Shown here: positions 1 through 64,000 of the stretch, in pieces
Layout: each line of letters starts with the position of its first letter
Position numbering within the stretch: position 1 is the stretch's first letter
Virus record (IMG/VR): IMGVR_UViG_3300036770_005052
Coordinates: 64,001-128,000 of that record
DNA from: a virus
Strand: one strand, 5' to 3'
Length of the DNA: 64,000 nt
The notes under the pieces: model-generated
Databases searched by the model: none
Seen by the model: the letters and a program-made list of their open reading frames with translations, nothing else
What the model was told of the DNA's origin: nothing
Translations under genes and position numbers: made by a program

Positions 1-2
1 AC

Positions 3-425
3 ACTGGAAAACGTGTTCTTAAAGTTGCCAAGCGTGAACTCCATGTTGAGGAAGTCTTCTACGTGCGCCCTCAGGGGTACTACACTAACCGTAAGGGTAA
101 GAAGTATGAATGGGCCGAAGAGCACCGACAACGCAAGTTAGAGCGCATTTTGAGTGAGTGTGAGGAGTATGCTGATTACTATGAGCAGGGTATGTGTGAA
201 GAGCATATTCGGGATTATCTTCCTCAGGCAATTCGTCAGAACTTTGTAGTCTCATTTAATCTTCGTTCAGTTCTTCACTTTATGGATCTTCGTTCTAAAC
301 TTGATGCTCAAATTGAAATTCAAGCACTTTGTGATGCAATTGCTCCCGAACTTCAAAAATGGTCTCCTAATGTTTGGAGGTATTATGAAGAGAAGCGTCT
401 TCACAAGGCACGTTTGAGTCCATAA
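3..425 (+). CDS. thyX: Flavin-dependent thymidylate synthase, C-terminal part (5' truncated by window)
   Basis: Open frame from base 3; ThyX C-terminal pattern 'E..R..LP......V.S.NLRS.LHF..LR....AQ.EI'; lies upstream of phoH as in cyanomyoviruses. Confidence 0.85.
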   Translation, partial: TGKRVLKVAKRELHVEEVFYVRPQGYYTNRKGKKYEWAEEHRQRKLERILSECEEYADYYEQGMCEEHIRDYLPQAIRQNFVVSFNLRSVLHFMDLRSKLDAQIEIQALCDAIAPELQKWSPNVWRYYEEKRLHKARLSP

Positions 426-428
426 ATA
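422..428 (+). promoter_or_regulatory. T4-type late promoter (ATAAATA)
   Basis: ATAAATA about 25 nt upstream of ORF 453. Confidence 0.55.
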
Positions 429-452
429 TTTTTGTGTTGATTTTGTAACTTT

Positions 453-695
453 ATGGCAATATATCCAATTATTAACAAAGAGACTGGTGAGAAAAAAGTC
501 ATTGAGATGAGTGTTAATGATATTATGCAGTGGTATAAAGACAATCCTGAATGGAAAAGGGATTGGTCTGAAGGATGTGCTACTCCAGGAGAAGTTGGTG
601 ATTGGAGGAATAAACTAACCTCCAAGCATCCTTCGTGGAATACCGTCCTAGAAAAAGCATCAAAAGCACCAGGTTCAACTGTTAAGAAACTCTAA
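453..695 (+). CDS. Small hypothetical protein
   Basis: 80 aa ORF packed between thyX and phoH. Confidence 0.75.
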   Translation: MAIYPIINKETGEKKVIEMSVNDIMQWYKDNPEWKRDWSEGCATPGEVGDWRNKLTSKHPSWNTVLEKASKAPGSTVKKL

Positions 696-696
696 T

Positions 697-1449
697 ATGG
701 CAAGAAGAAAAAGAACAGAGCAACCAATCGGAGTTGGTCTTACTACTCGTCAAACAAAGCGTAAAAAAACATTGAGTTCTGAATATCTAATTGATATAGA
801 ACCACTTACAGAAAATCAAAGAAAACTTTTTGAATCTTATTCGGAACAAAAGCATATAGTTGCTTATGGTTGCGCAGGAACAGGTAAAACTTTTATCACA
901 CTTTACAATGCTTTATGTGAAGTTTTGGATGAAAGATCTCCATATGAAAAAATTTATTTGGTTCGTTCATTAGTTGCTACACGGGAAATTGGCTTTCTTC
1001 CTGGTTCATATGATGATAAGTCAGATATTTATCAAATTCCCTATAAGAATATGGTAAAATATATGTTCCAACTTTCAAGCGATGCGGAGTTTGAGATGCT
1101 CTATGGAAATCTCAAATCGCAGGAAACGATTAAGTTCTGGTCAACTTCTTTTCTTCGTGGAACAACATTAGATAATGCAATTATCATCGTGGATGAGTTT
1201 CAAAATTGCACAATGCATGAATTGGATTCTATTATTACTCGTGTCGGTGAAAGTTCAAAAATTATGTTTTGTGGAGATGCAACCCAATCCGATTTGCAAA
1301 AAACAAACGAGCGAAATGGTATCATAGATTTTATGACAGTATTGCGAAAAATGCCATCTTTTGATATAATTGAGTTTGGTGTAGACGATATTGTTCGTTC
1401 TGGACTTGTTAAAGAATACATTGTTGCAAAAATGGATGCTGGTTTTTGA
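697..1449 (+). CDS. phoH: PhoH-like ATPase
   Basis: Walker A GCAGTGKT, 'REIGFLPG', 'FLRGTTL', 'IIVDEFQN', 'GD..QSD', 'DIVRSGLVK'. Confidence 0.95.
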   Translation: MARRKRTEQPIGVGLTTRQTKRKKTLSSEYLIDIEPLTENQRKLFESYSEQKHIVAYGCAGTGKTFITLYNALCEVLDERSPYEKIYLVRSLVATREIGFLPGSYDDKSDIYQIPYKNMVKYMFQLSSDAEFEMLYGNLKSQETIKFWSTSFLRGTTLDNAIIIVDEFQNCTMHELDSIITRVGESSKIMFCGDATQSDLQKTNERNGIIDFMTVLRKMPSFDIIEFGVDDIVRSGLVKEYIVAKMDAGF

Positions 1450-2129
1450 TGTTTAATCATATTGATATTGAACTCCCACAGTTGGAGCGTGAAACAATCG
1501 ATGGCGTAAGATATTACAAAGTCCCTGACGCAGAAGAACTTCTCCGACTGGTCTCCATCACTTCGGTGACCAGTCATTTTAATAAAGAAATTTTTGTTAA
1601 ATGGCGTAAAAAAGTCGGTGAAGAAGAAGCAGATAAGATTACTCGGCAGGCAACTAGTCGGGGAACTGATATGCATACTTTAGTTGAGCATCTTTTAAAA
1701 AACGAAGACCTTCCATCAGTTCAACCTCTTTCTGAGTTTTTATTTAAAATTGCAAAACCAGAACTCAATCGTATAAATAATATTTACGCCCTTGAGGGGT
1801 CCCTATATAGTAAGCAACTGGGAATCGCGGGAACAGTTGATTGTATTGCCGAATATAATGGTGAGTTAGCGATAATCGACTTTAAGACTTCTAAAAAACC
1901 AAAACCACGTGAGTGGATTGAGCATTATTTTGTTCAGTGTATGGCATATGGATGTATGCTTTACGAATTGACTGGAATTTCAGTCAAAAAACTTGTAATC
2001 ATTATGGCTTGCGAAAATGGAGAATGTATCGTTTATGAAGAATATGACAAATCAAAATACATCAAACTACTCACCCAATATATTAGAAAGTTTGTTAGAG
2101 ATAAATTGGAACTCTATGGAAACGAATAA
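1446..2129 (+). CDS. PD-(D/E)XK exonuclease (cyanophage exonuclease A-like)
   Basis: 'SITSV', 'RGTDMH', 'AGTVDCIAEY..ELAIIDFKTS', 'YFVQ..AY' motifs. Confidence 0.9.
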   Translation: MMFNHIDIELPQLERETIDGVRYYKVPDAEELLRLVSITSVTSHFNKEIFVKWRKKVGEEEADKITRQATSRGTDMHTLVEHLLKNEDLPSVQPLSEFLFKIAKPELNRINNIYALEGSLYSKQLGIAGTVDCIAEYNGELAIIDFKTSKKPKPREWIEHYFVQCMAYGCMLYELTGISVKKLVIIMACENGECIVYEEYDKSKYIKLLTQYIRKFVRDKLELYGNE

Positions 2130-2376
2130 AGAATTAGAAAAAGCAATAGAAAATAAATTTTTAACACCTTCTAAGTTTGCTCTTGAAATTGAAAAAATTG
2201 TTGCTGAAGAAAATTTTAACTATATTGATGCAATTGTTCATTATTGCGAAATCAATAATCTTGAAGTAGAATCAGTTACGAAACTCATTTCAAAACCTTT
2301 GAAAGAAAGATTAAAGTGGGACGCAACTCGTCTTAACTTTATGAAAAAAACTTCGAGAGCACGACTTCCACTATGA
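2116..2376 (+). CDS. gp33: Late-promoter transcription coactivator gp33
   Basis: 'F...IEKIV.....YIDAIV.YCE.N.LE.E.V.KLISKPLKE.L..DA..LNF'; start moved from 2017 to ATG 2116, which overlaps the exonuclease end. Confidence 0.85.
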   Translation: METNKELEKAIENKFLTPSKFALEIEKIVAEENFNYIDAIVHYCEINNLEVESVTKLISKPLKERLKWDATRLNFMKKTSRARLPL

Positions 2377-2963
2377 GTCCTTTTGAGACATATCAAACTT
2401 ATCTTTCTATGAAAAGTCATTTTACTAATAGTAAATATGACTTTTTTAAATATGGGGGTAAATCTAGAGCAACCGTTACTTCTTTTAACAAACGGCGCGA
2501 TAAATATTTTTTTGAGAAGACAAGTCGCAAGTATTCTGATAAAGAAGTCGTAGATTTTTTAGTATCAAACTTTGTAGCATCGGATTCCCCTAGCAACTTA
2601 TGGATTGGAGAAATTATCAATTCTGGAGAAAGGACCTACGCAGATTGGATGCGGAGACAGCAGAGTTTGACTTACTTGTTCAAAGAACAATCAACGGAAT
2701 TGTTCTCCGAAAGCGAATTGGAAACTGTGTTCAACTGCTCCAAAGGACATCCTATAGTCCTCAAAAGATTTCTAAGCGGGAAATTATCACCAGAAACATT
2801 CGTAATTTACGACAAAATATTTTCAATCGTAAAAGATTTTGACAAGAAACTGTTGGATCCCGTATGGGAAACTGTTAGTTTAAAGATTAAAAAGTATTCT
2901 TCGTTTCTAAATATTGATGTATTTCAGTACAAAAAAATTTTAAGGGAAATCATAGATGAGTAA
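2373..2963 (+). CDS. gp59: Helicase loader gp59
   Basis: 'Y..YL.MK.HF....YDFFKY.GK', 'F.KRRDKYFFEK'; gp33-gp59-gp32 synteny. Confidence 0.85.
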   Translation: MSPFETYQTYLSMKSHFTNSKYDFFKYGGKSRATVTSFNKRRDKYFFEKTSRKYSDKEVVDFLVSNFVASDSPSNLWIGEIINSGERTYADWMRRQQSLTYLFKEQSTELFSESELETVFNCSKGHPIVLKRFLSGKLSPETFVIYDKIFSIVKDFDKKLLDPVWETVSLKIKKYSSFLNIDVFQYKKILREIIDE

Positions 2964-3288
2964 CTTTTTTGACTCCGATATTATTCAAGACGAATTGAAA
3001 GAAATCAATAAGTTGCAAGAAGAGATTTACGGTAGTATTCTCACTTTTGGTGGAATGACCCGCGAAACAAAACTGGAACATATTGAAAAACTTGAAATCT
3101 TGTTAGAAAAACAAAGAGTGATGTACACTAGATTATCCCTTTCAGATGATCCAAAGGCGGTCGAAATGAAAGAGAACCTACGCAAATCAGTTGCACTGAT
3201 GGGTTTCCCACCAGAAACTGATATGAATATATTATTCTGTAGTATGAATAAAACAATCGAATCTCTCAAGCAATATATTGACCTCTGA
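2956..3288 (+). CDS. DUF1825-like cyanobacterial/cyanophage protein
   Basis: 'FFDSDIIQDEL', 'LLEKQRVMYTRLSLSDDP.A' pattern recognised from memory. Confidence 0.7.
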   Translation: MSNFFDSDIIQDELKEINKLQEEIYGSILTFGGMTRETKLEHIEKLEILLEKQRVMYTRLSLSDDPKAVEMKENLRKSVALMGFPPETDMNILFCSMNKTIESLKQYIDL

Positions 3289-3306
3289 GAGCATCTTTGC
3301 TATAAT
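3278..3306 (+). promoter_or_regulatory. sigma70-type promoter for gp32
   Basis: TTGACC-17 bp-TATAAT with extended -10 TG. Confidence 0.75.
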
Positions 3307-3349
3307 ATCTAAGTAAATCACTCGAATCCAATTTATCCGAGGTAATCTA

Positions 3350-4279
3350 ATGGGCTTTGCCGATCTTAAAAAACAATCTAAACTGGGCTCTCTGACCGCC
3401 AAACTGGTCAAAGAAGTCGAAAAAATGAATACCACCAATAGTTCTTCTGACGAACGTGTATGGAAGTTAGACGTAGATAAAAGTGGTAATGGTTTCGCAG
3501 TAATTCGTTTTCTTCCTGCTCCTGATGGGGAAGATCTTCCGTTTGTAAAGCTTTATAGCCACGCATTCCAAGGCACTGGTGGTTGGTATATTGAAAACTC
3601 CTTAACCACTATCGGCCAAAAAGATCCAGTTTCTGAATATAACACTCAACTCTGGAACAATGGAACTGATGCTGGTAAAGAATTAGCGCGTAAGCAAAAG
3701 CGCAAATTAACTTATATTAGCAACATTTATGTTGTGAAGGATCCTGCTAATCCCGAAAACGAAGGTAAAGTCTTTCTCTTTAAGTACGGTAAAAAAATCT
3801 TTGACAAACTGACTGCAGCTATGCAACCCGAGTTTGAAGATGAAGAAGCAATTGATCCTTTTGACTTCTGGCAAGGTGCCAACTTCAAGTTGAAGGCAAA
3901 AAATGTTGCTGGTTATCGTAACTATGATTCCAGCGAGTTTGCAAATCCCGCTCCTATGCTGGACGATGATGATGCAATGGAAGCGGTATGGAAGAAGCAA
4001 TATTCACTTGCCGAACTAGTTGCTGCCGATCAGTTCAAGACTTATGATGAACTGAAAAAGCGTCTTGATTCTGTTCTTGGTTCTAAGTCTTCTGTTCGTT
4101 TAGATGAAGAAGTTGAGAATGAGGAAGAGTATTCTCGTGGTTCTGTGAAGGAACTTGATGATGATCTTCGTTCAGAACTTAACAATCTGAAACCTACTCG
4201 ACGTGCTTCTGCACCTGTGGAGGAAGATGAGGATGATGATGCCCTCAGTTATTTTGCAAAACTTGCATCAGACGATTGA
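3350..4279 (+). CDS. gp32: Single-stranded DNA-binding protein gp32
   Basis: 'DKSGNG.AVIRFLPA', 'H.FQ..GGWYIENSLTT', 'YGKKIFDK', 'NFKLK', acidic C-terminal tail. Confidence 0.95.
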   Translation: MGFADLKKQSKLGSLTAKLVKEVEKMNTTNSSSDERVWKLDVDKSGNGFAVIRFLPAPDGEDLPFVKLYSHAFQGTGGWYIENSLTTIGQKDPVSEYNTQLWNNGTDAGKELARKQKRKLTYISNIYVVKDPANPENEGKVFLFKYGKKIFDKLTAAMQPEFEDEEAIDPFDFWQGANFKLKAKNVAGYRNYDSSEFANPAPMLDDDDAMEAVWKKQYSLAELVAADQFKTYDELKKRLDSVLGSKSSVRLDEEVENEEEYSRGSVKELDDDLRSELNNLKPTRRASAPVEEDEDDDALSYFAKLASDD

Positions 4280-4288
4280 TTTTGTGCG

Positions 4289-4307
4289 GGGGGGGAAACC
4301 CCCCTTT
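4289..4307 (+). terminator. Intrinsic terminator between convergent gp32 and gp53
   Basis: GGGGGG-GAAA-CCCCCC hairpin followed by TTTCTT. Confidence 0.75.
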
Positions 4308-4308
4308 C

Positions 4309-4962
4309 TTATATTAAAGTATTTCTAGTATTTTCGGTGCGAATTAATTTTTCATCAATGTATTGTGACGATTGATCATACAATAATGAAGTTCTCATAT
4401 CTTTAACTACTTGTTTTAAATAACCAGGTTTAAGAACATATATTGTCCTTTTTTTATTATTTTTTTCCACCTCATATTCATAATTTGATATTCCAATAAC
4501 TGGTGGTGGACTAATAACTGCTAATCTATTAGATGGATCTGGTATAGTAAAATTTGAATCTACAGTTTTACCTTTTGGTAAAATTAATCTATTGTTTGAA
4601 TCTAACACTTCTATAGTTTCGTAATGATGAATTGAATTTAATTCATTTCCATATTTTTCTAGACAATATTCATATAGATCTTTATCAGATAGTGGCCATT
4701 GATCTCTTATATTTGTTATTCCAGCACTAATTAAGATAACCCAATCATATTGAGTGCTATTATATAATTCCTTAGCTACTAAATCTGGTCTAGAACCATC
4801 TGGAATTTGGTATTTGTAAAATATTGTAAATACATTTTGAAGGTCATCTCTAAGTTTAGCCCTACGAAATAAATTTTTAACAGTTACATACTCGTCAGAT
4901 GAAACTCTGGAAGATAATGGTGATTGATATTCTAAATTTGGAAGTTCTCTAAAGTAAGACAT
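4309..4962 (-). CDS. gp53: Baseplate wedge subunit gp53
   Basis: 'YF..LP', 'RPD.VA..LY....YDWVIL', 'IHHYE', 'NYEYE...N..KR.I'. Confidence 0.85.
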   Translation of the reverse strand: MSYFRELPNLEYQSPLSSRVSSDEYVTVKNLFRRAKLRDDLQNVFTIFYKYQIPDGSRPDLVAKELYNSTQYDWVILISAGITNIRDQWPLSDKDLYEYCLEKYGNELNSIHHYETIEVLDSNNRLILPKGKTVDSNFTIPDPSNRLAVISPPPVIGISNYEYEVEKNNKKRTIYVLKPGYLKQVVKDMRTSLLYDQSSQYIDEKLIRTENTRNTLI

Positions 4963-5876
4963 TAGTAACCTACCCCTTCTTTTCCTTCTTCTTCATTATA
5001 ATCTTCAGCATATACAACAGATAGTTCTTGAAAAGCTAATGATAGTTGTAAATGTACTGGAGTTGCATCTGGATATGTTGCATACATTCCAGAAGCTGTA
5101 TAATTAACTCCCATATTAATAAGAGCACAAGGTTTAAATCTATTTAAAAATGGATGATTTCTTCCACCACTCATGTATGAAAGTAAAAAAACGTTTGGAG
5201 ATTTAACAAAAAATCCTCCGCCAGAAGATTCTGCAGAACCTTTACTTGCACTCATATTTTGTTTAAAAATTCTAATAATATTTTTTACTATTTCAGATTC
5301 TTCTTTTGATCTTGGAATCAAATCATATGTAAATTGGAATGGTGTTCTAATTGTTACTCCACCAAATAACAGTTCAACATTTTGGTTTACAACAGCACCA
5401 GTTGCTCTTGATACCAATTGATTAATATCAGCACTTCCATTTAAAAGAGTTTGTACAGCTAATCCTGCAAAAGTTGTTGATGCAGCTTTTTGACCCGTTG
5501 CATCAGTTACTGCTCCAGATATTTTATCTAAAGCTCCTTGAACTGCTTTTAGTCCTGTATTAAAAGGATTTGAGGATGTTATTACCTTCTCAGTACCACT
5601 CAACAATCCTCCAGCAAGAGAATTTAAACTATTTTCTCCCCAACTAGCAGAATTTGAATCGCTAATATTTTGTGGTATTGGTAAAATAATTGTTTGCAAT
5701 AATACTTTATTATTTTTTATAGATTGGTCTGCGCTACCCAAAGCAAATCCAGAACCCTGTTGTCCCAATCCAGGAGGAACATACTGTACAATTTCGATTT
5801 TAAGATAATCATCCCTTTCCCCTATATTTTTAAGAGGATACCTCAATTGTTGTGGTGGCGAGGAATTTGGTGCCAT
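4962..5876 (-). CDS. gp48: Baseplate tail-tube cap gp48-like
   Basis: 'LRYP', 'I.LPIP..I.D', 'N.N.ELLF.G...R.F.F...L.PRS..E...V..II..FK', 'FQEL'. Confidence 0.8.
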   Translation of the reverse strand: MAPNSSPPQQLRYPLKNIGERDDYLKIEIVQYVPPGLGQQGSGFALGSADQSIKNNKVLLQTIILPIPQNISDSNSASWGENSLNSLAGGLLSGTEKVITSSNPFNTGLKAVQGALDKISGAVTDATGQKAASTTFAGLAVQTLLNGSADINQLVSRATGAVVNQNVELLFGGVTIRTPFQFTYDLIPRSKEESEIVKNIIRIFKQNMSASKGSAESSGGGFFVKSPNVFLLSYMSGGRNHPFLNRFKPCALINMGVNYTASGMYATYPDATPVHLQLSLAFQELSVVYAEDYNEEEGKEGVGY

Positions 5877-5889
5877 TCTTTTTTGTAAT

Positions 5890-5896
5890 TATTTAT
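5890..5896 (-). promoter_or_regulatory. T4-type late promoter for gp48-gp53
   Basis: ATAAATA on - strand just upstream of the gp48 start. Confidence 0.5.
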
Positions 5897-6453
5897 TACC
5901 TATTTGTAATAAATCTTGCATATGGTAATTCTCTTAAAGAAGAAAATTCATATAAAGAAACTGGAAATAAAGGACTTGCAACTTCTGGATAGGTATACTG
6001 TCTTATTTTACCCCAATGATAATTAAATCCAAAAAACCCGTTTTCGGTTTTGTTTCCAGCCAATATTAGAGGATGGCGATCATAAACTATCTTTGGTGTT
6101 TTTGCATAATAAACAAAAGTATAATACTTACCAGAAGAAATGGTATTAGATTCTTTTTCCGATAAAGCTTCTATAATTGCATCCATAAGTTCTTCTGGAC
6201 TTTCAGTTCCATATAAACTGTTAACCAATCTTTGAATTCTATTTTCTGGTTTATTTTGGATTTTTGGATTTGCATTTTTATAATCCGTATCATTTTTAAT
6301 AATTTCAATTAATTTTTCTTTTGATAACTTAGAATATCCAGTAGTTTTTCCTTGACCAGATTCTCCAATATAGTAAATTGTATGGTTCTTTGCAATTTCA
6401 ACTAACTCATTTTTTGTGTATTGCTCTAAAGGCTTTTCGTATCCTGATATCAT
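5896..6453 (-). CDS. gp2-like (DNA end protector-like) protein with an N-terminal helical extension
   Basis: 'GKYYTFVY.AKT....YD.HPLI', 'GFNYHW' resemble T4 gp2; adjacent to gp4. Confidence 0.5.
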   Translation of the reverse strand: MISGYEKPLEQYTKNELVEIAKNHTIYYIGESGQGKTTGYSKLSKEKLIEIIKNDTDYKNANPKIQNKPENRIQRLVNSLYGTESPEELMDAIIEALSEKESNTISSGKYYTFVYYAKTPKIVYDRHPLILAGNKTENGFFGFNYHWGKIRQYTYPEVASPLFPVSLYEFSSLRELPYARFITNR

Positions 6454-6890
6454 TTAATGATTCCTAATTCGTCTTCTGTAAAAATTTTAAATTCCCAATT
6501 TCTATCCTCACAAAATTCTTTAGCAGCTTTCCATTTTTCTTGGTTCTTAGCCCATTCAGTGACTTCAAAAATATATCCTTTTGTTTTTCTTTTTTGCGGA
6601 ATTGGTTCTATTGTTTGCTTTTTAGGTTTTATCTCAATAATATATTTTTTAATTTTTCCATTTGATTCTTTTACTTTAACATAAAAGTCTGGGAAGTATC
6701 TATGAATTTTTCCATCTAAAGGTGAGCGATATGGTAATGCAATTTCTTCACTTCCCCATTCAAGAACATTTTGATTCAAATCGCAATACTTCATAAATTT
6801 TCTTTCCCACAATGATCTATAACAAATATTTGTTGGATCACCCTTGTATTTTTGTGGATAAGTAGGTTTATATTTTCCCTTATATGACAT
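6450..6890 (-). CDS. gp4: Head completion nuclease gp4 (TnsA-like)
   Basis: 'KYKGDP.NI.YRS.WE', 'W.SEE..PY', 'HRYFPDF', 'EIKP', 'N..KW.AA..FC'. Confidence 0.92.
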   Translation of the reverse strand: MSYKGKYKPTYPQKYKGDPTNICYRSLWERKFMKYCDLNQNVLEWGSEEIALPYRSPLDGKIHRYFPDFYVKVKESNGKIKKYIIEIKPKKQTIEPIPQKRKTKGYIFEVTEWAKNQEKWKAAKEFCEDRNWEFKIFTEDELGIIK

Positions 6891-6929
6891 CTAAATAGTT
6901 AATAACTAAAACTACCTTAAGGTATTTAG
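6891..6929. promoter_or_regulatory. Pair of face-to-face late-promoter-like boxes
   Basis: CTAAATA on + (6891-6897) and on - (6923-6929) in the 40 bp gap between divergent genes. Confidence 0.5.
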
Positions 6930-6930
6930 A

Positions 6931-7752
6931 GTGTCATATCCTCGTAGAATATCCGATATTAAACCTCTTTTTACAAATCTTGCCCAAACATCTCACTATG
7001 AAGTTCAATTCGGGGGTCTTAGTAGAGAATTATTGGCTTATCTTGCGGTAAGAGGAGTTGATGCTGGATTTATATATCGCGATGCGGGGCTTTTGTGTTC
7101 TTCCACAAGTATTCCAACATTTCAACTTGGATCTGGTGAAATTTATAATCACATTGGAGTTCAAGAAAAATTTGCATATTCAAAAAATTATTCACAAGTG
7201 AGTATGGAATTTTATGTTGACAACGATTATAAAATAATAAAATTTATGGAACATTGGATGGAATTCATTAGTAGTGGATCTCATAATCCAATAGATGGGG
7301 TTTCTCCTCCAGTTGGTCAAGAGTCATCAGCTTATTTTGTTAGGATGCAATATCCATCATATTATAAATCTGATTCAACAAAACTTATAAAATTTGAACG
7401 TGATTATTTTAGCGAAATAGAATATAACTTTATTGGACTTTTTCCACTGAGCATATCTTCAATGCCTGTTTCTTATACTGCTTCAAATATATTGACAATG
7501 GGTGTCACTTTTCAATTTGATCGATATATTGCTGGAAGAAAAACAAGTGACTCTATATATCAGAGCACTGATAATAATAAACAAGCTACTCAAATACAAA
7601 CACAACAAGATCCAGGAAAAGAACCTCTTGTTCCAATTTCTCCTGGTGCTGCTGGAGCAGGTGGTGTTAGATTTGTAAGAAGAGGATCTACTCCTTATGA
7701 AACTGCATCTGAACAATATTTTGATATTCAAGGAACACGCAGAGCTCCATAA
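6931..7752 (+). CDS. Tail-tube-fold protein (gp19/gp54-like tube initiator)
   Basis: 'LAQTSHYEVQF', 'LLCSS.SIP', 'FYVD.DY....F.E.W..FI', 'FPLSI' tube-fold pattern. Confidence 0.65.
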   Translation: MSYPRRISDIKPLFTNLAQTSHYEVQFGGLSRELLAYLAVRGVDAGFIYRDAGLLCSSTSIPTFQLGSGEIYNHIGVQEKFAYSKNYSQVSMEFYVDNDYKIIKFMEHWMEFISSGSHNPIDGVSPPVGQESSAYFVRMQYPSYYKSDSTKLIKFERDYFSEIEYNFIGLFPLSISSMPVSYTASNILTMGVTFQFDRYIAGRKTSDSIYQSTDNNKQATQIQTQQDPGKEPLVPISPGAAGAGGVRFVRRGSTPYETASEQYFDIQGTRRAP

Positions 7753-7755
7753 ATA
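7749..7755 (+). promoter_or_regulatory. T4-type late promoter
   Basis: ATAAATA about 25 nt upstream of ATG 7781. Confidence 0.55.
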
Positions 7756-7780
7756 ATCATACTGAACTTTGCAGGTTATT

Positions 7781-8500
7781 ATGCCTTTACCAAAAATTTC
7801 TACACCAACATATGAGTTGGAAATACCATCATTAAAAAAAACGATTAAATATAGACCTTTTCTTGTTAAAGAAGAAAAAATCTTAATCATTGCAATGGAA
7901 AGTGAAGATACAAAACAAATTGCCGAAGCGGTAAAAACAGTAATTGGAAATTGTATTCTTACACGAGGAATTAAAATTGAAAATCTGGCAACATTTGATA
8001 TTGAATACCTCTTCTTAAATATTCGTGGAAAATCAGTAGGAGAAAATGTTGATATTTTGATTACTTGTCCGGATGATGGAAAAACACAAGTTCCAGTGAG
8101 TATTAATTTGGATGAAATAAAAGTACAAATTGGAAAAGATCATTCTAGAGATATAAAGCTTGATGATAAATTAATTCTTCGAATGAAATATCCATCCATG
8201 GAAGAATTCATTAAAAGTAATTTTTTAAATGAAAATAGTATTAGTGTAGATGATACTTTTGATTTAATATGTTCATGTATTGAGCAAGTTTATGATGAAG
8301 AAGAATCATGGGCAGCATCTGATTTTACAAAAAAAGAACTTGTTGAATTTTTGGAGCAATTAACTTCAAATCAGTTTAAATTAATTGAGAAATTTTTTGA
8401 AACAATGCCAAAACTTTCTCACACTTTAACAATTAAAAATCCAAATACAGAAAATGAAAATACAATCGTATTGGAGGGTTTATCAAGTTTTTTCGCCTAG
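7781..8500 (+). CDS. gp26: Baseplate hub assembly protein (usually annotated gp26 in cyanophages)
   Basis: 'MPLPKI.TPTYEL', 'YRPFLVKEEKIL', 'FDIEYLFLNIR.KSVGE', 'FFETMPKL', 'LEGL..FF'. Confidence 0.85.
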   Translation: MPLPKISTPTYELEIPSLKKTIKYRPFLVKEEKILIIAMESEDTKQIAEAVKTVIGNCILTRGIKIENLATFDIEYLFLNIRGKSVGENVDILITCPDDGKTQVPVSINLDEIKVQIGKDHSRDIKLDDKLILRMKYPSMEEFIKSNFLNENSISVDDTFDLICSCIEQVYDEEESWAASDFTKKELVEFLEQLTSNQFKLIEKFFETMPKLSHTLTIKNPNTENENTIVLEGLSSFFA

Positions 8501-8502
8501 CG

Positions 8503-8676
8503 ATGGCGCATGAAAATCTTGCGTCATACTATAAAACAAATTTTGCTTTAATTCAGCATCATAAATATTCTTTGACAGAATTAGAAAATATGATACCTTG
8601 GGAAAGGGAAGTTTATATTTCTCTTCTCCAGCAGTATATTGAAGAAGAAAACCTAAAGAATCAAACGAATGGCTGA
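8503..8676 (+). CDS. gp51: Baseplate hub assembly catalyst gp51-like (57 aa, not in the ORF track)
   Basis: Hand translation MAHENLASYYKTNFALIQHHKYSLTELENMIPWEREVYISLLQQYIEEENLKNQTNG. Confidence 0.8.
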   Translation: MAHENLASYYKTNFALIQHHKYSLTELENMIPWEREVYISLLQQYIEEENLKNQTNG

Positions 8677-10417
8677 GGTTGATTTAAATTCGGTTGCTAC
8701 TGCTGGGGTTGATCCAATTACAGGATCTCCTTTATCTAAAGAAGTGCGTCAAGCAATATTTAATAAAACAAGAATTTCTAGCTCAGCCTTCACATCAGAT
8801 AGTAGATTTGTATCACAATATACTCAAGATAATAATAAAAATTTAGAACTTATTGAAAATAATAGGCAATCATTAATAACTCTTGATTCACAGATTCAAA
8901 ATTTAAATCAACAAATTGTAAATTTAAATTCTGGATTAGATAAAATTTCTACATTATTGCAGGAAGATAGTTTTGCCGACCAAAAGAGAATTAATGATCA
9001 ACTTGAAAAAGAAAGAAGATATGCCGAACAAAAAATAAGAATTGGAAAAGAGAATGAAGTTGAAAATAAAATACAATCTGCTGTTTTACTTCCAGTACAA
9101 AGGATAGCACCAAAGGTTGAAAATATTTTTGATAATACTAAACGAGCATTATTAATTCTTTTTAGTGGATGGTTAACAAACGAAATAGTTAAATTATTTG
9201 ATGCAAAGCAAAGAGGAGATACTGATAGTCTAAGAGATATTAAAAATAATATCTTAAAACATTTAGGTATAGCTGGAGGAATTTTATTAGCTATTAATGG
9301 TGGATTTAGTGTTATTATTAAAACAATGGGAACCGTTATTACAAAGGTATCATCATTAATTGGGAAAACAATTACCGCACCATTTAAAGCAACTGCAGAT
9401 GCTGCAAAAAGTATTTTTAAAAAATCTCCAAAAACAAGCAATATTAAAGGAGAGGCTTCTGCTACGGAAAGAAGTATTGCATCATCTGCGGAAAAGGGAA
9501 TTGGAAGTAAAGTCTTATCAGGAACTGGAAAGGCATTAACATCAGTTGGTGGTGCAGCTCTTACTACATTTTTTGGAGTTTCTGAGTTTAAAGAAAGAAA
9601 GTCTGAAGGACAAACAAATATTGAAGCTGGCGCCGGAACTGCTGGAAGTTTATATGGTTCTAGTCTTGCAACTGGATTTGCATCTAAATTACCGTTACCT
9701 CCTATCATTAAATTTCCATTGATGATTGGTGCTGGAATTGGTGGATGGATGGGAGGTGGAAAACTAGTAGATACTTTTACTGGTGCAAATCAACCAAAAT
9801 TATCTGAAGATGTAAAAAGCACATCTCCACCACCTTTACCTCAACCAAAATCATCTAAAGAAGCTTCCGTTACTTCTATTATTCCACCGTTATCATCAAA
9901 AGAAAATAATGCACCTCAGGTTATTCAACCTTCAACAAATCAATTGAGTGCAACTAAAATTCAACCACAAACTCCATTGGCATCAGAAGTTGCTAATTTT
10001 TCTTTTGGAATTGATAAATCTAATCAAATTAACACAAATTTTGAAGGACTTGAAAGTTCTTTCACTTCAAAAAATCAACCTCAAGAAATTGAAAATGTAA
10101 GCAATAATAATAAGTTATCTCAATCATTCTTTGAAACTCAATCTCAAACTTCTAAAAAAGATGATAATAAATTTAGTGCAAATATAGAACCTTTGCAAAT
10201 TAATAATATACCAAAACAAGCTCCTAATATTGGAACTTTACCGGAGCCAAAGCCAAACGTTATTGTTGCACAAAGTTCTCAACCAAAAAATCAAATGCCA
10301 ATTCAATCATCCTCACAAAGTGATGAAAGTGTAACTGATATTCCATTGATAAAATCATCAAATCCAGATAATTTTTATATATTATATTCACAATTAAATT
10401 ATAACGTGGTAACGTAA
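8669..10417 (+). CDS. Tape-measure-like / baseplate hub-associated protein
   Basis: Coiled-coil N-terminus, Gly/Ala-rich hydrophobic helices, low-complexity C-terminus; directly follows chaperone genes. Confidence 0.5.
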   Translation: MAEVDLNSVATAGVDPITGSPLSKEVRQAIFNKTRISSSAFTSDSRFVSQYTQDNNKNLELIENNRQSLITLDSQIQNLNQQIVNLNSGLDKISTLLQEDSFADQKRINDQLEKERRYAEQKIRIGKENEVENKIQSAVLLPVQRIAPKVENIFDNTKRALLILFSGWLTNEIVKLFDAKQRGDTDSLRDIKNNILKHLGIAGGILLAINGGFSVIIKTMGTVITKVSSLIGKTITAPFKATADAAKSIFKKSPKTSNIKGEASATERSIASSAEKGIGSKVLSGTGKALTSVGGAALTTFFGVSEFKERKSEGQTNIEAGAGTAGSLYGSSLATGFASKLPLPPIIKFPLMIGAGIGGWMGGGKLVDTFTGANQPKLSEDVKSTSPPPLPQPKSSKEASVTSIIPPLSSKENNAPQVIQPSTNQLSATKIQPQTPLASEVANFSFGIDKSNQINTNFEGLESSFTSKNQPQEIENVSNNNKLSQSFFETQSQTSKKDDNKFSANIEPLQINNIPKQAPNIGTLPEPKPNVIVAQSSQPKNQMPIQSSSQSDESVTDIPLIKSSNPDNFYILYSQLNYNVVT

Positions 10418-10418
10418 T

Positions 10419-12410
10419 ATGGCTATATCTGATTCCCTTAGAATTTCTATACTATCCTCACAAAATGTAGGTAGATCTGTTAGTCAATCAAAATCACAAT
10501 TATTAAGATCAAATATTTCTTTAAATAAAATATCTCAAGTTATATCAAATAATACCAAACAAAAAGAAAGTATTGCGTATAAATCAAATATTTTAGATTT
10601 AAAAAGGAGAGAAGCATCTAAAAGAAAAGAAATAGAAGATAGAATTGAAGCTTCTAATGTTACTACAAATGCATTTTCTTATTCTGCTCGTTCTATAGTT
10701 AATTCTACTTCTGGTGGTCCACTAAAACGTTTAATTTCATTTCTTGGTTTTATAACTGCTGGTTGGCTAGTTGAAAATCTACCAACAATTATTTTTACCG
10801 GAAAAGAATTTATTTCCAGAGTATTAAAACTTTCTAATTTAATAACATCTTTTGTAAGTAATACATTTTCAATTATTACTAATTTTGGTTATTTACTTCA
10901 AAGCGTATCTTCAAATATTTTATCTCTTGATTTTACTGATAAATCAGAAAAAATTAAAAATTCATTTAATGAATTGAATTTATCAATAGAATCTGTAAAT
11001 AATGATATAATAAACGCTTATAAGTTATTAACCGCTCCACTTACACAATCTTCTGATGTTGAAGAAGAGGCTCCCGATTCTTTATACCCACAACCATATC
11101 AACCACCAGGACAACAATCTTCTTCTGGATCTGGTGGTTTTGGTGGATCCGGTCTTTCAAAAGGCACTCAAATCGCAAAGAGATTGCAAAAAGATCTAGG
11201 ACTTAAAGATTATCAAGCCTCTGCGGTTGTTGGAAATTTATTACAAGAAAATACCAATCTAGTTCCAGATTTACTTGAAGGTAGTAAAAAAGGTCTTTTA
11301 ACTGATGCGATGAGAAAGGGTATTGGGTATGGATGGGCACAATGGACAGATCCTGGTAGACAAAAAGAATTATATCAACTTGCTCAAAGTATGGGAGTCG
11401 ATCCTTCTAAACAACCTTTAACTGATGAAATTAATTATGCGATGTTAGTTAGAGAACTTCCAAGATATGATAGTGGTGGTAGATTTCGCAATTCAAAGAG
11501 CATAGAAGAAGCATCGAATTGGATTTTATTTCAATATGAAAATCCTGCAGATAAAAGTGCTAGGGAACAAAGTGAAAGAATTAATGATAGTAAAAAAGTT
11601 TTTCAAACATTAAAATCTGCCCCATCATCAACTATATCACAAACACCAACAGCACCACCAAGACCAATATCTACTGGAACAATGAATTTGATTCCACAAA
11701 CTGGAGCGGGTGGTTTTATTCAAGGTGGTTCTGGATCAAATGAAATGAGCTATGCTACACATTTTCATTTAGATTATAAATCTAAAACAAATGATCCATC
11801 AATTCTTTCTAGAATACGTGAAGTAGCATTCCATGCAGTAAAATCAATGTTTGCTAGAGGATCTACTGTTTATTTTGGAAACTTAGGACAGTTTGCATCT
11901 AAAAATGATATTGCTCTCAAAAATCAAATTATGGCAGAGCAAAAAGCTCATGGAGCTAGAAGCACTATGTCTGTTGATATACAAGAGCAAAATCGATCAA
12001 TTCAAAGAACTTTTCCATCTCAACCAGGCTCTGCATCAAAGTTCCCTTTTCAGGTTGGAGCTGTTTATTGGAGAGGTGGATATGGAAGAGAAGCAGAAAT
12101 TATAGGAAGTGGTGGAATAACAGTATCTCATGGTGCTGCTGGTTCTAAAGGTGTAGAAAGTTTTCCTACATCTAGAACAACAAAACCAGATTTATATCCC
12201 ACAGTAAAAACAGAAATACCTAAAACTATAACTCCAGAAAGACAGGGACAACAAGTTTTAATTGTAGATGTTCCTTCTTCAGATCAACAAGTAAAACCAC
12301 AAACACAAATGGTGAGTAAAAAAGAACAATATTCTCAAGAAATTGATGAGATTTATTTGTTAAATAAATTTATAAAACAGAAATTTTTGCTAGAATTAGC
12401 TTATCTATAA
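10419..12410 (+). CDS. Tape-measure-like protein with phage tail lysozyme domain
   Basis: 'QASAVVGNLLQE', 'GYGWAQWT..GR', 'S.EEA.......YE.PA' match the Phage_lysozyme2-type pattern. Confidence 0.7.
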   Translation: MAISDSLRISILSSQNVGRSVSQSKSQLLRSNISLNKISQVISNNTKQKESIAYKSNILDLKRREASKRKEIEDRIEASNVTTNAFSYSARSIVNSTSGGPLKRLISFLGFITAGWLVENLPTIIFTGKEFISRVLKLSNLITSFVSNTFSIITNFGYLLQSVSSNILSLDFTDKSEKIKNSFNELNLSIESVNNDIINAYKLLTAPLTQSSDVEEEAPDSLYPQPYQPPGQQSSSGSGGFGGSGLSKGTQIAKRLQKDLGLKDYQASAVVGNLLQENTNLVPDLLEGSKKGLLTDAMRKGIGYGWAQWTDPGRQKELYQLAQSMGVDPSKQPLTDEINYAMLVRELPRYDSGGRFRNSKSIEEASNWILFQYENPADKSAREQSERINDSKKVFQTLKSAPSSTISQTPTAPPRPISTGTMNLIPQTGAGGFIQGGSGSNEMSYATHFHLDYKSKTNDPSILSRIREVAFHAVKSMFARGSTVYFGNLGQFASKNDIALKNQIMAEQKAHGARSTMSVDIQEQNRSIQRTFPSQPGSASKFPFQVGAVYWRGGYGREAEIIGSGGITVSHGAAGSKGVESFPTSRTTKPDLYPTVKTEIPKTITPERQGQQVLIVDVPSSDQQVKPQTQMVSKKEQYSQEIDEIYLLNKFIKQKFLLELAYL

Positions 12411-13741
12411 TGTCAATAAAAAGATCAGTATTTGAAGGGTTTATTTTAGAATCAAACGATCAGAAAAGAACAGTTGATATTACTTCTGGTGCAATTGTTT
12501 TTGAATATTTTGAAGATATTTTTTCACCAACAATTACTGCAAAAGTAAAAGTAGTTAATACTGGAAACGTAATACCTTCTGAAAAAAATTCTGATGGTGT
12601 TAAACAATCAATTTACAATGGCCTTCCTCTTCGTGGTGGTGAAAGGTTGTCTATAAAAATATCTGGTAACAGTGAAAAAAATCCAGGATTAGATTTTTCA
12701 AAAAAAGTTGAAGATTATTTTTATGTATCAAGTATTACAGATGTAATTTCAGAAACGCAAAAAGAAAGTTTTACGTTACATTTAGTTTCTAGAGAAGCAA
12801 TTACCAACGAAACATCTAGAATTCCAAAAAAATATCCTACATCATCAAGTATTGATACTTCAGTTAGAAAAATATTAACAGAATATTTAAAAACTAATAA
12901 ATTTGGAATAATTGATAAAACATCCAATAAGTATGGATTTATTGGCAATATGCGAAAACCATTTACGATTTTAATATGGCTAGCATCAAAATCTGTACCA
13001 GTATCATCTGGGGATGGTACTGCAGGATTTTTATTCTACCAAACAGTAGATGGATTTCAATTCAGATCAATTGATGGATTGATTGACCAAGAACCAAAGG
13101 CAATTTACACATATAGTGAAGCTACAGTTACATATGATTCCGAAAATACAAAAAATGATAATGATTTTAAAATATTAAATTATATTGTTGATAGGAATCA
13201 AAATTTAATTGAAAAATTAAGAACCGGGACGTATTCGAGTCAAAGATTATTTTTTAATCCATTGGACTTTAATTTTTCAAACAGTGTATTTAAATTAAGT
13301 GATTATATCAAAAAAACAAATAATCTTGGATCAGAAATAAAATTGCCGAAAATTTCAAATAGTTCCAACATTGGTCTAGGTGATATTCCAACAAGAATTA
13401 TGAGCCAAATTATTGATATTGGTATTATGGATCCTGATGTTTCTACCAAACCAAATGCAGATCCAGGAAAATATCAATCTCAAGCCTTAATGAGATACAA
13501 TATTTTATTTACTCAATCTTTAAGTATCATAGTACCATCAAATACTAATTTGAGAGCAGGTGATATTATTGAATGCAATTTCCCAAAAATTTCTGAAAGT
13601 GATTCAAAAGAATATGATCCAGAAACAAGCGGTCTATATATGATAAAAGAATTATGCCATCATTTTGATGTTGAAAGATCATATACATCAATGAAACTTG
13701 TTAGAGATACTTTTGGACCAAAATCGAACACAAAAAAATGA
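12410..13741 (+). CDS. Baseplate hub protein (gp27-like position)
   Basis: 'YFEDIFSP.ITA', 'LP.RGGE', 'FLFYQT.DGF.F.SID.L', 'L.AGD.I', 'SG.Y.I..L.H'; precedes gp5. Confidence 0.6.
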   Translation: MSIKRSVFEGFILESNDQKRTVDITSGAIVFEYFEDIFSPTITAKVKVVNTGNVIPSEKNSDGVKQSIYNGLPLRGGERLSIKISGNSEKNPGLDFSKKVEDYFYVSSITDVISETQKESFTLHLVSREAITNETSRIPKKYPTSSSIDTSVRKILTEYLKTNKFGIIDKTSNKYGFIGNMRKPFTILIWLASKSVPVSSGDGTAGFLFYQTVDGFQFRSIDGLIDQEPKAIYTYSEATVTYDSENTKNDNDFKILNYIVDRNQNLIEKLRTGTYSSQRLFFNPLDFNFSNSVFKLSDYIKKTNNLGSEIKLPKISNSSNIGLGDIPTRIMSQIIDIGIMDPDVSTKPNADPGKYQSQALMRYNILFTQSLSIIVPSNTNLRAGDIIECNFPKISESDSKEYDPETSGLYMIKELCHHFDVERSYTSMKLVRDTFGPKSNTKK

Positions 13742-15891
13742 TAGATCAATCATTACTTCAAAGTAATTTTATAGGAAGAGATGGATTTAAATGGTGGGTT
13801 GGACAAATTCCACCAATTGATTCTAATGGAAAGCAGTCAAATGGTGGCGGTTGGGGAAATAGAACAAAGGTTCGTATTTTTGGTTATCACCCTTACAATA
13901 CCACTGACCTTTCAAATGATGATCTTCCATGGGCTCAGATTCTTTTACCAACGACCTCTGGATCTGGTGGAGCAAATTATGCAGTAAATCCAAAACTTAG
14001 ACCTGGGGATGTTGTTTTTGGCTTTTTTCTTGATGGAGATAATGCACAAACTCCAGTAATTATTGGTTGTTTTGGTAGAACTGATCAAGTACCAAGTAAC
14101 GAATTTATAGCCCCATTTGTACCCTTTACTGGTTATACTAATAAAGTTTCTAGACCTAATGGATCTTTATATCCAAGTGAAGCAAGTGAAGATAATACTA
14201 AAGCTCAAAAATCCCCAAGAGATGTTCCCCCTTCGGTTATTGAAAAAATAAATTCCACAAAAGAAACTAAGGATGAGATTCCTTATTTTACTGGAGTTGG
14301 AAAAAAGATTGTATTTGCAAATACTTGCGATGATACTGCAATTAAAGGAATAATATCAGAAGTTACAAATTTATTAGATAAAGTACAAAATGGGTTAAGT
14401 AAAGTATTAAATGTTGCAAATGAAATAAGTCGTTCTGTTGAAAAAATAGTTTCAATTGCAAATAATATTGTTGGACAAATGTTCAATTCTCTTTATAATG
14501 CTTTAATACCAGTTCTTCAGAAAGGTCTAGATTTATTATATAAACAAGTTTATGCAAAAGTTCTTGCATTAACTTCAAATCCAATCGCAGCTCATTTAGC
14601 TGGAGTAGCAGCTCAAACTGCAATGGTTCCACCTGTTAAAACTCTAGAGCAAGCAATTCCTTGCGTAGCATCAAATGTTGTTAATGCTCTTGGTGGAGTT
14701 GTAAAAGATCTTTTAAATTCTGTTTTAAAAAATGTTGAAAATTTTGTTACATGTGTGGGTACTCAATTTGCAGGGACACTTATTAATCAAATTATAGAAA
14801 GCATTATGAGTGGTCTTTCGGGAGCTTTAAATGGTGTATCCAAAATATTATCTCCAGCATTTAATATTGTAAGTTTTTTACGTAGTGGAATTGATATTAT
14901 TAAATCAATTGGAGGATTATTTGATTGTAATCAATCCAAAACCAAATGTTCTGGTTTAGTCAAAGAATGGACAATTGGAAAAGGTGCAAAAAGTAGTGAA
15001 AATGAAAATGATTTGTTCAATAAAATAGTAAATGATATGAATGTTTCGGGATCTATTGGTCAAATTGATTTTGACCCATTTAATAAAGTAAGGAATGCAT
15101 CATTATATGATCCATTGGGATCATGTTATGTTGGAGAACCCATTTCTTGTGGTCCCCCTAAAGTTAAAATATTTGGTGGTGGTGGTTCAGGTGCAGTAGC
15201 CACTGCAATTTTAGGATCTTTTGCCAATAATATTTTGGGTGACGGTACAATTACTAGTCAAAGAACCGCCAGTATTATAGGAGTTAGACTTGACAATCCA
15301 GGTTCTGGTTATAGATACCCTCCTTTTGTAGAATTTGTTGATAATTGTAATCAAGGTTATGGTGCTGTTGCCAGATCATTAATAAATGAAAATGGGGAAA
15401 TAACTCAAATTTATATGGTTTCTGAAGGTGAGAACTATCCAGTTGGTGAAATTAATATAGACTCTTCTTCTCCTATTGCAGAAACAGATCCACAATATAA
15501 TACTTATGGCGTTATTAAAGTTTCTGTTGTGGATGGTGGTAGAGAATATTCGGCTATAGATTTTGGCACAGATGATTATGGAAATGTTTATAATTTAACA
15601 ATAGATGAAGAGACAGGTTCTATAATTAGTGCTGAGCCAGAATTACGACCATTAGTTAATCCTGAAGATTCTGGAGTTCCTTTACCAAATTCCCAATCCC
15701 CAGAACAAACTGTTATTAGAACTTTAATACCTTCGGAAGGTAGAGAAATAAATACTAATATAATATCAGATTTACCAGTTATAACAGTTAAATCTAAAAC
15801 TGGGGTTGGGGCAGTATTAAAGCCAATTATTGGTCAGATTTCAAATTCTCCTCAAGGAGAACTCAAAATAGTTGTTGATTGTGTAACATAA
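13738..15891 (+). CDS. gp5: Baseplate central spike gp5-like (OB-fold N-terminus, no T4 lysozyme domain seen)
   Basis: 'FKWWVG', 'R.KVRIFGYH', 'DDLPWA', 'VFGFFLDG.NAQ.PVIIG'. Confidence 0.8.
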   Translation: MIDQSLLQSNFIGRDGFKWWVGQIPPIDSNGKQSNGGGWGNRTKVRIFGYHPYNTTDLSNDDLPWAQILLPTTSGSGGANYAVNPKLRPGDVVFGFFLDGDNAQTPVIIGCFGRTDQVPSNEFIAPFVPFTGYTNKVSRPNGSLYPSEASEDNTKAQKSPRDVPPSVIEKINSTKETKDEIPYFTGVGKKIVFANTCDDTAIKGIISEVTNLLDKVQNGLSKVLNVANEISRSVEKIVSIANNIVGQMFNSLYNALIPVLQKGLDLLYKQVYAKVLALTSNPIAAHLAGVAAQTAMVPPVKTLEQAIPCVASNVVNALGGVVKDLLNSVLKNVENFVTCVGTQFAGTLINQIIESIMSGLSGALNGVSKILSPAFNIVSFLRSGIDIIKSIGGLFDCNQSKTKCSGLVKEWTIGKGAKSSENENDLFNKIVNDMNVSGSIGQIDFDPFNKVRNASLYDPLGSCYVGEPISCGPPKVKIFGGGGSGAVATAILGSFANNILGDGTITSQRTASIIGVRLDNPGSGYRYPPFVEFVDNCNQGYGAVARSLINENGEITQIYMVSEGENYPVGEINIDSSSPIAETDPQYNTYGVIKVSVVDGGREYSAIDFGTDDYGNVYNLTIDEETGSIISAEPELRPLVNPEDSGVPLPNSQSPEQTVIRTLIPSEGREINTNIISDLPVITVKSKTGVGAVLKPIIGQISNSPQGELKIVVDCVT

Positions 15892-16446
15892 ATGGCAGAA
15901 AGACCTAAGCAAAATTGGGAAGCTAGAGACATTTCTAGTTTTGGACCAAAATTTAGAGTAGATATTAATAACCCCCAAATGGGTTATAATAGTACAAATG
16001 TTTATGCTTTTTATGGTGTAACAGATGGAAATGATATAAATTTTTCTGGAGTTACGGAAGCAGGAAATTATAGAATTTATAATGATAGGTACATTGAAAT
16101 TATTGCAGGAAATAAAGAAAGTAGCGATGGAGTAGATATTGTAATTGCAGGGATGAATGGAGATGTTACTATTACTGCAATGAGAAATGGTGCGGTTAGA
16201 ATTAAAGGAAAAACTATAATGATAGACGCAGATGAAGATGTAGATATTAAAGCAGGTAGAAATATTACAGCTTCATCTGGATCAGGAAGAATATTAATGA
16301 AAGGTAATAAAATTGACACAAGTGCATTAACTGGAAATGCTATAAAAGAAACTTTTGGAATGCAAGTATTTTCAAAGAGTTTTGTTGGTGGCGATATTGT
16401 TGACAAAGCATTCAATGTTGCAACTACTTTTTTGAAGGGAAATTAA
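15892..16446 (+). CDS. Probable stand-alone gp5 C-terminal beta-helix spike protein
   Basis: Short periodic beta repeats (DVTITAMRN/GAVRIKGK/TIMIDADE/DVDIKAGR); follows gp5. Confidence 0.5.
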   Translation: MAERPKQNWEARDISSFGPKFRVDINNPQMGYNSTNVYAFYGVTDGNDINFSGVTEAGNYRIYNDRYIEIIAGNKESSDGVDIVIAGMNGDVTITAMRNGAVRIKGKTIMIDADEDVDIKAGRNITASSGSGRILMKGNKIDTSALTGNAIKETFGMQVFSKSFVGGDIVDKAFNVATTFLKGN

Positions 16447-16447
16447 T

Positions 16448-19400
16448 ATGGAAAGGGATATTGAAGTATTTGGTAATGAAGTTTATTTCAATGAAAGAGT
16501 AACTTTTTATAAAAATAATTTTCAATCTTCAAAATATCAACTTTCTGAAATATGGGAATCTGAAAATGAAATTCTTCCTGAAGGATCTTTAGGTGTAGAA
16601 TCTGACACAAACTTTTTTAAGTTTGGAGATGGGGCTACTAGATGGAATGATTTGCCATATGCCTCAACAAACAGTATTCAAGGAACTCAAGGACTTCAGG
16701 GAGTAGGATATCAAGGATCACAAGGTCTTCAAGGAAATCAAGGTATTTCTGGAGCTTTTGCCGGAAAAGGAGACCAAGGTACTCAAGGTCTACAAGGATC
16801 TCAAGGTCTACAAGGATCTCAAGGTCTACAAGGATCTCAAGGATCTCAAGGATTACAAGGATTACAAGGAAACCAAGGAAACCAAGGAAATCAGGGATTA
16901 CAAGGAAACCAAGGATTCCAGGGTGGTCAAGGTTTACAAGGTTTTGCAAATCAAGGATCACAAGGTAATCAAGGTCTTCAAGGGAATCAAGGAATTCAAG
17001 GAGTTCAAGGATTCTTAAGTAACTTCCAAGGAACGCAAGGTATTCAAGGTTCTCAAGGATTTCAGGGGTTACAAGGTAATCAAGGAACACAAGGTAATCA
17101 AGGAATTCAAGGTAGGCAAGGAACTCAGGGTAATCAAGGTCTTCAAGGGAATCAAGGAATTCAAGGACTTCAAGGACCTTTAAGTAACTTTCAAGGAACC
17201 CAAGGTAATCAAGGGACACAAGGACTACAAGGACTACAAGGACGCCAAGGTCTACAAGGGTCAATTGGTTCTCAAGGAACTCAAGGATTCCAGGGAATAC
17301 AGGGTAATCAAGGTCTTCAAGGACTTGATGGTGCTTTTGCCGGTCAAGGTGTCCAAGGTCTTCAAGGAATACAAGGTCGTCAAGGTGCTCAAGGATTAGC
17401 AAATCAAGGAGTGCAAGGAAGAATCGGTTCTCAAGGATTCCAAGGAATTCAGGGTCGTCAAGGTGCTCAGGGTCGTCAAGGAACACAGGGACCTTTAAGT
17501 AACTTCCAAGGAACTCAAGGAGCTCAAAGTTCTCAAGGAACCCAAGGACTTCAGGGTAATCAAGGAACTCAAGGATTCCAGGGAATACAGGGCAATCAAG
17601 CTTCACAGGGACGCCAGGGATCTCAGGGTTTAAGTACTCAAGGTTCTCAAGGTATTCAGGGTCGCCAAAGTGCTCAAGGTTTACAAGGATTACAAGGACG
17701 CCAAGGATCTCAAGGATCTCAAGGATTACAGGGTGATCAAGGTACTCAAGGTAATCAAGGACTGCAAGGTAATCAAGGACTTCAGGGTAATCAAGGTAAT
17801 CAAGGATTGCAAGGCAATCAAGGACTTCAGGGTAATCAAGGAAACCAAGGACTCCAGGGTAATCAAGGTGTTCAAGGTAATCAAGGTCTTCAAGGTAGCC
17901 AAGGTACTCAAGGTAATCAAGGACTCCAAGGTAATCAAGGACTCCAAGGACTGCAAGGCAATCAAGGACTTCAGGGTAATCAAGGAAACCAAGGGCTCCA
18001 GGGTAATCAAGGTTTACAAGGTAACCAAGGTTTACAAGGACTCCAAGGTTTACAAGGACTTCAAGGTCGCCAAGGTGGTCAAGGAGTTCAAGGAAATCAG
18101 GGACTGCAAGGAAATCAGGGATTGCAAGGAAATCAGGGACTTCAAGCTAATCAGGGTCTTCAAGGTCTTCAGGGACTTCAAGCTAATCAGGGTCTTCAAG
18201 GTCTTCAGGGTCTTCAAGGTCTTCAGGGTCTTCAAGGTCTTCAGGGTCTTCAAGGTTCTCTAAGTAATTTCCAAGGAACTCAAGGACTTCAAGGTAATCA
18301 AGGTCTTCAAGGACCTCAAGGACTTTCTGGAGAATTTGCTGGACAAGGAACGCAAGGAACGCAAGGACTCCAAGGTTCTCAAGGTTTACAAGGTCTTCAA
18401 GGTTTACAAGGTCTTCAAGGACCTTTAAGTAATTTCCAAGGAACTCAAGGACTTCAAGGACCTTTAAGTAATTTCCAAGGAACTCAAGGTAATCAAGGTC
18501 TTCAGGGGCTTCAGGGGCTTCAAGGGCTTCAGGGGCTTCAAGGACTTCAGGGTAATCAAGGATTGCAAGGAACTCAAGGTAATCAAGGTCTTCAGGGTCT
18601 TCAGGGTCTTCAAGGATCCTTAAGTAACTTCCAAGGAACACAAGGTAACCAAGGTGCTCAAGCAACTCAGGGTGCTCAAGGAACTCAAGCAAATCAAGGA
18701 ATGCAAGGTCTTCAAGGACCTTTAAGTAACTTCCAAGGAACTCAGGGAAATCAAGGTGTTCAAGGTAATCAAGGTCTTCAAGGTAACCAAGGTACTCAAG
18801 GTAATCAAGGCTTACAAGGTCTTCAAGGATCACAAGGTCTTCAGGGAATGCAAGGTAGTCAAGGACTTCAAGGACCTTTAAGTAACTTTCAAGGAACCCA
18901 AGGTAATCAAGGGACACAAGGACTACAAGGACTACAAGGACGCCAAGGATCTCAAGGATCTCAAGGATTGCAAGGTAATCAAGGAAATCAAGGGCTTCAA
19001 GGGCGCCAAGGTTCTCAGGGAACACAAGGACTTCAAGGTTCTCAGGGAACACAAGGACTTCAAGGTTCTCAGGGAACACAAGGTTTACAAGGTATTGGAA
19101 TTCAAGGTCCACAGGGAACTCAAGGAACTCAAGGACTTCAAGGTCTTCAAGGTATACAAGGATTACAGGGATTGCAAGGAATTCCAGGCTCAGGAATTAT
19201 TTTTATTCAAGATGAAAACGATCTAGATAAAACTTTTTATCCTTCATTTTTAGAACAAACAAGTGGAACAACAAGCACAGAATATGTTTCTTCTGAAAAA
19301 TTAGTTTTCAATCCTTCTTCTGGAAGTATTGGTATAGGCACAAGTATTATTACAAATACACTTACTGTTGCAGGAACAGCTACTGCAACCTCATATTTTG

Positions 19401-22400
19401 GAGAGGGAGTTAATCTTGTCGGTATTGTAACCCAGTTAGTTCCTGGAATTGGTATTGACATTACTAGCACACAAAATCCAGGAAAGGGTGTAGTCAAGGT
19501 AGATGCATACAGACCTGTTGGTAAAACAATATACGTATCTCAAAATGGTGATGATAATAATACTGGATTAGCAGAAAATTATCCAAAGAGAACTATAAAA
19601 GCTGCAGCTTCTGTTGCCTTATTTGGTGATACAATTAAAGTTTTCCCCGGATCATATGTAGAAGATAACCCAATTGTATTATCAAAAACAGTATCAGTTG
19701 AAGGCACTGAACTTAGAAACTGTGTAGTTACTCCAAGAAATTTAAATCAAGATTTATTCCATGTTAATAATGGTTGCCATATTACTGATGCGAGTTTTAT
19801 TGGCGCTCCCATGACAAATGGAGCTGCTGCTGTTGCTCTTCAACCATTGTCAGGAGTTGCGACTGATAGATTTTTTGATGCGGCAAGAATGATTCGTTTT
19901 AATTTGGATTATATTGCTCAAGAATCTGTTGGATTCTTGACAAGTGGATTTAGTGGATTTGCAGGTAGTCATAGGGAGCAAGATGCAGCTAAACTTATTG
20001 ATTCTAACTTAAATTATATTTCAAGCGAAGCAGTCGGATTCTTAACATCTCCTTCTGGATATAACTTTACTTTAAACAATAGTGATTATACCAACTGTAG
20101 AGAGGATATTGTCAGCATTATGCAGGCAGTTTCTTATGATTTGAAAGCAAATAGTAATCGCAAATCAATCGGAGCAGGTTATTCTTACTTTAATAACTCG
20201 GGTGGATTAATTCATATTACTGGAGTTGGTGTTTCTGAGGCAACTATTGCCACACTCGATTATGCAGCTGGAATTGCAACTTATATTATCAATAATCAAA
20301 CACCTCCAATTTCTTATCAGGGAGTGGGTAATAGTATACCACAAGTTAAAAATCTTTCAGTAATTCAAGTAGAAGGTGGGTGTGTAGGTGTAGGTACGAC
20401 TATTGGACAATTAGTTGGAATTGTAACTAATATGATTGGTGCAGGAACGACATTAAATGCACCTTCAGTGAGATATGGAGTTACATTAGAAAGTCAAGAT
20501 TGTGCTGACGATATTAAGAGTATATGGAAGTGTATAATTTTTGATATTACTAGAGGAGGAAATTCAAAATCTGTTTCGGCTGGAAGTGCATATTATGATG
20601 AGGAATGGAATTTGAAATCTGGAATCTTAAAAAATCCAGATGAAGTTAAACAAACTATAGCTACTATAGATTATTCTTTTAACGTCGCAAGAGCAATAAT
20701 TAACAATTGCTCTTGGGGAGGATATCCCGTAGGTCTAGGGACAATAGTTGTAAATGCATCATATAATGAAAATACAGGCATTACTACAATAACTGCAATA
20801 AATCATGGATTATCAAATAATGACCCAGTTAAAATTGTTGGTTTAGGGTTTACTTGTCCATCAGGTCCAGGTACAATAATATATCCTAGCGGAACTTATG
20901 GTTATGTCTTCCCTGTAAAAAATGTTTTAAATTCTGATACTTTTGAAGTAGTTGTTGGACAATCTACATTACCACACACGTATGTTTCTGGTGGAACTGC
21001 TCAAAAGTATACTAGTTTCCAAACAAAATTTACGCAAGTTAAAGATCTTGCAATGCAAGTTGATTCTGAAACTGGATTTAATAATGTAATTACTTCTTGT
21101 TCGGATGTTGCATCTGCACTTAAAACATGTATAGGTATAGTAACTTCTATTGTTGGATTTGGTTCAACTGCATTTTCATATGTTGGATTTAATACAACAT
21201 ATCCTGGAAATAGAGGTAAGGGATTTGATACTATTGTTGGTGTTACAAGCGCATTGTATGAAGAAACATCTGGAAAGACTACAATTAAAGCTCCTGGACT
21301 ACCAGTCAAGGTTGGCGATTTAATTGAAGTTAGAAATCTCACATTCTCTTGTTCATCTGGGGGACCAACATTAACACAAAAATTCCCATCAGGTTATTAT
21401 GGATATGAATTTTATATTACTAAAATTAATCAAGATGAGTCATTTGAAATTTACACTGGAGTAAGTACTATTCCTCATACATATGTTTCTGGTGGTTATG
21501 TCATAAATCGTACAATAGGCGTCACAACTGCTCAATATGATAATATCACAGGAATTACTACAATTACTGCACCTGGTTTAATTGTTAAGACAGGGGATAT
21601 AATTACGTTAAGAGATTTAGAATTCTCATGTTCAAGTGGTGCGGGAACAACTACTTTGTATCCTACAGGAAATAGAGGATATGCTTTTGAAGTTTTATCT
21701 ACAGTCAATGAAAAAGATACTTTTACTGTAAATGTAGGATCATCAACTATTCCGCACAATTATGTTTCTGGAGGAGTTGTTATTCCACCTTACTCTAAGG
21801 GTGTTGGTCCAATCACACAAGGTCCATATGTAAGAAATTGCACCAACTTTATAGCAGATAGTATTGGAATGAAAGTTGATGGTTTCTCTGCTGAGCCAGG
21901 AGATCAAGATGATATCGGTGTTACTGGAACAATGAGTGTTGACTCATACACCCAATATAATCAAGGTGGTATTGGAGTTTCTATCACAAATGGTGCATAT
22001 ACCCAATTAGTTTCTATCTTTACAATCTGCGATGACATTGGAATCTTTACAAAGTCTGGTGGACAGTGTGATATTACAAACTCAAATTGTTCTTTTGGTA
22101 ATTATGGTCTAGTATCAGATGGTGTTGGCGATTACACTACTAAGTCAATATATAGATTTACTGGAGAAGTTGTTGAGGACACTGAAGAAGAAACAGCAAC
22201 GGTTGTTATTTCAGGAGTCGGTACTTATAGACCTTATGATGGTCAAGCAATATATTTTGGAGAACTATACTATCAGGTAAATACAATTAATGTTACCAAT
22301 GGTGGAAATGGTTACAATCCAGATAATCCACCAGTGGTTACAATTAGTTCTCCTGAAGGACCTAATGGAATTACTGCAGAAGCATCCGCAAATGTTAATG

Positions 22401-22912
22401 AATTTGGTCGCATATCATCAATTGATATCATCAGTAATGGTAGCCAATATTTAAATCCACCGTCAATTACTATAGATGGTAATGGAGGAGCCACTGCAGA
22501 AGCTGTTATGTATCCACTATACTACAGCATTGAATCCGCTTCACTCCCTTCAGCAGGAATTTCAACGGTGGTTCTGACACAAAATCTAAATAGTATTATT
22601 GGAGCAGGAACTACTGTTTATTTTTCCAGATTAAGTCTCCAAATTGCCACCTCAATATCACTTGAATGGGTTGGTTCTGGTACAAATATCAACACAGCAA
22701 AACCAGCATTAGGTGGAGTTACGATTCAAGCAAATGAAGTCGATAAGAGAAATGGTGGTCAAGTTGTTTATACAAGCACAAACCAAGCAGGTAACTTCCA
22801 AATTGGTGAAGGTATTGTTATCAACCAGCTTACTGGAACTATTAGTGGAAGATCCTTTAGTCAAAGTTTGTTAAATACAGTAACACCATTGATTATTGCT
22901 TTAGGTAGATAA
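16448..22912 (+). CDS. Large virion fibre protein: Mtd_N-like start, about 840 aa Gly-X-Gln collagen-like stalk, pectin-lyase-like C-terminal region
   Basis: 'W...N.IL.EG.LGVE.DT..FK.GDG.T.WN.LPY'; (G-X-Q)n; 'KTIYVS.NG.D.N.G', 'PYVRNCTNF'; three '...PH.YVSGG' repeats. Confidence 0.8.
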   Translation: MERDIEVFGNEVYFNERVTFYKNNFQSSKYQLSEIWESENEILPEGSLGVESDTNFFKFGDGATRWNDLPYASTNSIQGTQGLQGVGYQGSQGLQGNQGISGAFAGKGDQGTQGLQGSQGLQGSQGLQGSQGSQGLQGLQGNQGNQGNQGLQGNQGFQGGQGLQGFANQGSQGNQGLQGNQGIQGVQGFLSNFQGTQGIQGSQGFQGLQGNQGTQGNQGIQGRQGTQGNQGLQGNQGIQGLQGPLSNFQGTQGNQGTQGLQGLQGRQGLQGSIGSQGTQGFQGIQGNQGLQGLDGAFAGQGVQGLQGIQGRQGAQGLANQGVQGRIGSQGFQGIQGRQGAQGRQGTQGPLSNFQGTQGAQSSQGTQGLQGNQGTQGFQGIQGNQASQGRQGSQGLSTQGSQGIQGRQSAQGLQGLQGRQGSQGSQGLQGDQGTQGNQGLQGNQGLQGNQGNQGLQGNQGLQGNQGNQGLQGNQGVQGNQGLQGSQGTQGNQGLQGNQGLQGLQGNQGLQGNQGNQGLQGNQGLQGNQGLQGLQGLQGLQGRQGGQGVQGNQGLQGNQGLQGNQGLQANQGLQGLQGLQANQGLQGLQGLQGLQGLQGLQGLQGSLSNFQGTQGLQGNQGLQGPQGLSGEFAGQGTQGTQGLQGSQGLQGLQGLQGLQGPLSNFQGTQGLQGPLSNFQGTQGNQGLQGLQGLQGLQGLQGLQGNQGLQGTQGNQGLQGLQGLQGSLSNFQGTQGNQGAQATQGAQGTQANQGMQGLQGPLSNFQGTQGNQGVQGNQGLQGNQGTQGNQGLQGLQGSQGLQGMQGSQGLQGPLSNFQGTQGNQGTQGLQGLQGRQGSQGSQGLQGNQGNQGLQGRQGSQGTQGLQGSQGTQGLQGSQGTQGLQGIGIQGPQGTQGTQGLQGLQGIQGLQGLQGIPGSGIIFIQDENDLDKTFYPSFLEQTSGTTSTEYVSSEKLVFNPSSGSIGIGTSIITNTLTVAGTATATSYFGEGVNLVGIVTQLVPGIGIDITSTQNPGKGVVKVDAYRPVGKTIYVSQNGDDNNTGLAENYPKRTIKAAASVALFGDTIKVFPGSYVEDNPIVLSKTVSVEGTELRNCVVTPRNLNQDLFHVNNGCHITDASFIGAPMTNGAAAVALQPLSGVATDRFFDAARMIRFNLDYIAQESVGFLTSGFSGFAGSHREQDAAKLIDSNLNYISSEAVGFLTSPSGYNFTLNNSDYTNCREDIVSIMQAVSYDLKANSNRKSIGAGYSYFNNSGGLIHITGVGVSEATIATLDYAAGIATYIINNQTPPISYQGVGNSIPQVKNLSVIQVEGGCVGVGTTIGQLVGIVTNMIGAGTTLNAPSVRYGVTLESQDCADDIKSIWKCIIFDITRGGNSKSVSAGSAYYDEEWNLKSGILKNPDEVKQTIATIDYSFNVARAIINNCSWGGYPVGLGTIVVNASYNENTGITTITAINHGLSNNDPVKIVGLGFTCPSGPGTIIYPSGTYGYVFPVKNVLNSDTFEVVVGQSTLPHTYVSGGTAQKYTSFQTKFTQVKDLAMQVDSETGFNNVITSCSDVASALKTCIGIVTSIVGFGSTAFSYVGFNTTYPGNRGKGFDTIVGVTSALYEETSGKTTIKAPGLPVKVGDLIEVRNLTFSCSSGGPTLTQKFPSGYYGYEFYITKINQDESFEIYTGVSTIPHTYVSGGYVINRTIGVTTAQYDNITGITTITAPGLIVKTGDIITLRDLEFSCSSGAGTTTLYPTGNRGYAFEVLSTVNEKDTFTVNVGSSTIPHNYVSGGVVIPPYSKGVGPITQGPYVRNCTNFIADSIGMKVDGFSAEPGDQDDIGVTGTMSVDSYTQYNQGGIGVSITNGAYTQLVSIFTICDDIGIFTKSGGQCDITNSNCSFGNYGLVSDGVGDYTTKSIYRFTGEVVEDTEEETATVVISGVGTYRPYDGQAIYFGELYYQVNTINVTNGGNGYNPDNPPVVTISSPEGPNGITAEASANVNEFGRISSIDIISNGSQYLNPPSITIDGNGGATAEAVMYPLYYSIESASLPSAGISTVVLTQNLNSIIGAGTTVYFSRLSLQIATSISLEWVGSGTNINTAKPALGGVTIQANEVDKRNGGQVVYTSTNQAGNFQIGEGIVINQLTGTISGRSFSQSLLNTVTPLIIALGR
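16678..19190 (+). repeat. 9-bp-period CAAGGN NNN coding repeat (G-X-Q)n
   Basis: Directly visible; recurrent LSNFQGTQG interruptions. Confidence 0.95.
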
Positions 22913-22913
22913 A

Positions 22914-23276
22914 ATGGCAGCAGTAGCACTTAATAAATTCAGAACAATTAGAGTTGGTATAACCACCAATAATGTAGGAATATACACTTGTCCAATTGGT
23001 GTTGCTTCCATTGTTATTTTGTCTCAAGTTACAAATATTTCAACTGGAGCCGCAACAAGTACATACACTGTTACTGCTTATCATTCTCGCTCAAAGGAAG
23101 CTCCAAATACAGATTATAAATTTGCAAATGCGGTCCCAATTCCACCAAATGATAGTTATACTTTAGTTTCTGATGGAAGATTGGCATTAGAAACTAATGA
23201 TGTAATTAAAGTTCAGAGCAATGCAAATGGAGCATTAACTTTGCTTTTAAGTGTTTTAGAAACTGCAAAACAATAA
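22914..23276 (+). CDS. Small virion-associated beta protein
   Basis: 'LNKFRT', 'YTCP.GV.SIVIL.QV.N', 'L.LE..D', 'SVLETA' pattern; located between fibre genes. Confidence 0.6.
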   Translation: MAAVALNKFRTIRVGITTNNVGIYTCPIGVASIVILSQVTNISTGAATSTYTVTAYHSRSKEAPNTDYKFANAVPIPPNDSYTLVSDGRLALETNDVIKVQSNANGALTLLLSVLETAKQ

Positions 23277-23285
23277 TTAAGATTT

Positions 23286-26200
23286 ATGGTAAGATATAAT
23301 TCTGGAAGAGTAAGAAAATTTGATCAAACAGGTATAACCTCAGATCGATATCAATTTTTGGGTTTAGAGCAAGCAGAACCAGATTTAGGTGATCCTATAG
23401 TTGGAGTATCTTCTGTCATCGCAAATCCAGCTCCTCCAGGAGATCAATATGTATTAGCGGCAGTTGATGGGCAAGTTGGAAAAAGATATTGGTTAAAAAG
23501 TACCAATCTTGTAGGAATTGGATCCACAGGAACTCAAGGAACTGCTGGTCCTCCTGGATCACAAGGAGTTCAAGGCTCACTCAGTAATTTTCAAGGAACT
23601 CAAGGTAGGCAAGGAACTCAAGGTAATCAAGGTCTTCAAGGGAATCAAGGAATTCAAGGAGTTCAAGGATTCTTAAGTAACTTCCAAGGAACGCAAGGCA
23701 ATCAAGGTTCTCAAGGAACTCAAGGTAATCAAGGTCTTCAAGGAACACAAGGTAATCAAGGTCTTCAAGGAACTTCTGGAAATCAAGGTTCTCAAGGTCT
23801 ACAAGGAAATCAAGGAGTTCAAGGTGTTCAGGGATTTTTAAGTAATTTCCAAGGAACACAAGGAAATCAAGGTTCTCAAGGTCTACAAGGAAATCAAGGT
23901 ACTCAAGGTCTACAAGGGTCAATTGGTTCTCAAGGAACTCAAGGATTCCAGGGAATACAGGGTAATCAAGGTACTCAAGGTCTACAAGGGTCAATTGGTT
24001 CTCAAGGAACTCAAGGATTCCAGGGAATACAAGGAAATCAAGGTCTCCAAGGTAATTTTGGTAATCAAGGAGTACAAGGAGCACAAGGATCTCAAGGAGT
24101 TCAAGGACCTAATGGATCTTTTGGTGCGAAAGGTGATCAAGGAGTGCAAGGTCTCCAAGGGTTACAAGGAACATCAGTTCAAGGGTCTCAGGGTGCTCAG
24201 GGAGTTTTAAGCAATTTCCAAGGAACTCAGGGTAATCAAGGTATTCAAGGTTCTCAAGGAATGCAAGGAGCTCAGGGAGTTCAAGGATTCTTGAGCAATT
24301 TCCAAGGAACTCAGGGTAATCAAGGTCTTCAAGGGAATCAAGGAATTCAAGGAGTTCAAGGATTCTTAAGTAACTTCCAAGGAACGCAAGGTATTCAAGG
24401 TTCTCAAGGTTCTCAAGCAACTCAAGGTGTTCAAGGAGCACAAGGTTCAATTGGTCCTCAAGGATTTCAAGGACTTCAAAGTTCTCAAGGAATGCAAGGT
24501 AATATTGGTAATCAAGGTGGACAAGGACTTCAAGGTTTACAGGGAACCCAAGGATTTAGTGGATCCACAGGTTCTAAAGGAGATCAAGGTGCTCAAGGTC
24601 TTCAAGGATTACAGGGATCACAGGGTAATCAAGGATTATCAAATCAAGGACCTCAAGGTCCTCAAGGTTCTCAAGGTTCTCAAGGATTACAAGGTTCTCA
24701 AGGAACACAAGGGTTTACTGGAGGTGAAGGAAGACAAGGAGCTCAAGGACCCCAAGGTGTTCAAGGATTAAGTGGAGGTGAAGGAAGACAAGGAGCTCAG
24801 GGACCCCAAGGTGTTCAAGGTGTTCAAGGTCTTCAAGGTTTTAGTGGTAATGTCGGATCAAAGGGTGATCAGGGCGCTCAAGGTGTTGGAGCACAGGGTA
24901 CTCAAGGTCTTCAAGGTTTCAGTGGTAGTATTGGTGGAAAAGGTGACCAAGGAGCACAAGGGATTCAAGGTGTTCAAGGTCTTACTGGAATTTCACCATT
25001 AACATCAGCAAGTCTTGCTGTCATTGATGCCGCAGTTTCTTCTACAATCAATTTGGGATCTGGAGCAAGACTATCAACGGTTGCTAGTGTCAGTGCAATG
25101 GCAACCAGAACTGAAGTTCCTGGTTCAACTTCAATTGTAGTGTTTGATGGAAATGGAAATAGATCTGCAACAACTGCAGGAAAATATTATTTGTCTGCTG
25201 TTTCCAAATTGTTCTATTGGGTAAATCGTGGTGGTGGTGGATGGGGAGATGACCCAGCTGGTACTACAGTTGAATTGCAGTTTTCTTATGATGGTTCTAC
25301 AGGATGGACAGCTTTAGATCAAGTTACAACTTCAATAGTATCTTCCAATAATACTTGGATTCAAAGAGAAATTATATTGTCTAATTTTTCAGGATCTCAA
25401 TATTATAATGGTGTTTATCTAAGATTTGTTCAATCTCCATTATCAAGATCTAGTAATGTTGATACTTGGGCATTTACTTCCGTAATTTATCAAGCAGGAT
25501 CTGCAGGTGGTGGTGGTTCTACATCCACAGGATCTAATTCTTTGGCAGTCATGGATGTTTCATCAACATCTACAATTTCTCTTCCATCATACCCAAGCAC
25601 ATCAGGTGTAAGACTAACCACAGTTAGTGGCGTTACTGGAATGACATCCAGAACTGAAGTTCCTGGTTCAACTCCAATTGTAGTATTTGATGGAAATGGA
25701 ATTGCAAATTCCACAAGAACAGTAACATTACCAAATAGGGTTTATTTGTCAACTGTTAATAAACTTTATTATTGGGTTATTAAAGGTGGTGGTGGATGGG
25801 GTGATGAACCTTTTGATACTTTGTCATTACAATATTCTTATGATGGTACTAATTGGTTAGGTACTATTGATTCTACAGCTTATCAAGATATTTTATCTAC
25901 AAATACATGGACTCAAAAGTCTGTAACAGTTCCTGCAGCCGCCAAATATTATAATGGTGTTTACTTAAGATTTTCGCAACCTGGTTATAATACATCTAGT
26001 ACTTATAGAAGTTGGGCTATAACTTCTATTATACCTGATTTTGGTGCTGCTGGTGGGGGAAGTTCTGGTGGATCAACTTCTCTTGCTTTAGTTGATTTAT
26101 CATCTTCAAATAATTTTGATTTTCCAACCCCTCAGCCTGGAGCTAGATTAACAACAGTTTCCGCTGTTACTGGAATGGCAACCAGAACTGAAGTTCCTGG

Positions 26201-28160
26201 TTCAACTCCAATTGTAGTATTTGATGGCAATGGTTTTTATGGTTCAACTAGAACAGCTACAATTAAAAATAAAGTATTTCTTGCTAACGTTGATAAAGTT
26301 TATTATTGGGTTATTAAAGGCGGTGGTGGATGGGGCGATGAACCTTTTGATACTTTATCATTACAATATTCGATTGATGGAACTGCTTGGTCAGCTACTA
26401 TTGACTCTACAAATTATTCAGATATTTTATCTACAAATAGTTGGACTCTAAAGTCTGTAACAGTTCCTGCAGGTGCCAAATATTATAATGGTGTTTACTT
26501 AAGATTTTCACAACCTGGTTATAATACATCTAGTGTTTATAGAAGTTGGGCATTTACTTCAGTTTTATTTGATTTAAACAGTATATCTTCATCAGGATCT
26601 GGAAAATCTACATCATTTGCTTTGATGGATTTATCATCTTCATCTAATATTATTTTCCCAACTCCTCAACCTGGAACTAGATTAACGACAGTTGGTAGTG
26701 TTACTGGAATGGCAACCAGAACTGAAGTGCCATCTTCAACACCAATTGTGGTATTTGACGGTAATGGTTTTTATGGTTCAACTAGATGGGTTTCAATACC
26801 AAATAAAGTCTTTTTAGGTGGTATGTCCAGACTATATTATTGGGTAAATCGTGGTGGTGGTGGATGGGGAGATACCCCCTATGACACTTTATCATTACAG
26901 TATTCAATTGATGGAACTACTTGGTCAGCCACTATTGATTCAATTTCACAAACAACTAGTTATGATGGTACAAGTGAAATTTCAAGTAATCAATGGACTT
27001 TAAGAGAAGTTGATATTCCACAAGGAGCCAAATATTATAATGGTGTTTACTTAAGATTTTCACAATCTACTTATAATACATCAAATGTATATTATACTTG
27101 GGCAGTAACTTCAATAGTTGCAACTATTAACGAATATGATCAATCTTATACACCAAGTACACTTAGTTTAATTGATCTCTTAAATCAAGATACTTTTAAT
27201 CTGACAAAACCACGTACAGCTGCAAGAATAACTACAGTTAGTGGTGTTGCTGGAATGGCAACCAGAACTGAAGTGCCATCTTCAACACCAATTGTGGTAT
27301 TTGGTGAGGCTGACTTATATCCTGGATTTTATGGTTCATCAAGAACATTAACAAATAGATCGAAAATTTTCCTCTCTAATGTTAATCAAGTTCAATTTTA
27401 TGTTAATAAAGGTGGATCTAATGGGGCTCAAACATGGGGTGATGAACCATTTTCATCATTATTTTTACAATATTCCGCCGATGGAATTACTTGGTCTACA
27501 CTTTATGAAGTAGTAAGGACTACAGTATCACCAAATACATGGACTCTTCAAACTGTCACAGTTCCAGCGGGAGCAAAATACTACAATGGAGTTTTCTTAA
27601 GATTCTCCCAACAATCTTATAATGCATCTTCTTCATATTACACATGGGCAGCTACATCAGTAGTGGCACTTCCATCATCTGGAACTTCTGGAACTATTAG
27701 TTATTCTGACGATACAACAACAAACAGTACATATTATCCATCCGTAATTTCCGCAACTAGTGGTGGTTCTTTAAGAATTTCTTCCACAAAACTAACATAC
27801 AACCCTTCAACTGGAAGACTTTCTTCAAGTAGTGTTTCTGACTCTAAAGGAGACTTAAGAACAATTCCAGTTAATGTGAAAAGTACTGGATATACACTAG
27901 TGCTTTCTGATGCTGGTAAGATTATATCAACATCTTCTGGAATAACAATTCCTACTAATGTCTTTAGTAGTGGAGATGCTATTAGTGTATTTAATAATTC
28001 AGCATCAACACAAACAATAACTGCAAGTTCCGTTACGATGTATTTTCCTGGTTATTCTTCAGCTTTTGGATCTATAACATTGGATGCGAGAGGTGTATGC
28101 ACAATTCTTTGTGTATCATCTAATGTTTTTGTAATTTCTGGTGCAGGATTGATACCATGA
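23286..28160 (+). CDS. Fibre protein: Gly-X-Gln collagen-like stalk, five reelin-like/Asp-box repeats, C-terminal fibre domain
   Basis: About 490 aa (G-X-Q)n then 5 x about 170 aa repeats with 'VVFDGNG..R', 'LQYS.DG..W', 'NGVYLRF.Q', 'WA.TS'. Confidence 0.8.
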   Translation: MVRYNSGRVRKFDQTGITSDRYQFLGLEQAEPDLGDPIVGVSSVIANPAPPGDQYVLAAVDGQVGKRYWLKSTNLVGIGSTGTQGTAGPPGSQGVQGSLSNFQGTQGRQGTQGNQGLQGNQGIQGVQGFLSNFQGTQGNQGSQGTQGNQGLQGTQGNQGLQGTSGNQGSQGLQGNQGVQGVQGFLSNFQGTQGNQGSQGLQGNQGTQGLQGSIGSQGTQGFQGIQGNQGTQGLQGSIGSQGTQGFQGIQGNQGLQGNFGNQGVQGAQGSQGVQGPNGSFGAKGDQGVQGLQGLQGTSVQGSQGAQGVLSNFQGTQGNQGIQGSQGMQGAQGVQGFLSNFQGTQGNQGLQGNQGIQGVQGFLSNFQGTQGIQGSQGSQATQGVQGAQGSIGPQGFQGLQSSQGMQGNIGNQGGQGLQGLQGTQGFSGSTGSKGDQGAQGLQGLQGSQGNQGLSNQGPQGPQGSQGSQGLQGSQGTQGFTGGEGRQGAQGPQGVQGLSGGEGRQGAQGPQGVQGVQGLQGFSGNVGSKGDQGAQGVGAQGTQGLQGFSGSIGGKGDQGAQGIQGVQGLTGISPLTSASLAVIDAAVSSTINLGSGARLSTVASVSAMATRTEVPGSTSIVVFDGNGNRSATTAGKYYLSAVSKLFYWVNRGGGGWGDDPAGTTVELQFSYDGSTGWTALDQVTTSIVSSNNTWIQREIILSNFSGSQYYNGVYLRFVQSPLSRSSNVDTWAFTSVIYQAGSAGGGGSTSTGSNSLAVMDVSSTSTISLPSYPSTSGVRLTTVSGVTGMTSRTEVPGSTPIVVFDGNGIANSTRTVTLPNRVYLSTVNKLYYWVIKGGGGWGDEPFDTLSLQYSYDGTNWLGTIDSTAYQDILSTNTWTQKSVTVPAAAKYYNGVYLRFSQPGYNTSSTYRSWAITSIIPDFGAAGGGSSGGSTSLALVDLSSSNNFDFPTPQPGARLTTVSAVTGMATRTEVPGSTPIVVFDGNGFYGSTRTATIKNKVFLANVDKVYYWVIKGGGGWGDEPFDTLSLQYSIDGTAWSATIDSTNYSDILSTNSWTLKSVTVPAGAKYYNGVYLRFSQPGYNTSSVYRSWAFTSVLFDLNSISSSGSGKSTSFALMDLSSSSNIIFPTPQPGTRLTTVGSVTGMATRTEVPSSTPIVVFDGNGFYGSTRWVSIPNKVFLGGMSRLYYWVNRGGGGWGDTPYDTLSLQYSIDGTTWSATIDSISQTTSYDGTSEISSNQWTLREVDIPQGAKYYNGVYLRFSQSTYNTSNVYYTWAVTSIVATINEYDQSYTPSTLSLIDLLNQDTFNLTKPRTAARITTVSGVAGMATRTEVPSSTPIVVFGEADLYPGFYGSSRTLTNRSKIFLSNVNQVQFYVNKGGSNGAQTWGDEPFSSLFLQYSADGITWSTLYEVVRTTVSPNTWTLQTVTVPAGAKYYNGVFLRFSQQSYNASSSYYTWAATSVVALPSSGTSGTISYSDDTTTNSTYYPSVISATSGGSLRISSTKLTYNPSTGRLSSSSVSDSKGDLRTIPVNVKSTGYTLVLSDAGKIISTSSGITIPTNVFSSGDAISVFNNSASTQTITASSVTMYFPGYSSAFGSITLDARGVCTILCVSSNVFVISGAGLIP
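23520..24990 (+). repeat. Second (G-X-Q)n collagen-like coding repeat
   Basis: Directly visible. Confidence 0.95.
25008..27675 (+). repeat. Five tandem domain repeats of about 530 bp
   Basis: 'ccagaactgaagt' (RTEVP) recurs five times at about 535 bp spacing. Confidence 0.9.
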
Positions 28161-28816
28161 GTATTCAGCAACTATTTTTTTCAGGTGGATTTAGTTTACA
28201 ATTACCTGATTTTATTTCTTCTGGATCAAAATTACCTGTTTATGGAACAAGTGGTGGTTCCTACCCTCCTCCTGGATGGGTTGGTGTTCAAAATGCTTCT
28301 GTTGATGATGGTTGGTTATCTATTTTTCTTCCATTTACATTTTATATTGCTGGAAATGGATACACTACAACCTATATAAGTTCAAATACCTATCTTACAT
28401 TTGGTTCTGGATCTGCCAGTTTTAGCGGATTATCTGCCTCAAATCCAGCTCTTCCAAAATTTATGTTTGGTGCTTTCGATAACTCTTTTCAAAGAGTTTC
28501 TAGATTCACTAGTGGAACCGATTATCAAAGAATTCGTTATGAAGGAACTGCCTCTACTATTGGTACTGTAGGTTCTCCAAATATTGTTCTTGAAATTACG
28601 TTATTTAATCCAGAAAATTATGGTGGATTAAATGTTCTCGAATTATTAACAGGGGATCATAACAGAACAGGAGGAGTAAGTCTTGTGGCAAATTCATCTA
28701 CAGCATACGCTACATATACTCAATCTCCTTTTAGAAGTTATGTATTTGTAGGAAATAGCAATGGAACATCATGGAAAATTTATACAGATTATTATGTAAA
28801 TAACACTGATTATTAA
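28157..28816 (+). CDS. Putative fibre-tip partner, NIDO-like beta domain
   Basis: 'DD.....LPF.F...G..Y....ISSN..LTFG'; ATGA-coupled to the fibre gene. Confidence 0.5.
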   Translation: MSIQQLFFSGGFSLQLPDFISSGSKLPVYGTSGGSYPPPGWVGVQNASVDDGWLSIFLPFTFYIAGNGYTTTYISSNTYLTFGSGSASFSGLSASNPALPKFMFGAFDNSFQRVSRFTSGTDYQRIRYEGTASTIGTVGSPNIVLEITLFNPENYGGLNVLELLTGDHNRTGGVSLVANSSTAYATYTQSPFRSYVFVGNSNGTSWKIYTDYYVNNTDY

Positions 28817-28831
28817 GCTAACTAGCACCTC

Positions 28832-28860
28832 TTGACAACCCTTCACAGATGCTATATAAT
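28832..28860 (+). promoter_or_regulatory. Consensus sigma70 promoter
   Basis: TTGACA-17 bp-TATAAT. Confidence 0.85.
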
Positions 28861-28885
28861 ACTCAGGTAATCAATCAAAGACCAA

Positions 28886-29071
28886 ATGAAAACCGAAGAG
28901 TTCTTGAGTCGTTGCGTTGTCGATACTCTTGCACGTAAATTTTACCTATATTCTAGTGAAGGTTCAGAACGAATCGTAGAATGCGAGAATGTTGACCAGT
29001 TTATGAACGTACTGGAAGTTGTGCGCACTCAGGTAAGTGAAGATTGTCTTGCATACACCGATCCTCTTTAA
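28886..29071 (+). CDS. Small hypothetical protein
   Basis: 61 aa ORF directly after the promoter. Confidence 0.75.
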   Translation: MKTEEFLSRCVVDTLARKFYLYSSEGSERIVECENVDQFMNVLEVVRTQVSEDCLAYTDPL

Positions 29072-29074
29072 GAA

Positions 29075-29248
29075 ATGGAAGTTTTCACTGTAGATGAATT
29101 TCAAGAACATTTTGATAAACTCATGGAAAGAGTCGAAAATGGTGAACATCTAGGTATAATCAACGAAAACGGCCAGGCGACAGTGATGATGCCATACGAT
29201 GATGACCTTATACGAATACACACTGAATTAAACAACGAAGCATCTTGA
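29075..29248 (+). CDS. Phd/YefM antitoxin-like small protein (57 aa, not in the ORF track)
   Basis: Hand translation MEVFTVDEFQEHFDKLMERVENGEHLGIINENGQATVMMPYDDDLIRIHTELNNEAS fits the Phd N-terminal pattern. Confidence 0.6.
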   Translation: MEVFTVDEFQEHFDKLMERVENGEHLGIINENGQATVMMPYDDDLIRIHTELNNEAS

Positions 29249-29273
29249 CAAAGAGTTCCAGATCCTCTATAAT
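29245..29273 (+). promoter_or_regulatory. Consensus sigma70 promoter for the tRNA cluster
   Basis: TTGACA-17 bp-TATAAT, 12 nt before the tRNA. Confidence 0.85.
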
Positions 29274-29285
29274 TGATCTGTTCAA

Positions 29286-29373
29286 GCGAGTGAGACTTGG
29301 TAGTCAGAGGAGTCTTATAAACTCTTTCCGCCAGATTAGCGGCTTTGACCTGGTTCGAATCCAGGCACTCGTA
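29286..29373 (+). tRNA. tRNA with UAU anticodon (nominally Ile), atypical long variable arm
   Basis: Acceptor GCGAGTG/CACTCGT, D stem GACT/AGTC, anticodon arm GGAGT-CT TAT AA-ACTCT, variable stem CCGC/GCGG, T arm CCTGG-TTCGAAT-CCAGG; no encoded CCA. Confidence 0.8.
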
Positions 29374-29375
29374 TC

Positions 29376-29426
29376 TGCTTACCCATTTTGTAGTGGGTTT
29401 TAGAGGGTAAGCAACAGTAAACCTAC
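29376..29426 (+). ncRNA. Candidate H-type pseudoknot RNA between the tRNAs
   Basis: P1 TGCTTACCC/GGGTAAGCA (9 bp); loop GTGGGTTT can pair with downstream AAACCTAC (8 bp, one G-U). Confidence 0.45.
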
Positions 29427-29430
29427 TTGA

Positions 29431-29515
29431 AAAGCGGTGACGTAACTGGTAGCCGTATCAGACTTAAAATCTGCTGGGAGTATTCCCGTGGGGGTTCGAT
29501 TCCCCCCTCGCCCTA
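29431..29515 (+). tRNA. tRNA-Leu(UAA), acceptor stem degenerate (possible pseudogene)
   Basis: Anticodon arm CAGA-CT TAA AA-TCTG, variable stem GGGA/TCCC, T arm GGGGG-TTCGATT-CCCCC; 5' acceptor strand AAAGCGG pairs poorly. Confidence 0.65.
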
Positions 29516-29545
29516 TAAAATAAATATAAGATATGGGAAATCCCA

Positions 29546-29851
29546 ATGTCTTATCGTATTGATCACGCATACTGCTGGTACAACAATGGCAGTATGATTG
29601 TGAAGATGTATTTTATCAATCATATACCTTTTACATTTGATGAACTTCCAGATGGTCATTTGTACGATCAAGATCTTTGTAGATTAGCAGATCAACAATG
29701 CACATTTGAACCGGAAGATTTGTATAAAAATTCATTCTATTTAATAGATGAAGAAGTACATCCATGTTTTTTTCCAGTTGAGTTAGAAAATCCTGAAGAT
29801 CTTCCAGATAACCTTGAATATGATTATGGTGAAGAAGACTTGACTAACTAA
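29546..29851 (+). CDS. Acidic hypothetical protein
   Basis: 101 aa ORF preceded by late-type ATAAATA at 29520-29526. Confidence 0.75.
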   Translation: MSYRIDHAYCWYNNGSMIVKMYFINHIPFTFDELPDGHLYDQDLCRLADQQCTFEPEDLYKNSFYLIDEEVHPCFFPVELENPEDLPDNLEYDYGEEDLTN

Positions 29852-29886
29852 ATAAAACATAGAATTACTACAGCTAATATAATACA

Positions 29887-32800
29887 ATGCCTCTTAATAA
29901 GTTAGAGAATTTTATTAAGAATACAGAAGGTCGTATTCTTTATGTAAATCCAAATGATCTTGATTCAACTGATTCGATTACTAATCAAGGAAATTCACTT
30001 GCTCAACCGTTTAAGACTGTACAAAGAGCTCTTTTAGAATCAGCAAGATTTTCTTATTTGAGAGGTTATAATAATGATCTTACTGAAAAAACTACAATTT
30101 TACTTTTTCCAGGTGAACATTTAATTGACAATAGACCTGGTTATGCAATTTATGATAATGATCCCCTTGGTGCATATGCGGTTCCCCCAACTGGTGGTGT
30201 TGGAGTTCCTGCACCACAAACTTTATCATTAGAACTAGATTCAGTATTTGATCTGACTGATCCAGACAATATTCTTTACAAATTTAATAGTGTATATGGT
30301 GGTGTTATTGTTCCTCGTGGCACTTCAATTGTCGGTCTTGATTTAAGAAAGACTAAGATTCGTCCAAAATATGTCCCAAATCCAACCGACCCAAGTGCAA
30401 CTAATTCTGCAATTTTTAGAATTACTGGTGCTTGCTATTTTTGGCAATTATCAATCTTTGATGGTGATGAAAGTGGATTAGTTTATACAAATCCAACATA
30501 TTCTACCAGTATATATCAATCTACTCCTACGTTTTCTCACCACAAACTAACTTGTTTTGAATATGCGGATGGTGTAAATCCTGTTGGTTCTTATGAATTA
30601 ACAGATCTTGATATGTATTATAGTAAGCTCTCGAATGCTTACAATACTTATAGAAATATTGATGCAAAATATCCTTCTGAACCATTAGGATTTTCGAAAA
30701 AAGCCCCAGAATGGGAAATTGTTGGTGCATTCGCATCTGATCCTATTGATATTACTGGATTATTTTCGGGCAATGGTACAACTGCCGGAGCTAGAGTTAC
30801 TGTAACTACCGCGTTTGAACATAATTTAAATTCCGGAACTCCAATTAAAATTCGTGATGTTTCGGAAGGAACTTATAATGTTTCAACAAAAGTACAAGAA
30901 GTTTTAAGTCCAACTCAATTTACATATCTCTTAACCTCATTTCCAATCAATTTAGATGCAAATCCAAGTGTATCTGGTGCAACAGTTACTGTCGAAACGG
31001 ATACTGTCTCTGGTGCTTCTCCATACATTTTTAACTGCTCTTTAAGATCAGTATGGGGTATGAACGGAATGCACGCTGATGGGTCAAAGGCATCAGGCTT
31101 CCGTTCCATGGTTGTTGCACAGTTCACCGCAGTATCACTACAAAAAGATGACCGTGCATTTGTAAAATATAATAATGTAGCAAGAGCATATGAAGGTGTT
31201 ACCATTTCTCCAGTATCAGGAGCAGCTTTATCATCTGGCTCTTCTCAAACTGATGCAGAATTGGTTTATCACTTAGATCAAAACGCAATATATCGAAATG
31301 GATGGGAAACTAGCCATATTAAAATTTCCAATGATTCCTTTATTCAAATCGTATCTGTTTTTGCAATTGGTTTTAATAAGCATTTTGATGTTCAAAGTGG
31401 TAGTGATGCATCTATTACAAACTCCAACTCTAATTTTGGTCAAATTTCATTAAATGCTGAAGGTTTTAAAAATGCTGCCTTTGGCAAAGATAATAAAGCA
31501 TTTATTACATCAATTATACCTCCCAGAAATATTGATGAATTTGATGAAGACATTATTGAATGGCTTTCTTTAGATGTTGGCATTACAACTGCATATGGTA
31601 ATGATACTACTGATACCTCTAGACTTTACCTTTATGGTTTTACTGCCAAAGATAGTCTTCCAGTTAGCTTAACACAAGGATATCGTGTCGGTGCTCGTAA
31701 AAATGATATCTTATATCTTTCATATAATGGGGTAGAATATAATGCTAAAATATACATGGAGGATCCTAGTGGTGTTGGATTAATTAGTGCTGAAAAATCA
31801 TATTCAGTAATAGGATCTCCATCAAATAATATTTTTACTTTAAATACTCCTTTAAATTTATTAACAACTGGAGAAAAAGTTGTTATTAATAGTGAAGATG
31901 GAGATCTGCCCGAAAATATAACAGAGCATATTCCATATTATGTCATTAAAATTAATTCAACTCAAATCAAATTAGCAACATCATATACTAATGCAATTTT
32001 AGACAACCCAATTACTGTTTATGGTGGAACAAATCTAATCATCAAAAGTAGGGTGTCTGATAAAAATGCTGGTGAATATGGTTCTCCTCTTCAATATGAT
32101 GATACCTATCAAAATTGGTATATAAAAGTTGCAGAAGATAATCAAATATATAATCTTCTCAATACAATTGGTGTTCAAACACTTACAGAAACTACAGATT
32201 TAAGTTATATAAAAAGAGTTTCTGATGGAAGAGCTCTTGATGAAAAATTATATAAAGTTAGGGTAGTTATTCCAAAAGAATTTGCAAATGCAAAAAATCC
32301 AGAATCTGGATTTGTTTTGCAAGAATCAAGTTCAACTGGTGCTAGAAATTCTGCAGATTTTAGTCGTACTACAATATCAACAAGTGATTATGACTATAAG
32401 AAAAACCCAAGATTTATTGAAAAATGTACATTACAAGATAATACAGTAACAGTCACTACAGAACTTCCTCATAATTTAAAAGTTGGGGATATTGTAATTA
32501 TTAAATATGTAACTGACACTATTAATACTACTGGAGATCAAACTTTAGGATACAATGGTTATTTTAAAGTTACGACTATCCCAAATATAATGAGTTTTCA
32601 ATATGATATTGTAGATATAAAAGGAAAGTCACACTCTCCTGGAGTTTTTACTAATGATGTAACAAATAGAACAACAACATTACCAAGATATGAAAGAAAT
32701 GATTTAAAATCAAATATATTCATTTATAGAAATCAAGTAATTTCTCCATATATTGAAAACAGCCAAGATGGAATCTACCATCTTTATCTACTGAATGCAA

Positions 32801-35800
32801 GCAATACAGTCTCAACAGAGTTTACAAATTTACAATACAGTCAAAATAGTGTTGATTTATACCCCCAATTAGATAGAGATAATTTCGATTCTAACCCAGA
32901 ATCTTCTATTACATTTGCCAAGAGAAATCCAATTGGTGATATTGTAACAAATGATCTTAAAAGAAGTGTTACTAGAGAAACTGTTGATAAATTACTAAAA
33001 GATTTTGGAAAAGGATTGAGAATTTCTAATGTTTCTAGTACATCATCTTCCGCAACGATTACAATTGATCGTGATCATTTGTTAGGCGGAATAGTTGGAT
33101 ATTCTGCTTTAACTGGTGGAAGTGGTCATACTCCAGGAACTTATTATAATGTAAAATTATATAATGATCTTGCCTTATCTGAATGGAATGGTGCAACAGC
33201 AAAAGTTACAGTTTCAGGTTCTGGATCTGTTACAAATGCTGAGATAATTGCAAACGGTTCTGCATATACAAATAATTCAACTTTATATTTTGACAGTTTA
33301 AAAATTGGTGGATCTGCAAGTGCAAGAATTACAGTTTCAACTTCTGGAATTTCTACAAGTATAGGTGATGTTGTACAAATTGCTGGAGCTGGCACTACAA
33401 CTTCAAATCAATATTATAGGATTACTTCATTACCAGCAACAAATCAAATAGCAGTTGCAAGAACATCTGGTGATGCTTCTATTGCTTCTGGTCAATATGC
33501 ATTAGTTATTGGCCCATCAGTAAAAATTAGTAGCACATCATACACATCAAATACAGGTCTTTTAACAGTTAATTCATCATCTGCACACGGATTATTGGCT
33601 GGAAATAGATTTAGAATTATTGATTCATCAAATAATAATCTTGGTGACTATGTTGTAAATGAAAGAATTAGCTTAACTTCATTTACAGCTTTTACATATA
33701 AATCTATTTCTGCATCAAATGGATTTATTTTAAAACATGGCTTATCAGCTAATAATGGAGTTTCTGATACTAGAGGTGAAAACTTAGGTGTAAGAGGAAT
33801 TCCATTATATGCAAATGAGTCATTAAAACTTCAAAATTCAATTACAACAGATACTGTAATTGATGTATTACCATCTACGGTTGGAATAACAACAATTGCA
33901 GGAAGATTCCCATTAGGATCTTATATTCAAATTGATAATGAAATTATGAGAATCACTACTTCTGGTAGTGAAACTACATTTGGTGTTATCAGAGGTTCTT
34001 TGGGAACACGTCAAGAAGATCATGATGCAAATTCTATAATTCGTAAAATTGAACCAATAGCAGTAGAATTTAGAAGACCTTCAATTTTACGTGCATCTGG
34101 TCACACATTTGAATATATGGGATTTGGACCTGGCAACTATTCAACGGGTCTTCCGCAAGTTCAAATACGTGCTCTTACAGATAGAGAGGAATTTCTTTCA
34201 CAAGCACAAGAAAGATCTTGTGGTGCTGTAATTTACACTGGAATGAATAATAAAGGTGATGTTTACAGTGGTAATACAAAAACTATTGCATCTAGTGGTG
34301 AGATTATTTCTTATGACATTCCAAAACCAACAGTAACTGGACAAGATCCTACAAAATTAAGTGTTGTATTTGACGAAGTTACTGTTAAAGAAAGATTATT
34401 GGTTGAAGGTGGTGCATCTGCAACTGTTCTTTCCCAATTTAACGGACCTCTTACACTTAATGGGCAACTTAGAGTTAAGGCAAAAGCAACATTTAGTAGA
34501 CAAGTAAAAATTTCAAATACTACACCATCAACCAACAAATTTACTGGTGCTTTGATCATCAATGGTGGTGTAGGAATTCTTGAAAATATAAATGTTGGTG
34601 GAATTGGTTCATTCTCAAATTCTCAAGATTCAACTACTATTGCCAACGGATCTATAGTTACAAATGGTGGAGTTGGAATTGAAAAAAGACTTAATGTTGG
34701 CGGCGCAGTTGGATTTACAAGTACTACAGACTCGACAAGTGGATCAACTGGAGCATTTGTGATAACTGGTGGTGTTGGAATTGGCAAAAACTTAAATGTT
34801 AGTGGAATTACAAATGCTGAAAACAGCACCGATTCCACATTAATTTCAAATGGATCTTTAACCGTTCAAGGTGGAGTTGGAATTAGAAAAAGACTTAATG
34901 TTGGTGGTGCTGTTGGATTTACAAGTACTACAGATTCCACATCCACAACTTCTGGCGCATTAATTGTAACTGGTGGTGTTGGAATTGGTAAAACAGTATT
35001 CATTGGTGGTAGTTTAAATGTTGCATTAACTAGATCTACAACTCTTGGTGGAACATTGAGTGTTGTTGGAAATACAAATTTGAGTGGAACATTGGGTGTT
35101 GCAGCTGGTCAAGCAACTGATCTTGGCGGAACATTAAATGTTGATGGTGCCACAACATTGCAAAGCACATTAGATGTTACTGGAAGTTCAACATTTAATA
35201 GTAATACCACAATTAATGGAATATTAGATGTAAACTCTGGTGCCACTATTGATAATATCAGAATTGGAATTGCAAATGACAATACAATTGACACAAGCAC
35301 TGGTGGATTAACATTAGATTCTTCGAGTGGTACAACTACAATCAGCGATAATACTACTATAACAGGAACTCTTGATGTTTCTGCAAATATAACTGGAAGT
35401 AGTGCTATCAGTGCTACTGGTAATATTAGTGCTGGTAATAGATTAATTGGACAACTTCAAAGATCAGTCAGAATTGTGGGGTCTGGGGTCGATTCTACAT
35501 TTAACAATAGCAGTGATGTTACAGTTACCCTACCAGACAAAACTAAAATAACAGTTTCTGGAAGCACAGATCCTGGTATTTCAAATGGATTTAGGGAAAA
35601 TATGACTGCAACCAGACAGGGTGATGCAGATACTTTGATGTTTAGGGGAATCAATGGTGGAACTTCAGTAGGAAGTGGTGGACTCACATGTGCTGGTGAT
35701 ATTATTGCATTTGCTTCTGATGAAAGATTAAAAACTAATATTGAGCCAATCGAAAATGCGGTTGATAAGGTACTCAAACTCCGTGGATTTACATATAACT

Positions 35801-36015
35801 TTAATGAAATTGGAGAAGAACTTGGATTTGATGCATCACTAAGACATGCAGGTGTATCCGCACAAGAAGTTCAAGAAGTTCTTCCAGAAGCAGTTTGCCC
35901 TGCTCCTGCAAGCGATGAGTATCTGACAGTTAAATATGAAAAACTTGTACCACTTCTTATTGAAGCAATTAAAGAATTAAGAGCAGAAATAAATGAGCTG
36001 AGGAGATCTAAATAG
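29887..36015 (+). CDS. Long tail fibre / structural protein with C-terminal S74 intramolecular chaperone
   Basis: 'FASDERLKTNI', 'GVSAQEVQEVLPEAV', 'VKYEKLVPLLIEAIKEL'; repeated 'STDST...GA...GGVGI.K.LNVGG' shaft; CTAAATA at 29848. Confidence 0.85.
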   Translation: MPLNKLENFIKNTEGRILYVNPNDLDSTDSITNQGNSLAQPFKTVQRALLESARFSYLRGYNNDLTEKTTILLFPGEHLIDNRPGYAIYDNDPLGAYAVPPTGGVGVPAPQTLSLELDSVFDLTDPDNILYKFNSVYGGVIVPRGTSIVGLDLRKTKIRPKYVPNPTDPSATNSAIFRITGACYFWQLSIFDGDESGLVYTNPTYSTSIYQSTPTFSHHKLTCFEYADGVNPVGSYELTDLDMYYSKLSNAYNTYRNIDAKYPSEPLGFSKKAPEWEIVGAFASDPIDITGLFSGNGTTAGARVTVTTAFEHNLNSGTPIKIRDVSEGTYNVSTKVQEVLSPTQFTYLLTSFPINLDANPSVSGATVTVETDTVSGASPYIFNCSLRSVWGMNGMHADGSKASGFRSMVVAQFTAVSLQKDDRAFVKYNNVARAYEGVTISPVSGAALSSGSSQTDAELVYHLDQNAIYRNGWETSHIKISNDSFIQIVSVFAIGFNKHFDVQSGSDASITNSNSNFGQISLNAEGFKNAAFGKDNKAFITSIIPPRNIDEFDEDIIEWLSLDVGITTAYGNDTTDTSRLYLYGFTAKDSLPVSLTQGYRVGARKNDILYLSYNGVEYNAKIYMEDPSGVGLISAEKSYSVIGSPSNNIFTLNTPLNLLTTGEKVVINSEDGDLPENITEHIPYYVIKINSTQIKLATSYTNAILDNPITVYGGTNLIIKSRVSDKNAGEYGSPLQYDDTYQNWYIKVAEDNQIYNLLNTIGVQTLTETTDLSYIKRVSDGRALDEKLYKVRVVIPKEFANAKNPESGFVLQESSSTGARNSADFSRTTISTSDYDYKKNPRFIEKCTLQDNTVTVTTELPHNLKVGDIVIIKYVTDTINTTGDQTLGYNGYFKVTTIPNIMSFQYDIVDIKGKSHSPGVFTNDVTNRTTTLPRYERNDLKSNIFIYRNQVISPYIENSQDGIYHLYLLNASNTVSTEFTNLQYSQNSVDLYPQLDRDNFDSNPESSITFAKRNPIGDIVTNDLKRSVTRETVDKLLKDFGKGLRISNVSSTSSSATITIDRDHLLGGIVGYSALTGGSGHTPGTYYNVKLYNDLALSEWNGATAKVTVSGSGSVTNAEIIANGSAYTNNSTLYFDSLKIGGSASARITVSTSGISTSIGDVVQIAGAGTTTSNQYYRITSLPATNQIAVARTSGDASIASGQYALVIGPSVKISSTSYTSNTGLLTVNSSSAHGLLAGNRFRIIDSSNNNLGDYVVNERISLTSFTAFTYKSISASNGFILKHGLSANNGVSDTRGENLGVRGIPLYANESLKLQNSITTDTVIDVLPSTVGITTIAGRFPLGSYIQIDNEIMRITTSGSETTFGVIRGSLGTRQEDHDANSIIRKIEPIAVEFRRPSILRASGHTFEYMGFGPGNYSTGLPQVQIRALTDREEFLSQAQERSCGAVIYTGMNNKGDVYSGNTKTIASSGEIISYDIPKPTVTGQDPTKLSVVFDEVTVKERLLVEGGASATVLSQFNGPLTLNGQLRVKAKATFSRQVKISNTTPSTNKFTGALIINGGVGILENINVGGIGSFSNSQDSTTIANGSIVTNGGVGIEKRLNVGGAVGFTSTTDSTSGSTGAFVITGGVGIGKNLNVSGITNAENSTDSTLISNGSLTVQGGVGIRKRLNVGGAVGFTSTTDSTSTTSGALIVTGGVGIGKTVFIGGSLNVALTRSTTLGGTLSVVGNTNLSGTLGVAAGQATDLGGTLNVDGATTLQSTLDVTGSSTFNSNTTINGILDVNSGATIDNIRIGIANDNTIDTSTGGLTLDSSSGTTTISDNTTITGTLDVSANITGSSAISATGNISAGNRLIGQLQRSVRIVGSGVDSTFNNSSDVTVTLPDKTKITVSGSTDPGISNGFRENMTATRQGDADTLMFRGINGGTSVGSGGLTCAGDIIAFASDERLKTNIEPIENAVDKVLKLRGFTYNFNEIGEELGFDASLRHAGVSAQEVQEVLPEAVCPAPASDEYLTVKYEKLVPLLIEAIKELRAEINELRRSK

Positions 36016-36037
36016 TTTTATTATTTGATTTTATATC

Positions 36038-36736
36038 ATGTTAAAATATAATACTGCTCAGATTTTTCCAACAACAATTTATGTTGGAGATATGGAAAAT
36101 CACGAAAAATATAAAGAAGAATTTTATAAATTATATCATAAATTTGATTACGAAGTTACGTCAGAAAATAATACTGTTAGTGAGGAATGTGGTAATCCAT
36201 TAATTCATTTAGAAGAAAGTTTAGAACCACTTTTTTCTGAGGTAACTTCTCATGTAAAAAATTATATTCATAACGTTTTAAATTTAAGGGATTTATTTGA
36301 TGTAACAATAACTAAAACATGGCTATCAAGAGCTAGAGAAATTAAAGATGAAATACCTTGGCATATACATTCAACAAGTCATATTTCTTTTACATATTAC
36401 TTAAATACCCCTACAAATTCACATACAATAACTTTTTCTAATCAACATGAGCCAAATAGCTTATTTTTGGGTATGTCAAAATTTAATGAGGAAAAAGAAA
36501 AAAGATTTGTAGATTTTTATAATGAAAATAATGCAACGACATTTTTTATTACCCCCGAAGAAGGAAAGATTGTTTTATTTCCAAGTAAACTAGTACATTC
36601 AACAAAATCCAAATCCGAAGAATTTAGTGGAGAAAGATTAGCAATAGTTGGAGATATTTCATTAATACTGAGAGAAGAGTATCTTTCATTTTCTATGGGG
36701 TATGTAAATGAAAAATATTGGAAAAAATTCAAATGA
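36038..36736 (+). CDS. 2OG-Fe(II) oxygenase-like protein (TIGR02466-like)
   Basis: 'IFPT.I', 'W', 'H.H...H.SF.YYL', 'P.EG..VLFPS.L.H', 'R..I'. Confidence 0.75.
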   Translation: MLKYNTAQIFPTTIYVGDMENHEKYKEEFYKLYHKFDYEVTSENNTVSEECGNPLIHLEESLEPLFSEVTSHVKNYIHNVLNLRDLFDVTITKTWLSRAREIKDEIPWHIHSTSHISFTYYLNTPTNSHTITFSNQHEPNSLFLGMSKFNEEKEKRFVDFYNENNATTFFITPEEGKIVLFPSKLVHSTKSKSEEFSGERLAIVGDISLILREEYLSFSMGYVNEKYWKKFK

Positions 36737-36768
36737 AAAATAAATAATAAAAAACTCATAATAAACCA

Positions 36769-37767
36769 ATGGCATTACAATCTACTGGACAAATTTCTTT
36801 CAGTGATATAAGTAAAGAATTTGGAACACCTACTAGAAGAAACCTTGGTGCTTATAGAGTTAGTGAAAATTATGGGTCTCTAACAAATCTTCCTCTTGCA
36901 GAAGGAATACCTCAAAGTGGTGAAATAAAATTTAGTGATTTTTATAACAAAAGACTTAACATTGTTATCGTATTTGGAGGAGGGAGTCGCCTTACTGCAA
37001 GAACATATTATAATGCAAATGCTGTTAATGTTGTTGGAAAATTTAGAACAAGACCATCAAGCAGTTCTGGCTGTAGAATTTTAATAAATTTGGCATCCGG
37101 AACTTATTCATCAATTAATTGGAGTAGAAATTATTGTGCATTTAAGACAGGTGGATGGGATACTGATACAACGTTAAGATTAATCATTGCTTCGGGAGCT
37201 GGTGTCTATGGTTCTGGTGGTGATGGGGGTAGAGGACAGTTTAGTGTATCCGATGGTGGGGATGGTTCTAGTGCATTGGGAATAGAGTATCCAACTACAA
37301 TAATTAATGATGGATATGTTCAATGTGGCTATGGTGGTGGAGGAGGAGGTGGATTTGGAACTTCCGACCCAGATAAAAATACAAGAGACTTTGGGGCACC
37401 GGGTGGTGGTGGAGGAGGAGGTGCAGGAATTCCTGCTGGGCGAGGTGGCTCGGCAGGTGGTGGTGGATATAATACTAATGGGGCAAGCAGAGGAAATAGT
37501 GCAACACAAACTATTGGTGGATCAGGTGGTGGGGGAGGAAGCGGAGGCGGAGCAAGTGGAGGTCGTGGTGGTGATGGTGGAGGGACAAATAATGGAGGAG
37601 GTCAAGGAGGTAATCGTGGAGATGGAAATATAACTGGAGGTGAAGGAAGAGCTGGTCAAGCAGGAGCAAATGGATATGGAATTATTATTGGACCTAGTGG
37701 TTCTATAGTTTCTTTAACTGGCGCCGGAACAGTTTTAGGTGGTCAAACTAACGGCACAGTTCTATAA
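36769..37767 (+). CDS. Glycine-rich fibre adhesin, gp38-like
   Basis: 'MALQSTGQISFSDI..EFG', 'I.FSDFY', then many GGGGG/G.GG.GG runs; downstream of an S74-type fibre; ATAAATA at 36740. Confidence 0.6.
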   Translation: MALQSTGQISFSDISKEFGTPTRRNLGAYRVSENYGSLTNLPLAEGIPQSGEIKFSDFYNKRLNIVIVFGGGSRLTARTYYNANAVNVVGKFRTRPSSSSGCRILINLASGTYSSINWSRNYCAFKTGGWDTDTTLRLIIASGAGVYGSGGDGGRGQFSVSDGGDGSSALGIEYPTTIINDGYVQCGYGGGGGGGFGTSDPDKNTRDFGAPGGGGGGGAGIPAGRGGSAGGGGYNTNGASRGNSATQTIGGSGGGGGSGGGASGGRGGDGGGTNNGGGQGGNRGDGNITGGEGRAGQAGANGYGIIIGPSGSIVSLTGAGTVLGGQTNGTVL

Positions 37768-37791
37768 TAAATATTTTTTTTATTGATCAAT

Positions 37792-38364
37792 ATGAGAAAT
37801 CATGATAATTTTTTAGGAATATATGAAAACTGCTTTGATAGTGAATACTGCAAAAAATTTATAGAGCATATAGATTTGCTAGAAGAACGTAGTATTGTTT
37901 TACCGACGCCAGAATTAAATCATAGAGTTGATGACCATGGTGTATTTTTTTCTCATGATTATAATTTAAAATCATGGAGTTGGTTGGGTGAATCATTTTT
38001 ACCAAAAATTCAACATCATGTTCAAAATTATATGGAAAAATATTCAATTTTGATGAAAAGTCGCTTTTTAATGCACGATATAAAAGCAAAAAAAATAGAT
38101 TGTGGTGGAGGATTTCATGAATGGCATTATGAAAACAGTTGTTTTGCCGCATTAAATCGAATTTTAGTTGTACAATTATATCTTAATACAATTGAAGAGG
38201 GTGGAGAAACAGAATTTTTATATTTAAATAAAAGAGTAAATGCCGAAGAAGGAAAAATATTGATATTTCCTGCAGGGTTTACGCACACTCATAGAGGCAA
38301 TCCACCAATAAATCAAACTAAATACATAGTTACGACATGGGTACTGTTGCAGGAGGATAAATGA
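37792..38364 (+). CDS. 2OG-Fe(II) oxygenase (prolyl-4-hydroxylase-like family)
   Basis: 'GGFHEWHYE', 'YLN.IEEGGETEF', 'IFPA.FTH.HRG.PP...KY..T.W'. Confidence 0.9.
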   Translation: MRNHDNFLGIYENCFDSEYCKKFIEHIDLLEERSIVLPTPELNHRVDDHGVFFSHDYNLKSWSWLGESFLPKIQHHVQNYMEKYSILMKSRFLMHDIKAKKIDCGGGFHEWHYENSCFAALNRILVVQLYLNTIEEGGETEFLYLNKRVNAEEGKILIFPAGFTHTHRGNPPINQTKYIVTTWVLLQEDK

Positions 38365-38708
38365 ATTTAATTTTTAAAATTGTAGAATATCTTGAAGAAA
38401 CAGATCAAATTATTATTAAATTTAGCAGACAAAATTCACCAAAGCCAATAGATGAATATCCTCCAGTAGCAATTGATTGTTGTAATATTGATCAAAGTGA
38501 TTATCACCAATTTGTATGTTCAATTATGAGATATGGTATTGATATTGTTTTGAAACAAGAAGAAGAAGAACCCACTCTTCTAGAAAATGTCCCATCCGAA
38601 CTTTTAGAATCTACAAATGCTAAAGATCATGTTAATCGTATTATTTCGTTAAGTGCAATGGAATTGGTGGCATCTTCATATAGAATGAATAAAATTAAAT
38701 TAGATTAA
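38361..38708 (+). CDS. Hypothetical protein
   Basis: 115 aa ORF, ATGA-coupled. Confidence 0.7.
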   Translation: MNLIFKIVEYLEETDQIIIKFSRQNSPKPIDEYPPVAIDCCNIDQSDYHQFVCSIMRYGIDIVLKQEEEEPTLLENVPSELLESTNAKDHVNRIISLSAMELVASSYRMNKIKLD

Positions 38709-38720
38709 AATAAAAAAATT

Positions 38721-39332
38721 TTGAATGTGATAAAAAAATTTTCTGGTAAAGATACGAATATTATTGTTACCAGGTATGACGAAGGTTTATCTTGGATTAA
38801 ACCTTATCTTGAGTATTCGATTATTTACAATAAGGGTAAAGATGATCTCAAATATCCATCATTTAAATTGCCTAATATTGGTTTAGAGCATCATAGTTGG
38901 GTTTATCATATTGTAAATCATTATGATAATTTACCGAATTATCTAATTTTTTTGCAAGGAAGTCCACATTATCATTTTATAGGTAATGTGGAAAGATTTT
39001 TGGATAGATTTTTAGATTTGGATAGAAGAAAAAATATTCAAACAGAAGACTTTGAATATATACCTCTCACAGACTGGTACACAACAGAACCCATAAATTA
39101 CACAGAGGTAGTTGAAACTTATCAAGAACTTTTTGGCACAATTCCCCACTTTAAACATATTGAGTATGCAACTTGTGGACAGTTTTGCATATCTTCGAAT
39201 AGAATTAAACATTATCCAAAAAGTTTTTATGAAAAATACTTAGCCATCTTTGAAAGAAAAAATAATATTGATTACGCATATACTGCGGAGAGAATGTGGT
39301 CTTTATTTTACTCTCAAAAATATCTTAAATAA
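38721..39332 (+). CDS. DUF3431-like protein
   Basis: 'IIV.RY.E.L.W', 'IYNKG', 'LPN.G.E.H....HIV.HYDNLP...IFLQG.P..H', 'GQF..S..RI', 'ERMW..F'. Confidence 0.7.
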   Translation: MNVIKKFSGKDTNIIVTRYDEGLSWIKPYLEYSIIYNKGKDDLKYPSFKLPNIGLEHHSWVYHIVNHYDNLPNYLIFLQGSPHYHFIGNVERFLDRFLDLDRRKNIQTEDFEYIPLTDWYTTEPINYTEVVETYQELFGTIPHFKHIEYATCGQFCISSNRIKHYPKSFYEKYLAIFERKNNIDYAYTAERMWSLFYSQKYLK

Positions 39333-39354
39333 ATAGTTCTAAAACCAATATAAA

Positions 39355-41613
39355 ATGGCAAATTATACAAAGTCATTTAATTTTAGAAATGGTGTTCAGG
39401 TTGATGACACCAACTTTATAGTAAATGCCAATGGATTGGTTGGAATTGGAACCAGCATTCCAAGAGAAATTTTAGATGTTCATGGAAATACTAAGATCGT
39501 TGGTCTACTTTCTGCGACTCGTATTTACACTGAAGATATTAACGTATTAAGAAGTGGTTCTAATAGTTTAACCGTAGGTATTGTATCAATTTCTTCTGGA
39601 ATTATAACAGCAACTTCTGGAATAATTACATATTATGGTGATGGTGGAAATTTAATTAACTTACCAACGTCACAATGGATAGATGTTGATAGTGGATTTG
39701 GTTATACTAGCATATATGCATCAGGAAATGTTGGTATAGCAACAACATTTCCAAATTATACCTTGCAAATTGGAGGAAATCCTTCAATTCATAATGGTAT
39801 CGGAATTAATTCAAGAGGATCAATAGTAGCAACTGGTATTGTAACTGCAAATAAATTTGTTGGAATAGGATCAGATTTAACTTTATTAGATGCATCCAAC
39901 ATTTCTTCTGGAACTTTAAGCAACTCCAGATTGCCATCAATTATCAGTGTAGGTGGTAGTATAAGTGCAGGAACTGGAATATATGGCGACACATTAAATA
40001 TTGCTGGTAATATTACTGCAAATGATATTAGTGCAGATGGTAATTTACTTACAAATTTAAACGCTACTAGTATTTCTTCTGGAACTCTAAACAACTCCAG
40101 ATTGCCATCAGATATTACTGTTTCTGGCACAATTACTGCAGCATCTCTTAGTGGATCTGGAACTAATATAACAGCAATTAATGCGAGTAATATTTCATCT
40201 GGAACTTTAAATAATTCAAGATTACCATCTAATATTAATATTTCGGGAATTATTACTGCAACTAGAATTAATGGAAGTACATTAACATTATCACAAAATA
40301 TTAATGCACCTAGTGGTATTGTAACTGCAAATAAATTTATTGGAATAGGATCAGAATTAACTTTATTAGATGCATCCAACATTTCTTCTGGAACTCTAAA
40401 CAACTCCAGATTGCCATCAGATATTAGTGTTTCTGGGACTATAACAGCATCTAATGGATTTGCTGGAAATATTGCTGGAAATGTAACCGGAAACGTTATT
40501 GGTGATTTAACTGGAACGGCATCTTTAGCTAATAATCTTACTGGTTCTCCAGCTATTGTAGTAAGTAATATTAATAGCAATTTTTCTAATTTGGGTGTTT
40601 CTACATTAACAAGTGCTTATGTTCAAAATAGTATTGGAGTTGGTACACTTTCTCCAAATGCAACTGTTCATATTAGAAAAACATCAAGTCCAACATCACT
40701 TCAAATAACTAGTGATGCCGATGAATCCTACATTACAATAGGAAGTTCAGAATCTAGATTGGGAAGTAATGGTGAAATTAAATATGGAAACATAAGTGGA
40801 ATATATCCATATAGTTCTTCAAAAACCTTAGATATTATAAACTATTCTTTAGGAAATATCAATCAATATTTACATTTAGGAACACTACCAGGAATTGGAA
40901 CTGGAAACTTTAATTGGATTTATGGTCAAACCAACAATATTTTGTTGACACTGACCTATGAAGGTAAAATGGGAATTGGTGTCACAGATCCAATCAATAC
41001 ATTTGAAGTTGTTGGCACTTCAACAGTGACTAATAACTCATACGTTGGAAATGATTTTTCAGTAAGTGGAAATGCAACAATTGGTGGAAATTTAACAATC
41101 AATGGTTCTTTATCTTCTCAAGGAGCTATAAATTCGGATGTTGCAGGAACCCTTACTGGAAATGTTAATTCCACTAGTGGAATTTCTACATTTAATGATG
41201 TAAATACAATTTCTTTAAATGTAACTAATTATGTTGGAATAGGAACTACTACCGATGGTGGAACACCTTTAAAAATAAACAAAGGTGTTAATGCAAGATC
41301 ATTTATAGTATCTACAGATGGTTCAATAGGAATACAAACAAGTGAAATTCAAGACAATACAATTTTAACTGCAATTAGTGGTTCTTCTGTATTTTTATCA
41401 GTTGGTGTTGGTACAACTGCTTTACGTTCATCTGCAGATTTTGCAAATGCTGGTGGACCTGCGGGTATTAATTATAATTTTATGATTCTTCCAAAAGTTA
41501 CTACAACTGAAAGAGATAATTTCACAGGTGTAACTAATGGATCAATAATTTATAATACCACGACCAATAAATTCCAAGGATATGCTGCTGGTTCTTGGAT
41601 TGATCTTCATTAG
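39355..41613 (+). CDS. Tail fibre-like structural protein
   Basis: 'KSFNFRNGVQVD', repeated 'VGIGT..P', four 'ASNISSGTLNNSRLPS' repeats, C-terminal 'G.IIYN.TTNKFQGY....W.DLH'; ATAAATA at 39329. Confidence 0.8.
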   Translation: MANYTKSFNFRNGVQVDDTNFIVNANGLVGIGTSIPREILDVHGNTKIVGLLSATRIYTEDINVLRSGSNSLTVGIVSISSGIITATSGIITYYGDGGNLINLPTSQWIDVDSGFGYTSIYASGNVGIATTFPNYTLQIGGNPSIHNGIGINSRGSIVATGIVTANKFVGIGSDLTLLDASNISSGTLSNSRLPSIISVGGSISAGTGIYGDTLNIAGNITANDISADGNLLTNLNATSISSGTLNNSRLPSDITVSGTITAASLSGSGTNITAINASNISSGTLNNSRLPSNINISGIITATRINGSTLTLSQNINAPSGIVTANKFIGIGSELTLLDASNISSGTLNNSRLPSDISVSGTITASNGFAGNIAGNVTGNVIGDLTGTASLANNLTGSPAIVVSNINSNFSNLGVSTLTSAYVQNSIGVGTLSPNATVHIRKTSSPTSLQITSDADESYITIGSSESRLGSNGEIKYGNISGIYPYSSSKTLDIINYSLGNINQYLHLGTLPGIGTGNFNWIYGQTNNILLTLTYEGKMGIGVTDPINTFEVVGTSTVTNNSYVGNDFSVSGNATIGGNLTINGSLSSQGAINSDVAGTLTGNVNSTSGISTFNDVNTISLNVTNYVGIGTTTDGGTPLKINKGVNARSFIVSTDGSIGIQTSEIQDNTILTAISGSSVFLSVGVGTTALRSSADFANAGGPAGINYNFMILPKVTTTERDNFTGVTNGSIIYNTTTNKFQGYAAGSWIDLH

Positions 41614-41616
41614 TAC

Positions 41617-41645
41617 TTGACATAAGATTAAAAACCATATAGACT
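41617..41645 (+). promoter_or_regulatory. sigma70-type promoter
   Basis: TTGACA-17 bp-TAGACT. Confidence 0.6.
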
Positions 41646-41685
41646 ACCTTTGTCCTGGTTGAAGATAAGACTTAGCTTTCTTTAA

Positions 41686-41742
41686 GACACTTTAGAAACC
41701 GTCCACTACAACCCCGTCAAGGGGATTTTTTATTGCTATAAT
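41686..41742 (+). repeat. Dyad-hairpin-TATAAT element, copy 1 (divergent)
   Basis: GACACTT-taga-AACCGTC, CCCC/GGGG hairpin, TATAAT at +51. Confidence 0.75.
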
Positions 41743-41765
41743 ATCAAGACAGTCAACCAAACATC

Positions 41766-42998
41766 ATGTTTCAACTTCGTCCCCACCAACAACGTGGTCT
41801 TGATGCCATGATCAAACATCTTAAAGGTCAATTGGTCATGCCCACGGGTTCTGGTAAGACTCCTACGATGATCTTTGATGCTAAAAATCAATTTGACAAT
41901 CATTACGGAGAAACTCTGATCGTTGTAGTTGCTCCGCGTATTCTACTTTCTGAACAACTTTCTAGTGAGTTTCTTGAGTTTATCGATAATGCTTCCGTGA
42001 TGCATGTTCACACTGGTGAAACCCATCATTATAGTAGTACTAGTCCAAGTGCAATTCGTTCCTGGGTAGATAACACCAGGGGACATAAGATTATTTTTAC
42101 AACTTATAATTCTCTTTGCCGTATTCAAAAGGCAGACATTCATGTGAATACGATTTACTTTGATGAAGCACATAATAGTGTTAAGAAGTCATTCTTTGAG
42201 TCAACTGAATATTTTTCAGGGAATGCAGATCGTTGTTATTTCTTCACTGCTACACCAAAACACAGTGCAACGATTTCTAAACCTGGAATGAATGATTCTA
42301 GGGTTTATGGGCAGGTGATCTGTAATGTTTCTGCACCAGAGTTGGTTGATGCTGGATTTATTCTTCCAGCTAAAGTTTCAGTTCAAAAAATTGATCTGGT
42401 GCGTGATAAAGATTATGGTGCTGAGCGTGACTGTATGACTCTTCTTGACACGATTATCAATGAAGATCATATGGATAAAGTTTTGGTTGCGGCGCCGAAT
42501 ACTAAGGTTTTGATGCGTATGCTTGCGGAAACTGAATTCATGACCGAAATTCAGTCTTATGGCTATGATGTGATGTGGATTACTGCAAAGTACGGTGCAT
42601 TCATCAATAACAAAAAGGTTTCGCGTGAGGTATTCTTCGATACCTTGACTGCATGGGGTAAAGATTCTGATAAAAAATTCATAATTCTTCACTACAGCAT
42701 TCTGTCAGAAGGGATCAACTGCCCTGGGTTGACATCCTGCATCATGATGCGTAATATGGATGTGATCCAGATGTGTCAGACCATTGGTAGAGTGATTCGC
42801 CTGCATCCAAACGATTCCAAGCGCATTCAAGCTGGAGAGATCGCCTCAGGGGATCTTCAGAGCTACTCCAAGGCATTTGGAATGATTCATGTACCAGTTT
42901 ATGCTAATACTGGTATTGCCACCGCTAAGCGCCTTCAGAGCGTCGTTGACACTGTTTTTACACAGGGTCAACCTGCAATTTCTACAATCAAACTCTAA
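41766..42998 (+). CDS. SF2 (ResIII/DEAH-type) helicase
   Basis: Q-motif 'LRPHQ', Walker A 'PTGSGKT', 'DEAH', 'TATP', 'LSEGI', 'QTIGRVIR'. Confidence 0.9.
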   Translation: MFQLRPHQQRGLDAMIKHLKGQLVMPTGSGKTPTMIFDAKNQFDNHYGETLIVVVAPRILLSEQLSSEFLEFIDNASVMHVHTGETHHYSSTSPSAIRSWVDNTRGHKIIFTTYNSLCRIQKADIHVNTIYFDEAHNSVKKSFFESTEYFSGNADRCYFFTATPKHSATISKPGMNDSRVYGQVICNVSAPELVDAGFILPAKVSVQKIDLVRDKDYGAERDCMTLLDTIINEDHMDKVLVAAPNTKVLMRMLAETEFMTEIQSYGYDVMWITAKYGAFINNKKVSREVFFDTLTAWGKDSDKKFIILHYSILSEGINCPGLTSCIMMRNMDVIQMCQTIGRVIRLHPNDSKRIQAGEIASGDLQSYSKAFGMIHVPVYANTGIATAKRLQSVVDTVFTQGQPAISTIKL

Positions 42999-43019
42999 TT
43001 TTTAACAGGAGATCTTATT

Positions 43020-43163
43020 ATGTTTTGTGAAGTTAAGCTTTACGTTGCTGGTAAAATTTTTTACGAAACTGTGATTGCTCGCGACTATGCGGAAGCCAGG
43101 CTTGTTGCAAAAACACGCAATCCAAATGCTACAATTATGGGTGTAACTGCTGTGGTTCGATGA
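43020..43163 (+). CDS. Small hypothetical protein (47 aa, not in the ORF track)
   Basis: MFCEVKLYVAGKIFYETVIARDYAEARLVAKTRNPNATIMGVTAVVR; AGGAG RBS upstream, ATGA overlap downstream. Confidence 0.7.
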   Translation: MFCEVKLYVAGKIFYETVIARDYAEARLVAKTRNPNATIMGVTAVVR

Positions 43164-45550
43164 ACATTCAAAATGAAGGTATTTTAGATCCTGTTCCTGG
43201 TGAACCTAATGGGTTTGTCTCAAAAAATGGAGAATGGGCGGCAATTCCTTGGGGAAAGAAGTTCATTATTGTTTATAAGGGGCAACAAGTTCACACTGCA
43301 AAAAACTACAATTCTGCTAAATCTTACATTCAAAAGTCCACAAAAGGTTCATCGGTTTCAACTTTGGATCAATTTTTGTCCGAGTAAATACACATAATGC
43401 TTTAATTCAATGACACCTTCCTACTACTTTTGGTTTTTTGCCTTTGCTGTAATTGCTTACTTTATTGTGACCGATAATAGTGTTGCAATTGCAGTGAATC
43501 TTATTTCTAAATTAGTAGGAATTTGGTTTGAAAAGAAAAAATGGTGGTTGCTTCACAATCCTCGTAATCCTGTGATAAAATATCTAATGTGGCGTCATGC
43601 TCTGAAACTTGCCAAAGAAATTGAAAAGGAATTTAAACAATGAAACCTAACTTTCGCAAAGTATTGGAGATGGCACTTGAAGAAGGTGTCCGTTATGGTT
43701 ATTCTCGTGCTCATAAACACGTAGAAAATCCAACAGAAGGTGCTATTATTGATAATATTGTGGAGCAAGTTATGAATTCTTTGTATGAGTGGTTTGATTT
43801 TGAGGATAATAATGAACCTAATTAATTTTAAACATCGTAAAACATTAATTAAATATAATCATCGTGAAGATTTTGGACACGATTGGTACGTTCAAATTTT
43901 AAATATCAAACGATGGAGTTTACTCCAAGTATCTGTAAGTTGGAATGATTATCCATCTTGGCCTTATCTGCAGATCAAATCTGGAACTGGTGATGTTCTA
44001 GATTTTTTGTTCTGGGTTTATAAGTTTGGAATTGATGTGACTCTGATTGGTAGAACTTGGAGTTGGGACTATTTGGATGAAATAGATGAAGAAGGAGAAG
44101 ATAATGAAGGAATTTCCCGATAAACTTAATTTGGATATAATGTGGACGGTGGCAACATCGTCCAGTATTGAAACTGGCACAAGACCCCAATACGGGTTTG
44201 CCAAACTGCTGTATGATTACCTCACAGACAACGATCCCTATGGACTCTGTAATGACTTTAAAAGAAAAGAAAGCACTCCTGAAGAAACTTGAAACTGCCT
44301 ACAACACGTGTTTTGATTGTGGGAAGAAGTATGGAGTATATTCTGTAGGATGCTCCTCTGTTTATGAGTCAAAGTGTGGTGTGTGCGATGAAATCAAACC
44401 CATTACTGAAACTAGGGATTTTGCTTACTTTATTACTGGTATTCGCAAACTGAAACTTGAGATCCAAAATGAGAAAAGTAACCGTAAAACCGAAAAGCAA
44501 AAAGGCGAAGAACAGACTCTGCAATGTGATGGGTAATAATCCCATTTGCATTGTAGAGCAAGACAAAGGAGATGGTATGTTGTTTCTCGCATCAGAGAAT
44601 CAAAAATACTTTTTCTGGGTAAACATCAACGACTTTTGGGAATGTGATTGGGAGGTTATTTAATGAGTTTTTCTAAAACTGTTTCTGTTTTTGCTGCTCT
44701 TGCAAGTATCTTTGCTGCTGGTGCTACTGGTTGGAAACTTGCAGATTCACAAAAAGAAGTTCCTTTGAGTCCATTAGACCAAAAGGTTATGGAGTTGGAA
44801 AAGAAACTTGACCAAGCACAACAACCCCAAGTTGTTCCAGAACCTGTAATTCTTCCTACCCCCCAACCTCAACTGCCTCAAACATCTCAAACCCCTCCTC
44901 CTCAACTGCCTCCTCCTGCTCCTGCTCCAGAAAATGTCACTCCTTGATACTCTCAATTACCTTATACAAGACCAAGAAGGAGACCTTCAATGTTATGAAT
45001 GGGATATTAGGGAAGAACTCAATCACGAAGTTAATGATGTTGATTGGTATACTGAACAATACGACCTCACAAAACAAAGAATAGAAGACCTCAAACAAAT
45101 CAAAATCATTATTGAAAATCAATGAAAACCTACAATCTCACCATCACTGAAAAGCAGGCACGAGCACTTGTAGATGCTACTGATTTGCTTCAAAGAGTTC
45201 AATTGGGTCAGTGGAGGGAAATTCAAGATAATCTTCCTCTTCAAAAACCAATTGATTATACAGAATTTCACCAGGATATGAAAATTATTGGAGCAATTCT
45301 ATCCAAACATATGATTGATGGTATTGATGGTGGTGCTTCCTCACTTGGAGTAGGACATCAAGACCTTCCAGAAAGTAATGGTATTCTTTATGACCTTCAT
45401 CGGGTCATTCGCAGGAAACTTTCTGTGGAACGAGCAGTAGAGCAGGGTATTATTGAGAATGAAAATGTTTCCAGAAATGAAATGCCTATCACAGTGGATT
45501 TTGATTTACCTATGAAGTGGGGAACCGAACCACTTGCTAAACTGGAAAGG

Positions 45551-45606
45551 GTCAGTTGAGAAACTGGCACAGGGTATCTCCACAGGTGCCCTTTTTGCCG
45601 TATAAT
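45551..45606 (+). repeat. Dyad-hairpin-TATAAT element, copy 2
   Basis: GTCAGTT-gaga-AACTGGC ACA, agggtatct-ccac-aggtgccct, T-run, TATAAT at +50. Confidence 0.9.
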
Positions 45607-46484
45607 AATTTCAGTTCAAACAAACCAATGGACGACCAACACACTCTCAACGTGCAGATCGCTGACACGCTTGAGAAGATCCAACACATCAATCCTGTGT
45701 TGTATGGTTTCTGGTATAGTAAGTTGTATCCTCCTCATGGCGACACCAAACACTGGACTACTGAAACTCTTGTCCATTTAAACAATCTTTTAAAATGATT
45801 AGAGCAATCCTTAATCAAGTTCCAGTTAAATATGGATCTTATACTGCTGAAGGTAACAAGATCCGCCGAACATTCTCCAACGGTTTCAGTTACATCGTAG
45901 AAGAATGTAACTCACCAGAGGAAGCACAACGCATCGTCAGTGATCTCAACTATCTTACAAGCAAATGACTGAAACCAAAACCTATCCCTACCTCAAATAC
46001 ATTCCTCATTTTGTTGCAATTCGGTTGATTGTGCTTGGTCCCTTTGCGATTGCACAAGCAACGGCAGAGTTCATCTCCAACTCTCTGGATAAATTTACAT
46101 ACAAACTTGATAAACTTCTTCCATCACCTTATATTGAAAAGCAAGTAGAATGGGATCAGTTGCCCAAACAAAATCAAGAAGCGATTGAGTATCTTGCAAA
46201 AAAGCGTGATACTACCAAAGAACGAATTCTTATTCAAACTGTGAAACCATGACTAAACAACTACCACAAAAAACACACGCAGAGACACTAATTAAGGTCA
46301 CAGAAGAATACACTCTACGACCCAAAACAGGTGATCGTGCTCGTGTATGTATTGCTACTCTTCAATATCTACTGGACAACTTTGCTTACAATGTTGAGTA
46401 TGATGCTGATGGTTGGGGTGGTTCTGTTAAATGTGTAGAAACTGAAGACATTGAACATCTTATTTACCAACTGCAAAAACTGAA

Positions 46485-46661
46485 ATGAACTACCTCTGCC
46501 TACTTGATGGTGTTGTAGAATACGCCAGCACAGATCTCTACCAATTCAATCATTATCGTATGATGTATTACGAAGACCACAAAGATGCTGATGTAGAGTA
46601 TCTTGTGCTAACTGATGAAGAGTATAATGCTATGTTCCCTGTAGAGGAGGATGAAGAATGA
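46485..46661 (+). CDS. Small acidic protein, paralogue of 47521-47700 (not in the ORF track)
   Basis: MNYLCLLDGVVEYASTDLYQFNHYRMMYYEDHKDADVEYLVLTDEEYNAMFPVEEDEE. Confidence 0.8.
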   Translation: MNYLCLLDGVVEYASTDLYQFNHYRMMYYEDHKDADVEYLVLTDEEYNAMFPVEEDEE

Positions 46662-46933
46662 GCGGCGGACACTTCAACGATTGCGGATACGAATACTATA
46701 ATGTCTCACAGTTTGCTGATGAACTTGAAGCAGAAGTTCGTAACAACTTTGAGAAGGATGAGTATGGTTATGCCTATGAGTATCCCCCAGAAGTTTGTGA
46801 GTATCTTTTAGAACAGGTGCCCAAAATGCGTAAGATGGCAGAGATTATGAGGGCGGTGGATTACTTATACAGCGGCGACCACGGTAGCGATAGTTTTATG
46901 GAAAGGGTGAAAGAAGTAGAAGAGAAATATAAG

Positions 46934-46989
46934 GACACTTGAAGAACTGGCACAGGGCATCTCCACAGGTGCCCTTTTTGCCTTATAAT
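46934..46989 (+). repeat. Dyad-hairpin-TATAAT element, copy 3
   Basis: GACACTT-gaag-AACTGGC ACA, agggcatct-ccac-aggtgccct, T-run, TATAAT at +50. Confidence 0.95.
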
Positions 46990-47011
46990 ACTCTTATAAG
47001 CAATCAAACCG

Positions 47012-47278
47012 ATGGACTACGAAACTGAAATCATAGATGGACGCAAAGCAGTTGTCCGTCATTTCTTCAAATCACACGAAATTCAAGTTGGTTCTCGTTG
47101 GGCACGGGCAGATGGTTCTAAAGGTTTTGTGACCGTTGAAGGTCTCAATTCTTATGGGAGCACAGACCCTTGGTATGAAGTAGTTTATTCTTGGGAAGAA
47201 AATGGTGTGAAGAAAATCTGGCAAAAAGAAACTTTTGCCTTTCAATGTCGTTATTGTTTGATTATTGAGGACACTTGA
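47012..47278 (+). CDS. Hypothetical protein, single-gene cassette between copies 3 and 4
   Basis: Starts after the element leader, stop codon inside the next element. Confidence 0.8.
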   Translation: MDYETEIIDGRKAVVRHFFKSHEIQVGSRWARADGSKGFVTVEGLNSYGSTDPWYEVVYSWEENGVKKIWQKETFAFQCRYCLIIEDT

Positions 47279-47325
47279 AGAACTGGCACAGGGCATCTCC
47301 ACAGGTGCTCTTTTTGGTTTATAAT
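47270..47325 (+). repeat. Dyad-hairpin-TATAAT element, copy 4
   Basis: About 40 nt identical to copy 3; TATAAT at +50. Confidence 0.95.
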
Positions 47326-47520
47326 ACTCTCATACACACAGACACCTGATGACTTTTCTATCTGGACTTGAAACTTACTTTCTGTTTTTTATTGGAGTTT
47401 ATGCGGTAAATCAGGTTTGGAATTTCTTTACAAAAGAACGAACCCAAATTCAAATCTTCACCGAAGCACTTCTTTGGGCAGGAGTTTGGATTGTTTTTGA
47501 TAAAATCGTTGGTATTTGAA

Positions 47521-47700
47521 ATGTCTCTCAATTATTTGTGCCTTGTTGATGGTGTCGTAGAATACGGCAGTACAGACCTCAACCAATTCAATCATTATCG
47601 TATGTTGTATGCCGAAGACCACCAAGATGCTGATGTAGAGTATCTTGTGCTGACTGATGAAGCATACAACGAAATGTTCCCTTGTGAGGATGAAGAATGA
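47521..47700 (+). CDS. Small acidic protein, paralogue of 46485-46661
   Basis: MSLNYLCLVDGVVEYGSTDLNQFNHYRM...; start moved to ATG 47521. Confidence 0.8.
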   Translation: MSLNYLCLVDGVVEYGSTDLNQFNHYRMLYAEDHQDADVEYLVLTDEAYNEMFPCEDEE

Positions 47701-49595
47701 CTAACGAAGAACTCCCAGTATCAAACGAATTCATCACATTTGTGAGAATTCGACTTGACCACGAACAAAAACAACAATTCCGTCGTTATCTAAATCTCCA
47801 TTATCTTGGTGATGTGAATTGTAATGAGTATGATGAGAATATGAAAATTGTTCCCAAATACCCAGAGAAAGAAACACAAGAGTTCAAAGATGCTATGTGG
47901 AGAGCAGATATGTCAGTAGATTATCAAGTCAAAGTAGTTTATGATGTAAATGGTCAATGTAAATTGGAGTTGCTATGATTGACCTCAAAAGATATAAAAT
48001 CACTATTACTGTCACCACAAGAGATAGTGCTTTTGATACAAAAATTGGAGACCCTATTTGGCATCTCCTTGATATTGAAAATGGAGAACGACTTGATAGT
48101 GTTTCTTTACCTGTTGAATTACCTTTGATTAATTATGAATAAACTCTTTCAATACGATAAAAAAGTTTGGGAAAATGATGAAACTGACCGCACTTGGCAG
48201 TTCGGTGTCATCAACAATCGTTCATTACTTTGGGTGAATTATGAAAATCCCAGTAGTTTAGTTCATAGTAATGGTGGATTTCACATCATGCTCTCATTTC
48301 TTACTTCTTCTTCTCTTTTTGGAGTAGATTTTCAAGTTGGTAAGATTGGTTTGAGTTTTAACTTTTTCACAGAATACTTTGATGGGTGGGATGACTAATG
48401 TTTAACTTCAAAGAGGACTGGGAAGAACCAACTCGTAAGGCAATTCAAAAAATGCTGACTTATAAGGGATACATTCCATCCAAAGACCTCAACGAGTATC
48501 AGTATCAAACCTATCTTCAAGTAGCATCACCATACGAACTTGAAAAGGACATTATCACCGAAAAAACGATGCTTAAAGTAAATGATGAAGAATTATGATT
48601 AAAATCTATTGTGTGGTTGATAATGTTGATTTGGGTTATCACGTTCTGTGTGCTTCCACTTCCAAGGATAAAGCACAAGTAGCATTAGATATAAAGATTA
48701 AACAAAAATATGATTATGCTATTAAACAACAAGTGCTTCGTGGATTTGATTACGAGAAAGCAAAAGAAAAAGTAGATGAATGCTTCTGGACTCCTTATGA
48801 AATTATTGAGATTGAGGTGGAAGAATGAATAAGGACGCATACTACGACTGGATTGATGAAAACGACACATATCCAGAACATTCTCATAAGTGGATAGTGG
48901 GACTTTATAACAAATATGAAGGTGTAGAGGGACTTCATAGATACTTTGGAGTTTTTGAAACCAAAGAAGAAGCAAAAGTATTCGCAGCAGATTATAAAGA
49001 CAAATATACAAAACCAGGATTTATTTCAAGTATAAGAGTGTTCCCTTTGTGTGAGGTATTATGACCAACCCTGATTACCGAATTGAAGAATGCTTTGATT
49101 TTGATTGTATGACTACTTACTATGTTATTCAAAGATATAATGTTGTTCAAGCAGAGTATGTTCTTCACTCAACAAAAAGATTTGGACAACTTATGCAAGC
49201 AAAAGAGGCAATTAGGATGTTAAGGAGATACAAAGAACCAATTTATCATTATATGGAGTGAGAAATGACAAAACTCTACAATCGTCCTATGAATTTCTTT
49301 GAGAAACTTTCTGCTGGGTATTATTGGTTTGGTGAATGTTGGAGTGAGTGGTGCTATACTATGAGAAGTGAAGACGGAGAGTTCTTTAACTATCTTCAAA
49401 GTGATTATGTCCGTTATGAACAGGATATGTATTATGACTGATTGGTTGTCTGGTTTTAGAGAAGAAATCAAACAAATTAGAGAAGACAACAAACAAATTA
49501 GAAAGGAAGTTGAAAGATTGCGAAAAGAAAATGAAGCACTTCGTTCCATTACTCCTAAAAAATTATTAGAGATTGTGGAAAAATCTGTAAAGGAG

Positions 49596-49651
49596 GACAC
49601 TTTCTAAACTGGCACAAGACCTCACCACAGACCCTGTGGATGCCCTATAAT
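49596..49651 (+). repeat. Dyad-hairpin-TATAAT element, copy 5
   Basis: GACACTT-tcta-AACTGGC ACA, ccacag-acc-ctgtgg, TATAAT at +50. Confidence 0.9.
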
Positions 49652-49961
49652 ACTCTCATACACAAAGGAACTCCAAATGCTTGATGCTTTTACTGATTAT
49701 CCTATTCCATCTTATGGTGATGTTGCGGGAGAAAAAGCACCTATTCGTAGAGCAAAAATCTTGACCTACGATAGAAATAAGTATTGTGATGTGCTTGTCT
49801 ATCAAGTAGATAAAGATGGAGATTTGAGAGGAACTGTTGTTAATTTTAAGCAGTTTTATCTTTATAAAAATGAAGCACGACTTGATGATGGCATTCCATT
49901 CACTGATGAAGAACTGAAAACTCTTCCTTGGACTAAAATAAGTTCTCCTCATTCCATTTGA

Positions 49962-49991
49962 TATAATGACCTCATACACAAAGGACTGATG
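49962..49991 (+). repeat. Half element (TATAAT plus leader only)
   Basis: TGA-TATAATgacctcatacacaaaggactgATG. Confidence 0.75.
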
Positions 49992-52399
49992 ACTAACACC
50001 GCATACCAAATCTGGGAAACATTCAAAGCAGAACTTACACAACCAGCAACAGATGATATGAAAGAAGCATTAGCATCTTCTATTCGTGTGATTTCTTCTC
50101 TCATTTATAGAGATGGAGTGCTTGCAGATGAACCTTGGCATTTTTATATTGCTCAAGAACTAAATGAATATGCTGATGAGGTGGAGGCACTATGACTGAA
50201 AGAGCACAACAGATTATGGATGTTTTCTATAAGGACGAAGATTTGGATGGTGATTTTATTCCAGATAAAATTGTTGTTGCGAATGTTCTTCGTAAATTGA
50301 ATAGTATTTTTGCTGAAGAAGGATATGGTGGTGATGAATTTTCTTGGCGTGTTTTTAGTGAAATTATTGATATAATTGATGAATTGGAGGCACTCTAATG
50401 ATTTTAGATGAAGAAATCCGTGAACTTGCTAACACCTATGGGTTTGATAGACACATATGTAAAACAACACACGACATTTACTGGGAATGTGATGAAAAAG
50501 ACTTCTTGAAGTTTGCCCGAGAACTTTATGATGAGGGTTATACTAAAGGTTTTAAAGTAGGGCACGATGCTGGTTGGGAATTAAATGAAGAAGTATCACG
50601 CAGAGGATTATGACTGAAAGAGCAAAAAAGATTATGAAAGCATACGAAGCAGAGGATACATACAACTTTCCAAATGATGGAGTTGCTGCTGCTCTCCGTA
50701 AGGTTGTAGAAGAACTCAAGTATATCGGTATTACTGAAAAGAACATCCTTGAACTTGCTGATGAATTGGAGGCACTATGATTACTCTTGATACACTAAAA
50801 GATAGTGTTTATTCTCTTCATCTCACAATAGAGCAGGATGAACAAGTTATGGATATTATAGAAACTGCTTATCGTCTTGGATGTGAAAATGGGTATGATG
50901 AAGCAGGAAGAATATATGCTCCAATTATTGATAAACTTATGACTTCTGTGGAAGAACTGAAATGAAAAACTTTGATGAACTTGATTGGATAGTTTTGTCT
51001 GTATTCTTTATTATAATCGTTGCTGCTACTTCTATCACTTATAGTGAGCAACAACAACGAGCACTCTTTCAACAAACATACAATAAGAACTTGGAGTGTC
51101 GTCAAGCACTCAAAAATAATACAAAAAGTTTTGTTAATGAGATTTGTGGTCCTATTCCTGTGATTGGAGATTTTGTGAAATGAACGATGAAAGTGTGATT
51201 GGAACAGTTTGTCTTGGTATTCTCGCAACTATTGGTGTTGCATTTCTTTTAGGCACTCGGTTTGGTTTTGATGATGGTGTTGTAGAAGGGAAGAATGAAG
51301 GTATTGTGTATTGTGTAGAGAAACCCAAAGAGTGTAAGATTGCTTATGATTACCTGAAACTTCAAGAGAAACAGAAATGAACCAAATACTACAAGGTTGG
51401 AAAATGGTTCTCAAAGATTATCGGCACTGGAAAATGATACTCAAATATCCTTATGATGCTTTTGATTGTGCTGTTTTCTTTGGTAATCTTGCTCAACCAC
51501 CAAACTCACTTGATGATTATATCAAAGAATTGAAAGAACTTGACCCAGATTGGGAAAAAAATTATTATGATAATCTCTGGGTTCTTTATGATGATATTGG
51601 GGAACGAATGAACGAAACAGATAAGTTGCTTGAAGAAGTTGATGAGGTATTGAAAAAATGACTAAATGCACCTGTTCTTACATCCAAATAGGATACAAAA
51701 CCTCCAACACCAAAAACCTCAATCCAGATTGCCCTCTTCACGGAACTGATAGTGTGTGGTATAATAGTCCAGAACAAGTCAAAAAAAGAGATGAAAGGTC
51801 TCAACGACTTCGGGAACTTTATGATGCTGCTCGCAAAGCAAGGGAGAATATGAAAAATGACTAAATCCTACATTTCGTGCTACAATATGCCCTATAAAGA
51901 CCTTCAAAACTTTGAGGTGCCCGATGCAGTTTATATCTACATTCGTCAGTTGGAAAACGAAATCATCAATCGTAATGGTGCCGTTCAACGACTTTATGAT
52001 TTTAGGTTTGGTGAGAAACAGAAATGATTGAAAACCTCTACGAACTACAAAGTAATGTAGAATGCTGGTGCCAAAAGTGTTGTGAGGAACAGACAGGGCA
52101 TCAACATATGTTTAGAATGGTTCTGTGCCCTACTTGTGGTAATAAACGATGCCCCAAAGCAACCGATCATAGGTTAGAATGTAGTGGTAGTAATGAACCA
52201 GGACAGAAAGGGAGTGTGTATCAATGATTGAAATGAGAATTGTAGAACACGAACTGGGAATGAAACCAGATATTCAGTATCGTTTTGTGCTTTCTACTGC
52301 TGATGCTTCTGTTCCTTTTATGAATACATCTATGAACTTGATTATGCAAAATAGTTTTGTTTGGAGTGAATGGAAAACTGCCGAATGGGTAAAAGCAGA

Positions 52400-52455
52400 G
52401 ACACTTGAAGAACTGGCACAGTAGGCATCCAGAGTGGTCTGTGATGCCTTATAAT
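52400..52455 (+). repeat. Dyad-hairpin-TATAAT element, copy 6
   Basis: GACACTT-gaag-AACTGGC ACA, aggcatc...gatgcct hairpin, TATAAT at +50. Confidence 0.9.
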
Positions 52456-53861
52456 AATAGGACAAACAAAGGAACTCCAATGATTACTGATGAACAAATC
52501 CTTAAAATTGCCCGAGAACATCTTTATATTCTTACTTCTGTGAATGAATGGTGTGGTGAGGAGGGAGACCTCTTAAACTTTGCCCGAGCAATCTACGAAA
52601 TCGGTAATGACAATGGTTGGCAAAGTCGTGAAGAAGCAGAATACTTCAACTCATCTTATCCAACTGGACTTGTAGGAGACCCACAATGAAACTTGTAGCA
52701 ATTTTTCATCATCACTCTAACAATCTTCCTATTGTGATGGAAGTATCTTCAACTGAAAAGTTTCGGGATTGTTGTGACACACTTCCAACTGACTGGGCAC
52801 ACCTGATGAATAAGGAAACTGGAGAAATTACATACACTTATAGAAACAACACTCGTACTGTTTCTCAACCAACTTTTACAATCTCACAAGAACAATCTAT
52901 CAACCGAGTAGAACGATGATTACTGACGAACAAATCCTCAAGCTTGCTAAAACCTGTGGATTTGATGATTTCTCACCCGAAGATAGAGTGTGTTGGGAAT
53001 GTTGGGAAGAACAACTGATTGAGTTTGCCCAACAAATTCGTAAAGAAACAATCAACGAAATTCTTTCTGCCCTCAAAAATGTTCCTAATCCAGAAGCAAA
53101 CCGAACAGCAATCAATCGTATTGAAATGGAGTTAAATTGATGATTGAAGTAAAGAAATCTTATGTTTTGGAATTGACTGAAACACAGGCAAGGGAACTCT
53201 ACAAACTTCTACTATCCGCAAAACATACTGAACACATAACTCACGATAATGAACTGGTGCTTGTCTATCACGAACTCAAAAAACTCTTTGATACGGGGAT
53301 ACGATGAATAAGTATCGTATCAAAAAAGAAACTTATGGTGATACTACAAGGTATTATCCACAAGAGAAATTTTTGTGGTGGTGGTATAATGTCTTTGCTT
53401 TTGATGTTTATTTTGATGGTGGATATGATACTCTGGAAAAAGCACAGAAAAACTTGTGTATCTACTGTAGGGGAACTATGGTAGAATATATTAACTTTAA
53501 CCCTAATGAGGATTGTAAATGACTGCTGATTACAAACAACTTGCTCAAGAACTTTACAGGGTACTCAACAGATTTAGATGTTGGTCCCCAGAAATAGATG
53601 ATGTTATCTCAAAATACGAATACGCAACAACCAGAGGAACTGGACGAACCACTGCTCTCTATATGAAAGCAATCACAGAAGCACTTGAAAATCCTGGTAA
53701 GAGTGTGGAGTTTATTGACCATTATCCTCATACTTTTCTTAGTGCTAAAAGTCACGGAAGCAATCTGGCAAATATTATTATTAAACTGGGATATGATATT
53801 GCGGTTACTGTTCCTTCTGGAGATGGAAGAGTGTTTCTTTACAATAAGTTTGGACAATAAG

Positions 53862-53918
53862 GACACTTACTAAATTGGCACAAGGGCACTTGAAATCAGG
53901 TGCCTTTTGTCGCATAAT
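53862..53918 (+). repeat. Dyad-hairpin-TATAAT element, copy 7
   Basis: GACACTT-acta-AATTGGC ACA, ggcacttga-aa-tcaggtgcc, CATAAT at +51. Confidence 0.9.
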
Positions 53919-53941
53919 ACTTCTATACACACAGAAGACTG

Positions 53942-54235
53942 ATGACTGCTGAACGCATTACAATCAAAGAAAGCAAAGATTTTTGTTACTATGGTGAGTT
54001 TTATGGTTCAATAGACAAAATCATTTCCACACTCCAAAGGTGCAAAGAACAGGGTTGGGAAGGTATTGATTATGATTATGATTATGGGAATGGAGGAAAA
54101 GACTACTATGTCTACAAAACCCGACTTGAAAATGATGAAGAGTATGAAAAGAGAGTGAAACAAGAAGAGCAACAAAAAGAAAATCGTCGTAAACAATATG
54201 AACAACTCAAAAAGGAGTTTGGTAAGGACACTTGA
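53942..54235 (+). CDS. Hypothetical protein, single-gene cassette between copies 7 and 8
   Basis: Starts after the element leader, stop codon inside the next element. Confidence 0.8.
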   Translation: MTAERITIKESKDFCYYGEFYGSIDKIISTLQRCKEQGWEGIDYDYDYGNGGKDYYVYKTRLENDEEYEKRVKQEEQQKENRRKQYEQLKKEFGKDT

Positions 54236-54283
54236 AGAACCGTCACAAGGGCACTTGAAATCAGGTGCCTTTTGTTGTATAAT
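54227..54283 (+). repeat. Dyad-hairpin-TATAAT element, copy 8
   Basis: GACACTT-gaag-AACCGTC ACA, same hairpin as copy 7, TATAAT at +51. Confidence 0.9.
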
Positions 54284-57200
54284 GACTTCATACGCACAGA
54301 AACCTAATGAAAGTATTTTCTTTATACTACAACGATGAGTTCGTAGCATCTTTTCCCACAAAAGAAAGTGCTATTTTCTATGGTAAGCAATTCTATGAGG
54401 ATGGATGGTCTTGTAATATTGTAGAAGAGTATTTGAGTAAATCTCCACTACTTTATAGCACTCCTTATACTCCTCTCACAAATCCAAATCCTATTCCTTA
54501 TACAATTCCTCCTATAGTTTCAAAACCACCTGCGAAGTATCCTGACACTTATCCTCATATCTATTGTGATGGAACCAAATGAAATGTAAATACTGGGATT
54601 GTGGGTTCTGTTATGCACCAGTAGATGTAGAAACCAACGCAACTCAAGGTGGATGTTTTGAACCAGAATATTGCCCTTATAAGAAATCACAAATGACTAA
54701 TCAACAACTCCCTGATATTATTGAAATCGGTGGTGTAAAATACCAACGAGTAGAAGAACCAAAACCACAGACACTCTTTGAGATTATCCGTGAGTGGTGT
54801 GATGATGATAATCAACCAACTTGCGAAGAACTTGTGAGTAGGATTGAGACGGGATGGTTGCCTAATGAAGGTTGCCACGAACTAAACAGTAATGATTATT
54901 GTGAGGGTTGGAATGATTGCATAGAACATCTAAAAGAGAACCTCAAATGACTGAAATACCAGAACCAAAAAAGTGGAGTGAGACTTACGATAAAGAACTC
55001 ACACTTGAAGAACTATTTCAACTGATTGGTGATGTTGAGTGGAACTTAAAGGATTATATTTGGGAACTTAAACAAGAAGTTGAAGAACTAAAAAAATTAG
55101 CACACTTTCACGACGATATGTATACTGAAAAAGGTGAATTGATTAGAAAATGACTGACGAACAAGGAAACTTGGAATGGGAAGAACTACGACTTCAAATA
55201 GAACAAAAAGCAAAAGAAATTGGAGACATTGTGAACATTCTTGAACGAAGGAGACAAAAACTTAAAGAAATCAACGACACAAACAAAGCAGTAGAGAACA
55301 AACGGAAAGAAAATCTTATTAGTGACCTACAATCCAAAAACTGGTATGTGAATATGAGGGAATTTATGTATCCAAAGGTGGAAGTGGTTGATGATGAAAT
55401 TGTTACGATTAATGGTGTAAAGTATCAACGAGTAGAAGAACCAAAACCACAGACACTTTTTCAGCATTTGAATTCTTTTGGTATTGTTGGTGCTGAAGGC
55501 ATCTGTAATATTGTAAGAGGTTGGTTGATTGACAACACAGTAATTGAAACTGAAGATGCTGAAAAGGTTACATTTACTATTCATAAAGAACAATTACAAA
55601 CACCAAAATGACTAACTTACTCAAATACATCAAATCTCTAAAAACAATTTATGTTCCTTCACTTTGGTTTGGTGTTCTGTTAGTTGCTTTGTTATTTCCA
55701 CAGTATGTTTTGTGGTTTATGTTTGGAACTGCTTGGGGAGTTTCGTGGATGTTTGCTTACAATTGGTTTCACGACAAATGATTGACTACACCACAATAGA
55801 ACTGGAACTTATCTTTGAGGAAGTCGCAAAACTTCCAAAAACCACAGACACTTCCTATGTGGTTCCAGATGTGTTAGAATTGGTGAGACAACGGATTTTT
55901 GATTATGAACTTCAATGATTTGCCCAATAATTCTTGGGAAAAAGTAATGGTTCATCTTGTGGAACATATTGGTGGGGATGGTGGGTCTCTTGTAAAATGG
56001 AGTGGAGAAATCCCAGACCCAGTAGAAACAGCAACTGCAATTTTGGGAATGGTTCAATATTATGACCCAGATTATCGGGACTTACCAGAAGGTGCTCTTG
56101 CTAAAGGTTTTAGAGCATTTTATAGATTGGGAGAATATGAAGAATGACTTACGAAGATTTTTTGAATATTCCAGGTGGTGTTCTCAAAGATTTGCAAACT
56201 ATTCTTATCTTGAAAGACAAGTATCATATGGATATTACCACTGAAGAAAGAAAAATCTGCGAACATATAAACAGGTTTGCTGACGAACGAAGAAAATCTG
56301 CCGAACTCTGGAAACAAAAAGAACAACTTGAAAACCTTTTTAGAAAATGAAATCCTTCAACATCAACTATACCGTCAAAGTAAAACTCACAAAGTTCGGT
56401 AAAGAACTTCATAAGAAACTCTGGGAAGATTTTTGGAACTCTCACGGTAAATTGGATAAGTTTCCTTATACTCCACCAAAGGAAGATGAAAATGGATACT
56501 GTGAGTTTGTAATGTGGGACTTGATGAATAAGTTTGGTTCTTATTGTGTATTGGGATGCGAACAACCTTTTGATACTATTATTCTGATTGATGAGGAGTA
56601 TTTGAAAGATGATTGAGTTTCTTATGATTGTTATGCTTGTTTATATGGGAGGTTCTATGTTTTTGGGACTACTTGAATACCTTATGGATAGAAAGAAATG
56701 ACTGAACCAAAAATAAAGAATATTCTTATACCCTACAAAAATAAAACGGTTTATGCTCCTTGTATTAAAACAGAATATGGTTGGTGTATTAATATGACTG
56801 ATGAGGTTATGAAAATTTTGGAAACAAATGAAATAAGAATTGACGGTGTTATTACTGTGGAGGATTTGAGAGATGACTAAACTTGAACTTATTCAAAGAT
56901 TACAGAACTCCCCTTTTACTAGATGGTGGTGGAAAATGTGGATACATAACACAACCAGAAGAATTATAATGGTTCCTTTCTATAAAAATCCAGGAAAACA
57001 ATATGAACTTTGTAAATTTAGAGAATAATGACTGAAAAAAAGATTGTACATTTTGGGAAAGAATACATAATTCCACAAAATGTTATTGATGATTTGATGA
57101 AGTATCACGGTCTTGATGCCGTAGAAGCAGTGGAACAAATAGTAGAATTGAATGATGAGGTAAAAAATGACTGACAGATTAAATCACAAACTTGATGTAA

Positions 57201-58553
57201 GTAAAATTCAAACTCTTGAAGATGTGCGAAATGTTTTTGAGTGTATGAACTTGGTTGCTAATTCGAGTGAAACTAACGAACAGTATGAACTTCTCAAAGA
57301 GTATTTTACTATTCCTTATGTTCCAGAACCTTTGAAGTTTGATAAGGCAGATTTTGACTATCAAAATTATATTGAGGATTATAAATGACTGAAAAAATAG
57401 GATACAAACTCAATCCAAAGAAACTCAAAAAAGCACCTCAATACATTACTCCTTATTTGTTTCTTGGTGCTTTTTATTACACCGAAGATTATGAGTATTT
57501 TGATGTAATCAAACCTTATCTTGATATTCCAGAACCACCCAAGTCATTAGAAGAAATCTCACAAGAATGTGAAGAGAAGTTTGATAAACATATTGAGAGT
57601 ATCAAGCATAAGTTTGCTGAACTCAAATGTCATCAAGAGTATCTGTACAATCAAAAGTTCAATAGGATTATTGAGAACTTTGAATACGCTAAGGAACACG
57701 GACAATTCCCAGTCAGATTTACAGTAGGTAATTTAGATTGTTCTAACCTTATTGCGAATAATACTGTATCTTGGAGCACAGAGTTTAGAATTGGTACAGA
57801 TGAAGTAGGATACTGGGACATCAAACCAAACATCAAAGTGTATCTGAAAAAGAAACCAAACCGTATTGTGAGATACTTTACCAAACTGCTTCTTGATTTT
57901 ACTTGGAAAGACAAATGAAACTAACTGCTGCTGATATGATGGTGATTGTGGATACTCTCAATCATAGTTTGCGAATTGGAAATTATGGTGGAGGATTTAC
58001 TACAGAAACCCGAGAACAAACTATGAATGCTGTGATTGATATTATGGCAAATATGGGTGCAGAAGTTGTCTGTGGTGATGTAGAACCTATTGTAGTGAGT
58101 GGAGATGTTGAAGAATGACTAATCCTCTTATAGACAAATATAATGAAATCTACGGAAAGAAAGAGATTAAAAGTCCAATAACTTTATCAGACCCAAATAT
58201 TTCACTTACAACAATACCATCAGTAGCAACATCAACCACAGGTATTACAAAGGCATCAAATTTTCTAACTCACGATATTCACGATACGGAGAAAACTTTT
58301 CTACAAGTCGCAGATAAAATCAAACAAGGAAAAGCAAAGGTAGGAAGTGTGAGTATAGAACACGATGTTATGCTTATGGGTGGAACAAAAGTATTTTTTG
58401 AGGTTTATGTTAACAATTGAAGAACTCCAAAAATACTTGGATGATAATAAAATCACCCTTGAAGAGTATATGAGAGCAAATATGATTACTGATGAAGACA
58501 GGAAATATTTTGATAAGATATGGATGGATGCGATTTATAAGAACTTGGGTGAG

Positions 58554-58609
58554 GACACTTTCTAAACTGGCACAGGGGATGCTCTGGGTGCCTCTGTGGG
58601 TGGTATGAT
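58554..58609 (+). repeat. Dyad-hairpin-TATAAT element, copy 9
   Basis: GACACTT-tcta-AACTGGC, cacagggg...cctctgtg hairpin, TATGAT at +50. Confidence 0.9.
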
Positions 58610-58821
58610 ACTCTCATACACACAAAGGACTGATGACTTCAAAAACCATATCAATTGGTGATTGGAAAATTAAAACTTTGACTGAAACAGAAGTCAAAGA
58701 TATTATTGCTATGCTTCGTCAGGCACAACAAGACAATCTTGATGATGAGCATTCTTATGAGTACTTCAAAAAATTAGCATCAAAAATTCACCGAATGGGA
58801 CTTGCTTTTCAATCTCTTTGA

Positions 58822-58851
58822 TATAATACTCTCATAAGAAACAAACCGATG
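58822..58851 (+). repeat. Half element (TATAAT plus leader only)
   Basis: TGA-TATAATactctcataagaaacaaaccgATG; leader resembles that of copy 3. Confidence 0.75.
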
Positions 58852-59402
58852 AATTACGAAACTGACATCATCATTCATCAGTATTCATCTGATGGAGATT
58901 TTTATTACAAACTCAAAGTCACAGATGTAATGAATATGGATTATCTGTATATGGGTAATGCTCCAACACTTGAAGGTGTTATGGAATGTATCCAACTTCA
59001 CCTCAAACAACACCAGAACTGAAATGACTGACCAAGAAAAACTTTACAAACTCTGTATTCTTGAGTTGCTGATTGCGATTGATGAGGATGTAGTGGATTG
59101 GAGGAACTATCCTAAACTCTGGGAAGCAGTTAAACTTGCCGACAGAACTCTTGACATTTGGGCAGGAGACAATCTCAAACAAATGAAAGCAGAACTTGAA
59201 GAGGTGTAAAAACTAAATGAAATACAACATCAAAAAACAACAAATCATTCAAAATGAAGAAGAAGGTTGGAGTTTTCAATTTTGGGAAGAGGTAGATTTT
59301 GTAAAGATTGTTTATTTTGAACAACTACTTTCAAAAACAACAGAATTTCGTATTCCTAAAGATTGTGTAGAATATTTTATTGATGCTTTGGAGAACCTGA
59401 AT

Positions 59403-59458
59403 GACACTTGAAGAACTGGCACAGGGGGTCTCCACAAGACCCCTTTTTGCCTTATAAT
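59403..59458 (+). repeat. Dyad-hairpin-TATAAT element, copy 10
   Basis: GACACTT-gaag-AACTGGC ACA, ggggtct-ccaca-agacccc, T-run, TATAAT at +50. Confidence 0.95.
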
Positions 59459-60419
59459 ACTCTCATAGACAAAGGAACTCCAAATGGCAATTGACACCAG
59501 CACCTGCATCAACATTCTTCCCGATGAGGAATGGTATTACACAGTTGAAGACTCAAATATTGTCACCAGTATGGATGGTTGCACCATTTCCTATTGGCAA
59601 GATGGAAAACGGCATACTCACATTACGATGGAAAAAGAAGAAGCACTCGCAGTAGCAGACGCAATTTACAAACTCTTTAAGAACTGAAATGATTGACCTT
59701 TCACAACTGACCAAAGAACAACTCAACGAACTTGAACTTCAAATCCAAAAGCATAAGGAACAACAGAAGGTAAAGGATGCTTTGGAAAATCTAAAAGGTT
59801 ATAAAGTAACTTTTTATATGAGGTTTGACCCTGAAAAGCATAAAGATAATGATATGCTTACAGATGATGGAGAACTTGACCCAAACATTTTTGCTGATTA
59901 TCTGTGTGATAATCTTGTTACAGACCTGATTAGAAATTTTGAATTGTATGGTTATGAAGATGTGAGTTATCCTATTGTGGAGATAGCAACAGAAGAAGAA
60001 ATTAAACACCAATTTTGAGGAAACTGAAATGAAACCCTTTGATTACTATTCCAAATCACAAACTGCTTATCCCAACAAAAAGGATTACATCAAGTATTAT
60101 GTTTATGATAAGGGTGAAGTTCTTTGGTCTGGGCATGACTATGAAAAAACTAAACCTGAATTAGAAAAAGAGTATCCTGATGCTGTGATTCAGGTAGTTC
60201 TTGATAAAGAAGGATACAAAGCACACCAACTTCAATATGCAGATGAAAAGCATAAACTTCACGAGGAGTTTGTGAATGACCTTTTTGAGAACTTTAATGT
60301 GACTGATAATCCTAAAAGGCAAAAGGCATTTGACCTTGCTTGGGAAAAGGGACACTCTAATGGTCTTGAAGAAGTTTATAATGAGTTTTATGACCTTGTA
60401 GAACTTATTAAAGATTGAG

Positions 60420-60475
60420 GACACTTCTCAAACTGGCACAGTGGGTGCTTCACGGCATCCCAGATGCCTTATAAT
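60420..60475 (+). repeat. Dyad-hairpin-TATAAT element, copy 11
   Basis: GACACTT-ctca-AACTGGC ACA, tgggtgc...gcatccca hairpin, TATAAT at +50. Confidence 0.9.
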
Positions 60476-63400
60476 ACTCTCATACACACAGAGGACTAAT
60501 GAAACGCAACAACTTTGATCTTATGGATGCTTGGATTGTTTTGGTTGCTGGTGGTGCTGTTTTGGTTATTACTGTTGCTCCCATCATAGGAGTTATGAAA
60601 GTCATTACAACTCAACAAGCACTCAACGAACAGTGTGGGACTCACTACAACTTCTTCCAAGTTACTACTGCGGGTGATAATCTTTCCCGTCTTTGCCAAA
60701 TCAAAAATCAAACGGTGACTATCAAATGACTTATCAAATCACAAAAGAAATTCGTATTCTTCACGAACAAGATGATTGGGATTATGTTTTTACAACTGAT
60801 GAGTATGGAACTGTGAGTGTTATTAGTTCCGAAGGTTTAGAGGCAATGACTGGTAAAACTACAACCATTTACATTCCCAAAGATTGTATTCAACACTTTA
60901 TTGATGCTCTGGAGCAACTGAAATGACTGAACAAGAAGAACTTCTCAAAGAATATCAAAAAGAAGTTGAGAAATGTTGGGAACTTGCTCAAAAACTTGAT
61001 ACTCTAAATCCTGAACTTGTTGGTGCCTTTACTGGAACACCAAGTCAAAGGATTGAACGACAACTTTATGCTCTTGGTGTTTTGGAATGACTGACCTCGC
61101 AAAATCCGTAAAGATTAACCCTTATACTGGAAAGATTTCAATTATGTGTGATGACCGAGTTGCCTTTACTATTAGTATTCTTGACGGTCATACTATTGAG
61201 GTTCGTGGTGGTGATGTAGTAATGGATAAAGGAGTTGCTTATGATGAAAAACTTCAAATCACTCCTTGTTATTCTAATGTGGTTCAAGTAAGCAAAATGA
61301 GGTATGAGTGAAATGACTGCCTTTAATTACAAAGGATACGGACGCATCTACACTAATCCAGAGAACATTCAAGATGTAGAAAACATTATTCAAGAACTTG
61401 ATGAGTTTGAGTGGGGTTATTATACAGGAGGACTTGTAGCATCTTGGGATATGTATCCAAATGTTGAGTATGTTGGTAAGTTTGAACTGAATGAAGAAAA
61501 GTTCAAACAAATCTGTAAGGAACGAAACATTCCTGTTTTTGTCTTTAATGCTTATGATAATGATTATCCTCGTGGTTATGTCAAAACCTTGACTGTAGAA
61601 GAAATCAAAACACTTTCTTATGGAGAACTGAAATGGAAATAACTATTCAAGCAACTGAACTTCTTCAACTCTTCACCAAAGCAGAAAAACTTGACTTAAG
61701 TGTTAAGGTTCATGAGGACAAAGATGGGGATTATGTAATTCGCATCTATGAAATGTTCCGTCCAGAAAAGTTTGAAGAAAAAGTAGTCATCGATCAGAAT
61801 GGTGGAAGCAGTTGGAACAAAGGTTCGTATAGTTTTGATGCTATGATGGATGTTCTTGATGGGATGTTGGAAGAAAAACTATTGGAGGAAATCAAAGCAC
61901 GAAAACGACAAGAACTGATTGCTCGTTTGACTGATGAAGAAAAAGAACTTCTGGGGGTAAAATGAAACTCAACACTATTGTTTTACTGAATGCTTATCAA
62001 ACAATCATTCTTTGTTGGGGAATAGCATATATTCTTGGTATTTTGGAATGAAACTCTTAATCAAATTTCTATTTCAAATACCACTACTTTACTTTTTAGT
62101 CTTTGGAGTAAATTCAATTGTCGGTGATAACTTTTGGATTTCTTCTCTGGTTATAACTGCTGTCTTATTCCTTTATACTACTGGTGATTACCTTGATGGA
62201 GAAAAAGATGACTGAACAACCTAAACTGTGTAAAGATTGTCTCCACTATAAGAAAAGTTGGTTAGGTCATCTTTTTGGGAGCAGCTCACTTGATAGATGC
62301 TACAATCCAATCATAACTAATGATTTAATTACTGGAGATATAAAGAGTAAATCTTGTGAAAATGCCAGAGATTTTGAGATGTATTGTGGTAAAGATGGCA
62401 AGCATTTTGAGCAACTATGGGAGGATAGGAAATGACTGAACTTGAACTTGGGCAAATGTTGTTTGGAAATCCCACAGAGAAATATAGTGTTCCTCGTGAG
62501 AAATGGATGGGTGGTCCATTCCAAATCCTGATTGATGCGATTACAGAAAAGACAGGAGAAAAAGATTATGGATACACTCCACATTTCTCCAATGACTTCT
62601 TTATCATCCGTCCTTATTATTGGGGTGATGAAGAGGATGAAATGAATAAACCTAACTTTGAAATCCCAAGTGAAAACTTCCGTTTGACTTGGTATAAGTA
62701 TCCTTTTAGGAGTTCTTATGCGAGTGAGAAACTTACTCCAAAGAGGTGGAATGACCTGATTCAAAAATGTATTAAGAGTTTGGAAGAATGACTGACGAAC
62801 AAATCCTAAAACTTGCTAAAACCTGTGGGTTTGATGAATTTCCAGATAATATTACATCAACCAAAAAACAACTCTTGAAATTTTCTGCATTAATCTACAC
62901 AGAAGGTTTCAAAGTAGGATACGATGAAGGTTGGGAAAGTAGTAATGTAAGCACCAAAATGAATACTTGGAGTTCTGATGATGACTAACAAACTAAAATT
63001 TACACAAGTATCACGAGTAATCTGCCCGAAGACTGGTGTTCATTATCTTGATGCGATTGATGAGAATGGAATACACTGGGTTGCTCAACAAGAAATTGGT
63101 GTGGAACGGTGGATTACATACAAAGAAGTTTGGAAGAAAGACCCACAACAACCATTAGACCTATGAAACATCCAGCAAACGATTGGGACTTTGATGATAC
63201 AATTGAAGAAGCATTTCAGGAATGGTTTAATGACCTTAATGGTGGTTTTGCACTTCGTAGTGAATATTTTTTCGGTGATGCGGAAATCGGGGATGTGAAT
63301 ACTCGTAAGGATTTGATGTATAAGTGGTTGCACTCTGCGTTCGTTATGGGGTATAATATGGGAAAAATGGAAGGACTTGAAGTAGGACTGACAAACAATG

Positions 63401-64000
63401 ATTGAAATTGACCCCTCTCTTATTCTCAAAGACAAAGATTGTATCTACTTTCACGGAGAAAAGTATCAAAAAGTAGTAGAACCTAAAAGTTTTTATGATA
63501 AACTTTGGGAAGAACTTGGGAAGAAAGTTGGATATGGTATTGATTGTGATCAACTGACTGATGGGGTTATGGATTTGATTAAAGATAATATTCCAGAACC
63601 TTTGGAAAATAAGTATCACTCTGATATTATTGCAGGATACAATAACGCACTCAACGATTTAAGAGAGAAGTTCTGATGACTGAATTTCAACCAAAGAAGC
63701 AAAATCCAGAAGAAGTTGCCGATGGATTGCGTAATGCTTTTAGACAAGCAATCAAAGATGGTGTGATGGATGCTACTCCTTACTTGAAACAAATGACTAA
63801 ATATCAACCAAATCCACAAACATTAGAACAAAAATTTGAAGAAATTCCTGAACTTTTAGACCAAGTTGATGCTCTTATGGAGTTTTATCCACTTCCCACT
63901 GCTGTATGGAGGGATATAAAGAAATTGATGATTTTGTCTTATGATAAAGGTTATAGTAGGGGTGGATATGATACTCATATGAAATATGCTGGAACTGACT

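Follow-up and report, generated by a model that had tools for sequence, protein, structure and literature searches.

The 64,000-nt window that we analysed (positions 64,001 to 128,000 of IMG/VR record IMGVR_UViG_3300036770_005052) comes from a freshwater T4-like cyanophage, and between 41.7 and 60.5 kb of it lies an array of small genes in which cassettes of ~80 bp are repeated between the small ORFs. Eleven copies had been listed in the initial annotation, and each of them carries the parts ascribed to it; with a degenerate copy at 44161 the window holds 12, every one on the + strand, and three further copies lie past its end at genome positions 129222, 130147, and 140037. The order of parts is constant: a dyad, a GC hairpin, a -10 box at +50 or +51, a CATA at the predicted start, and an ATG whose offset is also fixed (+77 to +81). 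Transcription is predicted to start at the A of the conserved CATA, 7 nt past the -10 box, and the leader of 15–19 nt between this A and the ATG has an AAGGA-type ribosome site.

Copy 1 (41686..41768, +) precedes a gene for a 410-aa DNA helicase and joins the dyad GACACTT-TAGA-AACCGTC to a CCCC/GGGG hairpin with T6, TATAAT at +51, and an ATG at 41766. In the additional copy (44161..44242, +) the left arm is degenerate (TCCAGTA) and the right arm is AACTGGCAC, followed by a hairpin, TATGAT at +51, and an ATG at 44240. Copy 2 (45551..45630, +) has a dyad with two mismatches and a terminator-like hairpin with T5, the loop of which holds the hexamer of TCCACA-16-TATAAT (+50; ATG at 45628). Copy 3 (46934..47014, +) consists of an exact dyad (46934-46953), a hairpin (46954-46975) with a T-run and the loop TCCACA, TATAAT at 46984, a predicted start near 46996, and an ATG at 47012; copy 4 (47270..47351, +) has a hairpin of the same family, a T-run, TCCACA-16-TATAAT, and an ATG at 47349. 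Exact dyads recur in copies 5 and 6: copy 5 (49596..49679, +) has a CCACAG/CTGTGG hairpin without a T-run and GATGCC before the TATAAT (+50; ATG at 49677), and copy 6 (52400..52482, +) has the hairpin GGCATCCAGA/TCTGTGATGCC, also without a T-run, and TATAAT at +50 (ATG at 52480). Copy 7 (53862..53944, +), with one mismatch in its dyad, has an 11-pair hairpin with T4 and a loop that gives TTGAAA-17-CATAAT (+51; ATG at 53942). The same hairpin is found in copy 8 (54227..54309, +), where the right arm is AACCGTC and TTGAAA-17-TATAAT matches the consensus at 11 of 12 positions (ATG at 54307). The last three copies all have exact dyads: copy 9 (58554..58635, +) with the hairpin CACAGGGG/CCTCTGTG, no T-run, and TATGAT at +50 (ATG at 58633), copy 10 (59403..59486, +) with GGGGGTCT/AGACCCCT and T5 followed by TCCACA-16-TATAAT (ATG at 59484), and copy 11 (60420..60501, +) with two short hairpins, no T-run, and GATGCC before the TATAAT (+50; ATG at 60499).

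The dyad, GACACTT-N4-AAMYKKC, is exact in 8 copies, and departs from the pattern by one mismatch at 53862 and by two at 45551. When up to two mismatches were allowed the window gave 18 matches against 7.1 expected, a number reached in 0 of 100 shuffles. Its N4 core does not vary freely, as had been proposed, since GAAG is found in 5 of 11 copies. The -10 box begins at +50 in seven of the 11 copies and at +51 in four, positions that agree with the annotation, as do the variants CATAAT (53862) and TATGAT (58554). In relatives the dyad extends to a longer palindrome, (t)GTGACAsTT-N4-AAsTGkCAC(a), spanning approximately -64 to -43 relative to the predicted start with its centre near -54, and the dyad arms read GTGACAGTT / AACTGKCAC. 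The window also has ordinary sigma70 promoters at 3278, 28832, and 29245 (TTGACA/TTGACC-17-TATAAT), and upstream of these three we found no dyad.

The stem-loop lies downstream of the dyad and ahead of the -10 box, covering offsets +20 to +46 and enclosing the position of the -35 box. At least seven hairpin variants had been claimed and we found eight distinct stems, with a mean folding energy of -12 kcal/mol and a mean z of -2.8 relative to shuffles; for 91 unique relatives the corresponding values were -10.2 kcal/mol and -2.1. No column-wise covariation could be demonstrated for the stems, which differ in sequence and in register. A U-run follows the hairpin in 7 of 11 copies (1–4, 7, 8, and 10, as annotated), and copies 8, 3, 10, and 4 rank above every other site in the 20-kb region as terminator-like sequences, comparative evidence that points to the terminator role suggested for the hairpin; the T-run is missing from the other four of the 11 hairpins, so termination is doubtful at those copies. 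Nothing supports the cruciform that had been offered as another role. The hairpin does not take the place of a -35 box; six copies have a weak -35 inside the hairpin loop, TCCACA at 16 bp (45579, 46962, 47298, and 59431) or TTGAAA at 17 bp (53890 and 54255). Both hexamers match the consensus at 4 of 6 positions, the remaining copies have none, and the -10 is near-consensus. Among 95 relatives, 37 have a -35 with at least 4 of 6 matches, whereas at a control spacing 10 of them do. A promoter with a -35 that is weak or missing, and located in a hairpin loop, should need an activator.

We found the same dyad and -10 geometry in ~100 IMG/VR phage contigs. In 95 unique copies from these the -10 offset was +50 in 64, +51 in 24, +49 in four, and +52 in three, and the CATA at the predicted start was conserved. 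The element is Kyanoviridae-wide, as Syn9, P-SSM2, S-PM2, and DSL-LC02/03 all carry the design: Syn9 carries the site five times within its small-gene/helicase region (44777, 47207, 48561, 51003, and 52999), P-SSM2 has 17 compared with one for a reversed-pattern control, and S-PM2 has 15 compared with none. A pattern scan of P-SSP7, Syn5, and Ma-LMM01 found no cassette of this design. Other phage contigs have a hairpin-free variant (dyad, 7 nt, TTGACA, 17 nt, -10) in which the spacing is unchanged, which suggests that the dyad works without the hairpin. An early-gene regulatory element of T4-like cyanophages (Syn9 and P-TIM40), a conserved motif ahead of mapped early transcription starts, was reportedly described by Doron et al. 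in 2016 (ISME J 10:1437). Judging from the Syn9 sequence, the cassette is probably this element; both belong to T4-like cyanophages and lie in small-gene clusters, and in both a host-like -10 is preceded by a non-canonical element. We know of no published binding factor for it.

The cassettes also resemble the PeSL (promoter(early)-stem-loop) cassettes of T4-type phages (Arbiol et al. 2010, PMC2839356; Comeau et al. 2014, PMC4122927), an analogy made in the initial annotation and borne out by comparative evidence. PeSLs are likewise composites of a terminator hairpin, an early promoter, a ribosome site, and an ATG, recurring among the small ORFs of hyperplastic regions and linked to mosaic boundaries, and in our phage a stem-loop, a promoter, a Shine-Dalgarno site, and a start codon occur together at fixed offsets in 12 copies. 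There are three differences. PeSLs have a good -35/-10 pair 17 bp apart, whereas the -35 here is weak or missing; their stem-loop lies just upstream of the promoter, whereas here it is inside the promoter around the weak -35; and they have no activator site, in contrast to the conserved upstream palindrome here.

A counterpart to this palindrome is found in hosts. CGRE1 is a palindrome in picocyanobacterial yfr2 promoters that, according to Lambrecht, Wahlig and Steglich 2018 (PMC6191309), is activating and is bound by the GntR-family regulator PMM1637 (PlmA); pull-down and gel-shift experiments with R50A as control demonstrated the binding, and in a reporter assay PMM1637 raised yfr2/yfr4 promoter output. 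The same paper regards CGRE1 as restricted to marine picocyanobacteria, and elsewhere in the MED4 genome it is reportedly absent (PMC6778093). With CGRE1 reconstructed from the text of PMC6191309 and from genomes, its two halves are the 9-mers that also form the phage dyad arms (GTGACAGTT / AACTGKCAC). The position is alike as well: the phage left arm, ending at +6/7 with transcription predicted to begin at +62/63, takes the place that the promoter-proximal half has in CGRE1, ~55–57 nt before the start. Host CGRE1 proximal ends were at -55 to -58, and the activating CGRE1 also precedes a promoter with a poor -35. The arrangement differs, since CGRE1 as reconstructed is a converging 21–22-nt palindrome, CAAC-N13/14-GTTG (right-type, N1-2, left-type), whereas the phage site is everted (left-type, N4, right-type), its palindrome centre is ~12 bp closer to the start, and CGRE1 drives an sRNA. 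In the phage record itself there was no convincing CGRE1-type site, only matches with up to three mismatches and without palindromic arms.

Many cyanobacteria turned up when 185,579 genomes were scanned for the dyad, among them eight loci with the dyad just upstream of the Cyano-1/Yfr2 RNA (RF01701). In a phylum-wide sample of Yfr2 promoters, 18 of 39 had the phage-type dyad 64–71 nt before GTGAGG (16 of the 18 at 66–68 nt). Non-marine Yfr2/Cyano-1 promoters read GTGcCAGTT-N4-AAgTGTCAC, 7–8 nt, -35, 17 nt, -10, with a dyad-to-(-10) distance equal to that of the phage; they differ from the cassettes in that they lack a hairpin, drive an sRNA, and have a -35 of fair quality (cTTGcc), and the literature searched gave no description of the phage-type element in them. 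In Cyanobiaceae, the likely host family, AACTGKCAC-N1-2-GTGMCAGTT was present in 8 of 38 Yfr2 promoters, with the proximal end at -55 to -58, except in two genomes (-21/-22), positions that fit the published text on CGRE1, including the MIT9313 exception at -20 (PMC6191309). Loose phage-type matches peaked between -66 and -61, where 16 of 38 Cyanobiaceae promoters had one, and were near zero elsewhere, and the arrangement was mostly degenerate, passing a strict threshold in 1 of 38; clean phage-type host sites were found in Nostocales and other non-host lineages.

The geometry shared by ~100 phage contigs and host Yfr2 promoters argues for the promoter reading, and we consider the cassettes very probably to be combined promoter and terminator units, with activator dependence through the dyad a likely feature. 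Comparison also bears out the centre near -53 (-53/-54) proposed for the site of a dimeric factor; that factor need not be nameless, however, as the arms correspond to the CGRE1 half-sites bound by PlmA. Because the phage palindrome copies the host PlmA site in sequence and position, PlmA is a candidate switch for the phage genes, and on sequence grounds we give even chances that it is the activating factor. The apparent identity of the dyad arms with CGRE1 half-sites seems to be new, as we found no paper linking the cyanophage dyad to CGRE1 or PlmA. A single GntR gene was present in every picocyanobacterial genome searched, and its recognition segment (MQTGLHRNTISKVYRQLE ... AGSGIYVR) does not differ between Prochlorococcus-like, Cyanobium-like, and Anabaena genomes. 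A different reader of the dyad, such as a virion-carried or first-made phage protein, another host regulator, or RNA polymerase alpha subunits on an UP-like element, seems unlikely to us. In its favor, the everted order is unlike the sole PlmA site with demonstrated binding, the CGRE1 arrangement (PMC6191309), and recognition of both orders would not be expected of a simple symmetric dimer. PlmA has been published as exclusive to cyanobacteria, and the palindrome is abundant in Acidobacteriota and Sphingomonadales, which on that statement have no PlmA; the 9-mer is thus not exclusive to PlmA-bearing organisms and other proteins can read such sites. The phage record showed no GntR domain or other obvious candidate, but it is ~62% complete and a phage-encoded factor could sit in the missing part. 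Against this, the same dyad stands at the same -10 distance before Yfr2 genes of phage-free cyanobacteria across the phylum, which calls for a conserved host factor, and for PlmA alone has an action on yfr2 promoters been shown; the dyad is also not A/T-rich, contrary to an UP element.

By a narrow balance we therefore favor PeSL-like terminator-promoter cassettes that are activator-dependent, probably via host PlmA. Such compact units would split the small-gene array into short transcription units, the GC hairpin (with a U-run where present) ending or stabilizing the upstream transcript and transcription restarting at CATA from a sigma-70-type -10 box. With the upstream palindrome as activator site, incoming phage DNA could recruit pre-existing host PlmA, whereupon early-type genes would fire. 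We also weighed whether the dyad and hairpin might instead be an RNA-level signal for 3' end processing or stability of the upstream message, with TATAAT as an independent ordinary promoter. The dyad overlaps or directly follows the upstream stop codon and would be transcribed, and GGCA of the right arm can pair with TGCC before the -10; yet the arms pair poorly as RNA, the spacing is fixed to the -10 while the upstream stop codon may fall ahead of the dyad or within it, and in hosts and other phage contigs the dyad precedes promoters without a hairpin or a same-strand upstream gene, which leaves this reading very remote.

Since the cassettes are conserved and their flanks are not, the terminator-promoter cassettes may double as joints of the genome mosaic in the manner of PeSLs, those of RB49/phi1, T4/PST, and KVP40/nt-1 being tied to indels and replacements (PMC4122927). 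PeSLs are also characterized by mini-circle formation. For copies 3–11, no related contig kept both flanks, while 16 kept the upstream flank only and 23 the downstream flank only. Contigs from three other studies join different copies (e.g., 58596 to 47320 and 60440 to 54265), and 11 among the 24 loose ends listed fall inside cassettes. These observations would also suit cassettes that are primarily mobile recombination modules of the PeSL type, serving gene shuffling or mini-circle formation with transcription secondary, which we regard as improbable: transcription, and not recombination, accounts for the fixed dyad, -10, and ATG spacing and for the host promoter counterpart, and the joins, whose sides within the repeated element are short (24–41 nt), may be artefacts of the alignment. 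Enrichment of similarity breakpoints in cassettes is also weak (8.3% compared with 5.6% expected), and gene-precise indels occur without any cassette, at overlapping stop and start codons (e.g., 50776 to 50962).

The source virus is a freshwater T4-like cyanophage whose record runs to 144 kb (~62% complete), its closest isolates being Synechococcus phages DSL-LC02 and DSL-LC03 (Kyanoviridae). The left part of the window carries structural genes, followed from 41.7 kb by a DNA helicase gene and then dozens of small plus-strand ORFs. The initial annotation described here eleven copies of a cassette (dyad, GC-rich hairpin, -10 box and ATG) beginning at 41686, 45551, 46934, 47270, 49596, 52400, 53862, 54227, 58554, 59403 and 60420. 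All eleven were present, each ~80 bp long and all on the plus strand, with dyad arms that were exact at eight of the claimed sites and had one mismatch at another and two at a third. Allowing up to two mismatches, the 18-bp dyad gave 18 matches against 7.1 expected, a count attained by none of 100 shuffles. When we searched for a dyad plus a -10-like box 47-54 bp downstream, we recovered the eleven copies, a degenerate twelfth at 44161 and, beyond the window end, three further copies at positions 129222, 130147 and 140037 of the whole record. Three good dyads stood alone outside the window, at record positions 4873 and 6782 on the minus strand, 57-59 kb ahead of the window, and at 142565, 14.6 kb beyond it. 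None has a -10 at +50, so we rejected them as cassettes, and none is followed by an array of small genes.

Counting offsets from the dyad start, the -10 box began at +50 in seven copies and +51 in four, in agreement with the fixed geometry first described, and the position of the ATG was likewise constant (+77 to +81). The four-base dyad core had been said to vary freely; this did not hold, as five of the 11 copies share a GAAG core. The predicted hairpins were borne out, the spacers folding far more stably than shuffles (mean -12 kcal/mol, z -2.8), as were the T-runs 3' of the stems in copies 1-4, 7, 8 and 10. The hairpin does occupy the -35 region, but it does not simply replace the -35 as had been supposed, since weak hexamers lie in the loops of six copies. 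By a consensus scanner, four copies have TCCACA-16-TATAAT and two have TTGAAA-17-(T/C)ATAAT, the hexamers lying within the hairpin loop, and the top four terminator-like sites across the 20-kb region were the hairpins of copies 8, 3, 10 and 4. We therefore read the element as a terminator stem wrapped around a weak -35, a compact and portable terminator-promoter design. The promoters cited as ordinary at 3278, 28832 and 29245 had genuine TTGACA/TTGACC-17-TATAAT and no dyad. Across 45551-60500 a TGCC at offsets +45 to +49 was conserved as TGCC-N-TATAAT, 2 nt upstream of the canonical place of an extended -10 TG; the GGCA in the right dyad arm can base-pair with it, and it may belong to the stem or serve as a promoter contact. 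An Rfam scan of the whole window returned no family, and we dropped the segment after the -10 (ACTCTCATACACAC) as a Yfr1 motif because it is mostly upstream of the predicted start.

In IMG/VR, scanning for the exact pattern yielded at least 120 loci. Among the matches listed, 102 of 155 dyads had a -10-like box at +49 to +52; the 95 unique copies among the matches listed had the box at +50 in 64 cases and +51 in 24, with TGCC ahead of the box and CATA at the predicted start both conserved. Most unique spacers among the matches listed folded at -5 kcal/mol or below (70 of 91, mean z -2.1), and just 25 of the 91 had a TTTT run. RNAalifold gave no consensus structure for 30 T-run copies because the stems, which differ in sequence between copies, also lie in different registers, and counting pairs along one named helix gave 61.5% paired, a value that slid controls equalled; pairing is thus supported copy by copy and not by covariation. 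The palindrome was longer in other contigs, (t)GTGACAsTT-N4-AAsTGkCAC(a), and it also stood before hairpin-less promoters with a true TTGACA in the expected place, which argues that the dyad belongs to the promoter and not to the hairpin.

Cultured phages carry the same design. The small-gene/helicase region of Syn9 contained five sites, the design was likewise present in DSL-LC02 and DSL-LC03, and P-SSM2 and S-PM2 had 17 and 15 sites, respectively, versus 1 and 0 for the reversed-pattern control; no dyads were found in the T7-like cyanophages P-SSP7 and Syn5 or in Microcystis phage Ma-LMM01. Three dyads in S-PM2 (AJ630128; 8574-8595, 9854-9875 and 11348-11369), all within the 'ORFanage' region, read GACACTT-GAAG-AACTGGCAC, so that arms and core in this marine phage are identical to those of the freshwater phage. 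This identity is in line with published proposals of marine-freshwater exchange in the ORFanage region. Immediately after the last of the three comes a "potential stem loop" described earlier at 11369-11391 (PMC4503421).

The cassettes resemble the promoter-stem-loop elements (PeSLs) of T4-type phages, an analogy drawn at the outset, in composite design and genomic setting. Two defining PeSL features are absent: the -35/-10 pair is not a good one, and the stem-loop does not stand upstream of the promoter. The cassettes carry a putative activator site in addition. Gene shuffling at cassettes, as proposed for PeSLs, is consistent with our comparisons. For copies 3-11 no related contig kept both flanks; 16 kept the upstream flank and cassette, 23 the cassette and downstream flank, and 116 the cassette alone. 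Contigs from three other studies joined different copies, although these joins have short sides inside the repeated element and we did not count them as shown recombination. Eleven of 24 listed loose ends fell inside cassettes, as expected for any conserved repeat, and similarity breakpoints were weakly enriched there (8.3% vs 5.6%). Given the short join sides, the repeat nature and the weak enrichment, consistency is as far as we take PeSL-style shuffling. The sequencing runs compared included one RNA run (X20, share 0.06), whose contigs showed no transcript starts, ends or strand. Other freshwater metagenome contigs precisely missed single small ORFs (49060-49265, 50776-50962 and 50173-50377), these gene-sized indels being joined at overlapping stop/start codons with cassettes uninvolved.

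As to what turns on the early genes of T4-like cyanophages, these phages are not known to have MotA or AsiA. Doron et al. in 2016 reportedly described a "novel regulatory element" of Syn9 early genes, which is said to be unusual and to have been presented without a factor. The cassettes are probably members of this cyanophage early-promoter class, and we found no description of the motif in the other cyanophage literature searched.

A candidate factor emerged from host genomes. A scan for the full palindrome, using one genome per prokaryote species, hit many cyanobacteria as well as Acidobacteriota. The cyanobacterial loci showed the dyad, ~31 nt, a TATTCT-type -10 and then GUGUGUGAGGAG, and Rfam identified the transcript 3' of the dyad as Cyano-1 (RF01701), the Yfr2 sRNA family, in all eight loci tested (Yfr2 dyad loci: L165, L175, L230, L136, L201, L239, L142, L189 and L247-L276). 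The phage-type dyad was present in 18 of 39 unique Yfr2 promoters in a phylum-wide sample, its first base lying 64-71 nt before GTGAGG (66-68 nt in 16 of the 18), and the distance from dyad to -10 agrees with the phage within 1 bp. In marine Prochlorococcus and Synechococcus, yfr2 promoters have CGRE1, a 21-22-nt palindrome 55-57 nt upstream of the start; it is bound by the GntR regulator PMM1637, a PlmA homologue, in pull-downs and in gel shifts with an R50A control, and PMM1637 raises transcription from a CGRE1 promoter in an E. coli reporter (Lambrecht, Wahlig and Steglich, PMC6191309). Our Cyanobiaceae sample had (C)AACTGKCAC-N1-2-GTGMCAGTT(G) in 8 of 38 Yfr2 promoters, with its proximal end at -55 to -58, or at -21/-22 in two genomes, in agreement with the published MIT9313 exception at -20 (PMC6191309). 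CGRE1 consists of the same two half-sites as the phage dyad, with their order exchanged, and the proximal half (GTGMCAGTT) occupies the place of the phage left arm (e.g., the distance to the -10 is 43 nt in the phage and likewise in a host promoter). Loose phage-type matches peaked at -66 to -61 in 16 of the 38 Cyanobiaceae promoters, with almost none at other positions, and high-GC Cyanobium-like genomes had forms near that of copy 1 (e.g., GACCACT-N4-AAACCGTC). In Nostocales and other non-marine cyanobacteria the Yfr2 genes had a conserved everted palindrome, GTGcCAGTT-N4-AAgTGTCAC, 7-8 nt upstream of the -35 (18/39 promoters). This looks like the phylum-wide form of CGRE1, an element that in 2018 was regarded as restricted to marine picocyanobacteria (PMC6191309).

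Host PlmA is on these comparisons the most likely factor at the cassette palindrome. The main weakness of this reading is that the converging CGRE1 is the only form shown to bind PMM1637 while the phage half-sites are everted, with the two centers ~12 bp (about one helical turn) apart. Binding to the everted phage dyad is plausible, as everted forms stand at Yfr2 genes outside marine picocyanobacteria, where PlmA is also present. Each picocyanobacterial genome searched had one GntR gene, and the recognition segment was identical in Prochlorococcus-like, Cyanobium-like and Anabaena genomes, as would be expected if a single half-site were recognised throughout the phylum. No GntR domain is encoded in the phage record, which is ~62% complete. 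Other known binding sites were rejected: a sigma-54 site was suggested by TGGCAC in the arm, yet there is no GC element at the proper spacing, and we know of no RpoN in cyanobacteria; NtcA (GTA-N8-TAC) and CRP (TGTGA-N6-TCACA) are misfits in spacing.

We read each unit as a terminator-promoter cassette whose promoter, with a good -10 and poor -35, would depend on a factor at the palindrome centered near -54. Host PlmA would exist before infection, as early genes require, and under the PlmA reading the palindrome would restrict firing of early phage promoters to cells with active PlmA. Published work has PlmA bound by PII-PipX, and Yfr2 up under high light and nitrogen starvation; this suggests to us that early phage genes may be linked to the nutrient and light status of the host, PlmA activity serving as permission from a PII-PipX-PlmA circuit of nitrogen/carbon and light status, so that early transcription would read cell physiology. 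Marine CGRE1 would then be a local rearrangement of the everted dyad. That both parts hold, i.e., that cyanophage early promoters borrow the host PlmA switch and that the everted dyad is the general, phylum-wide PlmA operator of Yfr2, we put at somewhat short of an even chance. If true, phage take-over would be tied to host nitrogen, carbon and light sensing via PII-PipX-PlmA, with a bearing on infection success as nutrients and light vary in lakes and in oceans, and the PlmA-Yfr2 link would widen from marine picocyanobacteria to the whole phylum. The literature searched contained no paper linking PlmA, CGRE1 or PMM1637 to a cyanophage, nor any link of the phage cassettes to CGRE1/PlmA and Yfr2 promoters. 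Through its likeness to the element in host yfr2 promoters, the palindrome points to a named candidate, PlmA; the purified protein, its inactive R50A mutant and a reporter are already available, so a direct test is possible.

The palindrome also occurred in other arrangements. Some IMG/VR contigs (L055 at 1110-2862; also L049, L100 and L113) had tandem arrays in which a 58-bp unit is repeated up to 5.7 times; the unit consists of the complete 24-bp palindrome, a 7-nt gap, TTGACA, a 17-nt gap and a weak -10. Such arrays may be stacks of promoters, iterons or a decoy for the factor that binds the dyad; the name PlmA originally referred to plasmid maintenance. Among bacterial loci in the L127-L246 range, intergenic GTGACAsTT-N4-AAsTGTCAC was frequent in Acidobacteriota (Terracidiphilus, Pyrinomonadaceae and Bryobacterales), and Sphingomonadales genomes had the same palindrome as back-to-back tandem copies (examples from the two groups include L134, L138, L147, L194, L137, L155, L161, L173, L210 and L213).
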